The notes under the pieces were generated by a model. The model was given only the letters and a program-made list of their open reading frames with translations, ran no database searches and was not told where the DNA came from. Shown piece after piece: positions 1 through 64,000 of a stretch of DNA of 64,000 nt. How positions within the stretch are numbered: position 1 is the stretch's first letter; every line of letters starts with the position of its first letter. The position numbers were made by a program, and so were the translations under genes. This DNA is from Candidatus Obscuribacteraceae bacterium (lineage in GTDB: Bacteria > Cyanobacteriota > Vampirovibrionia > Obscuribacterales > Obscuribacteraceae), in the NCBI GenBank assembly GCA_044226015.1, contig JBGAHS010000003.1:32001-96000 (forward strand), in the 5' to 3' direction.

Positions 1-207
1 CTTTTCCGACCAGTTAATTCTACTGAAACCATCATTGATTCCAACAATCTGCTGTGCACCTTTATCATCGGAGACGATGGTACCAGTTCCACTATCAGGT
101 ACCGCACCACGAGCCATAAAGCGAACGGCAGCTGTGGAAAGAACATTCCTCGCACTTTCCATCTGATCTGTCTTTGACATTTTTACTTCTTCAACTTGAT
201 CCGCCAT
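1..207 (-). CDS. Hypothetical protein, N-terminal 69 aa only (runs off the window start); paralog of 55033..55617
   Basis: Manual translation MADQVEEVKMSKTDQMESARNVLSTAAVRFMARG...INWSEK is open to the window edge. A GAGG RBS lies upstream of the ATG at 207. It aligns without gaps to the 55033 ORF. Confidence 0.7.
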   Translation of the reverse strand, partial: MADQVEEVKMSKTDQMESARNVLSTAAVRFMARGAVPDSGTGTIVSDDKGAQQIVGINDGFSRINWSEK

Positions 208-622
208 AACAACAACCTCACAACCAACGCTTTTCGCATCTTAGGCAGTGACACGTTGTGCAAACAAGGAGAACATTGATATGTGGAGGCTGAATAAATG
301 CACAGTCGCGGGCGAGAATCTGTTTCAGCAGGAGCTGCTTTGCACTGCAGGACAGCTATGACCAGACAAACGCAAAAAGTTGTATGCTTGCGGTCATGGT
401 GAGCCTGGAACCTAAAACACTTCTCAGAAAGCTAAAGCAAAGAAGAGTATTTCCAAAAGTTTATTTCAGGCAACCTATTAATACGTTTGCTTTCAATCAA
501 GTAACTCATTCTAGTAGGCAACACCAAAAGCGAAAGCATGAGAGCCCAGGAATGACGACTCAGTCGAAGCGTGAAGGAGACGTTGCCAAGTATGAAATAG
601 TACTCAGTCTCTTTCACTTGAA

Positions 623-1642
623 ATGTGGTTGAATCGTCATGTGAGCAAGCCAAAAGTCACTATCGTTATCGTCAATTGGAAAACGCCCCGATTACTCGCA
701 GGGTCGTTGCGGTCAATTTATGCTGACCCAAATTGTGATGCTTTCGAAGTCGTAGTCGTCGACAACAATTCTGGCGATAATTCGGTAGAAATGCTGCTCC
801 GTGATTTTCCTCAGGTAACAACGATCGCGAACACAGAAAATGTCGGCTTCAGCAAAGCTTGCAATCAAGTTATTCCTGGGGCAAAGGGCGAGTACGTGCT
901 TTTGCTCAACCCTGACACTGTTGTTGTGGACCGCGCGGTCAGCAGGATGGCAGATTACCTGGATAAACATCAGGACTGCGCTTCAGTTGGTCCAAAGGTC
1001 CTAAACGCAGATGGCTCGCTGCAATTGGCTTGCCGTCGGTCATTCCCGTCGCCTGAAGCCGCCTTTTTCAGGCTTACCTATTTGAGCTTTCTATTTCCAA
1101 AGCATCCCATAGTTGCAAAATACAATCTTACAAATGCGGACCCTGACAAAGAAATTGACGTAGATGCACTTTCTGGCTCTGCGATGATGGTTCGTAAATC
1201 AGTTATCGACAAAATTGGCTTGCTCGATGACGACATCTATATGTTCGGGGAAGATATTGACTGGTGTTGGCGCTTTAAGGAAGCTGGCTTTGCAGTCAGA
1301 TATTTTCCTGAGGCCGTTGTCTATCATTATCATGGAGCTTCAAGCCGCTTCAGACGCATAGGGACAACAATTTTCTTGCACAAAGGCATGGAAGTGTTCT
1401 ACCGCAAGCACATGGCGAAGAAATACTGGGCACCGTTCAATTGGGCAGTCTACGCCGCAATTTGGAGCCGTGCAGCAGTCTTCATTGCAATTTCTTTGAT
1501 TAAGCAAGCACTACCAGACAAGAGCGCGGGCGTATTTGAACGCGATATAGACATCGATTTGAAGTCTATTCCTGGAATGAACGACTCAAGCAATAACACC
1601 ACCAGTGGTGACAAGCAATTGAGTGCCGCCGGTCGTAAGTAA
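623..1642 (+). CDS. Glycosyltransferase family 2 (WbbL/rhamnosyltransferase-like)
   Basis: Motifs VTIVIVNWK, VVVDNNSGD, NVGFSKACNQ, LLLNPD, MFGEDIDWC. Alternative start GTG at 641. Confidence 0.92.
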   Translation: MWLNRHVSKPKVTIVIVNWKTPRLLAGSLRSIYADPNCDAFEVVVVDNNSGDNSVEMLLRDFPQVTTIANTENVGFSKACNQVIPGAKGEYVLLLNPDTVVVDRAVSRMADYLDKHQDCASVGPKVLNADGSLQLACRRSFPSPEAAFFRLTYLSFLFPKHPIVAKYNLTNADPDKEIDVDALSGSAMMVRKSVIDKIGLLDDDIYMFGEDIDWCWRFKEAGFAVRYFPEAVVYHYHGASSRFRRIGTTIFLHKGMEVFYRKHMAKKYWAPFNWAVYAAIWSRAAVFIAISLIKQALPDKSAGVFERDIDIDLKSIPGMNDSSNNTTSGDKQLSAAGRK

Positions 1643-1701
1643 ATGAGTTTCGCAACTGACTGGCGCGATTTGGCAGCGCGAAAGAGCGGTACAACGCTAC
1701 C

Positions 1702-2691
1702 ATGATCTTAGTTACAGGCGCGACAGGCATGATTGGTCGTGCGATTGCACTTAAGCTTCTGTCGCAAGGAATTGCAGTAAAGGTACATGGGCGTTCAAGA
1801 CCTGCGCTCGAATCTATTTTTCCGCTCAACTCCTACGAACCCCATTTACTGGAATACGCCGTTGCTGACTTTGCTTCGCTCGATGAGTACGAGGCGGCTC
1901 AGCTCTGCAAGGGATGTCGGCAAATAGTTCATTGCGCAGGTCTTGTTCACTTAAGTGAATCTGACGAAACACTGTATGACAAATTCAACGTGCAAGCCAC
2001 ACAGCTATTGGCAAAAGCAAGCAAGTCCGCGAAATGCGAACAATTCATTTTCTTCAGCAGCAGTTCTGTCTATGGAAACAAAGAAACCAATATGATTTCG
2101 GAGACAGATAAGCTTGATGCAGACACTCCTTACGCAAAATCAAAACTACAAAGCGAAGAGTATCTGAAGAATTCTCCACCTGCGGACTCTACCGTGGTGT
2201 TACGTCCATCTCTGGCTTTTGGTCGTGGCGATAGAGGCAATATGCTTTCTCTCATCAGGCAGATACTCAGCGGCAAGTATTTCCTCATTGGGGATGGAAA
2301 CGCGCAAAAGAGCATGATATTCGCCGACGATTTAGCGGATGCACTATATTTGGTGACAAGCAATCCACCCGGTGGCTTCTCTATCTTCAATCTAGCAAAC
2401 CCTAAACCAACAAGCGTAAAAGAATTGTCTGAAGCAGTTCTTCAAGCTGCTGGCAGACCAGCAAATTTACTGTCAGTTCCTTCTTGGACAATCAAACTTT
2501 GCGCATCTCTTGCAAATGCAATTTTAGGCAAACGGTCACCACTCAGCGCTGACCGACTTGCAAAACTCACACGACATAATTCAATATCCGTTGAGAAGTT
2601 TGAGAAGAGGTTTTCTTTTGAACCAAAAACCGATCTAAAATCTGCCCTGAAAGCTGAAATTGAATGGGCACTGTCAAAAGGTAAGCTCTAG
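1702..2691 (+). CDS. NAD-dependent epimerase/dehydratase (extended SDR)
   Basis: TGATGMIG Rossmann motif, HCAG, SSSSVYG, YAKSK catalytic YxxxK, LRP. Confidence 0.92.
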   Translation: MILVTGATGMIGRAIALKLLSQGIAVKVHGRSRPALESIFPLNSYEPHLLEYAVADFASLDEYEAAQLCKGCRQIVHCAGLVHLSESDETLYDKFNVQATQLLAKASKSAKCEQFIFFSSSSVYGNKETNMISETDKLDADTPYAKSKLQSEEYLKNSPPADSTVVLRPSLAFGRGDRGNMLSLIRQILSGKYFLIGDGNAQKSMIFADDLADALYLVTSNPPGGFSIFNLANPKPTSVKELSEAVLQAAGRPANLLSVPSWTIKLCASLANAILGKRSPLSADRLAKLTRHNSISVEKFEKRFSFEPKTDLKSALKAEIEWALSKGKL

Positions 2692-2722
2692 AATCATTGC
2701 GCCAAGTTCCGCAAAATCAGAA

Positions 2723-2820
2723 GCCGCCAGGATGGTAGCGCTCGCAGATTCTTCAAATCCACCAGGATGGCGGCAGAACCAGAATTTCCCAATGCCGCCA
2801 GGATGGTAGCGCTCGCAGAT
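2723..2820. repeat. REP-like cluster: GCCGCCAGGATGGTAGCGCTCGCAGAT x2 plus one partial copy
   Basis: Identical 27-mers at 2723 and 2794, a variant CCACCAGGATGGCGGC at 2759, and an imperfect hairpin core. Lies between convergent genes. Confidence 0.7.
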
Positions 2821-2835
2821 CCACAATGCCCAGAT

Positions 2836-3279
2836 TCACTCTAAAAGGCGAGCTCGATACTCAGGTGTCGGCATCAAACACGTTTCGTTTTTTCCAAAAA
2901 CCTGATACCGATTTGCTGCGACAATTTTATAACCCAAGTCACGCAAGAATTTTGGAAACAGACTCAATACTTTTCCTAGAATTCCATAACGCCGAAACTT
3001 TAAAAGCGCATATATTACGGCTGTGCTCCGAGTAAGGATCTGCTCGTCATCCGTTCCACAGCTTTTCACCACATAGACTGTGGACAAATCTCTGATGTTT
3101 ATTCCATGGCGCTCAAGAACCTTACGAGCAGTTTCGCTTTGAATTGCACCGAGCAGAAAGTGCGCATCTTCATCAGCAAGCAGAGCTTTTTTCACCAGCC
3201 CATCGCACAAAACGCACTCACCATCGAAGAAGATAAGGTCTCTTCCGATTACTTTCTCAGGTAAGTCTGAATTCTTCAC
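2836..3279 (-). CDS. DCC1-like thiol-disulfide oxidoreductase (DUF393)
   Basis: N-terminal FFDGECVLC (DxxCxxC) and C-terminal LRDLGYKIVAANRYQVFG...C.MP. Confidence 0.9.
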   Translation of the reverse strand: MKNSDLPEKVIGRDLIFFDGECVLCDGLVKKALLADEDAHFLLGAIQSETARKVLERHGINIRDLSTVYVVKSCGTDDEQILTRSTAVIYALLKFRRYGILGKVLSLFPKFLRDLGYKIVAANRYQVFGKNETCLMPTPEYRARLLE

Positions 3280-3586
3280 CTTAACGCTCCAGCTCTTCTA
3301 TATAAGAAGTAGCAGAAAAATCGCGAAATAAGACAATTTCATCCAATAAATTTCCAAAGCGCAATCCTGTCAGGACGACAATGACAGTCGCTGAAAAGGA
3401 TCATACCAAGAGCTATCCCAACAGAGATTCACAACAGGCAAGGCTAGGGCGTTTTGTAGGGTCAGACTCGCTGCAACCGGCAACGCACCTTTACCGAAAT
3501 AAAGCTGGGCCTTTTAATGATATGACCCAAAATAGCCACAAGCCTGACCTGATTGTCACCAACACTGGAACTTGGGAGAGAGAGAC

Positions 3587-3991
3587 ATGGCAGACAATAC
3601 AAATCAACTTGGTGACAACGTTTCGAAAACAATGCATGACCTGAGCCGGGAAGGTGAAAAATCTGCAGAGCTGATGCTGGAATGCGCTTATGCAGACCTC
3701 AAAGAGAAAACAAAAACACCTCAAGAACTCGAAAAGGGTGTGAACGATACGATTACGTCGGCGAACAGCGAAGCCAACAAAGAGAAAGGTTACAATCTGA
3801 ATTTCGAAATTGTCGATGACAATAAAGACGGGAAGTGGAATCAGGGCGACAAAATTCAAGTGCACAATAGCTCGCGCTATTTTTTCCGCCAGCCGGCAGC
3901 ATTCAATCTTGATGGCAATCCAGATGCAAAAAATGGAACTGACGCTTTGCTGAAGAACAAAGCACAGTTTGACTCTGAACTCGCTAAGTAA
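3587..3991 (+). CDS. Hypothetical protein (134 aa)
   Basis: ORF with purine-rich RBS (GGGAGAG) and coding-like composition; one DDNKDGKWNQGD EF-hand-like loop. Confidence 0.7.
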   Translation: MADNTNQLGDNVSKTMHDLSREGEKSAELMLECAYADLKEKTKTPQELEKGVNDTITSANSEANKEKGYNLNFEIVDDNKDGKWNQGDKIQVHNSSRYFFRQPAAFNLDGNPDAKNGTDALLKNKAQFDSELAK

Positions 3992-4004
3992 ATCGGCTCA
4001 GCCT

Positions 4005-5492
4005 CTAACGCTTCGCTTGCTTCTTAGCATCAGTGTCCTTACTCAGAATTAGCTTGTCACCAGGCTTCAAAGTCCAAACCAAAGCTTCTTTTCCAAGTCC
4101 AGCGCCTCCTGTGCCTGTAAGTGTTTCAGGTACAATCTGACGGTCCGAGATAAAATCAAGCTCCTCTCCAGGTTTCCTGAAAACCCTAACGGAACTCTTT
4201 CCTCCAACCTCGGCAATAAGCTTATCATCCTCCCAATAGAGAGTTATACTGGTATCGCCATCAATACCAAGCACTGGCAAACCAATCTCATACAAAGCAC
4301 TGATATCGCGCCATTCGCGTCCACGCTGATCAACATGTGTGTCTGCAGTGAACCACGGTGCAAGGGAAAAGCCTTCTCCGTGGGTGAGGTCATCAACTCC
4401 ACCACCTGTGATCATTTCTCTGGACATGACCGCACAACCGGCGCTTGAGCCACACACGTGGGCGCCCTTCTCCAGTGATTTTTTCAGCAATTCAGACTGA
4501 GTAAAGCGATCGCGCAAACGGCTTTGATCGCCGCCCCCAAAATAAATAAGGTCGAATTCTTCAGGAAGTTCACGGGTGTATGAGAAGTTACTAGCAGTAG
4601 GCTTATCCGTATCGCTCAGCACAACGATGTTCTCTGTGGATACTCCCGCATCCTTGAACTTCTGCGCGAGGTCTTCATCAGCGTCGTCTAGTTCTGAAGC
4701 CATAGCGACGGTGACAATTTTGGCGTTATCTTTTTTCTTTGCTCTTTCGATGACATCATCGAAAGATTTGTCAGCGCTGCCACCAATAAGCATGAGCTTG
4801 CCGTTGAATCGGTAGTTGTGTTCGTTATCGAAGTATCGCTTCTTTTCTACGGACTCTTCTGCGACTTCTTTCTGCAATTCCGCCGCAGCTATAGCATCCT
4901 TACCATTGGGCTGCTGCGCCTTTTCATCAATACGCGGCTTTTCATCAGTACGCGCCTTTTCATCAGTACGCGCCTTTTCATCTGTGGGTGTCCCGTGCTC
5001 AGTTTTCACTTCGTTTTGTGGCGGCTCTTTCGCTGAAGCTTGATCCTTAGCTTCAGCTTTTGCTGGCACTGCGGGAGCTTCGTCCTTCACCTCAGCATTT
5101 GTCTGCGCTTGGGGCTGAGCTTCGTTCTTTCCCTCGGCATTTGTCTGCGCTTTGGTCTGAGCTTCGTCCTTCACCTCGGCATTTGTCTGCGCTTTGGTCT
5201 GAGCTTCGTCCTTCACCTCGGCATTTGTCTGCGCTTTGGGCTGAGCTTCGTCCGAAGGTTTCCGCGTCAACTCTTGCAATGGCTCTTCAGCAACACCACC
5301 TGCAAGCGATATGGGTTTAAATGCAACAAAGCTATCCTCCGAAACTCCAGTATTGGAGCGGAAGCTAGAGCTGGATTTTGATTTTGCTCCAAAAAACTCC
5401 AATCGAAATGAATCGAGTGCCCCATCAATTCCGCCTGCGAGAGACTTGTCTCGTTCAAGAGATTTGACAGCTTGATTTTCGACAACAAACAT
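4005..5492 (-). CDS. Cyanophycinase-like peptidase S51 domain fused to a long low-complexity N-terminus
   Basis: C-terminal half has LIGG, FGGGDQSRL, GSSAG nucleophile elbow, DTHVDQRGR and GIDGDT. The N-terminus carries 14-aa tandem repeats. Confidence 0.85.
   Translation of the reverse strand: MFVVENQAVKSLERDKSLAGGIDGALDSFRLEFFGAKSKSSSSFRSNTGVSEDSFVAFKPISLAGGVAEEPLQELTRKPSDEAQPKAQTNAEVKDEAQTKAQTNAEVKDEAQTKAQTNAEGKNEAQPQAQTNAEVKDEAPAVPAKAEAKDQASAKEPPQNEVKTEHGTPTDEKARTDEKARTDEKPRIDEKAQQPNGKDAIAAAELQKEVAEESVEKKRYFDNEHNYRFNGKLMLIGGSADKSFDDVIERAKKKDNAKIVTVAMASELDDADEDLAQKFKDAGVSTENIVVLSDTDKPTASNFSYTRELPEEFDLIYFGGGDQSRLRDRFTQSELLKKSLEKGAHVCGSSAGCAVMSREMITGGGVDDLTHGEGFSLAPWFTADTHVDQRGREWRDISALYEIGLPVLGIDGDTSITLYWEDDKLIAEVGGKSSVRVFRKPGEELDFISDRQIVPETLTGTGGAGLGKEALVWTLKPGDKLILSKDTDAKKQAKR
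5075..5253 (-). repeat. In-frame 42-bp (14 aa) tandem repeat, ~4 copies
   Basis: DEAQ(P/T)KAQTNAEVK repeated in the translation; 42-bp periodicity in the DNA. Confidence 0.9.
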
Positions 5493-6020
5493 CTCGGGTC
5501 CCTCTTCTATAAAAGGAGCGCCCGAACCCTATAAAATTGACCGAATAGCCACAGCTTGACAATTATAAGCCCGGCTAATCATCTACGTTTGAGAAAAATT
5601 GCTAATGAACTGGTTCTTAGAAATCACTATCCGTCATATAAACGCGTCAGGGATACGAACTCCCTAAGCAATGTTAACAATCCAGCCCCTGACTTCTCAG
5701 AAAACATTTGTTCGAGAGAGGCGCGAATATACACATTCAGGCACTTTATGGGTGAATCCACGTACCTTCGGATAGAAAAAGGAAGGATTATTCCGCTGCC
5801 CCCCCTTTCCTAAAGATTAAATGCCTGGTAAAGTCTTTAATCATTAAATCTGGCGGTGGGCGGCCACTGAAAGGTTGGAAAGAGTCCCGTAAACACAGTA
5901 CGTGTAAGGCTTAGCGGCTTGATAACTGATCTATATGAACAGTTTTAGATGGCAATAGCTTAAGGCTTTCATAAACGGGGCTTAATTGAATCGTTGACTT
6001 TCTGAAATGAGGTAGAACCC

Positions 6021-6722
6021 TTGAGCACAAGCAGCGGAAACAGCGGGATGAAAATCCTGATTATCGAGGACGACGTGAATATTGCGCGTCTTATCGAGCT
6101 GGAATTGGGTTATGAAGGTTATCAGGTACATGTAGCACATGATGGGAACCAGGGAATCGATCTCTTCAAGAAAGAGCAGCCCGAGCTGGTTCTACTAGAC
6201 GTTATGTTGCCAGGACTTGATGGAGTCGAGGTTTGCAAACGACTCCGCGCCATCTCCAAAATTCCAATTATCATGCTCACCGCGAAAGATGGTGTTCAGG
6301 ACAGAGTTGTCGGGCTCGATAGCGGAGCAGACGATTACCTCACCAAGCCATTCGCAACAGAAGAATTGCTAGCACGCATACGCGCAGTGATGCGCCGCAA
6401 ACCACAAGAAGGCATCCTTACTTATGCAGATTTGTGGATGGACCAGTTGAATCGTGTAGTTAAGCGCGGCGAACGCCAGCTTGATTTGAGAGCAAAAGAA
6501 TTTGATCTTCTTCGTCTATTTATGCAATACCCCGAACAGGTTCTCTCAAGAGAGTTCATTTTCGACAAGGTCTGGGGCTATGACTTCATCGGTGAATCAA
6601 ACGTCATCGAAGTGTACATCCGATACCTTCGTTCGAAACTTGAGGATGGCAATGCAAAACGCTTGATTCAAACAGTTCGTGGTGAAGGCTACGTACTAAG
6701 AGAAGAAGAAGCGTCTCGCTAG
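6021..6722 (+). CDS. OmpR/PhoB-family response regulator (MprA-like), no adjacent kinase
   Basis: REC domain (IEDD, LLDVMLP, MLTA, DDYLTKPF) plus winged helix (VWGYDF, NVIEVYIRYLR, IQTVRGEGY). GAGG RBS before the TTG. Confidence 0.95.
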   Translation: MSTSSGNSGMKILIIEDDVNIARLIELELGYEGYQVHVAHDGNQGIDLFKKEQPELVLLDVMLPGLDGVEVCKRLRAISKIPIIMLTAKDGVQDRVVGLDSGADDYLTKPFATEELLARIRAVMRRKPQEGILTYADLWMDQLNRVVKRGERQLDLRAKEFDLLRLFMQYPEQVLSREFIFDKVWGYDFIGESNVIEVYIRYLRSKLEDGNAKRLIQTVRGEGYVLREEEASR

Positions 6723-6747
6723 TTCGACTCTAAAACAAAACATTCCG

Positions 6748-6791
6748 ACCGGGGCACAGTGCAATTCCGCACTTGCCCCGGTTAGCATTTT
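6748..6791 (+). terminator. Hairpin, probable intrinsic terminator
   Basis: ACCGGGGCA...TGCCCCGGT with inner GTGC/GCAC stem and a weak T tail, 25 nt after the stop codon. Confidence 0.6.
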
Positions 6792-6926
6792 CACTGCTGT
6801 AGGTCTTAATCCGCATTGGATGTGGTGGCATGCTTTTGCTATGCTGCAATTGAACCGGCAATTTGGCTTGCTATTGAATACAGACAGAAGATATACGCAT
6901 TCGGCATGAAATCCCTATCATTCTGC

Positions 6927-6956
6927 TTGTATAATATATACGTGTAAAGTTATGAT
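6927..6956 (+). promoter_or_regulatory. Putative sigma70 promoter
   Basis: TTGTAT-N18-TATGAT about 45 nt upstream of the 7001 ORF. Confidence 0.4.
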
Positions 6957-7000
6957 AAAACTCGACCCTCTGGGTCAAGGAATCTCTTGAGGACTAGATC

Positions 7001-7285
7001 GTGGCAACTCTAAGTGAAGCAAAACTCGGTGCAGGCGGACGTGAAACTAGTTTTTTCGTGGACATACTCACGCAGAACTCTTCGGGAAACTGGGTTCTTT
7101 GCTTGCCGAACAGACTCAAAGATTTCCAGGACGAGTTGGAGATGTTGCTGGCTCGTGCATTCACGGGTCGCCCACGCTGCCCCGAGAATCTCGAACTTGC
7201 ACAACAGTTGACACTCAACTGGTGCATTTCAAAATGCAAGAAACAAGGAATTACGCTTGAGGAGTGCCTGCGCGAAGAGTCTTAG
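7001..7285 (+). CDS. Hypothetical protein (94 aa, Cys-containing)
   Basis: GAGGA RBS before GTG, upstream promoter candidate, downstream terminator. Confidence 0.7.
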   Translation: MATLSEAKLGAGGRETSFFVDILTQNSSGNWVLCLPNRLKDFQDELEMLLARAFTGRPRCPENLELAQQLTLNWCISKCKKQGITLEECLREES

Positions 7286-7322
7286 GCTTCGCTGTTGAGA
7301 ATTGTGCACGAGCATAGAAAGC

Positions 7323-7348
7323 AAAAACCCGGGCATGACCCGGGTTTT
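7323..7348. terminator. Bidirectional intrinsic terminator
   Basis: AAAAACCCGGG-CATGA-CCCGGGTTTT between convergent genes. Confidence 0.85.
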
Positions 7349-7370
7349 AAACTATTTTCGAGGAAGCGAA

Positions 7371-10100
7371 TTATTCTGGAGAACCATCATCAGCTGGTTT
7401 AGCTTCAGCTCCATCGTCACCATCTTCATCGTCCTTTGATCCCTTGCCTGGTAATGGCTCAGAATCATCTTGCGGCGTTTCAGCAACTAAGGTCACAGAG
7501 ACAACGCTGTCATCTTCTTCAAGCTGCAGCAAGCGTACTCCAGTAGCCATACGACCTTGCGTGCTGATCTGATCCGTTGGTTGTCTGATTACCACGCCTT
7601 TTGCTGTTGTGATCAAAATCTCAGTCTTAGGTCTAACGATTAGCAAGCAAGACAGTTTGGAAAGTTCATTCTTGAACTTGATGCCAATAATGCCCAGACC
7701 GCCTCTGCCTTGAACGCGGAATTCATCGATGTCCACCCGCTTTCCGAAACCATCACTGGTGACGACGAGCATGTGGAAGTCTGGAGATGGCTCGAATACA
7801 TCGAAACCTACGATGCGATTTCCATCACGCAAACTCATCGCTTTGACGCCGCGGGCAGATCTTCCCATTGGGCGAACTTCTTCTTCGCCGTAACGAATGC
7901 ACATACCATCAGCACTGCCGATGATGATGTTGCCTTTGCCTGATGAACGACGAACCCATCCCAATTGCTCATCCTTACCGAGCTTTATCGCAGCAATGCC
8001 TTTCTTTCTGATGCGAGAGAACTGGCTAATCGGAACCTTCTTGATGGCACCAAGTGTGGTGAGCATAACGAAGTAGTCTTCATCACCAGAGACGCTGAGT
8101 TCTTCATCCTCAGCTGCTTCTATAGGAGCATCAGACTCGTCATCACCAGCATCTACAGTGCCCGATCGCTTCAGGTCTTCATCAGAAACTGGAATTACAG
8201 CAGTAACCTGTTCTTCCTGGCTCATGTTAACCATGTTCAGAATGCGCTTTCCACCAGACTGGCGCGATTGCTCTGGAATGTCCATTACATCCATCGAGTA
8301 GACGGATCCTTTAGTCGTGAACACGAGCAACTTATCGTGCGTATTTGCTTCCAGACAATGTTGAAGTGAATCTTTGTCCTCTTCTTTTGTCTTGATGCCT
8401 GATACACCACGACCCGCGCGACGCTGCCTTTTGAAAGTATCAAGAGGAACGCGCTTGATCATGTCGTTCTTGGTGATCATGACCAACATTTTTTCGTTAG
8501 GCACAAGGTCTTTCGCTGTGATATCGGAGTCTCCGGCGGCTCCGATGATTTCAGTACGTCGGTCATCACCATGCTTATCTTTGATTGCAATCAATTGATT
8601 CTTGATGATTTCCAGTACTTTCTTCGGATTAGCGAGAATCGATTGGTAATCAGCAATTTCAGCTACTTTCTTGTCATATTCTTCGTTGATTTCGTTGCTT
8701 TCCAATTGAGCCAATCTGCGCAATTGCATTTCGAGGACAGCCTGCGCCTGCAACTCATCGAGTCCGAAGTTATCCATCAATTTCGTCTTAGCTTCAGCAG
8801 CAGATGCAGCGCCTCGAATTGTCGCAATGACCTCGTCCAGCTTCTTGAGTGCTTTCAAGTAACCTTCTAAAAGGTGCTTGCGATTTTCGGCCTGTTCCAT
8901 CTTGAATCTGGTTGCGTTCTCCACAACCTCGATTCGGTGCTTGATGAAGTCGTGAATCATCTGCTCGATGGTGAGAGTGAGCGGACGGCACTTTCTCGGC
9001 TCTGGCTTCTTCTCTTTATCACCAACGGTTCCAAGCTTCTGCCTAGGTTCAGCCTGAGCTAAACGCAGACCAAGCGCATTTACAGGGAAGCTTTGCTGTA
9101 ATTGTGTGTGCTTGTAGAGATTGTTCAAAACAATATCAGGGTGCGCGTTTTGATTTAGCTTGATTACAACGCGCAATCCATTTCTATCAGTTTCATCATT
9201 TACTTCGTAGATGTCTTTGATCTTATCTTCACTGACTTCCTGAACGCGTTTAGCGAATGCTTCAGGTCCGACCAGGTAAGGTAGCGAAGTTACAACGATA
9301 GCTGTACGAGCCTGCCTGCCGCTGCCGCCTGGAATGGTTTCAATCTCAGCTTTTCCACGACACAAAATAGACCCACGCCCAGTCGTATATGCATCGCGAA
9401 TACCATCGGATCCGACGATGTAACCACCGCCCGGGAAGTCTGGTCCCTTGATGTATTGCATCAAACCGATGGAATCGAGCTCTGGATTGTCAATTTTGGC
9501 TACGATGCCATCAACAAGTTCGCGCAGGTTATGCGGAGGAAGATTGGTTGCCATACCGACAGCAATTCCAGCGCTTCCATTCATAAGAAGAATAGGAACA
9601 CGAGAAGGCAGTACCGCGGGCTCTTCTTGCGTTTCATCGAAGTTGAGACGCATCTCAACTGTGTTGAGGTCGATGTCTTCCAACATCTCCATTGCAAGAG
9701 GAGTCAGCTTTGCTTCGGTGTAACGCATTGCTGCAGGAGGATTGTCGAGGTCTCCAAAGTTTCCGTGTCCATTGACAAGCGGATATCGGCTCGCTTCTTT
9801 CTGTGCCAAACGAACAAGAGCTTCATAGATAGCCGAGTCACCGTGTGGGTGGAAGTTACCCATCACGTCCCCTACGGTTTTGGCTGCCTTACGGAACCCT
9901 TTGTTGGGATACAAGCCCAACTGGTGCATACCATATATGATGCGCCTGTGAACGGGCTTGAGACCGTCACGAACGTCAGGTATGGCTCTACTAACAATTA
10001 CCGACATCGCATAGTCGATAAACGAGCGTTTCATCTCGTCTCGGACTTGAACGGGCACTACGCCCGCCCTTTTGCCTTCTCCGCCTTCTTCGCCTGTCAA
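7371..10100 (-). CDS. gyrA: DNA gyrase/topoisomerase IV subunit A
   Basis: YAMSVIVSRAIPDVRDGLKPVHRR, HPHGDSAIYE, AAMRYTE catalytic Tyr, beta-pinwheel CTD with GyrA-box-like QRRAGRG, acidic tail. Confidence 0.93.
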   Translation of the reverse strand: MTGEEGGEGKRAGVVPVQVRDEMKRSFIDYAMSVIVSRAIPDVRDGLKPVHRRIIYGMHQLGLYPNKGFRKAAKTVGDVMGNFHPHGDSAIYEALVRLAQKEASRYPLVNGHGNFGDLDNPPAAMRYTEAKLTPLAMEMLEDIDLNTVEMRLNFDETQEEPAVLPSRVPILLMNGSAGIAVGMATNLPPHNLRELVDGIVAKIDNPELDSIGLMQYIKGPDFPGGGYIVGSDGIRDAYTTGRGSILCRGKAEIETIPGGSGRQARTAIVVTSLPYLVGPEAFAKRVQEVSEDKIKDIYEVNDETDRNGLRVVIKLNQNAHPDIVLNNLYKHTQLQQSFPVNALGLRLAQAEPRQKLGTVGDKEKKPEPRKCRPLTLTIEQMIHDFIKHRIEVVENATRFKMEQAENRKHLLEGYLKALKKLDEVIATIRGAASAAEAKTKLMDNFGLDELQAQAVLEMQLRRLAQLESNEINEEYDKKVAEIADYQSILANPKKVLEIIKNQLIAIKDKHGDDRRTEIIGAAGDSDITAKDLVPNEKMLVMITKNDMIKRVPLDTFKRQRRAGRGVSGIKTKEEDKDSLQHCLEANTHDKLLVFTTKGSVYSMDVMDIPEQSRQSGGKRILNMVNMSQEEQVTAVIPVSDEDLKRSGTVDAGDDESDAPIEAAEDEELSVSGDEDYFVMLTTLGAIKKVPISQFSRIRKKGIAAIKLGKDEQLGWVRRSSGKGNIIIGSADGMCIRYGEEEVRPMGRSARGVKAMSLRDGNRIVGFDVFEPSPDFHMLVVTSDGFGKRVDIDEFRVQGRGGLGIIGIKFKNELSKLSCLLIVRPKTEILITTAKGVVIRQPTDQISTQGRMATGVRLLQLEEDDSVVSVTLVAETPQDDSEPLPGKGSKDDEDGDDGAEAKPADDGSPE

Positions 10101-10321
10101 GTTACTAGCTCCTCAAAACTTGAGAACCCTGGAAATATTACGAATTCAAAGTATAGCATCCTTGAATTATCCGCTCCTGAAGCGACTTTCAGCAGTTTTT
10201 TCGGGACATACGCAAAGAGACGTTGCTGATTGTGTTTGCCGATTCTTTCACTCTTGCAACATTTGTGGGACGATATCCACTCCATACATCGATTGGTCAA
10301 AAAGTACGAGGTTGACTGGCA

Positions 10322-11833
10322 ATGGCACGTGAAAAGGAGACAACTCTTACTGTGGAAAACGAAGATAGCTCTCGCCTTCGCGATGAGCGAATGCGCAAGT
10401 TGAAAGAACTTAAAGAGCAGGGAATCAATCCATATCCCTATACTTTCCAACGTTCTGCAACTGCCGCCGAACTAATAGCGAAATATGCCGATTTAGCGCC
10501 AGATACAGAAACCAAAGATGAAGTCAAAGTATGCGGGCGAATTCTGAACGAGCGAAACACCTGGATGTTCGTTGACGTTTATGATGACAGCGGCAAGATT
10601 CAGTTGTTCTGCCACAAAGAAAGTCTCTCACCTGATGAATTGAAGCGCTTGCGCCTTCTAGACAAAGGTGATTTCATCGGCGCAACAGGAACAATCAGAA
10701 GAACAAAAGCAGGTGAACTCTCAGTGCGAGTCACTTCCTATGAGGTTCTCTCAAAATCTCTGTTGCCCCTGCCTCTAAGTTGGGACGGTTTCACTGATGT
10801 TGAAGCGCGTTATCGTCAGCGCTATGTCGACATGATTATCAACCCAGAATCGAGAGAGAAACTGAAGAAGCGCAGTACTGCTGTTCGTGCGTTGCGCAAT
10901 TTCCTCGATGAGAAAGGCTTTTACGAGGTCGAAACCCCGGTTTTGCAAGTCGAAGCTGGTGGTGCCGATGCGCGTCCATTCATAACTCACCACAACACTC
11001 TCGACATCGATCTATACATGCGCATTGCCACCGAGCTGCACTTGAAGCGCCTTATCATTGGTGGATTTGAAAAGGTCTATGAAATTGGCAGAATCTTCCG
11101 GAATGAGGGAATAAGCACAAAGCATAATCCCGAGTTCACCATGATGGAACTTTATCAAGCCTATGGTGATTACGAGCAGTTGATGCATTTCACAGAAGAG
11201 ATGATTCAACATATCTGCATGCAGGTTTGCGGAACTACAAAAATCACCTACCAGGGCGTTGAAATTGACTTCAAGAGCCCCTGGAGACGGGTGACAATGC
11301 GAGATGCGATTCTAGAAGTGACTGGATTCGACCCTGAAACCATGAAAACAATGGATGATGCAAAGGCTGCAGCAAGCAAGCTTGGCATCAAACTTGAGAT
11401 GGAAGAAAGCCCGGGCGAAGTTATGAACACCATCTTCGAAGAAAAGGTCGAGAGCACTTTGATGCAACCGACATTCCTCATCGATTACCCTGTAGAAATT
11501 TCACCGCTCACAAAAATGCACCGAAGCAAGCCGGGAGTGGTTGAGCGTTTCGAGCTATTCATATATGGTCGAGAACATGCAAATGGATACAGCGAGTTGA
11601 GCGACCCGCAGGATCAGCGCTCTAGACTAGAAGCACAGGCTCGCAAGAGAGAAAATGGCAATGAAGAAGCACAGCCACTGGATCTCGATTTTATCCAGGC
11701 GATGGAATATGGCATGCCGCCCACGATGGGAATCGGCATTGGTATCGATCGACTCGTCATGTTATTGACTGACTCTGCTTCCATCAGAGAAATCATCGCC
11801 TTCCCGACGATGAAACCGATTAACAAGCCCTGA
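10322..11833 (+). CDS. lysS: Lysine--tRNA ligase (class II)
   Basis: OB anticodon domain, RYRQRY, GGADARPF, FRNEGISTKHNPEFT, YGMPPTMGIGIGIDRL. Confidence 0.98.
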   Translation: MAREKETTLTVENEDSSRLRDERMRKLKELKEQGINPYPYTFQRSATAAELIAKYADLAPDTETKDEVKVCGRILNERNTWMFVDVYDDSGKIQLFCHKESLSPDELKRLRLLDKGDFIGATGTIRRTKAGELSVRVTSYEVLSKSLLPLPLSWDGFTDVEARYRQRYVDMIINPESREKLKKRSTAVRALRNFLDEKGFYEVETPVLQVEAGGADARPFITHHNTLDIDLYMRIATELHLKRLIIGGFEKVYEIGRIFRNEGISTKHNPEFTMMELYQAYGDYEQLMHFTEEMIQHICMQVCGTTKITYQGVEIDFKSPWRRVTMRDAILEVTGFDPETMKTMDDAKAAASKLGIKLEMEESPGEVMNTIFEEKVESTLMQPTFLIDYPVEISPLTKMHRSKPGVVERFELFIYGREHANGYSELSDPQDQRSRLEAQARKRENGNEEAQPLDLDFIQAMEYGMPPTMGIGIGIDRLVMLLTDSASIREIIAFPTMKPINKP

Positions 11834-12006
11834 TTGGCACTTACAAGCGGCGGCTCGACTGTAGAAACAGATGCTCTCAAACAGAGCATCTGGACCTTCC
11901 CTGACGGCGAAGCTGCAACAGTCGATTTCGGCGACACCATTGGACATGCGCAAGATGTTTGTACATAAATCTGCCTTCGGTCATAATTATGATAGGAGAA
12001 ATAAAA

Positions 12007-12534
12007 TTGACTATTTGGAAGATGTACCGCTACGAAGACTCGGTTCTCGCCCCTCGAATGGTGAAGACTGAGGAAGGCGTTTTCGTTGAAACGCAACCAG
12101 TCAGTTCAGTCTCCGCGGATTCAAAGACTGACATAGTGGACCTTCTGAAGGACTCGCTGCAAACAGCTCCAGAAGACGCGAGCAAGGAAGACCTGAACTA
12201 CGAAGTAGACGTGAAGGACGCGCAGCCAGTTCTCTTGCAAGTACTAGGCATAAAGAGATGGAAGGACTTCGAGAAGCGAGCTTTGATGTATACCCTACAT
12301 CGCAGTGAAAATCAGTTAGTGATGCATGTCACCGGGCGTGGTGCCGACGGAATGTGGAGCATTGCCGATTCAGAAAGTCGAAGTTTTTCAAATGAAATTT
12401 CGTTGCAAGAAATTTGTGAGAGCATTGCTGATGAAATGATGGCGCGACGGGCTGTTCGTGCGCCACTGTTGCTCGGTGGCTCTGCGATGGTTGTGCGCCC
12501 CGATACTACGCCCGAGCCAAAGAAGGACGAGTAA
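12007..12534 (+). CDS. Hypothetical protein
   Basis: AGGAG RBS 8 nt before an in-frame TTG at 12007; globular alpha/beta-like sequence. Confidence 0.7.
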   Translation: MTIWKMYRYEDSVLAPRMVKTEEGVFVETQPVSSVSADSKTDIVDLLKDSLQTAPEDASKEDLNYEVDVKDAQPVLLQVLGIKRWKDFEKRALMYTLHRSENQLVMHVTGRGADGMWSIADSESRSFSNEISLQEICESIADEMMARRAVRAPLLLGGSAMVVRPDTTPEPKKDE

Positions 12535-12547
12535 ATTTCAAAAATAT

Positions 12548-13040
12548 GGATCCGCACGGGGCTTCCACCGGGATCCGCACGGGCTTCCACGGGGATCCGC
12601 ACGGGCTTCCACCGGGATCAGGGATCCGCACGGGCTTCCACCGGGATCCGGGATCCGCACGGGCTTCCACCGGGATCCGCAGCGACCTCCATCGGGATCC
12701 GGGATCCGCACGGGCTTCCACCGGGATCCGCAGCGACCTCCATCGGGATCCGCAGCGACCTCCATCGGGATCCGAGATCCGCACGGGCTTCCATCGGGAT
12801 CCGCACGGGCTTCCATCGGGATCCGCAGCGACCTCCATCGGGATCCGCACGGGCTTCCACCGGGATCCGCACGGGCTTCCACCGGGATCCGCACGGGCTT
12901 CCATCGGGATCCGCACGGGCTTCCACCGGGATCCGCACGGGCTTCCATCGGGATCCGCACGGGCTTCCACCGGGATCCGCAGCGACCTCCATCGGGATCC
13001 GAGATCCGCACGGGCTTCCATCCGGATCCGCACGAGCTTC
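12548..13040. repeat. Intergenic tandem array of ~21-bp units in two variants, each starting GGATCCGCA
   Basis: Unit A GGATCCGCACGGGCTTCCA(C/T)CG and unit B GGATCCGCAGCGACCTCCATCG, about 20 copies with occasional 7-bp stutters; no unique spacers. Confidence 0.95.
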
Positions 13041-13428
13041 AACCAATATCGCTGGAATCGCATGATACTTTCCGCAGGCAAGCTGGAGGCGAACTACTTT
13101 CTAAAAGCCCAAGAATGGAGCAGCACAGTGCATGAAGCCAAGTTCCAAACCTCTCCAAATTAAATTTCCAGAAGCGTGGGGAATAAAGCATCTTTGTGCA
13201 TATAAATAGATGGCGAGAATTCCACGCCAATGCCACTTTTGCTGACTAAGATTAAACTGGGTCAAAAGCCACAGATTTAATCTGCCTTTACCGACTTCAC
13301 TGTTGAAAAGCACATTGACGGCAGTCGTACGGGAAGCAGAATAATGGAAGGTTACTAGTGGCAAAAAATCAGGATCGTCGAAGCTAGGCTGTTTCGTCCA
13401 AGTCTACTCCTACAGAGGAAAGTTCAGC

Positions 13429-15402
13429 ATGGGTAACGAAGTTAAAGAAAAACCTCAGGAAGTCTCGGAAGGAAGAGACAATTCTAGAGATGTATCCTCT
13501 GCCAGTGACAATCGAGAGATTAAGACTGCGGCAGAAGCCCAGAGAGACGACCTGAGGGAAAAGAGCGGTGCCGCCGATAAGGACCGAACTTCCGATGCGA
13601 TAAACAAGAATACTTCCGATGCGGCTTTAGCACTAAACAGTGCCGCGGGAAAACCTAACGATATCGCTGGCAACAAAGCTGTTCAAGACGATATCGCAAA
13701 ACACAAAACCGTTGACTTGCAATACGCTAACAAAGGCACATTCGACACTGCAGGTCTGTACGGAAACGCACTCGACGGAATCAAAAAGAACGGTGGCGAA
13801 AAACTTGCCATGGCTGGATCTTTGAAGGTCGGCGACCAGACCAAAGAGTCACTCAAGCCAGGGGAGAAAGGCTCAGAGCATAACAAGCCTGGTGATAACA
13901 ATGTCAGAGACATTGACCCTGCGAAGGACAATCCGGCCGCGGTGGCAAAACGCTACAACGACATGGTCGATTCCCAGAAAGATCTCAAACCTGGTGACGC
14001 AGAGCGCCTGAAATCAGAATTCGCCGACAACATGGCGAAGATGCAAGAGAAGTTCAAGGGAGATGACCTCTCCCACATCTCACGTTCAATGAATCTGATG
14101 ATGGACAAAGACAACCATCTGATGAGCGACAAGAATCGCATCAATGCAGTCTCCGGATTGGCCGCGCGAGGAGCAGAGCCACAGGACGCCAACAGACAGG
14201 GTGCAAACCCGACTTGCGCATTGACCTCGGAATCACGCATCGAGCAACAGAGAGATTTCGTTAAGTACGCAGACCAGATGGGTTCTGTCGCCGCTAAGGG
14301 TGGGGCCTGGAGAGGCGGCGCAGACGGCAAAGCGCCAGTCTGGGTCGATGTCGACGCAAAAGGCACCAATCACGCCAACTTTGCTGCAGACGGCGAAGCT
14401 TCACGTATGTACAGCAAAGATTTCCACCAGAACGGCGGACACAGAGATTACCTTGGACAGCTCGACAACGCAGTTGTCGGCGGTGAAATGGCAAAATACG
14501 CCGGTCAGCGCGATGGCAAGGACTACGTCTATGTCGCAGCAAATGCACAGAAAGTCGATGGCGCTGATGCTCTGTCTAAGGGTCAAGCGTCAGGTGGCAA
14601 CACGCTCATGGTGCGCGACAGCGGCGGAGAGCTGAAGCAATCACGCGACGGTCAAGGAAACGCGGAAAACAACCCTCCTTCGACACTAGATATGGTGGCA
14701 AAGGTGAATGCCGCCAATGGTGGTGGCGGACTTATGGTTCAACAGAACTTAGCCGAAAAATATCGCGACCCGAAAACAGGTCAATTGCCAGAAGGCATGG
14801 TGGCATTCAAAGATGCTGCGGATCTTCGCGGCAAGCTGGCGCAGAGCCCCGACAAGGAATACCAGATTGCTACAAACGGCGTGATAGTTGCCGGAAGAGA
14901 AGGTCACGGACTTCACGCGCAGACGGTCAAGTTGAACAAAGACGGACAGCTCGAGTTCGGCAATAACTGGGATAACGCAAGCAACCACAAAGTCTACAAC
15001 GACGACTTCGTCAACAAGTTCACCAATCCAAAACAATGGGACAACTACACGCCGCAACACACACTGCCAGACGGACAGCCAGATTGGAGAAACGAAAAAG
15101 TTGGACCGAAAACCGACCTGCGCAGTGTCGGAAGAGATTCGACAGACCCCAACTTCAACAAAGACAAAGCCGACAAAGACAAGAAAGAAGAAGAGGACAA
15201 GAAGAAAGACGCCAAAGCTAAAGAAGAAAAAGAGAACGAAGAAAAGCAAAAAGCCGATGCAAAGGCTAAAGCTCATCAACAAGCTCAACAAGCCTTCGAT
15301 AAAGAAATGTCTGACTACAAGTCCCGTGAAGCAGCCTGGGAGAAAGCGAACCCAGGAAAATCATTCAACGAAACACCTCCGGTATTCAAGAATCCCGGTT
15401 AG
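13429..15402 (+). CDS. Large hydrophilic protein with a putative papain-like cysteine peptidase domain (candidate effector)
   Basis: RQGANPTC...HAQTV...FGNNWD, collinear with QGGHNTC...HVVTI...DNQWG in 42264..44579. GAGGA RBS; no signal peptide; charged C-terminal tail. Confidence 0.6.
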   Translation: MGNEVKEKPQEVSEGRDNSRDVSSASDNREIKTAAEAQRDDLREKSGAADKDRTSDAINKNTSDAALALNSAAGKPNDIAGNKAVQDDIAKHKTVDLQYANKGTFDTAGLYGNALDGIKKNGGEKLAMAGSLKVGDQTKESLKPGEKGSEHNKPGDNNVRDIDPAKDNPAAVAKRYNDMVDSQKDLKPGDAERLKSEFADNMAKMQEKFKGDDLSHISRSMNLMMDKDNHLMSDKNRINAVSGLAARGAEPQDANRQGANPTCALTSESRIEQQRDFVKYADQMGSVAAKGGAWRGGADGKAPVWVDVDAKGTNHANFAADGEASRMYSKDFHQNGGHRDYLGQLDNAVVGGEMAKYAGQRDGKDYVYVAANAQKVDGADALSKGQASGGNTLMVRDSGGELKQSRDGQGNAENNPPSTLDMVAKVNAANGGGGLMVQQNLAEKYRDPKTGQLPEGMVAFKDAADLRGKLAQSPDKEYQIATNGVIVAGREGHGLHAQTVKLNKDGQLEFGNNWDNASNHKVYNDDFVNKFTNPKQWDNYTPQHTLPDGQPDWRNEKVGPKTDLRSVGRDSTDPNFNKDKADKDKKEEEDKKKDAKAKEEKENEEKQKADAKAKAHQQAQQAFDKEMSDYKSREAAWEKANPGKSFNETPPVFKNPG

Positions 15403-15488
15403 TTCCGGCTTTAACAAACCGAAAAATAAGAAACCGATTTGTGGTAAAACACAAGTGAGCACGTGCATATTCCATGCAGGAGGAATTC

Positions 15489-16082
15489 ATGCCAACTATC
15501 ACTACAGGTATCATTCGCTCGCTCAAAGTGCCTGATGAATTTACCGACCTGAAAGAAGAGATAGCTGGCATAAGTCCTGAGTACTGGATGAAGAGCTATC
15601 GTATTCCGGGACAAAATTTCCCGGAAATTAGCCTTCGCTACCCGGGCTTTCCAATGTACAGCGATGATGTGCCAGCTTTTCGCGGGCTTTTAGCAAAGGG
15701 CGAACACGTCGTATTCGAGCAGGGGAATCCGAAGTATTCCCTTAAAGCAAACCTGGATATGGTAAGAGAAGTTTCCGCCGGGCTCGGCAACGCGGGTGAC
15801 AATCAAATTGCAAAAGCCGACTCAGGACCAATGTTCAACCTGAAGACAATGGCTGTGCGAGAGGTTCAGGGGCGCATGCTGCTCCATATTACGGGTTGGT
15901 TCCAGACGCAGAGCCTCGAACCACGAGTCTTTCTGTCTTGTCTTTATATTGACACGACTCCTGGATCAAAAGATTGCAAGGTACAGGAGTTGTACTTGCA
16001 AGCGTATCCGCTTGAGCAGTTCGAGCAATTCACGCAACAATTTGAGGACTTGCTCACTACTATCAGCTGGGCAGACAAGTGA
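15489..16082 (+). CDS. Hypothetical protein, paralog 1 of a tandem pair (possible PsbP/DcrB-like fold)
   Basis: AGGAGG RBS; full-length similarity to 16079..16717. Confidence 0.75.
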   Translation: MPTITTGIIRSLKVPDEFTDLKEEIAGISPEYWMKSYRIPGQNFPEISLRYPGFPMYSDDVPAFRGLLAKGEHVVFEQGNPKYSLKANLDMVREVSAGLGNAGDNQIAKADSGPMFNLKTMAVREVQGRMLLHITGWFQTQSLEPRVFLSCLYIDTTPGSKDCKVQELYLQAYPLEQFEQFTQQFEDLLTTISWADK

Positions 16083-16717
16083 ATACTCTCTCCAGGGGGA
16101 TCATCAAAGAAGTAACTTTACCTGAGAATTTTCAGCTGCGAACAGAGCAAGCTGGTGGCATTGGAAATAGCTGGCTATTGAGTTGCAAGTCTCGAAGATA
16201 TGAGAATGTTGAATTTGCTCTTTTCTATCGCGGAACACCATGCTCAGCCGATGGCGTAATTAGTTTTCGCAATTTACTGACAGAGCCCAAGATACTGTTC
16301 AATTCGACTGACACTACAGATGGTGACAGCGGACTAATTCACAACCTTAGCAGAGTTTTGGGAAACGCCAGCAATAATCAAATAACTAATCAAAATACAG
16401 GAAATCAGGGACCAAAGTTTTTTCTTGAATGCCTGGAAGTAATTGAGCTAAATCAAAAGAACGTCCTTTCAACCACTGGCTATTTTCATGGTCCAGAGGG
16501 AGAGGTGGACTACCACTACAAGGGTGTTTTCATTGATGCCTCGCCGGACGATCCAAAGAAATGCCAGATAGAAGAGGTGCTTTTTCAGGCACCAGATATG
16601 GTGCTTTTCCGAAAATTGCTGCCGGATTTCTTGAAGTTTTTGGGGAGTATCATTTGGTCTGCGCCGACAAGCCCCATTACTAGCGGCGACAACTCAAAGT
16701 ACAAACTGAAGTTTTGA
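16079..16717 (+). CDS. Hypothetical protein, paralog 2 of a tandem pair
   Basis: GTGA overlap with the upstream stop; shares GII, LGNAxxNQI, GPxFxL, YID/FID...C..xE...QA and terminal IxW motifs with paralog 1. Confidence 0.75.
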   Translation: MNTLSRGIIKEVTLPENFQLRTEQAGGIGNSWLLSCKSRRYENVEFALFYRGTPCSADGVISFRNLLTEPKILFNSTDTTDGDSGLIHNLSRVLGNASNNQITNQNTGNQGPKFFLECLEVIELNQKNVLSTTGYFHGPEGEVDYHYKGVFIDASPDDPKKCQIEEVLFQAPDMVLFRKLLPDFLKFLGSIIWSAPTSPITSGDNSKYKLKF

Positions 16718-16755
16718 GACTTGCAGCATGATTTGCTGTGTTCAGCAGGGAAATG

Positions 16756-16937
16756 CGGCGCCCAGCAGAGAAGAACGGCGCCCAGCAGACAAAGACGGTG
16801 CCCAGCAGAAAATGACGGCGCCCAGCAGAGACAGACGGTGCCCAGCAGAGACAGACGGTGCCCAGCAGAAAATGACGGCGCCCAGCAGAAAATGACGGCG
16901 CCCAGCTGGACGGACGGCGCCCAGCAGAAAATGACGG
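16756..16937. repeat. Tandem array of ~20-bp units CGG(C/T)GCCCAGCAGA(A/G)A.., ~9 copies
   Basis: Direct reading; begins ~40 nt after the stop of 16079..16717. Confidence 0.9.
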
Positions 16938-17416
16938 TTTTCCTCTAGACATCATGCACTTGCTCTTCGTGCTTGTGCTCATGATTGCATCCTGGTCCAT
17001 GCACATGCGCCGGGCTTTATGTTCATGAATCTGAGTATGAGCATGTAGTTTGCTGCGCTGCACCCAATTCGCTTGCTTCTTACGCACGGTTTTCCTCTAG
17101 ACATCATGCATTTGCGCCTGTCTTATGTTCATGAATCTGAGTATGAACATGTAGTTTGCTGCGCTGCACCCGATTTGCCTGCTTCTATACGCACGGTTTT
17201 CCTCTAGACATCATGCATTTGCGCCTGTTTCATGTTCATGAATCTGAGTATGAGCATGTAGTTTGCTTTTGCTGCGCTGCACCCAATTCGCTTGCTTCTA
17301 TACGCACGGTTTTCCTCTAGACATCATGCACTTGCGCCTGTCTTATGTTCATGAATCTGAGTATGAACATGTAGTTTGCTGCGCTGCACCCGATTTGCCT
17401 GCTTCTATACGCACGG
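16934..17416. repeat. Tandem array of ~107-bp units, ~4 copies (first with an insertion)
   Basis: ACGGTTTTCCTCTAGACATCATGCA...GTTCATGAATCTGAGTATGA...CTATACGC recurs at ~16934, 17086, 17193 and 17306. Confidence 0.9.
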
Positions 17417-17754
17417 ACTTCCTCCACACATTCAGTGCTAGCGTTCAGCCTGATGTTCAGTTTATGCATCCACTCATGAACATATAATTTGATTGCATAT
17501 GAACAAACGACATGAGTCACAGCTTGGATTTCGCAACTGTCACTTCCCGGATGCTAATACTCTTTGCCAAAGCCTGCACTGAACTCAATCACTCCTTTGC
17601 AAACTCAATCACTCCCTGCAAACTCAAGCTCTCCGTTGCAAGGAACTTGCAGTGCTTACTGCCAATCCGTAGGTTCTAGCCAAAGTTTAGCCAACAAAAT
17701 TTGGACGGAGTACATTTCCGCCCAAGAGGTCCATCTTCAGCCACAGGAGACACC

Positions 17755-17868
17755 ATGATCATCATTCTTAAATTTGTAGGCAAAATCTTACAGCTTTCGG
17801 CTGCAGCTGCTAAATTATGCACAGTTTCGGGAACCGAAACATCCGAACTAGCGAATGGCTCGCAATAG
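17755..17868 (+). CDS. Small ORF (37 aa) with hydrophobic N-terminus
   Basis: AGGAG RBS 5 nt before ATG; MIIILKFVGKILQLSAAAAKLC...; below the ORF track cutoff. Confidence 0.4.
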   Translation: MIIILKFVGKILQLSAAAAKLCTVSGTETSELANGSQ

Positions 17869-17913
17869 CAGCCATCCAATCAGCACAGCCCAACTATCAG
17901 GCAGGTGAATTTT

Positions 17914-19272
17914 ATGACAACATCGAGCAGCACCGTATGCACCAAGCTCACGGCCAAACAGGCATACGATATCGGTATGGAATCATACTGGTATTTCTAT
18001 CCACTTCTGACAATGGACATTACAAGAAAACAGATTACGAATCTGCCTCCAGGTCAGAAACCAGGTTACGGACCAATGAATGCTTTTTCGCATATCCGCG
18101 CTTATCCGGATGCAGCTTTCAAAGTTGTTGTTCGTCCGAATTTCGATACTCTCTACAGCTGCGGCTGGCTCGATCTCAGCAAAGAGCCCATGATAGTTTC
18201 AGCTGGAGATTCGAAAGGACGCTATTACCTACTTCCTATGCTCGATATGTGGAGTGACGTTTTTGCATCTCCGGGCTGGAGAACTTCCGGCACCCAGGAA
18301 CAGCACTACTTAGTTGTGCCACCAAATTGGTCAGGTAGCGTGCCAGAGGGAGTTCAAAGAATCGACGCCACCACACCTTACGTGTGGGTGATTGGCAGAA
18401 CAAAAACTGACGGTCCAGATGATTATCCGGCGGTGCATGCATTCCAAGATTCGCTGCAAATCACGCCATTATCTCAATGGAAAAAAGCGGCAAGCACGCC
18501 TGCCCAAGAAATTGATAAGAGCCTCGACATGACTACGCCTCCGCTAGAGGCAGTGAATGCATTGGGAATGGCAGAGTATCTTGCAAAAGCAGCTGAGCTT
18601 CTCAAAATCATTCCTCCACATAAGACAGATTGGTCGATTTTGGCGAGACTCGGAAGACTCGGATTTGAGCCTGGCAAGAGCTTCGACCTCAAGCAGATTG
18701 AACCAGAATTGCAGCAAGAAGTTTCCCGCGGTGCAGCAGATGCATTGAAGATTATGCTTGAAAAAGTAAAATCAATGGGACGCCCCGTCAATGGCTGGGG
18801 GATGAATACAGACACCATGGGCGTATACGGCAACTACTACTTCAAACGCGCAATTGTGACTATGGTTGGATTAGGCGCAAACCAGCCAGAGGATGCTGTT
18901 TATCCATTGAACTTTGCAGATGCAAATGGGGAAGCGTTGACCGGTGATAAAGCTTACGTGATTAGTTTCACCAAAGACAACATGCCACCAGTTGACGCAT
19001 TCTGGTCAATCACTATGTATGATGCTGATGGCTTCCAGGTTGCAAATGAACTCAATCGTTTTGCAATTAGCTCATGGATGAAACTCAATACCAATTCAGA
19101 TGGCTCGATGGACATTTACATTCAGCACAATAACCCAGGTAAAGAGAAGGAATCAAACTGGCTGCCAGCTCCGTCCAAGGGCGTTTTGGGAGTAACAATG
19201 CGCTTGTATGCTCCACAAACCTCAGTCCTAAATGGTGACTGGGTGCCACCAGCAATCAAGAAACTAAGCTAG
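17914..19272 (+). CDS. DUF1254/DUF1214 family protein
   Basis: VVRPNFDTLYS..WLDLS.EP, GRYYLLPMLDMWSDVF, GLGANQPEDAVYP, PPVDAFWSITMYD, ESNWLPAP, MRLYAP. Confidence 0.92.
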   Translation: MTTSSSTVCTKLTAKQAYDIGMESYWYFYPLLTMDITRKQITNLPPGQKPGYGPMNAFSHIRAYPDAAFKVVVRPNFDTLYSCGWLDLSKEPMIVSAGDSKGRYYLLPMLDMWSDVFASPGWRTSGTQEQHYLVVPPNWSGSVPEGVQRIDATTPYVWVIGRTKTDGPDDYPAVHAFQDSLQITPLSQWKKAASTPAQEIDKSLDMTTPPLEAVNALGMAEYLAKAAELLKIIPPHKTDWSILARLGRLGFEPGKSFDLKQIEPELQQEVSRGAADALKIMLEKVKSMGRPVNGWGMNTDTMGVYGNYYFKRAIVTMVGLGANQPEDAVYPLNFADANGEALTGDKAYVISFTKDNMPPVDAFWSITMYDADGFQVANELNRFAISSWMKLNTNSDGSMDIYIQHNNPGKEKESNWLPAPSKGVLGVTMRLYAPQTSVLNGDWVPPAIKKLS

Positions 19273-19304
19273 TAAAACAGGCTTCAGTTATTTAGACCAT
19301 TCTT

Positions 19305-19335
19305 AAGGGCTCCGCAATTGTTCGGAGCCCTTTTT
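19305..19335 (+). terminator. Intrinsic terminator
   Basis: AAGGGCTCCG-loop-CGGAGCCCTT followed by a T run. Confidence 0.85.
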
Positions 19336-19594
19336 GTATCGCAACTTCTTTTTTGGTATCGCTTCTTCCTTTTCTGTGGCTACTTCTTTTTTGGTATCGC
19401 TTCTTCCTTTTTTGTGGCTACTTCTTTTCGCGTAGCTTCTTCTTTTTTGTGGCTACTTCTTTTCGTGGTTCTTTTTGCAACTCCTGCTTTTGATATAACT
19501 TCTTCTTTTCGTGTAGCTTCTTCTTTTTTTGTGGGTTTCTCTGATTTTCTGTTTTGCCCCTCTTGTCGTCCCTCTTCTTATTTTCACCGAGTCA

Positions 19595-19845
19595 ATCCAA
19601 ATTTCATCCTCAGATCGGTACCGATCCAATTTCATCCCCAGATCGGTACCGATCCAAGTTTCATCCCCAGATCGGTACCGATCCAATTTCATCCCCAGAT
19701 CGGTACCGATCCAAATTTCATCCTCAGATCGGTACCGATCCAATTTCATCCTCAGATCGGTACTGATCCAAGTTTCATCCTCAGATCGGTACTGATCCAA
19801 GTTTCATCCTCAGATCGGTACCGATCCAATTTCATCCCCAGATCG
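19595..19845. repeat. 28-29 bp tandem array built on the palindrome GATCGGTACCGATC (8 cores)
   Basis: Cores at 19613, 19641, 19670, 19698, 19727, 19755*, 19784*, 19813 (* single-base variant); near-constant CAA(N)TTTCATCCYCA linker. Confidence 0.95.
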
Positions 19846-19986
19846 TTTGGGGCGGGTCACGATATTTTCATCAAAGTCCGATAGATTAAATCCAAGATTA
19901 AATTCTCAGCTCAGGTCCAAGAATTTTTTTTAATGGATATTATCAAGTGTGGCGGGCTTGATGATCTCTTCTATGGAAACAAAAGA

Positions 19987-22791
19987 ATGGCAGATGAGAG
20001 CAAGAATGGTTCGGACAAACAAGGCGAAACGCCTGAGAAGATTCCCGAAAAATCCTTAACCCCTGAAGGCAGTCCCCAGCAGCAAAAGGCTGACAGTGAC
20101 GCACAAAGATTAGCCCAGCAAAGGCAACCTGGCACTGTAACCTTACCCGAAATTACAATAGCTGGCACCGATGCAAAGGCTGGCAACGCCAAGCCGACCG
20201 CAAGTGAAGGACAAACTTCTTGGTCAACTCAAGACCTCAGCAGAGTTCTCAAATATCTCGATTCAATCAAACCCGCTGCAGAAAGAACCCTGGGCGTTAC
20301 TGACAGCGCCGGCGATCGGGCCCAAAGAAACACCTATATTCTTTTAAGAGACAAAATTCTGCCCGAATTGAAATCACAAGGCAAAATCGGCGCGGAATGG
20401 CAACTTTTTCCAACCACTGCGCAATCACCTGCGGACAAAGTGGGAGCAGACTACTTGCTGGTTAATACCAAAACCGGCGCATTCCACTTATTAGATGCCA
20501 CGCTGAAAGAAAACAAGGGCAACGTATTCGCATTGCGCGCTGGTGGCGTCATTGTCGTAGACAACCGTTTGTTTGATGCACTCAGCGCATTGAAAACCAC
20601 AGACGGTGGAGCTATTGGAGAGGCTGCCACTCAGTTGAAAACTGACATAAGCCAACAAATTACATCGCTGACAAAAAGTAATACACCTTTCAAGCTAGGT
20701 CCTGATGGTACGCCGATGCCTAGTGTAACCATCGTGTCAGAGCAAAAAGCGAAATCAGAAATAACCAAACTTTCTGAATGGGCAAAGGCAGAAGCTAAGG
20801 CAAGCACAGGAAATGAAGCACGACTCTTCAATGAAATGTCCAGCGTTGTAGAAGGGTCCTTCAGACATCTCGATAAAGCTGCAAGAGAGATTGCCAGTCC
20901 GAAGCTAGCAGAATCAGTAAGTAGAGCTACAGATGCAGAAATAGCTAAATACGCCTTAGCAAAATACAAAGGTGAAAAATACGACGCGGCGAAGCCAGGC
21001 GCAGCTGCAAATAATCTCCACGTTCTCAAAGACGGCAAGCTTGTTATGCCCGTGCAATCAGGGGAGATTCATGTTGGCGGAAATTTTGCCGACCATCTTG
21101 AAAAAAGTTGGGGGTCATTACAGAGCGAGAAAAAGCTACTTAGCCTGCTCTCAAACAAAGACCTCAAGGCTATGGGAGCGGACACCACAAGCTTCGAAAA
21201 GCTGAGTGGAGAAGAAAGGGCGGAAGCTATCTACAAAGCCTATAGATCTCAACGTCAGTTCCAGAATGAAGCCAACAAACTGAGAAATACCCTGCACTCC
21301 GAACAACAAGTGATCAAGGCTGGAGGTGCGCTTGGCACCGGAGCACCTGTCATAGCCGAGAACATAATGGCAAGACTGCGGGCACGTCCTGATAGTACGC
21401 TTCTCGGAATTGCACCTAAGCCAGAAGCCGCAGCCGCACCAGATAAGCCAGCTATCAAAACCGCATTTTCAGATATCGACAAAACAGCAAGCAAACCAAT
21501 CGAGGCATTGGCTGAATTCAGCGGATTGGAAAAACACGATAACAAAGTCAGCTCTAACCTCAGCACCAGCATGGAATTGCTACTCGCCGATCAGCAAGAG
21601 CGTCGCGCCAAAGACCCTACAGCGAAAGATCTCTGGACACAAGTGGAATTCGACCGTTTCACCAAGCTTAACGAGGCATATTCAAACCCTTCGCATCCAG
21701 ACCATGCGGACAGTGTAAAACAACTACATGACCTTCTGAACAAAAAAGTAGAAATGGCTGAGTCCGAGGCTGAGAAAGCACAAGCAGTGCTTCAAGGAAA
21801 TCCTATTTTCGAGAAGCTCACAGATGAAACTCGCATGAAAGAAGCAGTGAAGCAATTAAGTGATAGGACTAAAACCCTTCCTGCTCAAGACAAAGATGAA
21901 TATCTAGCCAAACAGATTAAAGAGGCTCTTCGCAAACAAACTGGTGCTGCGACTTTATCCGAATTGCCAGAGTCGGTTCGTCAGCTCAAAGTAAAGATGG
22001 TGGAAGGATCTGCCAATTCCGTAAGAGTGAATGCAAGCGGAGTACTAGAGATTCCCTCGAAATTACTGAGGGATGATCCCAAAAAAGCTGTTGCAGAAGC
22101 ATACGCACATGCTTCTGGAATGAGTATGCTGGACCTACTAAGACAAGAAGGCAATGAGCATCTAACAATGCGATCGCTAAAGCCAATGCTGTCCAAAATT
22201 GCAGAGCGCGCAGAAACAGTAGTTACAGCTCAGTTAGAGTCAGCGAAAACTAATGCGCATGTGCCGATCAATTCCGAAGCAGCTTCCACTGAGCGCAAAA
22301 CAGAAATACCTAAAGAGAGAGCCATAGTAACAAGTTGGAACGGCGAGATTCTCAACTTTGGCAACGAGAAATTCAATGTAAGCTCTGAACTTGCGAAACT
22401 AAATAGAGAACGCGCTGAGAAAATCAAAGCGCTCGAAACTGAGTTTGAAAAGGCCCAAAAGACAGCTGAATCAAAACAAACGGACGAAAACAAACAAAGA
22501 GTTACAAGCTTAGAGCAACAGCTAATTGCAGAAAGACAGAACTCAAAAATTGCAACCGATTTGCATCAATCGCTGACTGGCTCGCGCGGAGCCGAAGCTC
22601 AAAGCAAGGCGCAGACGCTTATAAAACAAGCGGCGGAAAGAGCTGCAGAACAGCATATGAGCAAGAGAGGGGGCTCCGCTACATTCAGCCGTGCCTCAGC
22701 GATTGCATTATTGCTGTCAACTGCAACAGCGCTTTACGTGCAAGGCAACGGACCTGCCCGCGCCGATGTTTACGAGACCCACATTCGTTAA
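19987..22791 (+). CDS. Large hypothetical protein; possible PD-(D/E)xK nuclease-like segment, coiled coil and C-terminal hydrophobic helix
   Basis: 934-aa ORF with ADKVGADYLLVN...FHLLDATLKENK and terminal ASAIALLLSTATALYV. Confidence 0.75.
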   Translation: MADESKNGSDKQGETPEKIPEKSLTPEGSPQQQKADSDAQRLAQQRQPGTVTLPEITIAGTDAKAGNAKPTASEGQTSWSTQDLSRVLKYLDSIKPAAERTLGVTDSAGDRAQRNTYILLRDKILPELKSQGKIGAEWQLFPTTAQSPADKVGADYLLVNTKTGAFHLLDATLKENKGNVFALRAGGVIVVDNRLFDALSALKTTDGGAIGEAATQLKTDISQQITSLTKSNTPFKLGPDGTPMPSVTIVSEQKAKSEITKLSEWAKAEAKASTGNEARLFNEMSSVVEGSFRHLDKAAREIASPKLAESVSRATDAEIAKYALAKYKGEKYDAAKPGAAANNLHVLKDGKLVMPVQSGEIHVGGNFADHLEKSWGSLQSEKKLLSLLSNKDLKAMGADTTSFEKLSGEERAEAIYKAYRSQRQFQNEANKLRNTLHSEQQVIKAGGALGTGAPVIAENIMARLRARPDSTLLGIAPKPEAAAAPDKPAIKTAFSDIDKTASKPIEALAEFSGLEKHDNKVSSNLSTSMELLLADQQERRAKDPTAKDLWTQVEFDRFTKLNEAYSNPSHPDHADSVKQLHDLLNKKVEMAESEAEKAQAVLQGNPIFEKLTDETRMKEAVKQLSDRTKTLPAQDKDEYLAKQIKEALRKQTGAATLSELPESVRQLKVKMVEGSANSVRVNASGVLEIPSKLLRDDPKKAVAEAYAHASGMSMLDLLRQEGNEHLTMRSLKPMLSKIAERAETVVTAQLESAKTNAHVPINSEAASTERKTEIPKERAIVTSWNGEILNFGNEKFNVSSELAKLNRERAEKIKALETEFEKAQKTAESKQTDENKQRVTSLEQQLIAERQNSKIATDLHQSLTGSRGAEAQSKAQTLIKQAAERAAEQHMSKRGGSATFSRASAIALLLSTATALYVQGNGPARADVYETHIR

Positions 22792-22861
22792 ACCACTAAC
22801 GTATGTAAGTTACAAATCACACGAATTCCTGCTCACAAGATCCTTGATCCGACAGCAGAGC

Positions 22862-23147
22862 AACTCCACATATCAAGCAGATTTTTCCTGCACGGCAGCT
22901 TTCAATCCCCTTAAATCGGTACCGATTTAAGTTCGTTTTTTGATTGCCAGATCGGTACCGATCTCAGTTTGAATTTTGCACTGTGAACTCGACCAATTTC
23001 TGACAGCGGAGTAACTCCACATATCAAGCAGATTCTTCCTCACGACTGCTTTCAACCCATTAAATCGGTACAGATTTCAGTTCGTTTTTTGATTGCCAGA
23101 TCGGTACCGATCTCAGATTGATTTCGAATTACCAGATCGGACCGATC
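22862..23147. repeat. Two ~150-bp direct repeats, each carrying ATCGGTACCGAT palindrome cores
   Basis: AACTCCACATATCAAGCAGATT at 22862 and 23013; 22-bp palindrome CTTAAATCGGTACCGATTTAAG at 22910; GATCGGTACCGATC at 22950 and 23099. Confidence 0.85.
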
Positions 23148-23297
23148 AAGATTGATGCAACGTTGCATATCAAGCGGATTCGATAAACAGCGGATCTCAA
23201 GCGATCGCGATCATTTAAGGTTTATTTCGCGCCAAAGTCGCGTCAAGTGATCGAAAAGTACAAACAGTCCATTCGTAACTTCTTTATCGATCAATGC

Positions 23298-24086
23298 TTA
23301 GTATTGACGAAGAGCGCCACCATCAATGGTGATAGTGGTCCCCGTAATAAATTCCGCTCGGGGTGATGAAAGAAAAGCCACGAGAGCTCCCAAGTCATCC
23401 GGCTTACCGAAACGCTGAACTGGTGAGTAGCTCGCCCATTCGTCTAGAACAGCATCGACAGATTTGCTTTGGGACACGGCATATTGCTTTGCCAAATCAC
23501 GAACGAGCGGCGTATCGAAATACCCAGGACAAATAACATTCACTGTCACGCCACTTGCAGCGACTTCAGTCGCTATACACTTAGCAAGTGCATTCAAACC
23601 AGTTCGCAATGTACTTTGAACAACCGAAGTTTTTTCGGGTTCAAGACCAAAGATTGAGCCAATGTAGATTACTCGCCCATACGACCGTGACTGCATCTCT
23701 TTTAGCAGAAAGCGTGTCAGAACAATTGGCGGACGCAAAACAAGATCTGTCCCAAGCTTCCAGTGATCATCAGTGGCAACAGAGAAGGGATGCGTTGGCG
23801 GATGCCCAGTGCTTACCACTAAAATATCTATTGGGCCAAGAGCAGCTTTGGCCTCATCCACAAGAAACTGAAGCTCACTTTCAATTGTTAAATCGCAAGC
23901 AATACCTTTCACGACTGAACCCGAAGCTTCAGCAATTTCAAGAGCCGCAGCTGCGATCTTATTTGCGTCTCTTGCGCAAATTGCTACATTGGCTCCCTCA
24001 ATCGCAAGGGCTTTGGCACAGGCATATCCAAGACCATAGCTCGCGCCTGTAACAATAGCATTTTTTCCTTTGATGCTCAGATCCAT
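23298..24086 (-). CDS. Short-chain dehydrogenase/reductase (FabG-like atypical subgroup)
   Basis: MDLSIKGKNAIVTGASYGLG, NVICPG, FITGTTITIDGG; QSTLR stands in place of YxxxK. Confidence 0.92.
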   Translation of the reverse strand: MDLSIKGKNAIVTGASYGLGYACAKALAIEGANVAICARDANKIAAAALEIAEASGSVVKGIACDLTIESELQFLVDEAKAALGPIDILVVSTGHPPTHPFSVATDDHWKLGTDLVLRPPIVLTRFLLKEMQSRSYGRVIYIGSIFGLEPEKTSVVQSTLRTGLNALAKCIATEVAASGVTVNVICPGYFDTPLVRDLAKQYAVSQSKSVDAVLDEWASYSPVQRFGKPDDLGALVAFLSSPRAEFITGTTITIDGGALRQY

Positions 24087-24216
24087 CCCAGGATTCCCCC
24101 TTCTATTTCGTGAATAGTATATTCCGATTTGCAGATATTTTGCCTCAGGGATCATTTGCATCACCTCTTTCAATACGCGAAGAGCAGCGTTTGACGCTGC
24201 TCTTCATGATTTCTTC

Positions 24217-24353
24217 GAGTATGTTTCGACAGAATCCGGATTCTGAACCGAAGGTACGGGGACAATGCAATTCCGCGCTTTTCATCGAAGTATGGTTCGA
24301 CGAAATACCGGATTCTGAGCCGAAGGTACGGGGTCGATGCAATTCCGCGCTTT
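24217..24353. repeat. Two ~71-bp imperfect direct repeats
   Basis: GTATGNTTCGAC...CCGGATTCTGARCCGAAGGTACGGGG..ATGCAATTCCGCGCTTT twice, just past the aminopeptidase stop. Confidence 0.85.
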
Positions 24354-24381
24354 GCACCAAAGTAAAAGTGCGGACTCGCAG

Positions 24382-26952
24382 TTAGCCCAGAGCTGAATTC
24401 AGATTCTTACCTTCGCGCTCTTTGAACTTAACTGCAACATGAAGACGTTCGAGGTGTTGGTCGATCGTCTTTCCGCCTTGTTTAACAGGATTATCCTTCA
24501 AGAATTGGAGTACATCCTTCTCCATGTCCGGACAGACCAGCGCAGTCATGCCTTCCAGCATTCTGGCGATGGAGTTATCTGGGTATTTGCTGCGGATGTA
24601 TTCCCAACTTGACTTGATATGATTCCATGCAAGGTTCCTTCCAGCACAATTCATCATCACAGAACGCACCAAATATGGTGCATTCTGTGTGCGGACTTCG
24701 CCACTGGTAGCTTTCTCTAGAGTAGCTTTTAACAACTCCTCTTGCTTGAATCCAGCAAGAGCAAACAGATAGCGTTCCTCCTCTTGCGGCGTCTTTCCTT
24801 CCTTCCAGAGTTTCACAAACTCATCGTATTGGGACTTGTCACCAGAGGCAGCAACAATAGAAATCAAAGCTGGAAGCAAATTAGGATCTACAGCTTTCGC
24901 GTCCTGACGGCTCTTCTTGTAGAGCTCCTTAGCCTTGTCTTGTGTCTTAGTACAATTGCCTACTGTGCCCAGACTTGCAATCACAGTGCTTCGCAACTGC
25001 CCTGTCAGCTGATCTTCCTTATCGGCGGGCTGCCATCCAAGGCGGTTAACGACTGGCTCAAGCAACTTGCTTGTGTAAGACTCGAGCGCCTTACGATCGG
25101 CGTCCTCCACAACACGATCCAAATATGAAAGCGAGCCAGCAATAACCAGCCAGACATTCTTGTCAGTCTCTTCCTTGAACATCGGAAGCATTTTCAAGTA
25201 ATCAGACACCGCAACATGACCTGCAATAGTCATCGACCAAGTGTCATTTACCAGATTGAATCTTTCGATAGCAGACAGTTTATTGAATACATCACTGCTC
25301 AGTTTCTCAAGTAAATTAGAAGAGTAGCGAACACGATAGAAGCCATGTCCACCCGCATTCACAATAACGTAATCAGCTTCTGCTGGAAGATCAACGGTAG
25401 TTTTCTCCTCAGTTAACAAAACCTTCTTAGATTCCTTTCCGGATTTTGTTTTGATCTCGAGCATAACAGGCACGTGGAACAATTGCTTCTCGGCTTGATC
25501 TGCAAGGTAGAAGAATCGTTGCTGCGTGAGCGAGAGTTTCTTGCCGCTTGCATCGAGTTCGGCAGTGAGCATCGGATAGCCTTTCTGATAAATCCAGGAA
25601 TCCATCAACTTGCGAACCGGCTCTTTAGAAACATGTTCGATGGCATCCCAGAGATCGCTTGTTTCAGTATTGGCGAATTGATGCTTGTTCAAATAATGGC
25701 TTACGCCTTTGGCGAATACATCAGAGCCGAGATATTGCTCTAACATTCGCAGTACAGAAGCGCCCTTTTCATACGTGAGCACGTCAAACATGGCTTCGCA
25801 TTCATGAGGATGATGAACAGGAAATTCGATTGGGCGAGTAGCTTTTAAACCGTCCGTAACGAATGCTGCTCCACGAGACGCACCGAAAGAATTCCAACGC
25901 TTCCACTCTGGCTTGAAATCATCAACCGCAAGCATTTCGGCAAAGGTCGCAAATGCTTCGTTTAGCCATATGCCGTTCCACCAGGACATGGTGGTCAAAT
26001 CACCGAACCACATGTGTGCAATTTCGTGTGCCACTACATCAGCGATTCTCTCGAGTTCTGCATGAGAGGCTGCTTTTTCATCAACCAGAAGCGCGCTTTC
26101 TCTAAAGGTGACACATCCAAGGTTTTCCATGGCGCCAAATGCGAAATCGGGAATCGCAATAAGATCAAGCTTGTCCCCTGCATACGGCACACCGTAATAT
26201 TTTTCGAAAAAGTTCAATGCATGCACACCGGAACTCATTGCAAAGTCGGTCAAGTGCTTCTTGCCTTTAACAGACCATACACGCACTGGCGTTTTACCTG
26301 CCATTCGAGCTTCAGTGGCTTCAAAATCACCGATTACAAAAGCAACAATATACGTCGACATTTTGATCGTTTCTTTGAAGTCGACTTCTTTCTTGCCATT
26401 GCCGATAGATTTTTCAGAAAGGAAAGTACCATTTGAAATAGCAGTCAGATTCTCATCAATTTCCAGAGTGATTTTGAAAACAGCTTTGAAATCTGGCTCA
26501 TCAAAGCAAGGAAATGCGCGACGAGCATCTGTGGCTTCAAATTGCGTGGTGCCGAGAACTCGCTTCTTGCCACTGTCGTCTGTGTAGGTGCTGCGATAGA
26601 AGCCATGAAGTTTGTCGTTCAATTCGCCTTCGAACTTAATGTTGAGGATCCATTCGCCTGGCTTGAGAGCTTCGTTGAAAGTTAATTTCAAGCGCTCTGA
26701 TTCGTCATTCACTTCGAATTTAGCTTCGTGAGACTCGCTGTCTTTGACAGCCGACGCACTGTGAACCTTCAGCTCCAACGAATTCAGCAAAACTTCGCTG
26801 ACTGCCTCTTTGACATTGACATAAACTTTCACATCGCCGCCGAACTTGAATGACTCGAGGTCGGGACTTAGACGAACTTCGTAGCGGCTTGGAATTACAG
26901 TACGAGGAAGCCTGTATTCCAATTTCTCTGGCTCTGCAAGCGCTGTTGACAT
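24382..26952 (-). CDS. pepN: M1 family aminopeptidase (puromycin-sensitive/ERAP1_C type)
   Basis: YRLP, TQFEATDARRAFPCFDEP, GAMEN, HEIAHMWFG...WLNEAFA, YEKGASVLRML; AGGAG RBS. Confidence 0.95.
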   Translation of the reverse strand: MSTALAEPEKLEYRLPRTVIPSRYEVRLSPDLESFKFGGDVKVYVNVKEAVSEVLLNSLELKVHSASAVKDSESHEAKFEVNDESERLKLTFNEALKPGEWILNIKFEGELNDKLHGFYRSTYTDDSGKKRVLGTTQFEATDARRAFPCFDEPDFKAVFKITLEIDENLTAISNGTFLSEKSIGNGKKEVDFKETIKMSTYIVAFVIGDFEATEARMAGKTPVRVWSVKGKKHLTDFAMSSGVHALNFFEKYYGVPYAGDKLDLIAIPDFAFGAMENLGCVTFRESALLVDEKAASHAELERIADVVAHEIAHMWFGDLTTMSWWNGIWLNEAFATFAEMLAVDDFKPEWKRWNSFGASRGAAFVTDGLKATRPIEFPVHHPHECEAMFDVLTYEKGASVLRMLEQYLGSDVFAKGVSHYLNKHQFANTETSDLWDAIEHVSKEPVRKLMDSWIYQKGYPMLTAELDASGKKLSLTQQRFFYLADQAEKQLFHVPVMLEIKTKSGKESKKVLLTEEKTTVDLPAEADYVIVNAGGHGFYRVRYSSNLLEKLSSDVFNKLSAIERFNLVNDTWSMTIAGHVAVSDYLKMLPMFKEETDKNVWLVIAGSLSYLDRVVEDADRKALESYTSKLLEPVVNRLGWQPADKEDQLTGQLRSTVIASLGTVGNCTKTQDKAKELYKKSRQDAKAVDPNLLPALISIVAASGDKSQYDEFVKLWKEGKTPQEEERYLFALAGFKQEELLKATLEKATSGEVRTQNAPYLVRSVMMNCAGRNLAWNHIKSSWEYIRSKYPDNSIARMLEGMTALVCPDMEKDVLQFLKDNPVKQGGKTIDQHLERLHVAVKFKEREGKNLNSALG

Positions 26953-27258
26953 TAATCTCTCTCCTGGATTGATGCGCCTCACCTACACAGCGAGATTGAC
27001 ACCTTCATAAAAGAGGCGGCAAACAAGCCCGATTCTCAAGAAGATCGGTGCGGCTGGTTGAAAAAGAATGAGCAGAGAATACCACAGATAGGGCAAGAAG
27101 CGCGGAAATTTAAGGCTCGAAGATCTCATTTCCAGCCTATCAGCAGCGCAATGTTAATGCATTCTGGCGATCCAGCAGACATAGTCGAATGCAGGTGTAA
27201 AATATGCACTCATGCTTTTCAAAGCCAGTAAGCTATTACTTTTGCAGGTGAAAAATCT

Positions 27259-29109
27259 ATGGTTGAAACACAAGTTTCCAAGGTGAAGACGTGGCAGGAA
27301 TTGGCTCGTCAGTTGCGCGTGGACAGCATCCGTTGCACCACCGCTGCCGGTTCTGGACACCCCACATCGTCCATGTCAGCGGCTGACCTCATGGCAGTCC
27401 TGATGGAGAAATATCTCCACTACGACTTCGAGAAACCTCAATATCCAAATAACGACCGCCTGATTTTCTCTAAGGGACATGCCTGCCCACTTTTGTACGC
27501 ATTCTACAAAGCTGCTGGCGCTATAAAAGATGAAGAACTGCTGACCCTGCGCAAGGCTGGCAGCCGTCTTGAGGGTCATCCTGTTCCCGAAATTCTGCCC
27601 TGGGTAGATGTAGCTACTGGCTCGCTAGGTCAAGGACTCCCGATGGGCGTCGGCGTGGCCCTGGCTGGTAAGCTCGATAAATTGCCTTACCGCACATGGG
27701 TGCTTCTCGGTGATAGCGAAACCGCCGAAGGCTCCGTCTGGGAAGCGTTCAATACCGCAAGTTTTTACAAACTGGACAATCTGACTGCAATTATTGATAT
27801 GAACAGATTGGGTCAGCGCGGTCCAACTGAATTGCAATGGCAATCTGAAACCTACGCCGCTCGCGCTCGCGCTTTCGGTTGGCACGCAATCGAAGTCGAC
27901 GGTCACAATGTTGAGGCAATCGATAAGGCATTTGCAGAAGCAATAACGGTTAAGGACAAACCAACAGTTATTATTGCTAAAACTGAAAAAGGTCATGGCA
28001 TTAATCTGACCGCTAACAAAGAAAATTGGCACGGCAAGGCGCTCAGCAAAGATCAGGCCAAAACAGCGATCGAAGAACTCGGCGGCGAAAGCACTACTGT
28101 TATTCCAGTGCAAAAACCCACTGCTGTAAATTTCGAAATGAAGAAACCCACTGGCAAAATGGCCGCTCCAAACTATAGCTCTGCCGTCGCTACTCGCGAA
28201 GCCTATGGCGATGCGTTGAAGGCACTCGGAGCCGTGCATCCGGAAATGGTTGTACTCGACGCTGAAGTTTGCAACTCCACCTACTCTGATAAGTTCCGCG
28301 ACGCATTCCCCGATCGTTTCTTCGAAATGTATATTGCTGAACAACAAATGGTTGGCGCAGCAATTGGCTTCGGAGTTCGCGGTAAGCGCTCATTCTCTTC
28401 AACGTTTGCGGCATTCTTGTCTCGCGCCTATGATTTCATTCGCATGGGAGCAGTATCGCGCTCGACCATGAGCCTCTGCGGATCGCACGCTGGCGTATCT
28501 ATCGGACAAGACGGACCATCACAGATGGCACTGGAAGATCTCGCAATGATGCGCGCAGTCAACGGCAGCACAGTACTCTATCCATCAGACGCTGTTTGTG
28601 CATACAAGCTGGTCGAAACGATGGCAGATCTCCCAGGCATCAGCTACATGAGAAGCACCAGAGAGAAAACACCGATTCTCTACAAGAATGACGAATCCTT
28701 TGAAATCGGCGGCAGCAAAGTTCTGAAAAAATCAGATAGCGATAAAGCGACACTCATCGCAGCTGGAATCACCCTTCACGAAAGTCTCAAGGCTTATGAA
28801 GAACTGAAGTCTGCTGGAATCAATGTTCGCGTAATTGATCTGTATTCGATAAAGCCTGTCGATAAGAAGACGCTTATGACTGCAGCCAAAGAAACCGGCT
28901 TGCTAATCTCAGTGGAAGATCACTATCCAGAAGGTGGAATCGGTGAAGCTGTAGCTGAAGCGTTCTGCGGCGAAGCGCAAAATCTCCCCAGACTGGTGAA
29001 GATTGCGGTTCGCTCGATGCCAGGCTCTGCTAGCCCGGAAGAACTGATGGATGCAGCAGGCATCAACGCTAAACACATTGTTGAAACGGTGAAGAAGCAC
29101 GTTAAGTAA
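27259..29109 (+). CDS. tkt: Transketolase (616-aa single chain)
   Basis: GSGHPTSS, SKGHA, LEGHP, ATGSLGQG, GDSE...N TPP motif, IAEQQM, SHAGVSIGQDGPSQM. Confidence 0.95.
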   Translation: MVETQVSKVKTWQELARQLRVDSIRCTTAAGSGHPTSSMSAADLMAVLMEKYLHYDFEKPQYPNNDRLIFSKGHACPLLYAFYKAAGAIKDEELLTLRKAGSRLEGHPVPEILPWVDVATGSLGQGLPMGVGVALAGKLDKLPYRTWVLLGDSETAEGSVWEAFNTASFYKLDNLTAIIDMNRLGQRGPTELQWQSETYAARARAFGWHAIEVDGHNVEAIDKAFAEAITVKDKPTVIIAKTEKGHGINLTANKENWHGKALSKDQAKTAIEELGGESTTVIPVQKPTAVNFEMKKPTGKMAAPNYSSAVATREAYGDALKALGAVHPEMVVLDAEVCNSTYSDKFRDAFPDRFFEMYIAEQQMVGAAIGFGVRGKRSFSSTFAAFLSRAYDFIRMGAVSRSTMSLCGSHAGVSIGQDGPSQMALEDLAMMRAVNGSTVLYPSDAVCAYKLVETMADLPGISYMRSTREKTPILYKNDESFEIGGSKVLKKSDSDKATLIAAGITLHESLKAYEELKSAGINVRVIDLYSIKPVDKKTLMTAAKETGLLISVEDHYPEGGIGEAVAEAFCGEAQNLPRLVKIAVRSMPGSASPEELMDAAGINAKHIVETVKKHVK

Positions 29110-29260
29110 CACAGCACACTGGCACTGGAGTTACGCGATAAAGCGCGTGACCCAGTGTTCAGGGTCTGCGTAAGTAGCGTGGCGAGCTCCCGCGACTTTA
29201 CAGACTTAAGAAGGCGCGCTTGTGATAATCTGATCAACGTGCAAAATTCTGGATAAACAC

Positions 29261-29680
29261 ATGGCCTGGAAAGACTGGTCAGTTAGACAAAAACTCAGAC
29301 TTCAAATGGCCAAGCTGGGACAAGACCTGACCGCGCTTAAATCCGAATTTGATCGCGTTGCAAGCGTCAGCAGCCGGATGGTGGCAAACCGAATTCAACA
29401 CGCTTCAAGCGACTACTGGAAAGCAGTCGATGCCTATTCGCGGGACAGCCTTGATGAAGCTCGCGCCCTGGTGAAAGTCGGCTTACTCGAAACTGCATTC
29501 ATTCGAAAGTTGATGGACGCAGAAACGGCAGAACGCGAATTGGGTGAGAGCATTTTCTTCGAATATGCCGACAAAAACGACAGCGAATCAAGTCTTTCGC
29601 GTATTGAGGCTTCACTTGCGACGATCTGGGTTGAACTTAATCTGTTTCTACTAGATTGCAAAAAAGGTAAGCAGCAATGA
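29261..29680 (+). CDS. Hypothetical all-helical protein
   Basis: ORF coupled by ATGA overlap to the next gene; one helical unit similar to the repeats in 29677..30876. Confidence 0.75.
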   Translation: MAWKDWSVRQKLRLQMAKLGQDLTALKSEFDRVASVSSRMVANRIQHASSDYWKAVDAYSRDSLDEARALVKVGLLETAFIRKLMDAETAERELGESIFFEYADKNDSESSLSRIEASLATIWVELNLFLLDCKKGKQQ

Positions 29681-30876
29681 AGTTCATCAGCGAGGCTGTT
29701 GCGAAATGGCAGCTGGAGCGACTCGAAACCCTAGTAACACATCTTCGTAGTCGCGCGAAATCACACAAGCTTAGAAGCACTTCCATAGTGTGCGAACATT
29801 TGAATCTCGCAGATGACTTGCTCGACGAAGCAATTTCTGCAATGAAATATCACAGATATGATCAAGCGGCTTACTCATGCCAAGCAGGTTTCGTTCAATT
29901 AGGACTAGCAGAACTACTTTTAAACCATGCAGCAAAAGTAGATGCCGGAGTGAAAGCAGTCGCAGCGCTGACTAACGAAAAGGATATTAGTGAAGAGGAA
30001 CAATTAACTGCTTATCTAGCTTCATGTCTTGCTGAGATGAAGGTAGCAATAGAATACAGCAACTGCAAAGTAAGTACTCGCGCACACACCGTTCTCGATC
30101 AGGCAATGGACTATTACAATGACGCACTAAAAGCTGTCAAACAATCAAGTCCCGACAAATGCAAGAGATCCTCACAATCAGGCTTGTTATGTTTACTTCT
30201 TGCAAGCGAACTGATTAGCAGCGAAAACATGATGCCACTCCCCGGATGGCGAGGATTATCGAATCCCATGCATTTTGGCTCCCTCAGACGAGCTTGCGAA
30301 CTGTCAAAACACCTCGCAGAGAGCAGAGTGAAATTACACGAAAGAGAGAAACTTATAAAACCTGACAGCAGAGCAGACGAAAAAGACCGAGTGATTTTTC
30401 TTCGAAAAAATTGGGAAAAAGCCTACACGGATTTTCTCTCGGCGGCAAACTCAAATGCACAGGGAACAACTTCACACGCTCAAGCTTTAATCAAATCTGC
30501 TATTAGGAATTTGGAGGCGTGCATCGAGCTGATGAACATCGATGATCCCAGTGAATTCAACGAGGAGATGGACGAACTCACAGAACCTGGACTTAGAGAG
30601 CCGGTAACCGATATTGCAACGGAAATCAAAACGATCAAGCAAATACTCGAAGAAAGAAAAATAGCAAGGAAAGATCACATCATAAATATGCTAGACAGCA
30701 TTTTGAGGTTATACAAGGATGCTTATCGAAATTTCGAAAAATCGCACTTCGTACGTGCCGAAAAATCAATAAGCGATGCCATGCTGGAATTAGATTTCGT
30801 TCGACAACAAATCCAACTTAAGAAGAATCGGTCAACAAAAGAACACTCGGTCAAAACCACAGAAATCGGACCTTAA
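29677..30876 (+). CDS. Hypothetical helical-repeat protein
   Basis: 399 aa with about four diverged ~95-aa helical units. Confidence 0.8.
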   Translation: MKFISEAVAKWQLERLETLVTHLRSRAKSHKLRSTSIVCEHLNLADDLLDEAISAMKYHRYDQAAYSCQAGFVQLGLAELLLNHAAKVDAGVKAVAALTNEKDISEEEQLTAYLASCLAEMKVAIEYSNCKVSTRAHTVLDQAMDYYNDALKAVKQSSPDKCKRSSQSGLLCLLLASELISSENMMPLPGWRGLSNPMHFGSLRRACELSKHLAESRVKLHEREKLIKPDSRADEKDRVIFLRKNWEKAYTDFLSAANSNAQGTTSHAQALIKSAIRNLEACIELMNIDDPSEFNEEMDELTEPGLREPVTDIATEIKTIKQILEERKIARKDHIINMLDSILRLYKDAYRNFEKSHFVRAEKSISDAMLELDFVRQQIQLKKNRSTKEHSVKTTEIGP

Positions 30877-30911
30877 TCGAATTCATCTTGCAAATCACGG
30901 ACTCATGTTGC

Positions 30912-31093
30912 GATGGGTACCGATCTGTTTTCATCTCCAAATCAGTACCGACCTGTTTTCATCTTCAAATCGGTACCGATCCGTTTTCATCTTCAAATCA
31001 GTAACGACCTGTTTTCATTCCCAAATCGGTAACGACCTGTTTTCATTCCCAAATCGGTACCGATCCGTTTTCATCTCCAAATCGGTACCGATC
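30912..31093. repeat. 28-bp tandem array on a degenerate ATCGGTACCGATC core (7 cores)
   Basis: Units AATCRGTAMCGAYCYGTTTTCATYYYCA between convergent genes; same family as the 19595 array. Confidence 0.9.
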
Positions 31094-31172
31094 TAAGTTT
31101 CATTTTTGAGATATTCAAGTGGAACGGCATATCTTGTCGTCCTGAGTAAACTCCTGCCCTGTCCACCCGATT

Positions 31173-32777
31173 TTACGACGCGACTTTCTTCTCTTCAGAA
31201 AGGTTGATTGTCATGCCAGCTTGTTCAGATTTTGATAGATACGGAACCTCTGCTGGTTTCATCTGCAAATAGGACATCAAACGGCGTGCGGCGCTACGAA
31301 TCTTCTCCGATCCATGCGAAAGTAAGGTTGAAAACAACCTGGAAGTCTCTGGATTCTTAAAATCAGCGCGCCGGAAAAGCAGGCATTCATCACCACCATC
31401 AAACGCCTTCCAAAGAGATGGATCTTCAATCAGACAAATTAAAGTTACATCGATTAGTTGCGCCGAGAAATTATCAAGATAAGGACCGAAATCAGATTCA
31501 GTCCTTCCGGGATGTTGATAATTGCCATGCCCCAGCTCATTGCTATGCCGTCCGGCTAGCTGCGGAACGAAAAATCCATCATAGTCAACCAAATAGATTT
31601 CATCGTTTCCAATAAGAACATTTCCATGCTGCAAATCACCATGGGCGACACCATTGATTCTAAGCCGCTCCATCATAGTTTGGAACTTTGTCCGCAATCC
31701 TTCCAGTGCATCCGGACTATAGATGTTCCGGTCTACGTAACGGTCTAAGCCAACGCCATCTATCCAATCCATCTTGATGGCAGGATACCAGTCGGCACCA
31801 CATTTGATGCCTTTTTCAAAATAGTGAAAGTCAAGTGTATAAGGTAAATCGTCCGCCATAATGAAATTACTGATAGCCTTGTAGCGCTCTTGCTGATCCT
31901 TCAATCGCGTCGTGAAACACCTGAATGCCCAGCGTTTATCTGCGTTTTTCATTTCGTAAACGGACGCAAACATTCCACTTGCCACCCGAGGCATGCCCAA
32001 AGCGTCAGGCACGGCACGACACTCCTGTAGCTCCGCGTCACACAGATTGCTCATCGGATTCTGCACGGCTTCCGAATACTCTTGCGGGTTTGGCCATTTG
32101 GCATATGCTCTGGGTTCTCCATTAGCCGAAAATTCTCTCCACCACATTTTCGGCTCTTGTCCACTTGTAGAATGCTTTGGCACAGGCGCCGCAGGGTCCT
32201 TAACGATATGGAACCCCCTGCTTTGATATTCTTTTGCGACTCGATAAATCATGTAATCAAGGATTTTGTGATCGCAACTGGTCTTGTCAGTGAACGCATG
32301 AATTGGACCGATCCACTCATAAGTCAACTCGGTTCCAGTCGCTCTGACGAGCTTCTTCTCTTTCACATGAATCAGTAGAGTCGCCGACGAAGTCTTCACT
32401 GTCACCGAGATTCCATTCTTGCTGGGCGACGAAACTCGATAGTACAGTTTCATGCGAATTTCGCCAGTTCCAGCAGCATAGTTCAGCGACTTGGCAAAAG
32501 ATCCCCAAACGGCAACCGGTGCGCCTCGGACCAACGCAGTCTCGCTGTGGGGAAACCAGGACTCAATAATTTGCATCGCCATACGCGCTTCAGGCACAGA
32601 AAAGAGTTCAGTTTGCGCGATTTTCCGAACCTCGGACTCTTGTCCAGCCAGCCAGTCAAGCAGCGGCGGAAGCTTTTTTCCAACTAAAAGCATTTTCCCA
32701 AGCGGATAAGCAATCAAAGCAATAACCGCTGCGACCAGCATTACTACAGTGAAAAGAGAATCAGGCGAAGAATCCAT
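31173..32777 (-). CDS. Membrane-anchored protein with C-terminal Ser/Thr protein kinase-like domain
   Basis: N-terminal TM helix; SGMFASVY glycine loop, WAFRCF, KMDWIDG, HGDLQHGNVL, VDYDG, GHGNYQHP. Confidence 0.85.
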   Translation of the reverse strand: MDSSPDSLFTVVMLVAAVIALIAYPLGKMLLVGKKLPPLLDWLAGQESEVRKIAQTELFSVPEARMAMQIIESWFPHSETALVRGAPVAVWGSFAKSLNYAAGTGEIRMKLYYRVSSPSKNGISVTVKTSSATLLIHVKEKKLVRATGTELTYEWIGPIHAFTDKTSCDHKILDYMIYRVAKEYQSRGFHIVKDPAAPVPKHSTSGQEPKMWWREFSANGEPRAYAKWPNPQEYSEAVQNPMSNLCDAELQECRAVPDALGMPRVASGMFASVYEMKNADKRWAFRCFTTRLKDQQERYKAISNFIMADDLPYTLDFHYFEKGIKCGADWYPAIKMDWIDGVGLDRYVDRNIYSPDALEGLRTKFQTMMERLRINGVAHGDLQHGNVLIGNDEIYLVDYDGFFVPQLAGRHSNELGHGNYQHPGRTESDFGPYLDNFSAQLIDVTLICLIEDPSLWKAFDGGDECLLFRRADFKNPETSRLFSTLLSHGSEKIRSAARRLMSYLQMKPAEVPYLSKSEQAGMTINLSEEKKVAS

Positions 32778-32788
32778 TGACGCAAAGA

Positions 32789-34225
32789 TTATTTCGGTCG
32801 ATCAGGACTTACATGCGATTCGCTCTTTGCGTAGTCAGTTCCCGGAGGCTCCGGAGATAAAGTGTTTTTGCCTAGCTTGCCATTACCATCTTCTCCAGAC
32901 GCAGTGGGATCACCGGAGTCAGACTCCATCTGCGATCCCTTGGTATTCAAACGACTTGGAGGCTCTGCGCTTGTATCTGTTGCAGTACTAGTGCTAGTAC
33001 TAGCAGGCGAATCTACCTCGTCCAAAAGATCATCGATATCATTTAGAACTGGTTTCTTCTCGTGGTTTGGAACTGATTGATAAATCCTTTGGTAGACCGA
33101 TGCCGGCAAAATCATTTTCATTGTGGGCTCACAAACTTCGTATCCACCCAACACGAAGAACCAAACGATGAAGGCTCCCAGCACAACCTGTGCCACTAGA
33201 AAAACAATGGTTTGCTTGCTGATCGCATTATTTGCACAATCGTTGACCGTAAGCTGATAGCCACCACTGAATTCTCTGGCTACAGCATTAGCAGCTGAAA
33301 GAGCCAGCTCATGCGCTCGGTCCAGATCAAGTTGGGCTTTTTCTGGATCTGCAATTTCCTCAGTAATTGACTTGACTGCTTCAGCTGCAACACGCTTAGC
33401 CTCTTCCTGGCAGTATTCTGCGCGTTTGTCTTCTTCTATTTTCGCGGACTCTTCTTGCATCCGTTCACGCGCAAGCCGCGCGGCTCTCCTTTGAACTTCC
33501 GCCAGAATCAGCCGTGAAATTTCCTGCCTCGAGAGATCAGCAGCCGTGCTCCGCGCTTCAGCTAATGCATGCTCTCTAGCCACTGCGTCAGTGGCTTGGG
33601 CAGCGACTTTTTCGATAGCCCGTTCAGCAGAAGCCTGTGCATCTCGGCGAATTTGAGCAAATATTCCCTGAATGATCGTCAGGGTAGCAGCCTTATTCGC
33701 ATCGCCCGCCAGGTACTCATCGATGTGTTGCTGCCGCTCTTCAACGCTAAGCTGCGGATTTATCGACAGTTGACTTTGAATGACTGCTCGAACTCCCGCT
33801 AAAATAGCCGTACTCAGATTGGTCAGACTTGTGTCTTTCATGTACCGAAAATATACTTCCGTCGAGGCAGCCTCAGCTTCGGGCATTGCCTTTTCTTCAC
33901 TCCAGGTCCTGATGGCATCAAGCGCAGCTTTATGCGCCACCGGTTTCGTTGCAGTGACTACAGATTCAAGAACAAACGAATGCTGACTAGGGTCTTTCAG
34001 CATTTCAGTTACGATCTCAACTGCAATAGGAACAGATTCTTCTGAAATAACAGTCGCTACATTTCGTCCAGCTACAGTTACAGCGTCATGATAAACCGCT
34101 TTGGCTGTGGATCTGCCTTCCTCTTTGGCTAAGCTTTCAAACAATTTTGCGCAAAGTTCACTCAAGCACTCGCGTGCTCGCTCTTTCTCAGCTTCTGTTA
34201 TGAGTTCGTCCGAAGCAGTTTCCAC
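32789..34225 (-). CDS. Hypothetical Ala/Glu-rich helical membrane protein
   Basis: Long helical region, single TM (IVFLVAQVVLGAFIVWFFVLGG), disordered C-terminus. Confidence 0.8.
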   Translation of the reverse strand: METASDELITEAEKERARECLSELCAKLFESLAKEEGRSTAKAVYHDAVTVAGRNVATVISEESVPIAVEIVTEMLKDPSQHSFVLESVVTATKPVAHKAALDAIRTWSEEKAMPEAEAASTEVYFRYMKDTSLTNLSTAILAGVRAVIQSQLSINPQLSVEERQQHIDEYLAGDANKAATLTIIQGIFAQIRRDAQASAERAIEKVAAQATDAVAREHALAEARSTAADLSRQEISRLILAEVQRRAARLARERMQEESAKIEEDKRAEYCQEEAKRVAAEAVKSITEEIADPEKAQLDLDRAHELALSAANAVAREFSGGYQLTVNDCANNAISKQTIVFLVAQVVLGAFIVWFFVLGGYEVCEPTMKMILPASVYQRIYQSVPNHEKKPVLNDIDDLLDEVDSPASTSTSTATDTSAEPPSRLNTKGSQMESDSGDPTASGEDGNGKLGKNTLSPEPPGTDYAKSESHVSPDRPK

Positions 34226-34304
34226 TTCTAGATGCCTTACCCCCCGAAGGTAGAGCTAGTCTTACTGATCTGTGCCCCCTGTGCAGATTTATAAGCGTCT
34301 TTTA

Positions 34305-35453
34305 TCAGCCTATTCGTGCGGCTGTCAGCCTATCCCTTGCTTTGAGGACCAATTCCTGGGATTCTTCAGTCCAACGAGCGCACGCTGTCAAGTGCCCCAT
34401 CTTCCTTCCCTTTCTAGCCTTCGTCTTGCCATACAGATGCAAATGCACGTCTGGCACCTCAAGAGTATACGACCATTCTGGCTGACCGCCATCCCAGAGG
34501 TCGCCAAGCAGATTTGCCATTGCAGCTGCCGAATGCGGCTCGGTCTTGCCCAGCGGCATGCCAGTTATGGCTCGAATATGCTGCTCAAACTGACTGGTCG
34601 GGCACGCTTCAATCGTATAGTGACCGGAATTATGCGGACGCGGCGCTATCTCATTAATTAGCAGGCGATCATGATCAGCAATAAAGAATTCGACACAAAG
34701 CAAGCCGTTGATATCTAGAGATTCAGCAACACCTATCGCCATTTCAATTGCCTCATTTGCAAGGCGCCAGTTGATGCGTGCCGGGACAGACGACAGGTCG
34801 AGTATGTGATTGCGATGAACGTTTTCGATGGGTCCGTAAGCCTTAACTTCCCCATATGCGCCACGAGCTACGATCACTGAAATTTCTTTGTCATATCGAA
34901 TGAATTTTTCAAAAATACAATCAGATTTGCCAAACGCGAGTTCAAAACTCTGCTTTGCCATCTCAGCAGAATCGACAAAGCTCTGACCCTTTCCGTCATA
35001 TCCCCATCCCGACGTTTTCAGAACGGCTGGCAATCCAATGCGACTTATTGCAGTTTCAAGCGAAGCAACAGAATCAACGTGATGGAATGGGACCACAGGA
35101 AATCCATGGTCAGACAAATAGGTTTTCTCACGCAAACGATTCTGCGAAATATACAGAGCCTCGGGTGATGGCGCTATCTTCGTGACTCTGCCAACTTCTT
35201 CGTAAGATTCACGAGGAATATTTTCGAATTCAAGTGTCACCACACGGGCTTCTTGTGCGAAAAGCCTGATAGCATCGTGGTCCTCAAAAGGAGCGACAAT
35301 GGTTTTTGCGCACACTTGAGAAAGAGGTGAATCTTCATCGGGAGTAAATCCAATGACTCGATATCCCATCTGCTGGGCTGACACGGCAAGCATTCTGCCA
35401 AGTTGCCCGCCTCCCAAAATTCCGATTGTTGCTCCAGGAAGAATTGTTTTCAT
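34305..35453 (-). CDS. purK: N5-carboxyaminoimidazole ribonucleotide synthase
   Basis: IGILGGGQLGRML, TLEFENI, GYDGKGQ, NEIAPRPHNSGH, HLYGK...RKMGH. Confidence 0.97.
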   Translation of the reverse strand: MKTILPGATIGILGGGQLGRMLAVSAQQMGYRVIGFTPDEDSPLSQVCAKTIVAPFEDHDAIRLFAQEARVVTLEFENIPRESYEEVGRVTKIAPSPEALYISQNRLREKTYLSDHGFPVVPFHHVDSVASLETAISRIGLPAVLKTSGWGYDGKGQSFVDSAEMAKQSFELAFGKSDCIFEKFIRYDKEISVIVARGAYGEVKAYGPIENVHRNHILDLSSVPARINWRLANEAIEMAIGVAESLDINGLLCVEFFIADHDRLLINEIAPRPHNSGHYTIEACPTSQFEQHIRAITGMPLGKTEPHSAAAMANLLGDLWDGGQPEWSYTLEVPDVHLHLYGKTKARKGRKMGHLTACARWTEESQELVLKARDRLTAARIG

Positions 35454-35965
35454 TAGTCTAGTGTCTCCATTAACACCTTGTGCTCTTGTTTCGAGCGGAA
35501 GTCTTTAAGTTTGTGCCTATAAGTTTCATCGTCATTTCCGAGAATGCTCACCGCAAGCAACGCCGCGTTTATAGCGCCGGCACGACCGATAGCCAGCGTT
35601 CCAGTCGGGATACCAGCAGGCATCTGCACTATTGAGAGAAGCGAATCTATGCCTTTGAGAGTCTTACTCTCAACTGGAACGCCCAAAACAGGAACCACTG
35701 TCTGCGCAGCGACCATCCCGGGCAAGTGGGCTGCCCCACCGGCTCCAGCGATAATAACTTTTAGCCCGCGCGACTCAGCCTGATTAGCGTACTTGCGCAT
35801 TAGCTCAGGAGTCCGGTGCGCTGAAACGACTCGAGCCTCGAAGGGAACAGCAAAGTCTTTCAACGTATCAGCAGCATGCTTCATGGTTTCCCAGTCAGAT
35901 TTACTACCCATGATAATTCCGACGAGAATTGGCTCATCGTCTTCCTCCTCATGCTCCATTGCCAT
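35453..35965 (-). CDS. purE: N5-CAIR mutase
   Basis: [45 protein letters not shown] before the ATG at 35965. Confidence 0.97.
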
Positions 35966-37700
35966 TCTCCTTTTCGCTGCCCGTAGTTTTTTTGGTTTCA
36001 GAGGCCGCACGCCTGATCCTGTCCCAGATTCCCGTCCAATCGCTAGTCAGGGGCGGCTCCTCGATGATAATAATATCGGCATTTGCAGCATCCAATTTGC
36101 GCAGGTTTCGATAAAGCGTATGCGCATAATGCGAAGGGAAAGACTTTGCTGTGATCCAGTGCCTGTGCAACATGGCTGGCGGTTTGAACGATAGAACTGC
36201 AGTTGCATACCCTTGTGCTTCAACCTCGTCGATGAACTTGTTGATATCAGCTGAATTTACCAACTTCACCTTTGTGCGAGGAGCATAGTGACTTTCCAGG
36301 CTCCCCGGAACTCTGGGTGTGGAATCAGAGACAGCCGCTTCACGCGGCGAACCATCCTTCTGTGTTTCCGGGTTGTTGCAAGCGTCATCTGGCTGGAAGC
36401 TAGCTGCCTGCGCGGAAGCGCTCTGTAGCGGGGAACTTCCTGGCGCCGCGGAGTTAGGCTGCTGTGCGGAGCCTACCGACGCAGCGGGATCAGCCGGCGA
36501 TGCGGAACCAGTCACTTGCGCGGAACCTCCTGGCGTTGCAAAATCAGCCGGCGAGACGGAACCAGGCTGTCGCGCGGAATCTCCTGGCGTCGCGGGATCA
36601 GCCGCTGATGCCGGACCAGGCTGTTGTGCGGAGCCTAGTGGCGCTGCGGGACCAGCCGCTGATGCCGGACCAGACTGTTGTGCGGAGCCTACTGACGTTG
36701 CGGGATCAGCCGCTGATGCCGGACCAGAATGTTGTGCGGAGCCTACTGACGTTGCGGGATCAGCCGCTGATGCCGGACCAGACTGTAGTGCGGAACCTAC
36801 TGACGTTGCGGGATCAGCCGCTGATGCCGGACCAGACTGTTGTGCGGAGCCTACTGACGTTGCGGGATCAGCCGCTGATGCCGGACCAGACTGTCGTGCG
36901 GGTCCTACTGGCGCTGCAGAGACAACCGCAATGCCTACTGGCGGGGGAGTGCCCGACAGCGCAGATGCGATGTGACGCGCGGCACCATCTGAGCAGCTTG
37001 TTGTCTCAGTTTTCGGATCGGGTGAAGATGAGACACTTCTTTCCGGAACTGCTCCGACTCTCTCCAGAGCTGTATCGAGCGCGACCAGAATACTCTCCTC
37101 AAGAATCATCCCTGGTCGCAAAATTCGAGGGATCGGGGAAGTGAGATCAACAATCGTTGACTCAATACCGATCTCACATGGACCGCCATCTAACACGAAA
37201 GCAAACTCATCTGGGAAATCTTCGAGCACATCGGCTGCAGTTGTGGGGCTCAGCCGACCGAATTTGTTCGCTGACGGAGCAACGACTCCAGATCCGAACT
37301 CTTTCAGGAGTGCATGTGCAACAGGGTGAGATGGAATTCGCACAGCAACTGTGTCTTGCCCTCCAGTCACCTCTGGTAACACGTGAACGGCTTTCTTCAA
37401 AACAAGAGTTAAAGGACCCGGCCAAAAGAGTTCTGCTAGCAACTCTGCTGATGGTGGAAGTTCACGACACCACTCCGCTAGCTGCCCGAACTCGGCGAGA
37501 TGAACAATTACTGGATGATCTGCTGGACGCCCCTTCGCCTCAAATACCTTACGCACAGCTTCAGGATTTTTGGCATCAGCACCCAGCCCGTAAACAGTCT
37601 CCGTCGGAAATACGACGAGTTCTCCGCGCCTAAGCGCGTCAGCGGCGTTCCTGATTAGCACCATTGTGTCGTCGTCTAACAAATCGATAACCGGCGGCAT
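35949..37700 (-). CDS. sua5: Threonylcarbamoyl-AMP synthase Sua5 (YrdC + SUA5 domains) with a repeat-expanded linker
   Basis: [42 protein letters not shown]; then [10 protein letters not shown] and LYRNLRKLD...DRIRRA. Confidence 0.92.
36455..36910 (-). repeat. In-frame 54-bp (18 aa) tandem repeat inside sua5, ~8 copies
   Basis: [18 protein letters not shown] and variants. Confidence 0.9.
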
Positions 37701-38160
37701 TTTAAGACAGAGTTCGAGCAAAGGCTCATTGTGTCATGTCTTCCGAATTGGATGAGGCACTTTGAAGTTTGATGAGGCTAAGTGTTCTTAAAGCCTGACC
37801 ACCCCAGAAAATACCCCAAAAAAGTTCTCCAACAGCGAACAAATTCTTGCAAATTTGGCAATCAACTGTCGGCATCTCCATTAGCGCGAAGGGCTGAGTA
37901 AAGCGACTTTTCAGAAATTTCAGCAACGGCGAATTACGAGTTAGCGAAACATTTAGCGTAGCTCGTGTGCATGCTGCTCGGCTCGAACAAAGACTATTAG
38001 TCCTAAATTTCTTGCAATGCAAGAGTTTCAAAGCCCCAAAGCTACCCCAAAAATCGATGCCAGAAAAGCCCCCCCTCGCAGTAATAACCGCACACATTCA
38101 TGGTGCGCGACACGGCATCCCCCTTGACTCTGCGCCCTGCCACATTGTTACGGTGGGGTA

Positions 38161-38396
38161 CATCTTCGTTCCCTGTAACTCACCAAGGAAATTCACTCAA
38201 AAGCCATTGCCTAAAGCCTAGTTCAGCGTTTTCAGTGCTCTGCTTTTGAGTTCAGGTTACAAGATGCCTTCTTCGGTTTGCGCCGAAAAGCTCGCAGCGC
38301 TAGCGAAGCAGCCTTAACCATCAGGCGGTCGCTAGCTGTTTCTGTCTCCATTCAACCCGTTCGGCAGAAACCGAACACTTCAAGAAAGTGAGGGTA
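38161..38396 (+). ncRNA. Putative structured 5' leader/cis-regulatory RNA of unknown family
   Basis: Nested pairings CATCT/AGATG, TGTAAC/GTTACA, ACTCAAAAGC/GCTTTTGAGT; hairpins TTCGG/CCGAA and GCTAGCGA/TCGCTAGC; a 3-way junction overlapping the RBS. Confidence 0.5.
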
Positions 38397-38401
38397 ATCG
38401 T

Positions 38402-39550
38402 ATGACTTACCTGTTGAACAACCTGGGCGTGATCACCATCGCGCTCACGCTTCTCTCCATCGCCGGAACTGCTGCCTATCTCATGTGGGAGCATTTCTAC
38501 GGCTCGACCCAGCTCGACTCCTGCCACAAGGGCAAGGCTCACTCGCACAGCACGGATGAAGCGGGCAATCGCTTCGCCTGCAAGTTCGATGCCGAGGAGG
38601 TTCGTCGCACCGCCAATCAGAAGCGGCCTCGCGTCGAACCGTCTTCCACCCCCGTGGACTCGAAGGTCACCGCTCTCCTGGCTGCCATCCAGCAGCCCGA
38701 CATCGAGAAGGCTCTTCGCGAACTCTCGGGCGAAGTCCCTGTCAGCATCAACGGCAAAACCGTGACGCTGAAGACCCGCAACAGCTACCATGGCAACATC
38801 GAACTGGCGATGCAGTATCTCGAGCAGTTCTATGCCAGCATCGGGCTCAAGTCGACCCGTCACGAGTACAAGGTGCGCGGCCGCAAGATGTACAACCTCA
38901 TCGTCGAGTTCACCGGCACGGTGGAACCGAAGAAGGTTCTGTATCTGGGCGCTCACCTGGATTCGACCGCGGGCTGGCCGTGGCAGTCGGAAGATGCAGC
39001 TCCGGGAGCTGATGATGACGGCACTGGCACGGTCGGCATGATGGAAATCGCCAAGGCGCTCCTGAAGACGAAGCCGGACTGCACCATCCGCCTCTGCCAT
39101 TTCACCGGCGAAGAGCAGGGGCTCTATGGCAGCTACGCCTACTCGGACTACGTCTCGCGCATCAAGGACGAGACGGTGATCGGCATGATCGAGATGGACA
39201 TGATCGGCTACTGCGGTCGCCCTGGCAACCGCGTGGACGTGCACGACGACGTGGACAAGAACGGTTCGCACAAGCTGGTGGTGCTGCTCACGCAGAACGC
39301 CGCGAAGTACGGACTGAACTTGAACGTCTTCGACACGCACAACCACGCTGTGCAGGACCGCAGCGACCACGCCGGCTTCTCGGACCACGGCTACATGGCT
39401 GTTCTGGTCTCCGAGGAGTTCACGGACGAAGGCTTCAACCCGAACTACCACACCACTGGTGACCGGGTTGCCTCGATCAACTTCCCGTACATGGTCGATG
39501 TCATCCGCATGGTGCTCGCCGGCACCTGCGAATTGGCTGGCGTGAAGTAA
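38402..39550 (+). CDS. M28 family metallo-aminopeptidase, N-terminally membrane-anchored, high GC
   Basis: GAHLDS, PGADDDGTG, FTGEEQGLYGS, EMDMIG, RSDH, NPNYHT; N-terminal hydrophobic helix. Confidence 0.93.
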   Translation: MTYLLNNLGVITIALTLLSIAGTAAYLMWEHFYGSTQLDSCHKGKAHSHSTDEAGNRFACKFDAEEVRRTANQKRPRVEPSSTPVDSKVTALLAAIQQPDIEKALRELSGEVPVSINGKTVTLKTRNSYHGNIELAMQYLEQFYASIGLKSTRHEYKVRGRKMYNLIVEFTGTVEPKKVLYLGAHLDSTAGWPWQSEDAAPGADDDGTGTVGMMEIAKALLKTKPDCTIRLCHFTGEEQGLYGSYAYSDYVSRIKDETVIGMIEMDMIGYCGRPGNRVDVHDDVDKNGSHKLVVLLTQNAAKYGLNLNVFDTHNHAVQDRSDHAGFSDHGYMAVLVSEEFTDEGFNPNYHTTGDRVASINFPYMVDVIRMVLAGTCELAGVK

Positions 39551-39559
39551 GCGGCAAAA

Positions 39560-39704
39560 GAGGTGCCAGTTGTTTGAGAGCGATCTCAGCAGCTGGCACC
39601 TCCACCGCCACGCTTGTCAACCTGAACACACGTGTACACACCTGGCGCTAGCCGCTCGGCTCGGAACGAAGCAAGAAAAATTCTTCTTGCTTCGTTTCAT
39701 TTTT
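39560..39704 (+). terminator. Two strong 3' hairpins after the M28 gene; the second is terminator-like
   Basis: GAGGTGCCAGTTG..TGAGA-GCGA-TCTCA..CAGCTGGCACCTC (39560-39602); AACGAAGCAAGAA/TTCTTGCTTCGTT (39665-39696) plus a T-rich tail. Confidence 0.7.
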
Positions 39705-39945
39705 GCACTCTTCTACTACTACTTATCATATATCAAACGTAGATGGTGTACGGTGTACCCAACTCGACTCGAGAAGTCAATTGAAGCACAGGGCACCACA
39801 TACGGTGCCGCGAGATCAAGTAATACTTTTGAGAATCTATAGCATGTCAACAGAAGTTCAAAAAAAGATAGAAAGAATTTTCCAATTTTTTTGAACTTTT
39901 TTACTCGTCATTACGTTTTAAAAGTGTGAACAAAATTTTTGTGAG

Positions 39946-40962
39946 GTGGTTCGTATGGCTAAGGAACCCAGCCAGCTGGCGCTTATGTTTCCAACATTTG
40001 TAGAAACCTTTCCTGATGATGAAAGTTGTGCGCGATTTCTACTCGACAATGGCTGGAAAAGGGGCCGAAGTTGCACCTATTGCGGCGAAAACGAATTCGA
40101 AGATACATTAGATTACCGTGTGTTTAAGTGCATAACTTGCGGAAAACTAAATCGCATTTTTGCTGGGACTATTTTATTCCGCGTTCAAAGACTGCGCGCT
40201 TGGTTTGCGGGACTATGGTTTCTATCTTCTGGAGTGTTGTACTCCAGAAAGGAATTTTCAAATCTATTCGGCATCGCTCTCGATACAGCACAACGTATTT
40301 CCGACACTATTTCGATCCACTTAACCGAAAAGATGTCTCAACTTCCATCAGTTCCATCGGCGGCTTTCAAAGAAATTTTTGGTAGAAGAAGTATTGAAAC
40401 GCCAGCACGCAGGCCTCCGATGGCAGAGCAAATAGAAATGGAGAAAAACGCAAAAGAAAACACGCCCGCATACAACGAAGCAGAGGCTTGTGAAGAACTT
40501 ACAGTTGTTCACAATCGAGATCTAAATGCAGCTGAAAAGACGATTTTGAGCAAGCTCAACTCGGAGCAATTTTCGAGTCTCGATAGCCTTCTAGATTCCT
40601 GCGGCTTGGAATTTTCAGAGCTCATCACGACACTTGGAATGCTTCAACTCAAAGGACTGGTTGAATCAAGCCCAGGACAACTATTCAAGCTTCCCAAAAG
40701 AGAACCTTCAATTCAGTTAGCTCTTTCCGAAACTTGCAAGCTTACAATCGAGGACTTTATTAACAAAGCCAAAACTGTTTGGCATCGCATAACGAGAAAA
40801 AACGTTCAGCTTCATCTAGCACTTTATTGGAGTACAGTCCAAACAGATATTTGGAAAAATACAGATTTGTTTTTCGAAATTTTAGATCAAGAACCTCTTT
40901 CCAGAGGACAAATCAGAGGCTACATTTCACCGCTTTCGGTCCACATCCCCATGGCTGGATAA
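39946..40962 (+). CDS. IS1595 transposase-derived protein (zinc ribbon + HTH + DprA-like winged helix; DDE core not seen)
   Basis: FPDDESCARFL...W...CTYC...CITC...AGTIL...W; AEKTILSKL...LDSLLDSCGL...LGMLQLKGLVESSPG; IEDF...K..WH.ITRKNVQLHL. Alternative ATG at 39955 follows GAGGTGG. Confidence 0.7.
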   Translation: MVRMAKEPSQLALMFPTFVETFPDDESCARFLLDNGWKRGRSCTYCGENEFEDTLDYRVFKCITCGKLNRIFAGTILFRVQRLRAWFAGLWFLSSGVLYSRKEFSNLFGIALDTAQRISDTISIHLTEKMSQLPSVPSAAFKEIFGRRSIETPARRPPMAEQIEMEKNAKENTPAYNEAEACEELTVVHNRDLNAAEKTILSKLNSEQFSSLDSLLDSCGLEFSELITTLGMLQLKGLVESSPGQLFKLPKREPSIQLALSETCKLTIEDFINKAKTVWHRITRKNVQLHLALYWSTVQTDIWKNTDLFFEILDQEPLSRGQIRGYISPLSVHIPMAG

Positions 40963-41191
40963 CGGACCACACGGCAGTTATGCCAGCTTATTTCACGGTG
41001 AGAGCTCCTGACATAGGCTAATTATCTCTACTCACTTTCATAAAACAGCAGGACGAATTGCTTTTGCATAAGGATCGCCTGCCCTATTTTCCTGCTCTAC
41101 TCCGATTACGCCAGAGCTGGAATTTTTTTTGTTTGGATGATTATTTTTCGCTGCTAGCAGAATTGCCAACATAATTTTTGCCCTAGACTTT

Positions 41192-41284
41192 TGACAATTT
41201 TGATCGGTACCGATCTCAATCAACGCTTTTGATCGGTACCGATCTCAAAACTCGACTCCAGATCGGTACCGATCAAAATTGTCA
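41192..41284. repeat. 93-bp MITE/REPIN-like element with perfect 24-bp terminal inverted repeats and three GATCGGTACCGATC cores
   Basis: TGACAATTTTGATCGGTACCGATC at the left end, GATCGGTACCGATCAAAATTGTCA at the right end; third core at 41231. Confidence 0.8.
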
Positions 41285-41725
41285 TTCGTTGGAGGTATTA
41301 AGAGTAGCGCAGAGAACCTCATTGCATCTCTACACATTATGCTGAAAGCGAGCGCGCATTTAGTGCCCACAAAATAGACGAAAACGATCGAAAGTCATTG
41401 AGTGTAGCCCCTCATGACATTCCCAAAATGTTAATCAAGCTACGCCACTACATGCAACACCATTAAACAGAAAAAAAGAAAAAAACATAACGCCGCACCA
41501 AGATTGCCACCACAGGTAGCACTACCGTCACCTCATCCCCAAGAGACACATTACACGTGACACATCCACGCAATACGATACCGTATTTGAAACCATAACC
41601 TACATGTCCAGCTCTCTTACAAAGACTAAAAGCAAGGAGAGATTGAAGGTTCATGTAAAGAATTTCGGAGCCTGCAATCATGGAAGCAAGATCCAGATCG
41701 AGGATTGCCTTTAGAAACCAATGTG

Positions 41726-41776
41726 TCAAACAGGGAGGGAGACGATTGCTGCACAATCGTCTCCCTCCCTGTTTGA
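41726..41776. other. Perfect 23-bp stem hairpin in a long intergenic region
   Basis: TCAAACAGGGAGGGAGACGATTG-CTGCA-CAATCGTCTCCCTCCCTGTTTGA. Confidence 0.85.
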
Positions 41777-41941
41777 TGAAAAATTGAAAACTTCTGCGGA
41801 ACATACTAAGACAATGGCAGAGAGCACTTTCAAAAAGCCAGACTCAAGCCGCGTCTTTTTCGCAAGCGAGTCCGTTACACTATGCGGCTCTCTTTGCTGA
41901 CAGAAAAGGAACATCCACCAATCAAATAAATTTCCATAACG

Positions 41942-42062
41942 AAAAAAAGGAGGACCCCGTCTAGCGGGGTCCTTTAGGTTCGGAATTTTACTCCCGTTGC
42001 CTACTGCCCATGGTGCTTTGGGCGTTTCGAAGTGCTCTCTGCACCCTTGGGTTTCTCACTAA
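41942..42062 (-). ncRNA. Candidate ~120-nt small RNA ending in an intrinsic terminator
   Basis: On the minus strand: TATTAT -10 at ~42066-42071, hairpins GGGTGC/GCACTT and GCCCA/TGGGC, then AGGACCCCG/CGGGGTCCT + CC + T7. Confidence 0.4.
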
Positions 42063-42263
42063 TTTGATAATAGCTCCAAACCTCGTAAATGGCGAAAAAC
42101 GAAATCTGAAATTTTCGCATCGCACAATCGACAATTCAGGAGGACACCTTTAGAGACTGTTCTCTCAATCGCCTTCGAAATACAGTCTTTTGCTAGTTCA
42201 AGAAAAAAGCCGAAATCTAGAGAACCAATTACTAATGCTTAAAACACTCGTCTGCTGATTCAG

Positions 42264-44579
42264 CTACTCATGCTTGAACACTTGTCGATTTTCCAACTCG
42301 TTAAAGATGGAATTGGCTCGCACTCTTTTGCTTCTTTCCATAAATTGCTGAGTCATGCTTCCACCATCAAGTAATTTCAATTCCTTACCTGGTGTCGGAT
42401 TTGGAGTCACAGTCTCTACGCTCGGCGCCGGTTTCTCAACAACCTTAGGTAAACCGCTAGGCTTGGTCAAATAATCATGCGCGTAGTCATAAACATAACT
42501 ACCGCCAATTTCCGAACCCTCACCCAGCAGTTTATCAAATACAGTTGTAGTCGCAATCCCACCAGCGAGTTGCAAGCCAAAGCGAGCTGGCGCATATGGC
42601 ACCCAGCTAGTAGCCTTCTGTATGATTCCTCTTCCAATTTCAAAACTCAGATAATCACCAGCCACACGAGTGAGCTTACCTACACCGTAGGAGTTTCCTT
42701 GCTTGAAGGCAGAAGGCAAATCATTTATGTAAGCAAACGCTCCTAGTGCAGCTAGCCCTGTTCCTGCCCGCAAAGTTATGCCGCCAAGGCGAGTTTCACT
42801 CAGCTGAAGTGCTTTTGCAGCACCAGGAAGTCCCCATTCACTTAGATATCCTAACCCACCACGGACTGCCCAAGGAGCAGTCGCACTCAAACCAAAGCCC
42901 AATCCTTTTGCAGACAATGCCGTGTACGTAGGCTTGATTGTGTCCTTCCATGCCAATCCATCAAGGGCGTGCTTTGCTTTATCCTTGAAAAAATCCAGTC
43001 CGGGCATTTGACTCATTGCGCTCCATATCTCACTCACCGGCAATTTTGAGCGTTGCCCTGGAAGTCCCGTAAAATCATTAGAGGATCCCCATTGATTATC
43101 TACGCTTACCTCTTGCTTTTCAGGATCATAATCCGTGATCGTTACCACATGAGGACCAAAGCCCTTTCCATCCCCAAAGGGCTTTTTAGCAGCATCCACT
43201 GAAATGATCACAGGAAAAGCATTCTGCTGCTTCAACTCAAGCAAGCGCTCTTTAAAGCCGCCAAGTGTCATCAATTTTGTGATGCCTTCACTTTCGGAAG
43301 GGTAAACCCATCTTTCAACTCCAAAATTCTTTGAGGGGCGCCCAGTAATCTGTTGATTAATTTCAGAGACTCCACGCACATCCAACCATGGATGATCGGC
43401 ATCCACAGTGGCAAAACTTTGCTTCTGGGGCGGATTCACCGAAGTATCGAGCAAGAACTCACCATGTTCATCCTGAGCATATTGAATTTTTCCCTTACCG
43501 GGAGTTTTGCCTCCCGGCAGCGTCTCACGCCTATTCCAATATATGTTGATCGCTGTCAGCTGAAAAATCTGACTTGCATAGTTTCTTGAACCATCCCAAT
43601 TCGGATACGTTTTCGCCTCACCGTCAGGATCAAGATTCAGGGGTTTCACAACTGTTCCGTCTGCACTTACAAATTGCCCCCCGACAGCTACATCAGCTAC
43701 AACCTTGGATGCTAACCCAGGCTCTTGTGCAAACAAACGCACCTGCATCGTTGTCACATTGCAAGTATTGTGCCCACCCTGATCAATGCTGGTTGGGACA
43801 GCGACGTTTGCAAGCAGGGAGTGGGCCAAAACGGCTCTATGACCATGTTCAAGCTTCAACGAAGGATCCAAAACGCGCCCTAGCTGCAGATAAGTGTTAA
43901 TTGCTTCAGAATCAGAAAGTCCTTTGCTACGCTCGTCGAACTTTGTCAATTTTTCAGCGAAGTCTTTGCGTCGCCCTGGATCGGTAATAGCCATATCAGC
44001 ATGACTCAATATGCGCTGCCGAAGCTCAGCCTTTAACTGCGCAAACTCCTCCGGTCGATCGCCTTTGATTTCCTTGAGCAAATCTGATGTCGAACTTCCA
44101 GCAGTAATTTCTCTTATTCCACTATCAAAAAGAGCGTCACCTAATTTTGGCTTGAGGAACGATTGAATTTCAGCCTGCTTGATTGAACGTTCGTTATCTG
44201 CGGTAGCTACTGAAAGCTCCATGCGAAGCGTGTTAACAGTTGTTCTATCAGCAGGAGAAAGTTGAGAGAGTACACGGTTTTTCTCTCCACTCCGAACGAC
44301 CTCAGGTTTTGTATCCTCAGTCTTTGGCGGCGCAATTTCCTTTTCTGCAATCTTTGTGGCAGCCTTTGCATTTCTCTCTTCCACCACTCCTTGCAGTGGC
44401 GAAGGAGGGGTCCAATCTTTTGTGAGTTCTTGCCCGCGTTTGAGCAAAGCTTCAGGAAGTTTTGATTCCATCTGCAGACTACGCGGAATACCAATCGCAT
44501 CTTGAATCAGCTCTGATGAGCTCGAATCACCGGCACTGCTTTTTTCCTTCGATGAATCAGCAGCTCTAAAATCGGGCAT
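42264..44579 (-). CDS. Putative papain-like cysteine peptidase with Gly-rich hydrophobic C-terminal helices (candidate effector)
   Basis: IDQGGHNTC (oxyanion Q, catalytic C), GPHVVTITDYD, VDNQWG; hydrophobic Gly/Ala helices near the C-terminus; GGGGAG RBS. Confidence 0.75.
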   Translation of the reverse strand: MPDFRAADSSKEKSSAGDSSSSELIQDAIGIPRSLQMESKLPEALLKRGQELTKDWTPPSPLQGVVEERNAKAATKIAEKEIAPPKTEDTKPEVVRSGEKNRVLSQLSPADRTTVNTLRMELSVATADNERSIKQAEIQSFLKPKLGDALFDSGIREITAGSSTSDLLKEIKGDRPEEFAQLKAELRQRILSHADMAITDPGRRKDFAEKLTKFDERSKGLSDSEAINTYLQLGRVLDPSLKLEHGHRAVLAHSLLANVAVPTSIDQGGHNTCNVTTMQVRLFAQEPGLASKVVADVAVGGQFVSADGTVVKPLNLDPDGEAKTYPNWDGSRNYASQIFQLTAINIYWNRRETLPGGKTPGKGKIQYAQDEHGEFLLDTSVNPPQKQSFATVDADHPWLDVRGVSEINQQITGRPSKNFGVERWVYPSESEGITKLMTLGGFKERLLELKQQNAFPVIISVDAAKKPFGDGKGFGPHVVTITDYDPEKQEVSVDNQWGSSNDFTGLPGQRSKLPVSEIWSAMSQMPGLDFFKDKAKHALDGLAWKDTIKPTYTALSAKGLGFGLSATAPWAVRGGLGYLSEWGLPGAAKALQLSETRLGGITLRAGTGLAALGAFAYINDLPSAFKQGNSYGVGKLTRVAGDYLSFEIGRGIIQKATSWVPYAPARFGLQLAGGIATTTVFDKLLGEGSEIGGSYVYDYAHDYLTKPSGLPKVVEKPAPSVETVTPNPTPGKELKLLDGGSMTQQFMERSKRVRANSIFNELENRQVFKHE

Positions 44580-44982
44580 TGTGATCTCTCCCCAGTTAAT
44601 ACCGGCCCACGACAGTGATCCTATGTGAATCACCCCAACTGCGACTGCATGATTATGTAGATCTCTAAAAGTAATCTACGTAGTTCCCCGCCCCTAGCGG
44701 CTGGAAACGCAGCCTTTCTTAATCCGCACTTAGAAAAAGCTGTAAATATCGCAAATTTCGGTATTTCGAGCACAAGCATCCACTAAACTTTTCGAGGAAA
44801 TCGAAAAGTTGCAAATGAGAAACCGTCCCCAATTCTGAATAATTTTTCAAGCACGCTCCGTTTGAGTCGGACAGAATGACAAAAGTCCATAGAAGCCCTT
44901 GAAACCGAACTCGAGAACGAATTTAGACGCTAGCGACGTTCAACCTCAGATGAAAAATTCACCGAGCCTGCATCATCCATGC

Positions 44983-45140
44983 AAAGCCTCTATCGCCACC
45001 AAAGCCTTTAATCACTGCCAAAGCCTTAATCGCAGGCCTTCAATCACCAGCCTTCAATCACCACCAAAGCCTTTAATCACTGCCAAAGCCTTAATCGCAA
45101 GCCTTCAATCACCAGCCTTCAATCACAACAAAGCCTTAGT
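44983..45140. repeat. Low-complexity AAAGCCTT(T/C)AATCAC micro-repeats forming two ~66-bp units
   Basis: CCAAAGCCTTTAATCACTGCCAAAGCCTTAATCGCARGCCTTCAATCACCAGCCTTCAATCAC occurs twice. Confidence 0.8.
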
Positions 45141-45258
45141 CACCAGCTCAAGATTTCCACCATTCAGTCCTCAGCCTCATTGATCAACGCAAAACCCCAA
45201 ACGCCCAACATCTACAGCGACTTTGTTAATAGGCTCAACCATAAGCATCGTCAAGCTC

Positions 45259-45796
45259 AAAGTAAGAACTGAGTCGCTCCCCTCATCACTAAAGCAAACT
45301 TCAATCCTAAAGTAAGAACTCAGTCGCTCCCCCCTATCACTAAAGCAAACCTCAATCCTAAAGTAAGAACTCAGTCGCTCCCCCCTATCACTAAAGCAAA
45401 CCTCAATCCTAAATTAAGAACTCAGTCGCTCCCCCTATCACTAGAGCAAGCATCAATCCTAAATTAAGAACTCAGTCGCTCCCCCTATCACTAGAGCAAG
45501 CATCAATCCTAAAGTAAGAACTCAGTCGCTCCCCCTATCACTAGAGCAAGCATCAATTCTAAGGTAAGAACTCAGTCGCTCCCCCTATCACTAGAGCAAG
45601 CATCAATCCTAAAGTAATAACTCATCGCTCCCCTCGTCACTAAAGCAAACCTCAACCTAAAAAGAACTAAGTCGCTCCCTATCACTAGAGCAAGCATACG
45701 AAGTTAGCAGCATGGTCATTCATGCGCAGTCACTGCCAACAAATAAAGAAAACAATCCTAAATTAAGAACTCAATTGATACACTAGAGCAAACATC
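45259..45796. repeat. 50-51 bp tandem array, 9 copies plus one partial
   Basis: AAAGTAAGAACTCAGTCGCTCCCCCTATCACTARAGCAARCATCAATCCT at 45259, 45309, 45360, 45411, 45461, 45511, 45561, 45611, 45659. Confidence 0.95.
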
Positions 45797-45811
45797 AGTA
45801 GAGCATCAACT

Positions 45812-46408
45812 ATGAACCACCAAGAGAAGACTTCATTCAGTAAATCCACCGGACTGAAACTGCTGCTGGCAATCTTATTGCTGAGCTCGCAGATTCTCTT
45901 GGAAGCTCAGTCAAAAGGAAAGCATGAGCCCACATGGGAAGAAATGACAATCAAAGGAAACGAATATCGAGAACGCAATAAATTCTTTGAAGCAAGACGA
46001 AATTATGAAGTCGCCTTAAAAATTGAGGACAAACTAGACATTCACGACCTGCGACGAGCGATCATTTTGCATGATATCGCCGAGTCTTATCGCGGAGAAA
46101 CCAACTTTTATCGCGCCAAAATGACTGAAGTAGAATCGCACGCCATCTATAAAGAAGAAATCAAAAATAAACAACTCGGCTACGAATACACCTCGAAAAA
46201 ACCAATCCAAATGCACTCAGGCTCTCTTCGCCCTGCCTGTTATCTTTGTCATGAAAACTGGAAAGTCGTTCCAATTTTATACGGGGAGAGCACCGGTTAT
46301 GATGGCGAAATCCCCGAAGAGTCTTCGTCTGACTTTACTCATAAACACGGTGGCAAAGAACCGGCTGACCAGCGTTGGTATTGCAGAGAATGCCGCCAAA
46401 GCTTCTGA
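45812..46408 (+). CDS. Exported protein with a TPR-like helix pair and a C-terminal zinc-ribbon-like motif
   Basis: Signal-like LKLLLAILLLSS; ARRNYEVALKI...AIILHDIAESY; CYLC...VVPILYG...GG...WYCREC. Confidence 0.75.
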   Translation: MNHQEKTSFSKSTGLKLLLAILLLSSQILLEAQSKGKHEPTWEEMTIKGNEYRERNKFFEARRNYEVALKIEDKLDIHDLRRAIILHDIAESYRGETNFYRAKMTEVESHAIYKEEIKNKQLGYEYTSKKPIQMHSGSLRPACYLCHENWKVVPILYGESTGYDGEIPEESSSDFTHKHGGKEPADQRWYCRECRQSF

Positions 46409-46848
46409 GCCTGATACATTGAATAATCACTGTGGCATCTTTCATGATCACAGCAAAGCTTCTGCGCTTGATACACTGAACAATCACGAGTGGCATCTCT
46501 CTTGATCACAGCAAAGCTTCTGCGCTTGATACACTGAACAATCACGAGTGGCATCTTTCATGATCACAGCAAAGCTTCTGCGCTTGATACATTGAATAAT
46601 CACTGTGGCATCTTTCTGATCACAGCAAAGCTTCTGCGCTCGATACATTGAATAATCACGGTGGCACCCCTCATAATCCCAGCAAAGCTTCTGCGCTTGA
46701 TACACTGAACAATCACGGTGGCCCCCCTCTTAATCCCAGCAAAGCTTCTGCGCTCGATACATTGAATAATCACGGTGGCACCCCTCATAATCCCAGCAAA
46801 GCTTCTGCGCTCGATACATTGAACAATCACGAGTGGCATCTCTCATGA
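46397..46848. repeat. 56-58 bp tandem array, 8 copies, first copy overlapping the upstream stop codon
   Basis: CAAAGCTTCTGCGCTYGATACAYTGAAYAATCAC..GTGGCA.. at 46397, 46454, 46512, 46570, 46626, 46683, 46740, 46797. Confidence 0.95.
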
Positions 46849-47093
46849 TGCCACCATAAATATAAACCGCAGCTCATCTGGCGACTGAAGAGTGGCTCAC
46901 AGCCTTTAATAAGCGCTCATAAAAATTGGTCCCAGTGGGACAACCCGCATCCCTTCGCTTGGATAATATCGCAAGGTATATATACTTGACATGGGGTATC
47001 GGGGATGAGGCTGGTGTTCATATTTGTAGTCAACCACAGGTTGACTGAGCCAACTCATCTGGCGCAAACCGCCATTAGATAAGGAACACAAGT

Positions 47094-49010
47094 ATGGGCG
47101 TAACGCAAGAAATCGATCACAGGGCCAGCAAGGACAGTGGTGCCGAAAAGCTCACTGGCAATTCCGATGCTAATGGAATTGCTCTAGACGCTGGAAAAAT
47201 TTGGATGACTCTGGCTGCCGCGCACGACCATGGTCAAAAATCGCCTCGAATACCTGGCTTACCCGATCTTGATGTTCACAGCAAGGCCGAATCAAATCCC
47301 GACAACAAGGGTCACCACACCGTCGCAGAGGAGATGCTGGACGACCTGAACACTCTTATGCAAACCAATGGCAAGGTTGATGTTCTGAATCAGCAAGCAG
47401 CCAAATCGCTCGACGGAACTCACAAAAACGGAGACCTACCAGTAATACAAACCGATAAGTTGCCGCCCGGCAAAATCGGAATCATCATGACTAAAAACCC
47501 TGATGGTCACACGTACTACACACCATTCATTTCTGCTGGCGGCGACGCACAAGCACGACCAGACTCATCAATAAAAATCAACGACTCAGCTGCACGAGAG
47601 CTAAAAATTGATGAGGCACTGAAGAAAGGTCAAAATCCCAAGCTTGATATTTTTGCTTTCAATTTAGAAGATGACGAAAGGCACGGCATTATCATGCCGC
47701 GCACGAAGGACGACTTGCATGAGTTAGTGCTGGAGAAGCTCCATAATCTTGCCGAGGATGAAAGAGAGAGAATTGCTCTTGAGCGAGTTAAGGAACAACA
47801 AACACGTCCTGAAGCACCAAAGCCAGATCCTGAATTTGGATATCGCAGAACCGAAAGAAGCCCAGAAGAACTGCGCAAAATATCCGAAGACTTCGCAAAA
47901 CAAGCACGGGCATTCATGGATGCAGCTGAACCAGCTGGCATTCAAGAGCGAATGAAAGCCGCAGAACAACAAGCACAAAAGGAAATCACACAGTATCAAG
48001 GCGAACTGAACAAAAAGGCAGCGGAGGAAACTCGCGCAGTTAGAGAAGCCTCACGCCTTGAAAAACAGGCTCAACAAATACTAAATCCTGAAAGCGACAA
48101 GGCCAAGAAGCTGGCGCCACGGGTTTCAGCAGCTCAGGAAAAAGCTGAGGCTGCCACCACTGCCAAACAACTCGCGGATTACAATTTATCGTATGCACAG
48201 CAGGAATTGAGAATTTCCAAAGACGAAGCTCTATTCACCAGACACATGCAAGCCAAGGCAAGTGCAGCGGCGATCATGTCATTGAACCCCGATATGGAAG
48301 GGGCGCTCAAAGGTCACAGATTCGTGTTGAACGCCGGCCACTATCCAGAAGATCCGAAATTTCCGGGATTCGAATATGACGGCACAGCAGAATGGAAGCT
48401 CAACCACGAATCAGAAGATGTGGCCGGCGCTATGGTCAAAATGGCCGGTGGAGCAGTTAAGTTAGTCAACCAAGCAGATCTCAAAGACCGCACCATGACT
48501 GGACTTGCCAATGCAATCAAAGCTGCGAAGCCAGAGGTAGCAGTGGGAATTCACCACGATGATGGCGAAAATAGAGAAGCCGACATCATGAAAGGCACAC
48601 TCACACTTGAGTGCGGTAAAACTACAGGAGCATGGAGCACAGACTTTGCCAACGCAGCGCACATGGCAAAACTGAACTATGCAGGTCTGCCGGAAAAGGT
48701 CAACAAGAACGGCGTTCCTGTTGGAATTCGTGAGCAATGCGGCAGAGGCGTACAAGGCAGAAATGTTGGCGCTCCATTCATTCTCGATGAACAGCTTTCA
48801 ACACAGAAGGACATGTGGAAGCTGGCTCGCGATCCGAAAGCAAATGCACAAATTCAATTTGCAAGAGTGGTGGCATTCTACGAATACGTAAACAAAATGC
48901 CCAGATACAAAACGACTCCTGACACTGCACAAGAATACAAAGACAAGATCTGGAGCAAAACCACAGTAGACGATGTCTTCAAGCGTCACCCCAAAGTTGG
49001 TGACTGGTAA
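47094..49010 (+). CDS. Protein with a central coiled coil and a C-terminal N-acetylmuramoyl-L-alanine amidase (Amidase_3)-like domain
   Basis: FVLNAGH, AEWKLN, VAVGIHHD, PFILDE match the H/E/H zinc ligands and catalytic E; AAGGA RBS; no signal peptide. Confidence 0.75.
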   Translation: MGVTQEIDHRASKDSGAEKLTGNSDANGIALDAGKIWMTLAAAHDHGQKSPRIPGLPDLDVHSKAESNPDNKGHHTVAEEMLDDLNTLMQTNGKVDVLNQQAAKSLDGTHKNGDLPVIQTDKLPPGKIGIIMTKNPDGHTYYTPFISAGGDAQARPDSSIKINDSAARELKIDEALKKGQNPKLDIFAFNLEDDERHGIIMPRTKDDLHELVLEKLHNLAEDERERIALERVKEQQTRPEAPKPDPEFGYRRTERSPEELRKISEDFAKQARAFMDAAEPAGIQERMKAAEQQAQKEITQYQGELNKKAAEETRAVREASRLEKQAQQILNPESDKAKKLAPRVSAAQEKAEAATTAKQLADYNLSYAQQELRISKDEALFTRHMQAKASAAAIMSLNPDMEGALKGHRFVLNAGHYPEDPKFPGFEYDGTAEWKLNHESEDVAGAMVKMAGGAVKLVNQADLKDRTMTGLANAIKAAKPEVAVGIHHDDGENREADIMKGTLTLECGKTTGAWSTDFANAAHMAKLNYAGLPEKVNKNGVPVGIREQCGRGVQGRNVGAPFILDEQLSTQKDMWKLARDPKANAQIQFARVVAFYEYVNKMPRYKTTPDTAQEYKDKIWSKTTVDDVFKRHPKVGDW

Positions 49011-49124
49011 GTCTAGGGTTAACCCCAGTCCACTTGAGCGCAAATCCCATAACGCATTCGCTCTGGCATGCCAGAATGGAAGTGAGCCTTGGCGTGCTCA
49101 CGACCCGCAATTCTGGCGAGAACA

Positions 49125-51722
49125 ATGGAATACATTCGCGCGCCTGAACCGTTGGTTCAGTTGATTATGCTGTCAATTTTCATGTTTCTGTCCGGCTACC
49201 AATTCGGTAAGCGGGCGCTACCGACAGGCAATTCAAACCACACAATAGCACAACAGACTCCGAAACAAAGACGACCACCACGCAAACATCTTAACAGCTG
49301 GCTCTTACCAAACATCAAGCTCCTCAGAGTTGAACCGAGTCCAGCACAGTCCAAACATGAGAACATTGACCAACGGCGGGAAAGATACATAGGCGAATTC
49401 CAACAGATTGAAAATGAGCGCCGACGAATTGCAAAGGAACTGCACGACGAAATACTTCCCCAACTATCAAGGTTAAAACGAAAACTTGAGAAAGCGGAAG
49501 CAAGCGAAACGCAGCAACTAAGCATTTCAACCCTGCACATATGCATAGACGCTTTCAGAGATCTTCTCGGCGAATTACATCCGGTAGATCTGGAAGAGTT
49601 TGGATTGGTCTCAGCCATCAGCAACATTTGCAGCCGACATGCTCGCCTCACAGGACTTCTAATCAACTGCATCGAACGCATTGAAGACTTCAATCTGTCA
49701 GATCAACAGGCGCTTTATCTGTACAGAGCATTTCAGATAGTAATGCAACTCTTCTCTTCATCTGGCAACGACATGCTTTTAGTCACTTGTGAGCGCACAG
49801 GCTCCTCGCAAAACCAAAACCAGATAACGCTTAGATCCATAGACCGCAGAGTTGAAAGCGCAGACTGGCTCGGCGAAGGTATGCCAGGCTTCCTAGAATT
49901 CGAAATGCTGTGTGAAATAGCAGGAGCAAAAGTAGAGTTTAACCAAAAACGCAAAGACGGCTACCCCATCGACATTGTTTTAACATTCAGTGCTGCCAAT
50001 GAAAGCTCCGGCAAAGGGCTTGGAAAAACAACAGCTCACGAAGCTCTTCCGGATCTCATAGCGCTAACAGACTCCAGAGCTCTTAGAGAATCCGCAGCCC
50101 TAACAGACGACTCCGTAGCTCTAACAGATCACGCAACCCAAACAGACGACTCCGTAGCTCTCACAGAGTCCGCAGCCCTAACGGATCCCATAGCTCTTCC
50201 AGACTCCGCAGCTCTTACAGAGTCCGCAGCCCTAACGGATCCCATAGCTCTTCCAGACTCCGCAGCTCTTACAGAGTCCGCAGCCCTAGCGGATCCCGCA
50301 GCCCTAACGGATCCCGTAGCTCTTCCAGACTCCGCAGCTCTTACAGAGTCCGCAGCTCTTACAGAGTCCGCAGCCCTAGCGGATCCCGCAGCCCTAACAG
50401 ACGACTCCGTAGCTCTAACAGACGACTCCGTAGCTCTAACAGATCCCGCAACCCTAACAGACGACTCCGTAGCTCTAACAGATCCCGCAACCCTAACAGA
50501 CGACTCCGTAGCTCTCACAGAGTCCGCAGCCCTAACAGACTCCAGAGCTCCTAGAGAATCCGCAGCCCTAACGGATCCCGTAGCTCTTCCAGACTCCGCA
50601 GCCCTAACAGACTCCACCGCTCTTAGAGAATCCGCAGCTCTTACAGAGTCCGCAGCCCTAGCGGATCCCATAGCCCTAACGGATCCCGTAGCTCTTCCAG
50701 ACTCCACAGCTCTTACAGAGTCCGCAGCCCTAGCGGATCACGTAACTCTTCCAGACTCCACAGCTCTTACAGAGTCCGCAGCCCTAGCGGATCACGTAGC
50801 TCTTCCAGAGTCCAAAACTATTTGGTTGAACTGCAAAAAGGGATACACACAAGTAACACGCTACGCAAAAGTAATCGGCTCTCCTCAAGAAACAAAAGCC
50901 ACAGAAGCTGCACGAATTGCGAATAGCGGTTCCACCACATCAAACGGATCAGCACAAGCAAACGGATCAGCACAAGCAAACGGATCAGCACAAGCAAACG
51001 GATCAACACGACCGCAGGCAACCGAGTCAACAGGTATAAACGCATCAAGCAAAAAAACAAGAACAAGCGGATTAACCGAACCTGCAGAACTCTCCTTGGA
51101 AGAAGAGCGAAATAGAATAACAAGGCTGATCAAGATCATGACCCTCCCGCAAATCGAAAGACTGTCACTCTGCGCCAGACAAAGTGAATCCGCTAAAGAC
51201 AATTCAATCAGCAGTTTTGTACAATCGATCCACTCCAGACTAGAAAATATTATCGCAAACCACCACCCGGCAGCTTTGTTCGACAAGACCATATCCTCGG
51301 CTATAAAAACACTGTTAGTGAATTTTCACCAGGCAACATGCACCTCATTCATAATGATTACGAGCCCAGCATTCCACGGCTTACAAGTCGACGTAGCTAC
51401 AACACTCGCTATCTATCGCATCACACAAGAAGCACTAAACAACATCGAAAAGCACTCTGATGCAAACTGTGTCCGCGTAACTGCCGTCGAACACGACGAG
51501 ATAATTGAATTCAATATTGAAGACGATGGTCGTGGCATCAGTCTCAAACCAGATCAAGAACACCGCGGACTGCGCATCATGAAGGAACGAGCAAGCGACA
51601 TAGGTGCAGAATTCAAAATTAGCACAGCATATAGTTTTGCACAGGGAACCCTGATTTCAATTTCGCTACCAAAGACGAAACTGCAGTCGAAGCTTAGGGA
51701 GAACCCCAAATCGTTCTTGTAG
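49125..51722 (+). CDS. NarX-type (HisKA_3) histidine kinase with a tandem-duplicated kinase core and repeat linker
   Basis: ERRRIAKELHDE H-box; C-terminal IYRITQEALNNIEKHS, IEDDGRG, GLRIMKERA, GT; one N-terminal TM helix. Confidence 0.85.
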   Translation: MEYIRAPEPLVQLIMLSIFMFLSGYQFGKRALPTGNSNHTIAQQTPKQRRPPRKHLNSWLLPNIKLLRVEPSPAQSKHENIDQRRERYIGEFQQIENERRRIAKELHDEILPQLSRLKRKLEKAEASETQQLSISTLHICIDAFRDLLGELHPVDLEEFGLVSAISNICSRHARLTGLLINCIERIEDFNLSDQQALYLYRAFQIVMQLFSSSGNDMLLVTCERTGSSQNQNQITLRSIDRRVESADWLGEGMPGFLEFEMLCEIAGAKVEFNQKRKDGYPIDIVLTFSAANESSGKGLGKTTAHEALPDLIALTDSRALRESAALTDDSVALTDHATQTDDSVALTESAALTDPIALPDSAALTESAALTDPIALPDSAALTESAALADPAALTDPVALPDSAALTESAALTESAALADPAALTDDSVALTDDSVALTDPATLTDDSVALTDPATLTDDSVALTESAALTDSRAPRESAALTDPVALPDSAALTDSTALRESAALTESAALADPIALTDPVALPDSTALTESAALADHVTLPDSTALTESAALADHVALPESKTIWLNCKKGYTQVTRYAKVIGSPQETKATEAARIANSGSTTSNGSAQANGSAQANGSAQANGSTRPQATESTGINASSKKTRTSGLTEPAELSLEEERNRITRLIKIMTLPQIERLSLCARQSESAKDNSISSFVQSIHSRLENIIANHHPAALFDKTISSAIKTLLVNFHQATCTSFIMITSPAFHGLQVDVATTLAIYRITQEALNNIEKHSDANCVRVTAVEHDEIIEFNIEDDGRGISLKPDQEHRGLRIMKERASDIGAEFKISTAYSFAQGTLISISLPKTKLQSKLRENPKSFL
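50041..50812 (+). repeat. In-frame 18/21-bp repeats (ALTESA/ALTDPV/ALPDSA/ALTDDSV), ~40 units
   Basis: Direct reading of the translation and DNA; also ANGSAQ-type repeats at ~50943-51005. Confidence 0.9.
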
Positions 51723-51813
51723 GGCTCCTCAGTAACAAGTCCAATCCAAATTGAAATAATCCAAATAGACCACTGGCGCAGACGACTCATAAGCGCCTGG
51801 CAAAGAGGATCCC

Positions 51814-52392
51814 ATGGCGCTGCTAAATATTCACACGAGAGAAATCGCTTGCAAGATTGTCTACTATGGCACCGGACTCGGTGGCAAAACAACCAACCTC
51901 AAATACATTTACAGTCAATTATCTCCTGTTACACGAACTGAAATGATAAGCCTCGCTACAGAAACTGAACGAACCCTATTCTTTGATTACATGGGGCTCG
52001 ACCTGGGTCAAGTTCAGGGATTCAAAACCAAATTTTCTCTTTATACTGTGCCGGGTCAGGTTGAGTATAACTCAAGTAGAAAACTACTCTTGAATGGCGT
52101 TGATGGAATTATATTTGTTGCAGACTCAGAACGAATACGCCAAAGAGAAAACATCGATTCTATCAAAAACATGAAAGAAAACATGCTCTCAGTCGGCATT
52201 ATGCCCGAATCAATTCCTATTGTCTTGCAATACAACAAGCGTGACCTTGCTCAAGTCATGAGCCTCGACGAACTGGAAAATGACCTGAATCCAAACAATG
52301 CCCCTAGTTTTGAAGCTGTAGCTTCCGATGGACTCGGCGTTTTCGCAACCCTACGACAAATAAGCAAATTAGTCTTGAACAGGTTACAATGA
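51814..52392 (+). CDS. mglA: MglA-family small Ras-like GTPase
   Basis: KIVYYGTGLGGKTTNL, TETERTLFFD, YTVPGQVEY, GVDGIIFVADS, QYNKRDL, EAVA; GAGGA RBS. Confidence 0.92.
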   Translation: MALLNIHTREIACKIVYYGTGLGGKTTNLKYIYSQLSPVTRTEMISLATETERTLFFDYMGLDLGQVQGFKTKFSLYTVPGQVEYNSSRKLLLNGVDGIIFVADSERIRQRENIDSIKNMKENMLSVGIMPESIPIVLQYNKRDLAQVMSLDELENDLNPNNAPSFEAVASDGLGVFATLRQISKLVLNRLQ

Positions 52393-52447
52393 TTGTTGTC
52401 GTCAATAAAATTGCATCACTAGCGCCTGAGATTAAGGAGTAATCGCA

Positions 52448-53143
52448 GTGGGAATAGTTATTGCCGACGACCAGGACAGAGAGCGTATCTGGCTCAAGAA
52501 CTTACTCAGCAAACACCTCTCGCATATGGCTCCAATTTACGAAGCACAAGATGGAAGAGAAGCTATCGAACTTGTGCTTCAACACAAACCTCCAGTCGTT
52601 TTTCTAGATATCGAGATGCCAGTATTGTCCGGTATAAAAAGTGCCGAACAAATACTTCAAGCCCTTCCTCTCACCGGAATCATCATTTTGTCGCACCACT
52701 CGGACGAAGTCTTCGTGCGCAAGCTATGGAAACTGGTGCCAGCAGATGGCGCATTTGGCTACGTTTTGAAAGATTCTTCCGACCAACAAGTCATCGATGC
52801 AGCCAAAGCAGTCCTCGGTGGAGACTGCTGGATACATCCTCGAATCCAAAGAATCATCAGGCGGGCAGAAAGTGGCGCCACGGGTCTAACTGACGCAGAG
52901 TTCGAAGTCCTCGTCTACATAGCACTGGGCTTCACCGATAAAGCAATCGCTAAACGCCTTTACATTACAGAAAAGGCTGTGCAGGCTCGGCTGAAATGCC
53001 TCTATACAAAGTTCGGAATCCCAATGAAGGGTGTTTCCGAAGAAGACGAATACAACCATCGCTGCAGAGCGCTAAACATCTCATTCCGACGCGGTCTGAT
53101 CAATCGCGCAGAACTCGCAGACTGGGAAGACCAGATTGCTTGA
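52448..53143 (+). CDS. NarL/FixJ-family response regulator (REC + LuxR HTH)
   Basis: IADD, FLDIEMP, GYVLKD; LTDAEFEVL..IALGFTDKAIAKRLYITEKAV; AAGGAG RBS. Confidence 0.93.
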   Translation: MGIVIADDQDRERIWLKNLLSKHLSHMAPIYEAQDGREAIELVLQHKPPVVFLDIEMPVLSGIKSAEQILQALPLTGIIILSHHSDEVFVRKLWKLVPADGAFGYVLKDSSDQQVIDAAKAVLGGDCWIHPRIQRIIRRAESGATGLTDAEFEVLVYIALGFTDKAIAKRLYITEKAVQARLKCLYTKFGIPMKGVSEEDEYNHRCRALNISFRRGLINRAELADWEDQIA

Positions 53144-53188
53144 AGCGCAGCAACAGCTGCTGGACTTTCTGATTCTGAAATGACACAG

Positions 53189-54421
53189 CTAAGAATTTGA
53201 TGGCATAAACGCAATCAAATGCCTGCTGGAACTTTGCTCCTGAGCACATGGCAAAGTCGCCCGCCAATTGTTCAACTGCTGATTCCTCACAGCTGCATTG
53301 CCTGTTCCGATTCCCAAGGAACGGAAGAAGTTTCGCGCAGTTGCAACCTCACACTCCAGGTCACAAACATCTTTTCCATCGAACCGGAAGTAAAAACTCA
53401 TTTGCGCGGCAATCGGTGTCAATAAAGCATTGTCACCATGCTTCTTAATCGTCTTTGAAAGCTTCAGTTTGGAAATCGGATCACTGGCAACCCAGGGAGA
53501 AATAAAAATGGATGCGTGAGCACTCGGAATATCAGAAAGCGCTGCAGATAGCCAGGAAAAGCTTCTCGTTGCCGGCAGCTGATCCACATTGATAGTGATC
53601 GCCCTGCGCTCATTTATTTGCATGCACCGCTCTGTAGAACGCAATACCTTATCGCGGAAAGATGGTTCCCAACCAAGAACTCCCACACTTCTCCAGTCTT
53701 TGTTCAGCTGAGAGCGATTGCCACACTTTCCAAACTCTTCTGAAATCAGCTGACGAACTTCACGCGCATTCAGAATTTTGGGCGTGACACCCAGCGTGAT
53801 CAGACGCTCTATAACTCCGTCAAGCACGCGTTTTACTTGAATCAAAGGGGGCAATTCATCTTTGTCCACAGAATTGTCTGTATTCAACTTTGTGACGACG
53901 ATATAGAGTTCAGACCGCTGCTGCCCAGAATCCGCTTCTGGAAAAATCAGTTGAAACCTGGCTTTTTCAAATCTTGCCAAATCCGCAAAGAGCATTTCCA
54001 ATAAAAGCGCTTGTGCATTTGTAGAAATACGGTGCGGAAGAGTGCACTTCAGAATGCGCTGCAGCTCGCCACCTCGTGCATGAATAATGCCATCTAAGTT
54101 GTCTTGCGGATCCTTTCCGCCAACATAGTCGAGTCGCAATCCAGCAATTTCGCTTGCGTTCTTCGGTGCAGCCATTAGCTCTCGTCGAGGAAATAAGCGC
54201 GAGAAAAGCAGCGGCGGCTGACGCCGAAAGAGTCGAGCCAGAAGGATGCTGTATGTGAAAAGAGATGACCCAAGAACGAGCCCTGCGGCCCAACTGTGCA
54301 ATAGCTGAGCACTCAAAAGCCCAAACGGTACACTCAGGGCAACAGCAAAACTGCCCAAAGCAAAAGAATCCATCTGGGGCTGACGGAGTGTTTTCTTCTC
54401 AGCCTGTTTTAGAATAAGCAT
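53189..54421 (-). CDS. Hypothetical membrane protein, weakly reminiscent of a VirB4/TraC N-terminal region without ATPase
   Basis: Two N-terminal TM helices; C-terminal QQLNNWRATLP; no Walker A motif. Confidence 0.6.
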   Translation of the reverse strand: MLILKQAEKKTLRQPQMDSFALGSFAVALSVPFGLLSAQLLHSWAAGLVLGSSLFTYSILLARLFRRQPPLLFSRLFPRRELMAAPKNASEIAGLRLDYVGGKDPQDNLDGIIHARGGELQRILKCTLPHRISTNAQALLLEMLFADLARFEKARFQLIFPEADSGQQRSELYIVVTKLNTDNSVDKDELPPLIQVKRVLDGVIERLITLGVTPKILNAREVRQLISEEFGKCGNRSQLNKDWRSVGVLGWEPSFRDKVLRSTERCMQINERRAITINVDQLPATRSFSWLSAALSDIPSAHASIFISPWVASDPISKLKLSKTIKKHGDNALLTPIAAQMSFYFRFDGKDVCDLECEVATARNFFRSLGIGTGNAAVRNQQLNNWRATLPCAQEQSSSRHLIAFMPSNS

Positions 54422-55032
54422 CAAACGATTCCCTGCAACCGAGATCCTAGCAACAAAAGTTGCCCACCATATACGCCTATCTCGAAGGTACTTTGTATAT
54501 AGAAAATGTCGATACGGGTTTTTCCCCCAAATAGAAACGAGCCAATATCCACAGTCCTTTGCGGACTTAACACTTGTCACATCTTCCGACGACACAGGTC
54601 AGCCAAAAGTGCCTCAAGGTTACGCGAAGTTACGAAGCGTCCACAGCCGCGAAGTCTGGATGGAACTCTTGGGTCTTACATTTTCAGCTTGATTTGATCG
54701 TAGACACCCACTAAATGTCGTAAGTAAACCATCTTGCAAAACCAAAAAATAGTGATAAAAAACAATCACAGACAAGTTTTGGGCAGAAACCAGTGGGGCA
54801 ACAGCGAGACTGCAATGCACCACATCCAGTACCACCTAATTTCAGGCAGAAAGACTTGATTCCCCGTACAAACAATACTGATCACTTCACCTAAAAACAA
54901 TATCACCCTAAAACCGGCTTCCACTCGCCATGCTACGTGATTTCACCCCACAAAAATCACGCTAAACTCACGCAAAAAAAAATAGTTTCGACTCATCAAG
55001 AAAGGTCCCAATTCTTCTACAGGAGCCATCCG

Positions 55033-55617
55033 ATGTCGGACAACATAACAAGACCAGCAAGATTCGATGAAGAGCAAAAAATGAACAAAGCACAAGACAC
55101 CTTCATTTACGAAGCCATCACGTACATGAAGTCTGGCTATCCCATGGAAAAAGGTCAGGGAGTAGTAAGCCTAAACAGTACTGGCGACCTTGAGATAAAA
55201 GGACTAAACGCCGACAAAAGCATAATAGATTGGGACGTGAAACTATCAGGCACCATTAAAGGCACATGGCCCGAGTTTGAACTAGTTACAAACTCGAACG
55301 TTGCCAAAAACTATTCCATCGTTCACAAAGAAAACGTCAACTACAAAACTGGCACAAGCCAGGAAGAATATTTTTTCACAGGAAGAAAAGACAAAGGAGA
55401 AATGAGCGGCTCGTGTCAATCGCTTGACGATGGCAGCAAAGTCTGTGACCTCAAATTTACCGGCGGAACAGCACACGTCGAGCAGTCCGCGGCGAAGAAT
55501 GGTACAGTCGAATCCACAATAGGCGTCAAAACAAAAGAAGGCGAGCAGTCAATCAATTTGACTTACACAACATCAAAGGACATCGCGACCTATTCATACG
55601 AAAAGTCCAAAAAGTAG
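55033..55617 (+). CDS. Hypothetical beta-rich protein (194 aa); paralog of 1..207
   Basis: AGGAG RBS, downstream terminator, gap-free similarity to the ORF at the window start. Confidence 0.8.
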   Translation: MSDNITRPARFDEEQKMNKAQDTFIYEAITYMKSGYPMEKGQGVVSLNSTGDLEIKGLNADKSIIDWDVKLSGTIKGTWPEFELVTNSNVAKNYSIVHKENVNYKTGTSQEEYFFTGRKDKGEMSGSCQSLDDGSKVCDLKFTGGTAHVEQSAAKNGTVESTIGVKTKEGEQSINLTYTTSKDIATYSYEKSKK

Positions 55618-55639
55618 TCATCCAAATCGAAACTAGATC

Positions 55640-55677
55640 AAGAAATAGGGAGGGAGACCCCCCTATTTCTTTTTTTT
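55640..55677 (+). terminator. Intrinsic terminator
   Basis: AAGAAATAGGG...CCCTATTTCTT followed by a T run. Confidence 0.85.
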
Positions 55678-55876
55678 CGGTCCGACAGAGCACCAAGCGC
55701 CTCAATACATTAACGAGATCCAATCTTTACGCTTTTGCACAGTAAGCTCATCACGCTAAATTCACTCGCCCTGCATAAAAAATGTGACAAACACACATTC
55801 AAGAAGAGTGTTTCTTTCAGCACAAGGCTCGCAATTGCAAACCACAGGCGAGCACACCTCAATGGAGAACTTCTAT

Positions 55877-58861
55877 ATGGCAGGCGGACTAGACAAGGCA
55901 GAGCAGAGACGCGGCACCGACCATGAGGCAAGCGCTCAGGAAGCAAGGACTACCCTACAAGCAGAAAGCATGGAGAGCCGCTCGGGCAGCCGAGTCGGAA
56001 GCGATCAGGAAGCTGTAGTGCCATTAGATAAATTTGACATCAAGGTAACCCCAGCAGCGGACGGCACCGGCGTTTTAGACCTGAAACACACCAGCGGAAA
56101 AAATGCGTCACTAGTGGAAAAAATGAGTGTCGCCGGACAGTTGCTACAGGGAGCCGAGTACGCCGACCTCAAAGCAATTGTCGTACCCTATCGCACCGAT
56201 GCACTCGTCGTAGATAGGTCAAGCAACCCAACAGAACAAATAAGTCAGTTCAAAGGAATTGAACAGCGTCGCGAACAGCTCAAACCCGAAAAACAAATAG
56301 GAAAAGCTGATCAAATGAACATTCGACTCGAAAATGGAGTCGCAGAAATTAGCTATACAGGAAGTAAACCGGAAGCCGCTCTGAGATTTGCATTACGCGA
56401 ACCAAACGCAGTTAGATTGAATGTAAACGGCGTTGATATGGGATTGGTAGAACCGCTGGAAAAACGACTTGGACATAAACCGTCCAAACAAGAATTAAAG
56501 GAAGCTCTAGCGCAGCTCACCTCCGCAAAGAATGAGAGACCCGAGAGTGCTCCCGCAGCAGAGAAAGCCGCAGCTCCAGACATCGCTCCCGCACCAGAGA
56601 AAGACGCAGCTCCAGACATCGCTGCAGCACCAGAGAAAGCTGCAGCACCAGACATCGCTCCCGCACCAGAGAAAGCTGTAGCTCCAGACATCGCTCCCGC
56701 ACCAGATAAAGCCGCAGCTCCAGACATCGCTCCCGCACCAGATAAAGCTGCAGCACCAGACATCGCTCCCGCACCCGATAAAGCTGCAGCACCAGAAAGT
56801 GCTCCGGCAAAAGACAAAGCCGAAGAGAAAGCTCCACGTGCAAAGAGAGCAGACAAGGCTTCTGCCGCAAAGGAATCCACAAGCGAAACAACAGCGGACG
56901 CTGAAAAACCACCAGCTAGAAAAGCTAGGGCAGCAGAAAAATCGAAGCAAGCGGAGAAACCTGGCACCGGTGAAGAAGCACCAACAGAAGAGACCACTGT
57001 AAGAAAACGAAGCAGGCAGGGTCGCGGAAAGTCAGCTGAATCCACTTCAGGAAATGACGAGACCGCAAAAGAATCCAAGGCAGCACGTCAACGAGCACCA
57101 GAGAATGCGATCGCATCCGGCAAGACCGCGCCACCTCTTGCAATTGATGGCGCCGAACCTAAAGCAAGTAGACGCCGAACAAGAGCAGCTGCGCCAGCAA
57201 CCGAAGCAGCACCGACACCTTCACCTGCAGCGGAATCACCAAGTTTAGCGCTTGCTGGAGCGCCAGAAGCACCGCTTCCTCCAGAAGCAAAAACAACAGA
57301 CACACCGCTTCCAACCAACACCGCAGCAAATGGACCAGAAAGCAAAGCCACCACCGGCGAAACTCCTGCCCAACTTTCAATTGATGGTGCCGACAGTGGC
57401 AAAGCCGTAACTGGAATCATTTTAGGAGCCGAACCAACGCCAAGCGAATTGTTGGAATACTATGAGAAACGAGGAATCGCCCCACCGGAAGTGAAACTTG
57501 TCACCATAGATAGGGCTAGTGCCCCCCCAGAGCCGCACGAGGTAGAACTTTACAGTGAACTTCTCCTCTGGAACGCACCAGATGACCACTTGAAAGAGTC
57601 CGAGAAACAGCCTGAGCAAAAGCCACTAGGTTCGGCAAGCGAGGCACTACCCTCAGTGCTAATAGAGGATCCTTCACACCCCAACGAGCATGACACAGAG
57701 TTAGCAGCGCAAAATCCTCTCCGCTCACAAGACTCTCCTGCACAAGCAGAACCAGCAACCGACAGCAAATCTCAAACGGAAGGAAGCCAGCTAGTTGAAA
57801 CAAATGAACGATCAAGCACAGGAGACAGCATGCCAAATCAGAATAGAGAAAAGAATGCAGCCATCACCGATCGACCAATGACCACTTTCGCTGTGCGAAA
57901 CGAAAAAGTAGTTTTCGCTGACGGCACGGAAGTTCCTGCACGAATAGTCAATATCGAAGGACATGATGGCGAACGACGCTCACACCTTTTCATTGAGGAG
58001 TTTCCCGAGCAGAAGCAAGCAGCGAGTGGCGCTGAGCAACCGGCAGCTGACGCCGTTCAAGCACAAGAGCAATCCGCCAAAGGAGACGCAAAAACACAAG
58101 AAAGCAATGTGGAAAAATCAAGTCCGCAAGCCGAATCATTCCGCCAGGCACTGGGTTATACTCCAGTACAAAATGCAGATGGAACTGTAACGATGAAATT
58201 CGGTGGTGAGTCTGAAATACGTCCACTGGATCGAAAAGGACTGGTTGAGCGTGCCGGAGCAATTGAGGCGGAACTTTGGAGACGCCCAGTTAATGCTGAG
58301 TTCGAAGGTGCGACACCGGGGCAAATGCACAAGTACACCTTCAACCCACCACAAGAGCAAGCCGGTCCAAGATTTACATTAGGTGGAGTTCCAGTTGAGA
58401 TAATCACTCCGCCATTAGCGAGACCAGGTGTTTCCGATGAAACAGCGGCGATTCAACAAAGAGAATTCGTAGAACAGGTGATGAATCATCGAACACAAGA
58501 AGGTACAAACGAACCGGGGCAAGAAGTGCCTGCAATTAAAGAGGTTCCAGAATCAGCACAGCCACGCGAACGAAAAGCAGTCGCACCAAGCATTGTTACT
58601 CTAATGCGTGGCACTCCAGTTGAGTACCTGGCTCCCGAGATACAGGGACCATACGCTGACTCTGCAATTGCTCGTCCGAAAAATGCAGCAGAAATCGAAA
58701 GCAATATTGCAATGTACAGTGTGCACGAAACAGCACCTAGAGGATACGCCGAGCTGAAAGCTGAAGGCAAGAGAGCAATCTCAGCTGCAAAGGATAGAAT
58801 ATCAGCGCTCATGCTAGCCGCGTTCACGGCGATCGCGAAAAGCACTCAATACTCGCCTTAA
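55877..58861 (+). CDS. Large low-complexity (Ala/Pro/Glu-rich) hypothetical protein
   Basis: ~995-aa ORF; GGAG 9 nt before ATG at 55877; mostly disordered, with 13-aa repeats. Confidence 0.75.
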   Translation: MAGGLDKAEQRRGTDHEASAQEARTTLQAESMESRSGSRVGSDQEAVVPLDKFDIKVTPAADGTGVLDLKHTSGKNASLVEKMSVAGQLLQGAEYADLKAIVVPYRTDALVVDRSSNPTEQISQFKGIEQRREQLKPEKQIGKADQMNIRLENGVAEISYTGSKPEAALRFALREPNAVRLNVNGVDMGLVEPLEKRLGHKPSKQELKEALAQLTSAKNERPESAPAAEKAAAPDIAPAPEKDAAPDIAAAPEKAAAPDIAPAPEKAVAPDIAPAPDKAAAPDIAPAPDKAAAPDIAPAPDKAAAPESAPAKDKAEEKAPRAKRADKASAAKESTSETTADAEKPPARKARAAEKSKQAEKPGTGEEAPTEETTVRKRSRQGRGKSAESTSGNDETAKESKAARQRAPENAIASGKTAPPLAIDGAEPKASRRRTRAAAPATEAAPTPSPAAESPSLALAGAPEAPLPPEAKTTDTPLPTNTAANGPESKATTGETPAQLSIDGADSGKAVTGIILGAEPTPSELLEYYEKRGIAPPEVKLVTIDRASAPPEPHEVELYSELLLWNAPDDHLKESEKQPEQKPLGSASEALPSVLIEDPSHPNEHDTELAAQNPLRSQDSPAQAEPATDSKSQTEGSQLVETNERSSTGDSMPNQNREKNAAITDRPMTTFAVRNEKVVFADGTEVPARIVNIEGHDGERRSHLFIEEFPEQKQAASGAEQPAADAVQAQEQSAKGDAKTQESNVEKSSPQAESFRQALGYTPVQNADGTVTMKFGGESEIRPLDRKGLVERAGAIEAELWRRPVNAEFEGATPGQMHKYTFNPPQEQAGPRFTLGGVPVEIITPPLARPGVSDETAAIQQREFVEQVMNHRTQEGTNEPGQEVPAIKEVPESAQPRERKAVAPSIVTLMRGTPVEYLAPEIQGPYADSAIARPKNAAEIESNIAMYSVHETAPRGYAELKAEGKRAISAAKDRISALMLAAFTAIAKSTQYSP
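56545..56805 (+). repeat. In-frame 39-bp (13 aa) tandem repeat APE/DKAAAPDIAPA, ~6 copies
   Basis: Direct reading of the translation. Confidence 0.9.
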
Positions 58862-58956
58862 TCTCCACTTTGCACAATTAGACAGTCTTTATCTACGCTG
58901 AATTCACAGCCAATGCTTCACTATGAACCCATTGACTGTGATATCAGGACAAGGTT

Positions 58957-61900
58957 ATGGCAGAAAGTCACGACGGTGAAGAGTCTAGAAATCGCTTAAA
59001 GGAAACCTCAAAGCACGATGCTTCCGCAGCACTGCTAGAAGACACATTGCGCACCGATGGAGAGAAGAAAGAACAAAAGGAGAACTCTTCCGATCCTGCT
59101 CCAACCAAGTTGCCCGACGTCGAATTTAGTGACACAGAGAAGCAACTGATTGCAAAACACTACCAAAATGAAATACTTGCGCATTACGAGCAAATCTCCG
59201 ATTGGGAAAAGCAAAAAAGTTCAAGCGGTCCTCGAGAGCAATCCATTTCGCCACGTGCAGATCTGCAAAAAGAACTCGATAACAACACCTGGGGTGTCGC
59301 AAGCGAAAATGCACTAGCCGAATTCGTCGAATGGTTGAGAAAAGACGCTCTGCCCCAAAACTCACGCGAGCTCAAGGCCGCTGGACTCAAAGCTCAAGAC
59401 CAGAACCTCAACGCATTTACCAGTGATTTGAACTTCACAGGTGAGCCGCGAATTCCCAACAAAGCAGAAGTATTCAAAATTGAAACGCTCATTGATATTG
59501 GCAACCGGGCTACTGAGCAGATTCAACAAAATGTACAAGAGCAATCTTACCAGCGCGACCTGAAAAGAATTGGTGCAGGAATTCCAGCGAGCTGGAGTTT
59601 GACAGACGGACAAGACCCAGCAGATTACCGCATTGCACTGCGCCACGGTATTGCCTTCCATGACCGAGTATACTCAGCCGCGCTGATGGCTTATTCTCTC
59701 AACAAACTTGGTGAACATTTCGAACTTCCAGCTGGTGTCGAAGTAACTGAGCAGCAAGGCAAGCTCGATGTAAAAATTGATCTACCTGAGAGATTGAACC
59801 AGCTTAGCTTCGACTCCCGCGTTTCAGGATATAACGCTTGGGTCGATTCTATTAGCAATCGATTGAAAAAGGATGACGCAGCGTTGCGTGCAGCAGGCAG
59901 CAACCCGTTCTTAAACCTCAGCATCAGCAACACAACAATTTCAAAAGAAGTGAATGAAGATGGACAATTTCTATCGAAGCAAGTTCTCCTCGATGATGAT
60001 GGAAAGCTAATTCGTTTCGCCAGCTCAACAGAATCCACCAGGACAGTACAAACCAGTGCAGACATGAGCGCTCATAGATTTAGCGCCTGGCGCACTGAAG
60101 GGTCAAATCCTAACAGTGATGTCATTGCAGAAATTACTGTCCAAGCACAAGAAAGTCGCCCCGGCTATGATCTTCTAAACAAGGACATTGGAGATCCATT
60201 CAAACTAGTTCAAACGCTTAAGGCAGACGACCCTGTTGTGTACAACGGCAAGCTAATAAATGCCAGAGAGCTGCCAGAACTGGAACTGAAAGACAAAGCC
60301 TCGATGGCTGCACAAAAAGCGACGGACATAGGCTGGGATCTCTCAATGTTTGCCAGTGGACTCGGAACACTTGGAAAAATCAGAACCGGAGCCAGCTTCA
60401 TTGCCGAACAAACGGGGAAAGAGCTTGTTTCTGAGTTAGCTACGAAATCTACAGCGAATGGTCTTTCCGGCATGAACCTCGCAGCTGTACACGCAGCCAC
60501 CGAGACGCTGATGGGAGCAGGTGGATTTCTTGCGTCAAATACATGGGGTGAACAAAATGCAAACTGGATAAATTCAATTAGAGGAACATACTTCACAGCC
60601 AACATCTTTGGCTCTGCTGTGTCATCTCGCTTCAACCGCATACTGCACGGCACAGAGGAATTTCAGGCTTCGATTAACAAGACCGCACCAACCTGGTTGA
60701 AGCAAGCCAGCGACTTTTCCGCTATCTCCATGCAGGTATTGACACCACTTTCGGTGGCGCCAATGTTGTACGAAGCAGCAAAGCGCTACCAGGAAAATAA
60801 CAAAGAGCAGAAAGAGAAACACCAACTCAATCCTCTCATTATTGAAAGCAACGCCGCCGCAGGTTTGGATACAGCTGTTTCTCAAAATAGATCAAAAGCT
60901 CAAGTTGGCGAAATGAGCCTTGTCCAACAAAGTGCAATTCTCCAAGAAACACTGAATCATACAGAGCACCAATCAGACATAATGAATGCTCTATCCAACG
61001 CAGGGCGCCACACACCGCTGCGCTTGCTAGATAATTTGTATCAAGAGAAAATCAAATTAGAACAAGCACAAGAAAATGCAAACACAAACATATGGAACGA
61101 AAAAGCTAACTATTTTGGAAATAGCTATGACGACGTTCTAAAATCAATTGCTAAGTTCACTAAAGAGAATTCCGATGCCCAAGCAAAATCCGCATCAGCC
61201 CTGACGTATTTTTTCGCAAAGCAACTAGAAAACTCAACCGACAAAGCTCTCAGCTTCAACGCACAACTTGCACAGATCGACAACTTCAGATCAAAAATTG
61301 ACGAGCACAAAAATGACGCTGAAACAATTGAATTCAAACTGAATCTTGACCGCCTGGAGAATGAATCGCTAACTGAATTAGTGAAATACGAGTCAAAGAG
61401 ACACAACACGGCTCAGCAACTCAATCAAAACTTGCAAGCCATCCGCTCAGATGCTGTGCTCGCCGGAAAAACTGCAGAAAGCGTTTTAACTAATGCACTC
61501 GAAACACCAATTAACGATAGCGACAAAGACGACAGCATCTCAACCAGAGTCAACGCTGCCGAAACACTGCTCTTGCTAGGTAACAATGACACGGAATTGA
61601 GAGAAAGAGTAAGCAAAGCTCTTTCAGACTCAGTCAAGCTTGCAACAGCAGAACAGCTAATCCGAATAATTGATGTTACCAAAGCTGAGAACCTATCAGA
61701 TTTCACCGCAAACACTGATACTCAAACAAACATCTTAAACAGATTCCCATCCGCTGATGAAGCATCGAACTCCCCTCGAGCGCAAGCGCTCACAATAGAA
61801 ATTGCCAACCTGTACCCAAAATTCACAAACGAGCTCAAGGGTGAATTGCAATCACGGTTGATTAGCATCCTGGAGCACCAGTCATACAGCATAGGTTTAT

Positions 61901-63039
61901 CCAAGCTACAAAACCACGTTGCTGAAATAGCAGCTCAAGAGAAAATGACCATGCTGATTCCATCACTTGAAAAACTATCCGCGAACGACACTATTCCCCC
62001 ACAAACACGCGAAGCAGCAAGAAATAGCTTGCAAATTCTCAAAGAAATTACGCCCCAGACCATCGATACCAACAGCAGCGAAACTACGTTCAGCAGCCAG
62101 CTCGCCGAACAAAACAACGCAGAAACATCAAACAAAAATGAAACCATAACAGAAGGCTCGAAGCAACTAGCGCAAATCGAAGAGATTTTTCCACGACTGA
62201 AAACATTTAAGAATGAAGAAAGAGATGAGTTTCTAAAATCAAACGACCTTTCACTACTCATCCATGACGAATTCATAAAAGAAGCTCAACGCCGCGTGCA
62301 AAGCCGCTGGGGCAAGAAGAGCATGTTGGGCTTCGAAGCCAAAGAAGATCCACAAGTCACAATGCGGGCTCTACAAACAGAAAGAGAGTTTCAGTTTAAG
62401 CGCCTTGTTGACCGTGTAAAAAGCGCACCACTAGTCTCGGACGAATCTACAAAAACCCAAGTGGAATGCGCGAAACTGACCCTAGCCGAGATAGCAACAA
62501 ATGCGGGGCGACCAATCGAATCAGAACGAAAAGAATACATTCTCGCGGTGAATCATGATGCGGGTCAAATCGCAACATATTATTTCAATGAGTCAGCACT
62601 GGGTGAGCGAAATTGGCACAATGAAGCCGCTGAAGCACTAGCACAGTCAGCAGCAGCCATGCCACAACAGTTCAGCTTTGACGCCCACATATTGCATTCG
62701 CTTCTTTCTTCGAAAACCAATCTGAACGCAAACTCAATGTCCTCCATCTATACAGCATGGAACAAGATCTCCGGAAAAGGCGACGCTTACGGCGCAAGGT
62801 CAATTGACAAAGCACTAGTCAGAACAACCCTGCAAAATGCACTGGAATCCATCGATTCCTCCGCGTCAAAACTGCAAGCAGACCTGAGCAATGACGAGGA
62901 AGCGACAGCACACGCGCAAAGCATTTATTCCAGGATAGAACTGGCTGAAAGACGCCAACAGCAACATAGAGAACTCGAAGCTTTCAACAAGTTGCAAGCG
63001 CAAATCGTCGCCGCCCTTGCTTCACAGGAAAACCGATAG
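58957..63039 (+). CDS. Very large hypothetical protein (1360 aa) with central hydrophobic helices and HEAT-like helical repeats
   Basis: GWDLSMFASGLGTLG...LMGAGGFLA hydrophobic region; TRVNAAETLLLLG and TREAARNSLQIL HEAT-like helices. Confidence 0.8.
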   Translation: MAESHDGEESRNRLKETSKHDASAALLEDTLRTDGEKKEQKENSSDPAPTKLPDVEFSDTEKQLIAKHYQNEILAHYEQISDWEKQKSSSGPREQSISPRADLQKELDNNTWGVASENALAEFVEWLRKDALPQNSRELKAAGLKAQDQNLNAFTSDLNFTGEPRIPNKAEVFKIETLIDIGNRATEQIQQNVQEQSYQRDLKRIGAGIPASWSLTDGQDPADYRIALRHGIAFHDRVYSAALMAYSLNKLGEHFELPAGVEVTEQQGKLDVKIDLPERLNQLSFDSRVSGYNAWVDSISNRLKKDDAALRAAGSNPFLNLSISNTTISKEVNEDGQFLSKQVLLDDDGKLIRFASSTESTRTVQTSADMSAHRFSAWRTEGSNPNSDVIAEITVQAQESRPGYDLLNKDIGDPFKLVQTLKADDPVVYNGKLINARELPELELKDKASMAAQKATDIGWDLSMFASGLGTLGKIRTGASFIAEQTGKELVSELATKSTANGLSGMNLAAVHAATETLMGAGGFLASNTWGEQNANWINSIRGTYFTANIFGSAVSSRFNRILHGTEEFQASINKTAPTWLKQASDFSAISMQVLTPLSVAPMLYEAAKRYQENNKEQKEKHQLNPLIIESNAAAGLDTAVSQNRSKAQVGEMSLVQQSAILQETLNHTEHQSDIMNALSNAGRHTPLRLLDNLYQEKIKLEQAQENANTNIWNEKANYFGNSYDDVLKSIAKFTKENSDAQAKSASALTYFFAKQLENSTDKALSFNAQLAQIDNFRSKIDEHKNDAETIEFKLNLDRLENESLTELVKYESKRHNTAQQLNQNLQAIRSDAVLAGKTAESVLTNALETPINDSDKDDSISTRVNAAETLLLLGNNDTELRERVSKALSDSVKLATAEQLIRIIDVTKAENLSDFTANTDTQTNILNRFPSADEASNSPRAQALTIEIANLYPKFTNELKGELQSRLISILEHQSYSIGLSKLQNHVAEIAAQEKMTMLIPSLEKLSANDTIPPQTREAARNSLQILKEITPQTIDTNSSETTFSSQLAEQNNAETSNKNETITEGSKQLAQIEEIFPRLKTFKNEERDEFLKSNDLSLLIHDEFIKEAQRRVQSRWGKKSMLGFEAKEDPQVTMRALQTEREFQFKRLVDRVKSAPLVSDESTKTQVECAKLTLAEIATNAGRPIESERKEYILAVNHDAGQIATYYFNESALGERNWHNEAAEALAQSAAAMPQQFSFDAHILHSLLSSKTNLNANSMSSIYTAWNKISGKGDAYGARSIDKALVRTTLQNALESIDSSASKLQADLSNDEEATAHAQSIYSRIELAERRQQQHRELEAFNKLQAQIVAALASQENR

Positions 63040-63104
63040 CGCAAGTTGAATCTGCACAAAGCGCAAGATGATATCATGTGAGCTCCCTAACCAGGTGGTA
63101 AAAC

Positions 63105-64000
63105 ATGAAATCCTTTCTTCCCATAGCTTTGTCTCTTGGAATATTGGCTTCTTCAACAATGGCAATTTCGAAGGAATCAGTTTCTAACAAGGAGCCCAAG
63201 CAGAAGACAAGACTTGCTGCAAATGAAAGTCATCATTCGCTGGTTAATTGGGAAACCTGGACAGATGATCTGTTTCAGCGCGCAAAGAAAGAAAAGAAAT
63301 TGGTTGTGCTTGACCTCGAAGCTGTGTGGTGTCACTGGTGTCACGTGATGGACCAGAAAACATACTCAGACCCCGCTGTGGCAAAAGTAATGAAAGACCA
63401 CTTCATTGCAGTAAAAGTTGACCAGGACTCAAGACCTGATTTATCCAATCGATATGAAGACTACGGCTGGCCCGCAACAATATTTTTTGACTCAAATGGC
63501 AAAGAACTAGCCAAACGTGCCGGCTACATTGAAAAAGACGAGATGCTCACGCTTCTCGAATCACTTGTGAAAAATCCTGTTCCAGAAGAAAAGGAAGAAC
63601 AAAAAGCTGAAATCAAGTTTTCCACTGATGCAGCATTGAGTAAAGCAATTCGCAGCGAACTTCTGAGCAATCACAAGAAGTATTACGATAACAAGGAAGG
63701 TGGCTGGCAAACCAACCATAAATTCCTCGACGCCGACAGCATCGAACTCGCTTTAACGTTGGCAAAAGCCGGCGACAAAACAGAAGCACAGATGGCAAAA
63801 CAAACACTAACGCAACAGTTGAATCTGATTGATCCCATCTGGGGCGGCGTTTACCAGTACTCCACCAACAGCGACTGGAAGCATCAGCACTTCGAAAAAA
63901 TCATGACAGTCCAAAACGATAACTTGCGAATCTACTCGCTTGCCTATCTATACTTCAAGGACCCGCGCTTTCTAAAAGCCGCGGAAGATGTGGCCAAATA
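63105..64000 (+). CDS. Thioredoxin-domain protein of the YyaL/SSP411 (DUF255) family, partial (runs off the window end)
   Basis: Manual translation: signal-like MKSFLPIALSLGILAS, then VNWETW, AKKEKKLVVL, WCHWCHVMD, VKVDQDSRPDL, GWPATIF, DPIWGGVYQYS, HFEKIM. Confidence 0.9.
   Translation, partial: MKSFLPIALSLGILASSTMAISKESVSNKEPKQKTRLAANESHHSLVNWETWTDDLFQRAKKEKKLVVLDLEAVWCHWCHVMDQKTYSDPAVAKVMKDHFIAVKVDQDSRPDLSNRYEDYGWPATIFFDSNGKELAKRAGYIEKDEMLTLLESLVKNPVPEEKEEQKAEIKFSTDAALSKAIRSELLSNHKKYYDNKEGGWQTNHKFLDADSIELALTLAKAGDKTEAQMAKQTLTQQLNLIDPIWGGVYQYSTNSDWKHQHFEKIMTVQNDNLRIYSLAYLYFKDPRFLKAAEDVAK

Follow-up and report, generated by a model that had tools for sequence, protein, structure and literature searches.

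A two-part N-terminal leader on unrelated hydrolases and toxin-like proteins of Obscuribacterales: a probable export label not described before

The type IV effector signals known so far are mostly C-terminal, and a substrate signal at the N-terminus would be uncommon in type IV secretion. Type III effectors, as treated in the available text of PMC6114900, carry a β-motif of the pattern hydrophobic-(X1-4)-hydrophobic-x-hydrophobic for a class I chaperone. In the Photorhabdus virulence cassette, an N-terminal peptide loads unrelated cargo into its delivery machine with the assistance of an ATPase (available text of PMC9054023 and PMC11495950). Patescibacteria possess a lineage-wide, chromosomal type IV system akin to monoderm conjugation machinery (PMC12102498), and the type IV system of Vampirovibrio chlorellavorus, which belongs to the same class as Obscuribacterales, was proposed to send hydrolases into prey (PMC4451040); the available passages of these two papers describe no substrate signal for the former and name none for the latter. 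A term search in the available text of the review PMC12857230 returned no mention of cyanobacteria. Obscuribacterales are uncultured, non-photosynthetic relatives of cyanobacteria. In the main texts of the literature searched, we found neither a description of the leader reported here nor one of a chromosomal type IV-like system that spans the order and includes a relaxase-like gene; the genes may be listed in the supplements of PMC4451040, PMC4040986 and PMC12102498.

In one Ca. Obscuribacterales genome (G000, 92% complete, 5,684 proteins), about 90 unrelated proteases, cell-wall hydrolases, nucleases and toxin-like proteins share a two-part leader and lack a normal signal peptide. The leader opens with polar residues, followed around residue 28 by a helix of the pattern S..[RKA]-L..[ED]A and, in 29 of 87 proteins, by the motif LPxLxLxD around residue 56. 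Like type III effectors, these proteins begin disordered and then, in the first 100 residues, carry a short hydrophobic motif, and LPxLxL matches the β-motif pattern in 29 of 87 leaders, a pattern too loose to indicate kinship (available text of PMC6114900). Two features set the leader apart from type III signals, a conserved Pro and, upstream, a conserved helix. Neither FlhA/SctV (PF00771; control positive in 4 of 14 genomes) nor a YbjN-type class I chaperone (control positive in 6) had a match in G000; CesT gave no match either, with its control likewise silent. Different from the Photorhabdus virulence cassette, no contractile sheath (PF04984; control positive in 3 of 14 genomes) was found in G000, and the cargoes reach 7,753 aa. 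TssC (PF05943; control positive in 1 of 14) and the tube protein PF06841 (control silent) also had no match there, and no EssC/EccC multi-FtsK ATPase of type VII secretion was found, PF01580 giving two short matches of which one was VirB4.

When the N-termini were scored with a two-block model under leave-one-out, 87 of the 5,684 proteins reached a score of at least 14; shuffled N-termini reached that threshold 9 times and internal segments 5.6 times. Among conserved-core control proteins, only 1 of 132 reached this score and 0 of 132 carried the strict LP motif, so that the housekeeping comparison bears out the earlier note, which had proposed a motif at a near-constant position. Its positional enrichment was likewise confirmed, the looser pattern LP.[ILVF].[ILVF] having 116 matches at residues 31-86 versus 72 ± 8 in local shuffles. 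The stricter LP[DEKNSTA][ILVF][DETSQ][ILVF] occurred 17 times at residues 51-60 versus 0-4 times in each other bin (19 ten-residue bins; 4,220 proteins), a Poisson p of ~1e-9 after correction for 20 bins, for a pattern that was tuned after examples had been seen. The canonical LP motif is present in only 29 of the 87 leader proteins, the helix being the commoner element. The helix pattern, picked by eye and then tested out of sample, was found in 17 of 38 seeds versus 6.7 ± 2.3 in shuffles; Gibbs sampling run for the helix without guidance ended on noise. The motif SFKG is not enriched at G000 N-termini (0.8% versus 0.7% internally) and occurs in 2 of the 87 leader proteins. The leader is real, beyond chance.

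The window, that is, the whole 64-kb stretch of G000 DNA that was analysed, encodes the following proteins with leader features:

4005..5492, minus strand: 495-aa S51 peptidase (ORF 5492); helix FRLEFF at residues 29-34 (5408-5391), score 4.1
13429..15402, plus strand: 657-aa protein, possible variant member, absent from the earlier note; polar N-terminus, score 7.6
19987..22791, plus strand: 934-aa protein with polar leader; LPEITI at residues 53-58 (20143-20160), clear helix absent, score 10.8
42264..44579, minus strand: 771-aa papain-like protein (ORF 44579), doubtful member; helix LIQDAI at residues 24-29, score 7.6
47094..49010, plus strand: 638-aa probable N-acetylmuramoyl-L-alanine amidase; LPDLDV at residues 56-61 (47259-47276), score 9.3
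55877..58861, plus strand: 994-aa low-complexity orphan; strong helix LQAESM at residues 27-32 (55955-55972), score 22
58957..63039, plus strand: 1,360-aa orphan with full leader, score 28, rank 11 of 5,684; polar residues 1-25, helix LLEDTL at 26-31 (59032-59049), LPDVEF at 52-57 (59110-59127)

The earlier note had placed six of these proteins in one group. All ten strings it quoted occur where it put them (LPEITI at residue 53, LPDLDV at 56, LPDVEF at 52, LDKFDI at 50, FKPISL at 58 and LPEALL at 41, the helices at residues 20-25), and none of the six has a hydrophobic signal stretch, in agreement with its statement that Sec signals are lacking. The membership itself held in part: ORFs 58957 and 55877 are strong members, ORFs 19987 and 47094 carry the LP part only, ORF 5492 the helix only, and ORF 44579 is doubtful. 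ORF 58957 has no Pfam or NCBIfam match, and a search with its first 400 aa found no match in any of seven further genomes from the same genus. ORF 55877, one of the weaker motif matches (LDKFDI), proved strong by its helix; its second motif is weak and it has no Pfam match. In ORF 19987, LP.h.h is retained in 6 of 6 orthologues with divergent flanks, and the domain in its first 400 aa occurs in 72 of 103 family genomes, often within giant proteins; fold searches with this domain gave no clear match, leaving the nuclease activity suggested earlier putative and without fold support. ORF 47094 matches Amidase_3 at E 0.0035, below the cut-off, and is thus a weak amidase call; its LP part is kept (LPDLDI) in the single orthologue seen (G004), and a paralogue with glucosaminidase and amidase has a leader score of 28. 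The S51 assignment of ORF 5492 stood (Peptidase_S51, E 7.9e-10), and its helix is kept as F.DEYL or FMHEFL in 3 of 3 orthologues; the proposed FKPISL motif is kept in 0 of 3 and was dropped, and the paralogues have Tat/Sec-like signals in place of a leader. For ORF 44579, the papain-like label comes from Cys 273, His 477 and Asn 495 by motif alone; its own helix is good, five orthologues score -2 to 7 and several paralogues 11-20, and the family has 4-18 matches per genome in six genomes of the genus and 0 in G001. ORF 13429 contains the papain-like motifs QGANPTC, GLHAQTV and NNWD and has no Pfam match. PDB sequence searches with the amidase and papain-like domains returned nothing relevant. 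As to the membrane-inserting helices also claimed, no transmembrane helix exceeded the hydropathy cut-off in the six proteins.

Outside G000, position-blind profile searches placed 31 of 33 new matches at protein starts. The leader profile matched 23 of 76 genomes of the same family and 0 of 184 others. In G001 (same genus, 91% complete), the leader was found in 1 of 323 sampled proteins versus 4.9 expected. Random protein samples at the ≥14 threshold, which have little power, yielded 1/161 in G016, 0/178 in G012, 0/186 in G028 and 0/127 in G030, and G016 carries one strong leader protein. A profile search of a 1.84-billion-protein library returned 11 proteins, two with repetitive internal matches and nine with N-terminal matches whose lengths and positions are as in the training proteins; the low yield is attributable to a profile too short for that library. 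Two leaders queried against the ESM Atlas gave no usable match.

A chromosomal type IV-like system, with two VirB4 and a VirD4, is core to the order. VirB4-like ATPases were found in 27 of 27 sampled genomes of the order, mostly two each, whereas 3 of 13 genomes from other orders had one match each. In G000, two VirB4 operons are present, with PF19044 over the cut-off in the two paralogues; VirD4 (T4SS-DNA_transf, E 2e-15, and TraG-D_C) has relatives in 80 loci, the VirB4/VirD4 region is syntenic in five relatives, and monoderm-type models are among the best matches of both proteins. A Replic_Relax relaxase-like gene, present in 99 of 107 genomes of the order and almost always single-copy, adjoins VirD4, pointing to DNA transfer. 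Conserved membrane proteins fit VirB2, VirB3, VirB6 and VirB8 in size and order and have no Pfam or NCBIfam family match. As a candidate for the outer-membrane core (VirB7/9/10), an operon lipoprotein is predicted to fold as a helical hairpin plus an Ig-like domain, and the best match of this model is the archaellar FlaF (Z 9.8, rmsd 4.0, 105 aligned). Compared to the Patescibacteria system, in which, according to the available text of PMC12102498, most clusters lack a relaxase, the relaxase-like gene is core here, there are two VirB4 operons, and the host is a large-genome diderm. The V. chlorellavorus system, in the available text of PMC4451040, has a T-type VirB4 and is largely plasmid-borne, whereas the T-type model PF03135 matched nothing in G000.

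Of the machines found, only this system could cross the inner membrane without Sec and shares the approximate lineage range of the leader. Co-occurrence with secretion genes, proposed earlier as a check, was positive for a type IV-like system, its link to the leader being circumstantial, and came back empty for sheath and TssC. We only infer this link, because a relaxase-like gene is present and the machine persists where the arsenal is scarce: the order's other family has the machine and no leader profile match (0/3 genomes), and the VirB4s of G001 are intact. Around VirD4, 8 of 1,098 ORFs scored at least 14, four of the eight being VirB4 false positives, and leader genes are not enriched.

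Based on these data, we hypothesize that residues 1 to 45-75 act as a Sec-independent sorting leader, in which a disordered acidic/polar arm would present the short amphipathic helix as the main recognition element, with the downstream β-strand motif LPxLxLxD, often present, also shown to the receptor. The receptor, most likely the VirD4 coupling protein or a DUF2225 protein of the type IV-like system, would pass the protein on to a secretion machine that works in one step and may carry both DNA and proteins, and hydrolases and toxins would thereby reach neighbouring cells or the environment. The leader, at times together with a shared operator, would have been joined to many unrelated enzymes. 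We give this explanation as a whole a probability of about 0.38. That the leader is an export signal is probable; delivery into other cells is slightly favoured; and export through the type IV-like machine is tentative. A further step, in which a vertically inherited conjugation-type machine has become a core organelle that moves chromosomal DNA and injects ~100 lytic effectors via the leader, seems unlikely; if it were true, a common lineage of wastewater, soil and freshwater would consist of unrecognised contact-dependent killers or predators.

The export signal may instead be read by Tad or type IV pili, an unrecognised machine, vesicles or lysis particles, with the type IV-like system serving as a chromosomal DNA-transfer device. 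This fits all the evidence for an export signal as well as the core status of the relaxase-like gene. G000 carries two Tad loci (protein labels assigned by eye), type IV pili and two secretins, one leader gene adjoins PilT and TadE-like genes, and the Tad-1 ATPase is present in 17 of 22 leader-positive genomes versus 58 of 103 family genomes. As a required machine, however, Tad-1 was rejected, as 5 of the 22 leader-positive genomes, G003 (91% complete) among them, gave no Tad-1 match, nor did G016 despite its strong leader protein. Moreover, Tad ATPases are widespread in families without leader matches, and leader proteins lack the Sec or prepilin signals that pilus systems require. We consider export by such a route rather doubtful.

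The cargoes bear on whether the leader serves export at all. Clustering by cargo divides the 95 leader proteins into 69 unrelated groups. With classes assigned by judgement, 22 of 82 scanned leader proteins match protease, peptidoglycan-hydrolase, nuclease, Rhs, deaminase-toxin or ChaN/HopBA1 families; at E ≤ 1e-6, the same classes account for 17/82 leader proteins versus 1/82 signal-less controls (p 6e-5), the controls rising to 5/82 (p 0.01) when all peptidases are counted. Some cargoes look housekeeping (PfkB, GGDEF), and 47 of 82 have no Pfam match, so the leader points to new enzymes and toxins. Leader proteins contain 0.22% cysteine versus 1.1%. A hydrophobic core in the first 45 residues was found in 0 of 87 leader proteins versus 28% of all proteins, an exclusion partly built in by the model's composition term, which disfavours hydrophobic starts. 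Within the M4, M28, S51 and papain-like families, some paralogues start with the leader and others with a hydrophobic Sec/Tat signal. M4 proteases with the leader have 30-65 extra residues ahead of the PPL propeptide motif, presumably protealysin-type; in the leaderless form of G001 this motif is at residue 10. One deaminase gene is directly followed by an SMI1/KNR4 immunity-type gene; co-transcribed downstream genes are not commoner behind leader genes (21/87) than overall (2,267/5,680), indicating that dedicated immunity genes are the exception.

An intracellular role, as a chaperone or inhibitor docking site, a degron or a localisation tag that silences hydrolases until stress or lysis, would suit the short helix-plus-strand layout typical of docking elements, and decoy or regulator functions are conceivable for the leader-only proteins of 73-93 aa. 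However, it is implausible for peptidoglycan hydrolases, Rhs proteins or a toxin encoded next to an immunity-type gene to reside in the cytoplasm, the same domains carry the leader or a Sec/Tat signal alternately, and no YbjN-type chaperone was found. The Obscuribacterales envelope is diderm (PMC4040986), and since a diderm cytoplasm offers no substrate for them, the peptidoglycan-hydrolase cargoes speak for export. We therefore regard an intracellular role as improbable.

Upstream of about one in eight leader genes lies a shared direct repeat, TCACG-N4-TTTCA, with an 11-base period. At a matrix cut-off of 12, this operator candidate was found at 9/79 leader genes versus 42/5,268 others in G000, and at 9/63 versus 21/2,835 in relatives. 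The window contains three candidates:

19853..19877, plus strand: direct-repeat operator candidate upstream of ORF 19987; score 12.7 by a matrix whose training set excluded it
54953..54977, plus strand: direct-repeat operator candidate upstream of a 194-aa orphan (55033-55617); score 11.2, below the cut-off
55747..55771, plus strand: direct-repeat operator candidate upstream of ORF 55877; CAC-N8-CAC, leave-one-out 9.4, below the cut-off

In G000, neither type IV nor Tad genes carry the operator, all scoring below 10. As far as upstream sequence goes, a subset of leader genes is shown to be co-regulated. A response-regulator-type operator would also suit a stress regulon, as an intracellular role would have it. 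That the leader is a functionless relic of a promoter-plus-5' cassette copied before new genes would accord with the joint occurrence of leader and operator and with most cargoes being young orphans, but is very unlikely, because motif residues persist in orthologues while the surrounding linkers diverge and change length, and both motifs recur in at least seven further genera.

Taken with the unrelated cargoes, the Sec/Tat exclusion, the toxin-immunity pair and the family-limited spread, the shared operator makes it well supported that the leader is a lineage-specific tag, as judged from sequence, on a hydrolytic or antagonistic arsenal. This part of the earlier reading survives, whereas its type III, sheath and TssC analogues were not found in G000 (92% complete). 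The leader appears to be an as yet undescribed address label for the export of a weapons arsenal, possibly via a conserved conjugation-type machine. With it, the arsenal that an uncultured family probably exports can be listed directly from sequence, and Obscuribacterales, hitherto known mainly for metabolism (PMC4040986), gain a testable lifestyle. In addition, one VirB4 copy of G000, a stretch that the RNA run X5 covered only in part, appeared broken by two stops, likely an assembly error: the stops are lacking in the runs X1 (possible source) and X2 (another study), whose contigs differ from G000 by five letters in this region.

The source genome (G000; 8.19 Mb, 13 contigs, 92% complete; the window is C6:32001-96000) yielded 6,193 proteins with a simple gene-calling script, because of which some starts are wrong. 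From a listing of proteins with the strict LP pattern, a two-part N-terminal leader was defined: behind a polar acidic arm come a helix (S..[RKA]-L..[ED]A) and, beyond a linker, LPxLxLxD. All motifs quoted in an earlier note on this DNA lie at the residues it gave, and the enrichment at a fixed position that it envisaged is seen across the genome, with 17 strict matches at residues 51-60 compared to 0-4 in other bins. Under a two-block model scored leave-one-out, 87 of 5,684 G000 proteins reached at least 14, compared to 9 shuffled sequences, 5.6 internal segments and, as housekeeping control, 1 of 132 conserved core proteins. Among the 87, the median helix start is residue 28 and the median LP position residue 56, both of which lean on the model priors, and the LP motif is canonical in 29. 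When 5,589 held-out proteins were scanned for the helix alone, a modest additional excess appeared (18 vs 6 at a score of at least 12). Another short tag, SFKG, was not enriched in G000.

Six-frame profile searches, which are blind to gene starts, were used for other genomes. The first gave 16 matches outside G000, and after two training rows were dropped (one of them in the relative G016), 13 of 14 lay at protein starts; in the second, 18 of 19 inspected matches, namely those with loci that were not training rows, did so. Chance placement at a protein start is about 11% per match, and several matches are orthologous to each other, so that there are fewer than 31 independent events. Across orthologue sets, the motifs are kept and the linkers changed. 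With the second profile, matches came from 23 of 76 genomes in this family (in one, only an internal match) and from none of 184 genomes in ten other families, which are smaller and were searched insensitively, hence "not found" rather than "absent". These data confirm the leader first noticed in the window and extend it to the family.

The top upstream feature of leader genes is a direct repeat (TCACG-N4-TTTCAC) whose period is 11 bases, a spacing that resembles OmpR/PhoB boxes. This candidate operator for co-regulation precedes 15/79 leader genes vs 87/3,742 others (p 1e-9, against 5e-6 for the best of ten random sets), 9/79 vs 42/5,268 under leave-one-out, and 9/63 vs 21/2,835 in relatives, and covers a minority of leader genes. 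The best held-out sites lie upstream of leader-like genes, among them genes for leader-only products (83 and 93 aa). A set of proteins of 73-93 aa consists almost entirely of the leader, several preceded by strong operator sites:
G000:C8:509554-509805, C8:260370-260651, C10:288095-288346; L342, L346, L351: leader-only proteins.

At a score of at least 13, 95 proteins fall into 69 unrelated clusters. Of these, 82 were scanned for domains, with the four longest either truncated to 2,600 aa or nearly complete; the scan identified proteases (10), peptidoglycan hydrolases (3), nucleases (2), Rhs (3), a deaminase toxin (1) and ChaN/HopBA1-like proteins (3), with no domain match for 47. At equal threshold, hydrolase/toxin classes account for 17/82 leader proteins vs 1/82 signal-less controls from the same loci (5 if all peptidases are counted). 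An SMI1/KNR4 gene abuts the leader deaminase gene; close downstream genes are not enriched behind leader genes (21/87), which counts against a classic toxin-immunity system. In the M4, M28, S51 and papain-like families, paralogues start with either the leader or a Sec/Tat-like signal, and this swap is the best argument from sequence that the leader may do a signal's job.

Two further groups were observed. In long M4 and S53 peptidases, an additional stretch of ~170 aa, rich in glycine and hydrophobic in part, separates the leader from the protease and may be a further trafficking or membrane domain; a leader family of ~200-500 aa, with no Pfam match, has an all-beta C-terminal region:
L213, L215-L232; G000:C11:336146-343116: M4/S53 peptidases with the extra region.
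L027:2921-3997, L286-L314: LPTGD...TPNGD family, expanded to up to ten matches per genome.

We propose, with a probability of roughly 70%, that the leader, recognised in the cytoplasm, would route its protein out without Sec. The earlier interpretation as an export tag for an arsenal is supported in part, by the hydrolytic/toxin cargo and the paralogue swap; its tie to a machine is circumstantial. G000 holds two Tad loci, type IV pili, two secretins and two VirB4 operons, one with VirD4, together with a Replic_Relax gene and DUF2225; the VirB4/VirD4 operons are syntenic in five relatives:
G000:C10:63035-90085 (L007, L008); G000:C1:182285-205260 (L005, L006 in part): type IV-like system on the chromosome, found throughout the order.

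This system is tentatively named as the route, because it is the sole one-step machine found and its range contains that of the leader. VirB4-like ATPases occur in 27/27 sampled genomes of the order and 3/13 of other orders, the relaxase-like gene, almost always single-copy, occurs in 99/107 order genomes, and the pilin-like gene is >80% identical across genera; no outer-membrane core was recognised. Another or unknown export route is nearly as likely. The type IV-like system appears built for DNA, is intact in the same-genus relative G001, in which the arsenal is scarce, and is linked to the leader by neither gene proximity nor the operator; of the machine genes checked in G000, not one has that operator upstream. 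It may be a core chromosome-transfer system. It is similar to a type IV system encoded on Patescibacteria chromosomes (PMC12102498) and different from that of Vampirovibrio, which is plasmid T-type (PMC4451040). N-terminal signals of type III (PMC6114900) and injection systems (PMC9054023, PMC11495950) are similar in function, but the leader is not placed among them because their machines were not found: G000 (92% complete) showed no FlhA/SctV, sheath or TssC. EssC was likewise not found. Tad-1, one of the Tad loci, is commoner in leader-positive genomes (17/22 vs 58/103 in the family) and was rejected as a required machine, as it was not found in the other five. Giant Omnitrophota proteins, implicated in predation (10.1101/2023.11.21.568195), are a parallel in lifestyle. 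A literature search, with subscription journals and supplements outside its scope, found neither leader nor machine described.

The second-operon VirB4 of G000 has two in-frame stops (L005:18873-18883, on C1), where contigs of two runs disagree with the assembly at five letters; the stops are probably an assembly error. TadE-/TadG-like genes lie within this operon in G000 (C1:186669-193644, L006) and not in the relatives G001 or G021.

Of the six window ORFs named earlier as members, two are strong (58957 and 55877) and two carry the LP part (19987 and 47094), whereas 5492 shows just the helix and 44579 is doubtful. The S51 peptidase cargo stands, the peptidoglycan amidase is plausible, and the papain-like call is based on motifs; support was found neither for the possible nuclease nor for membrane-inserting helices. 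The ORF 19987 domain (window 20197-21186; related loci L272-L284) occurs in 72/103 family genomes, often within open frames of 2,000-13,700 aa; its predicted structure is confident and a fold search gave no clear match. Immediately after papain-like ORF 13429, two neighbouring paralogue-like orphans of ~200 aa (window 15474-16717) are possible immunity or accessory genes. An MglA-like small GTPase lies near a membrane protein (window 51814-52392 and 53189-54580) that by eye resembles the N-terminal half of a VirB4-type ATPase, with no Pfam match. Tandem repeats yield overlapping repetitive ORFs, some within real genes:
Window 12458-13163, 19318-19884, 36319-37144, 50129-50707, 56353-57078: tandem-repeat stretches.
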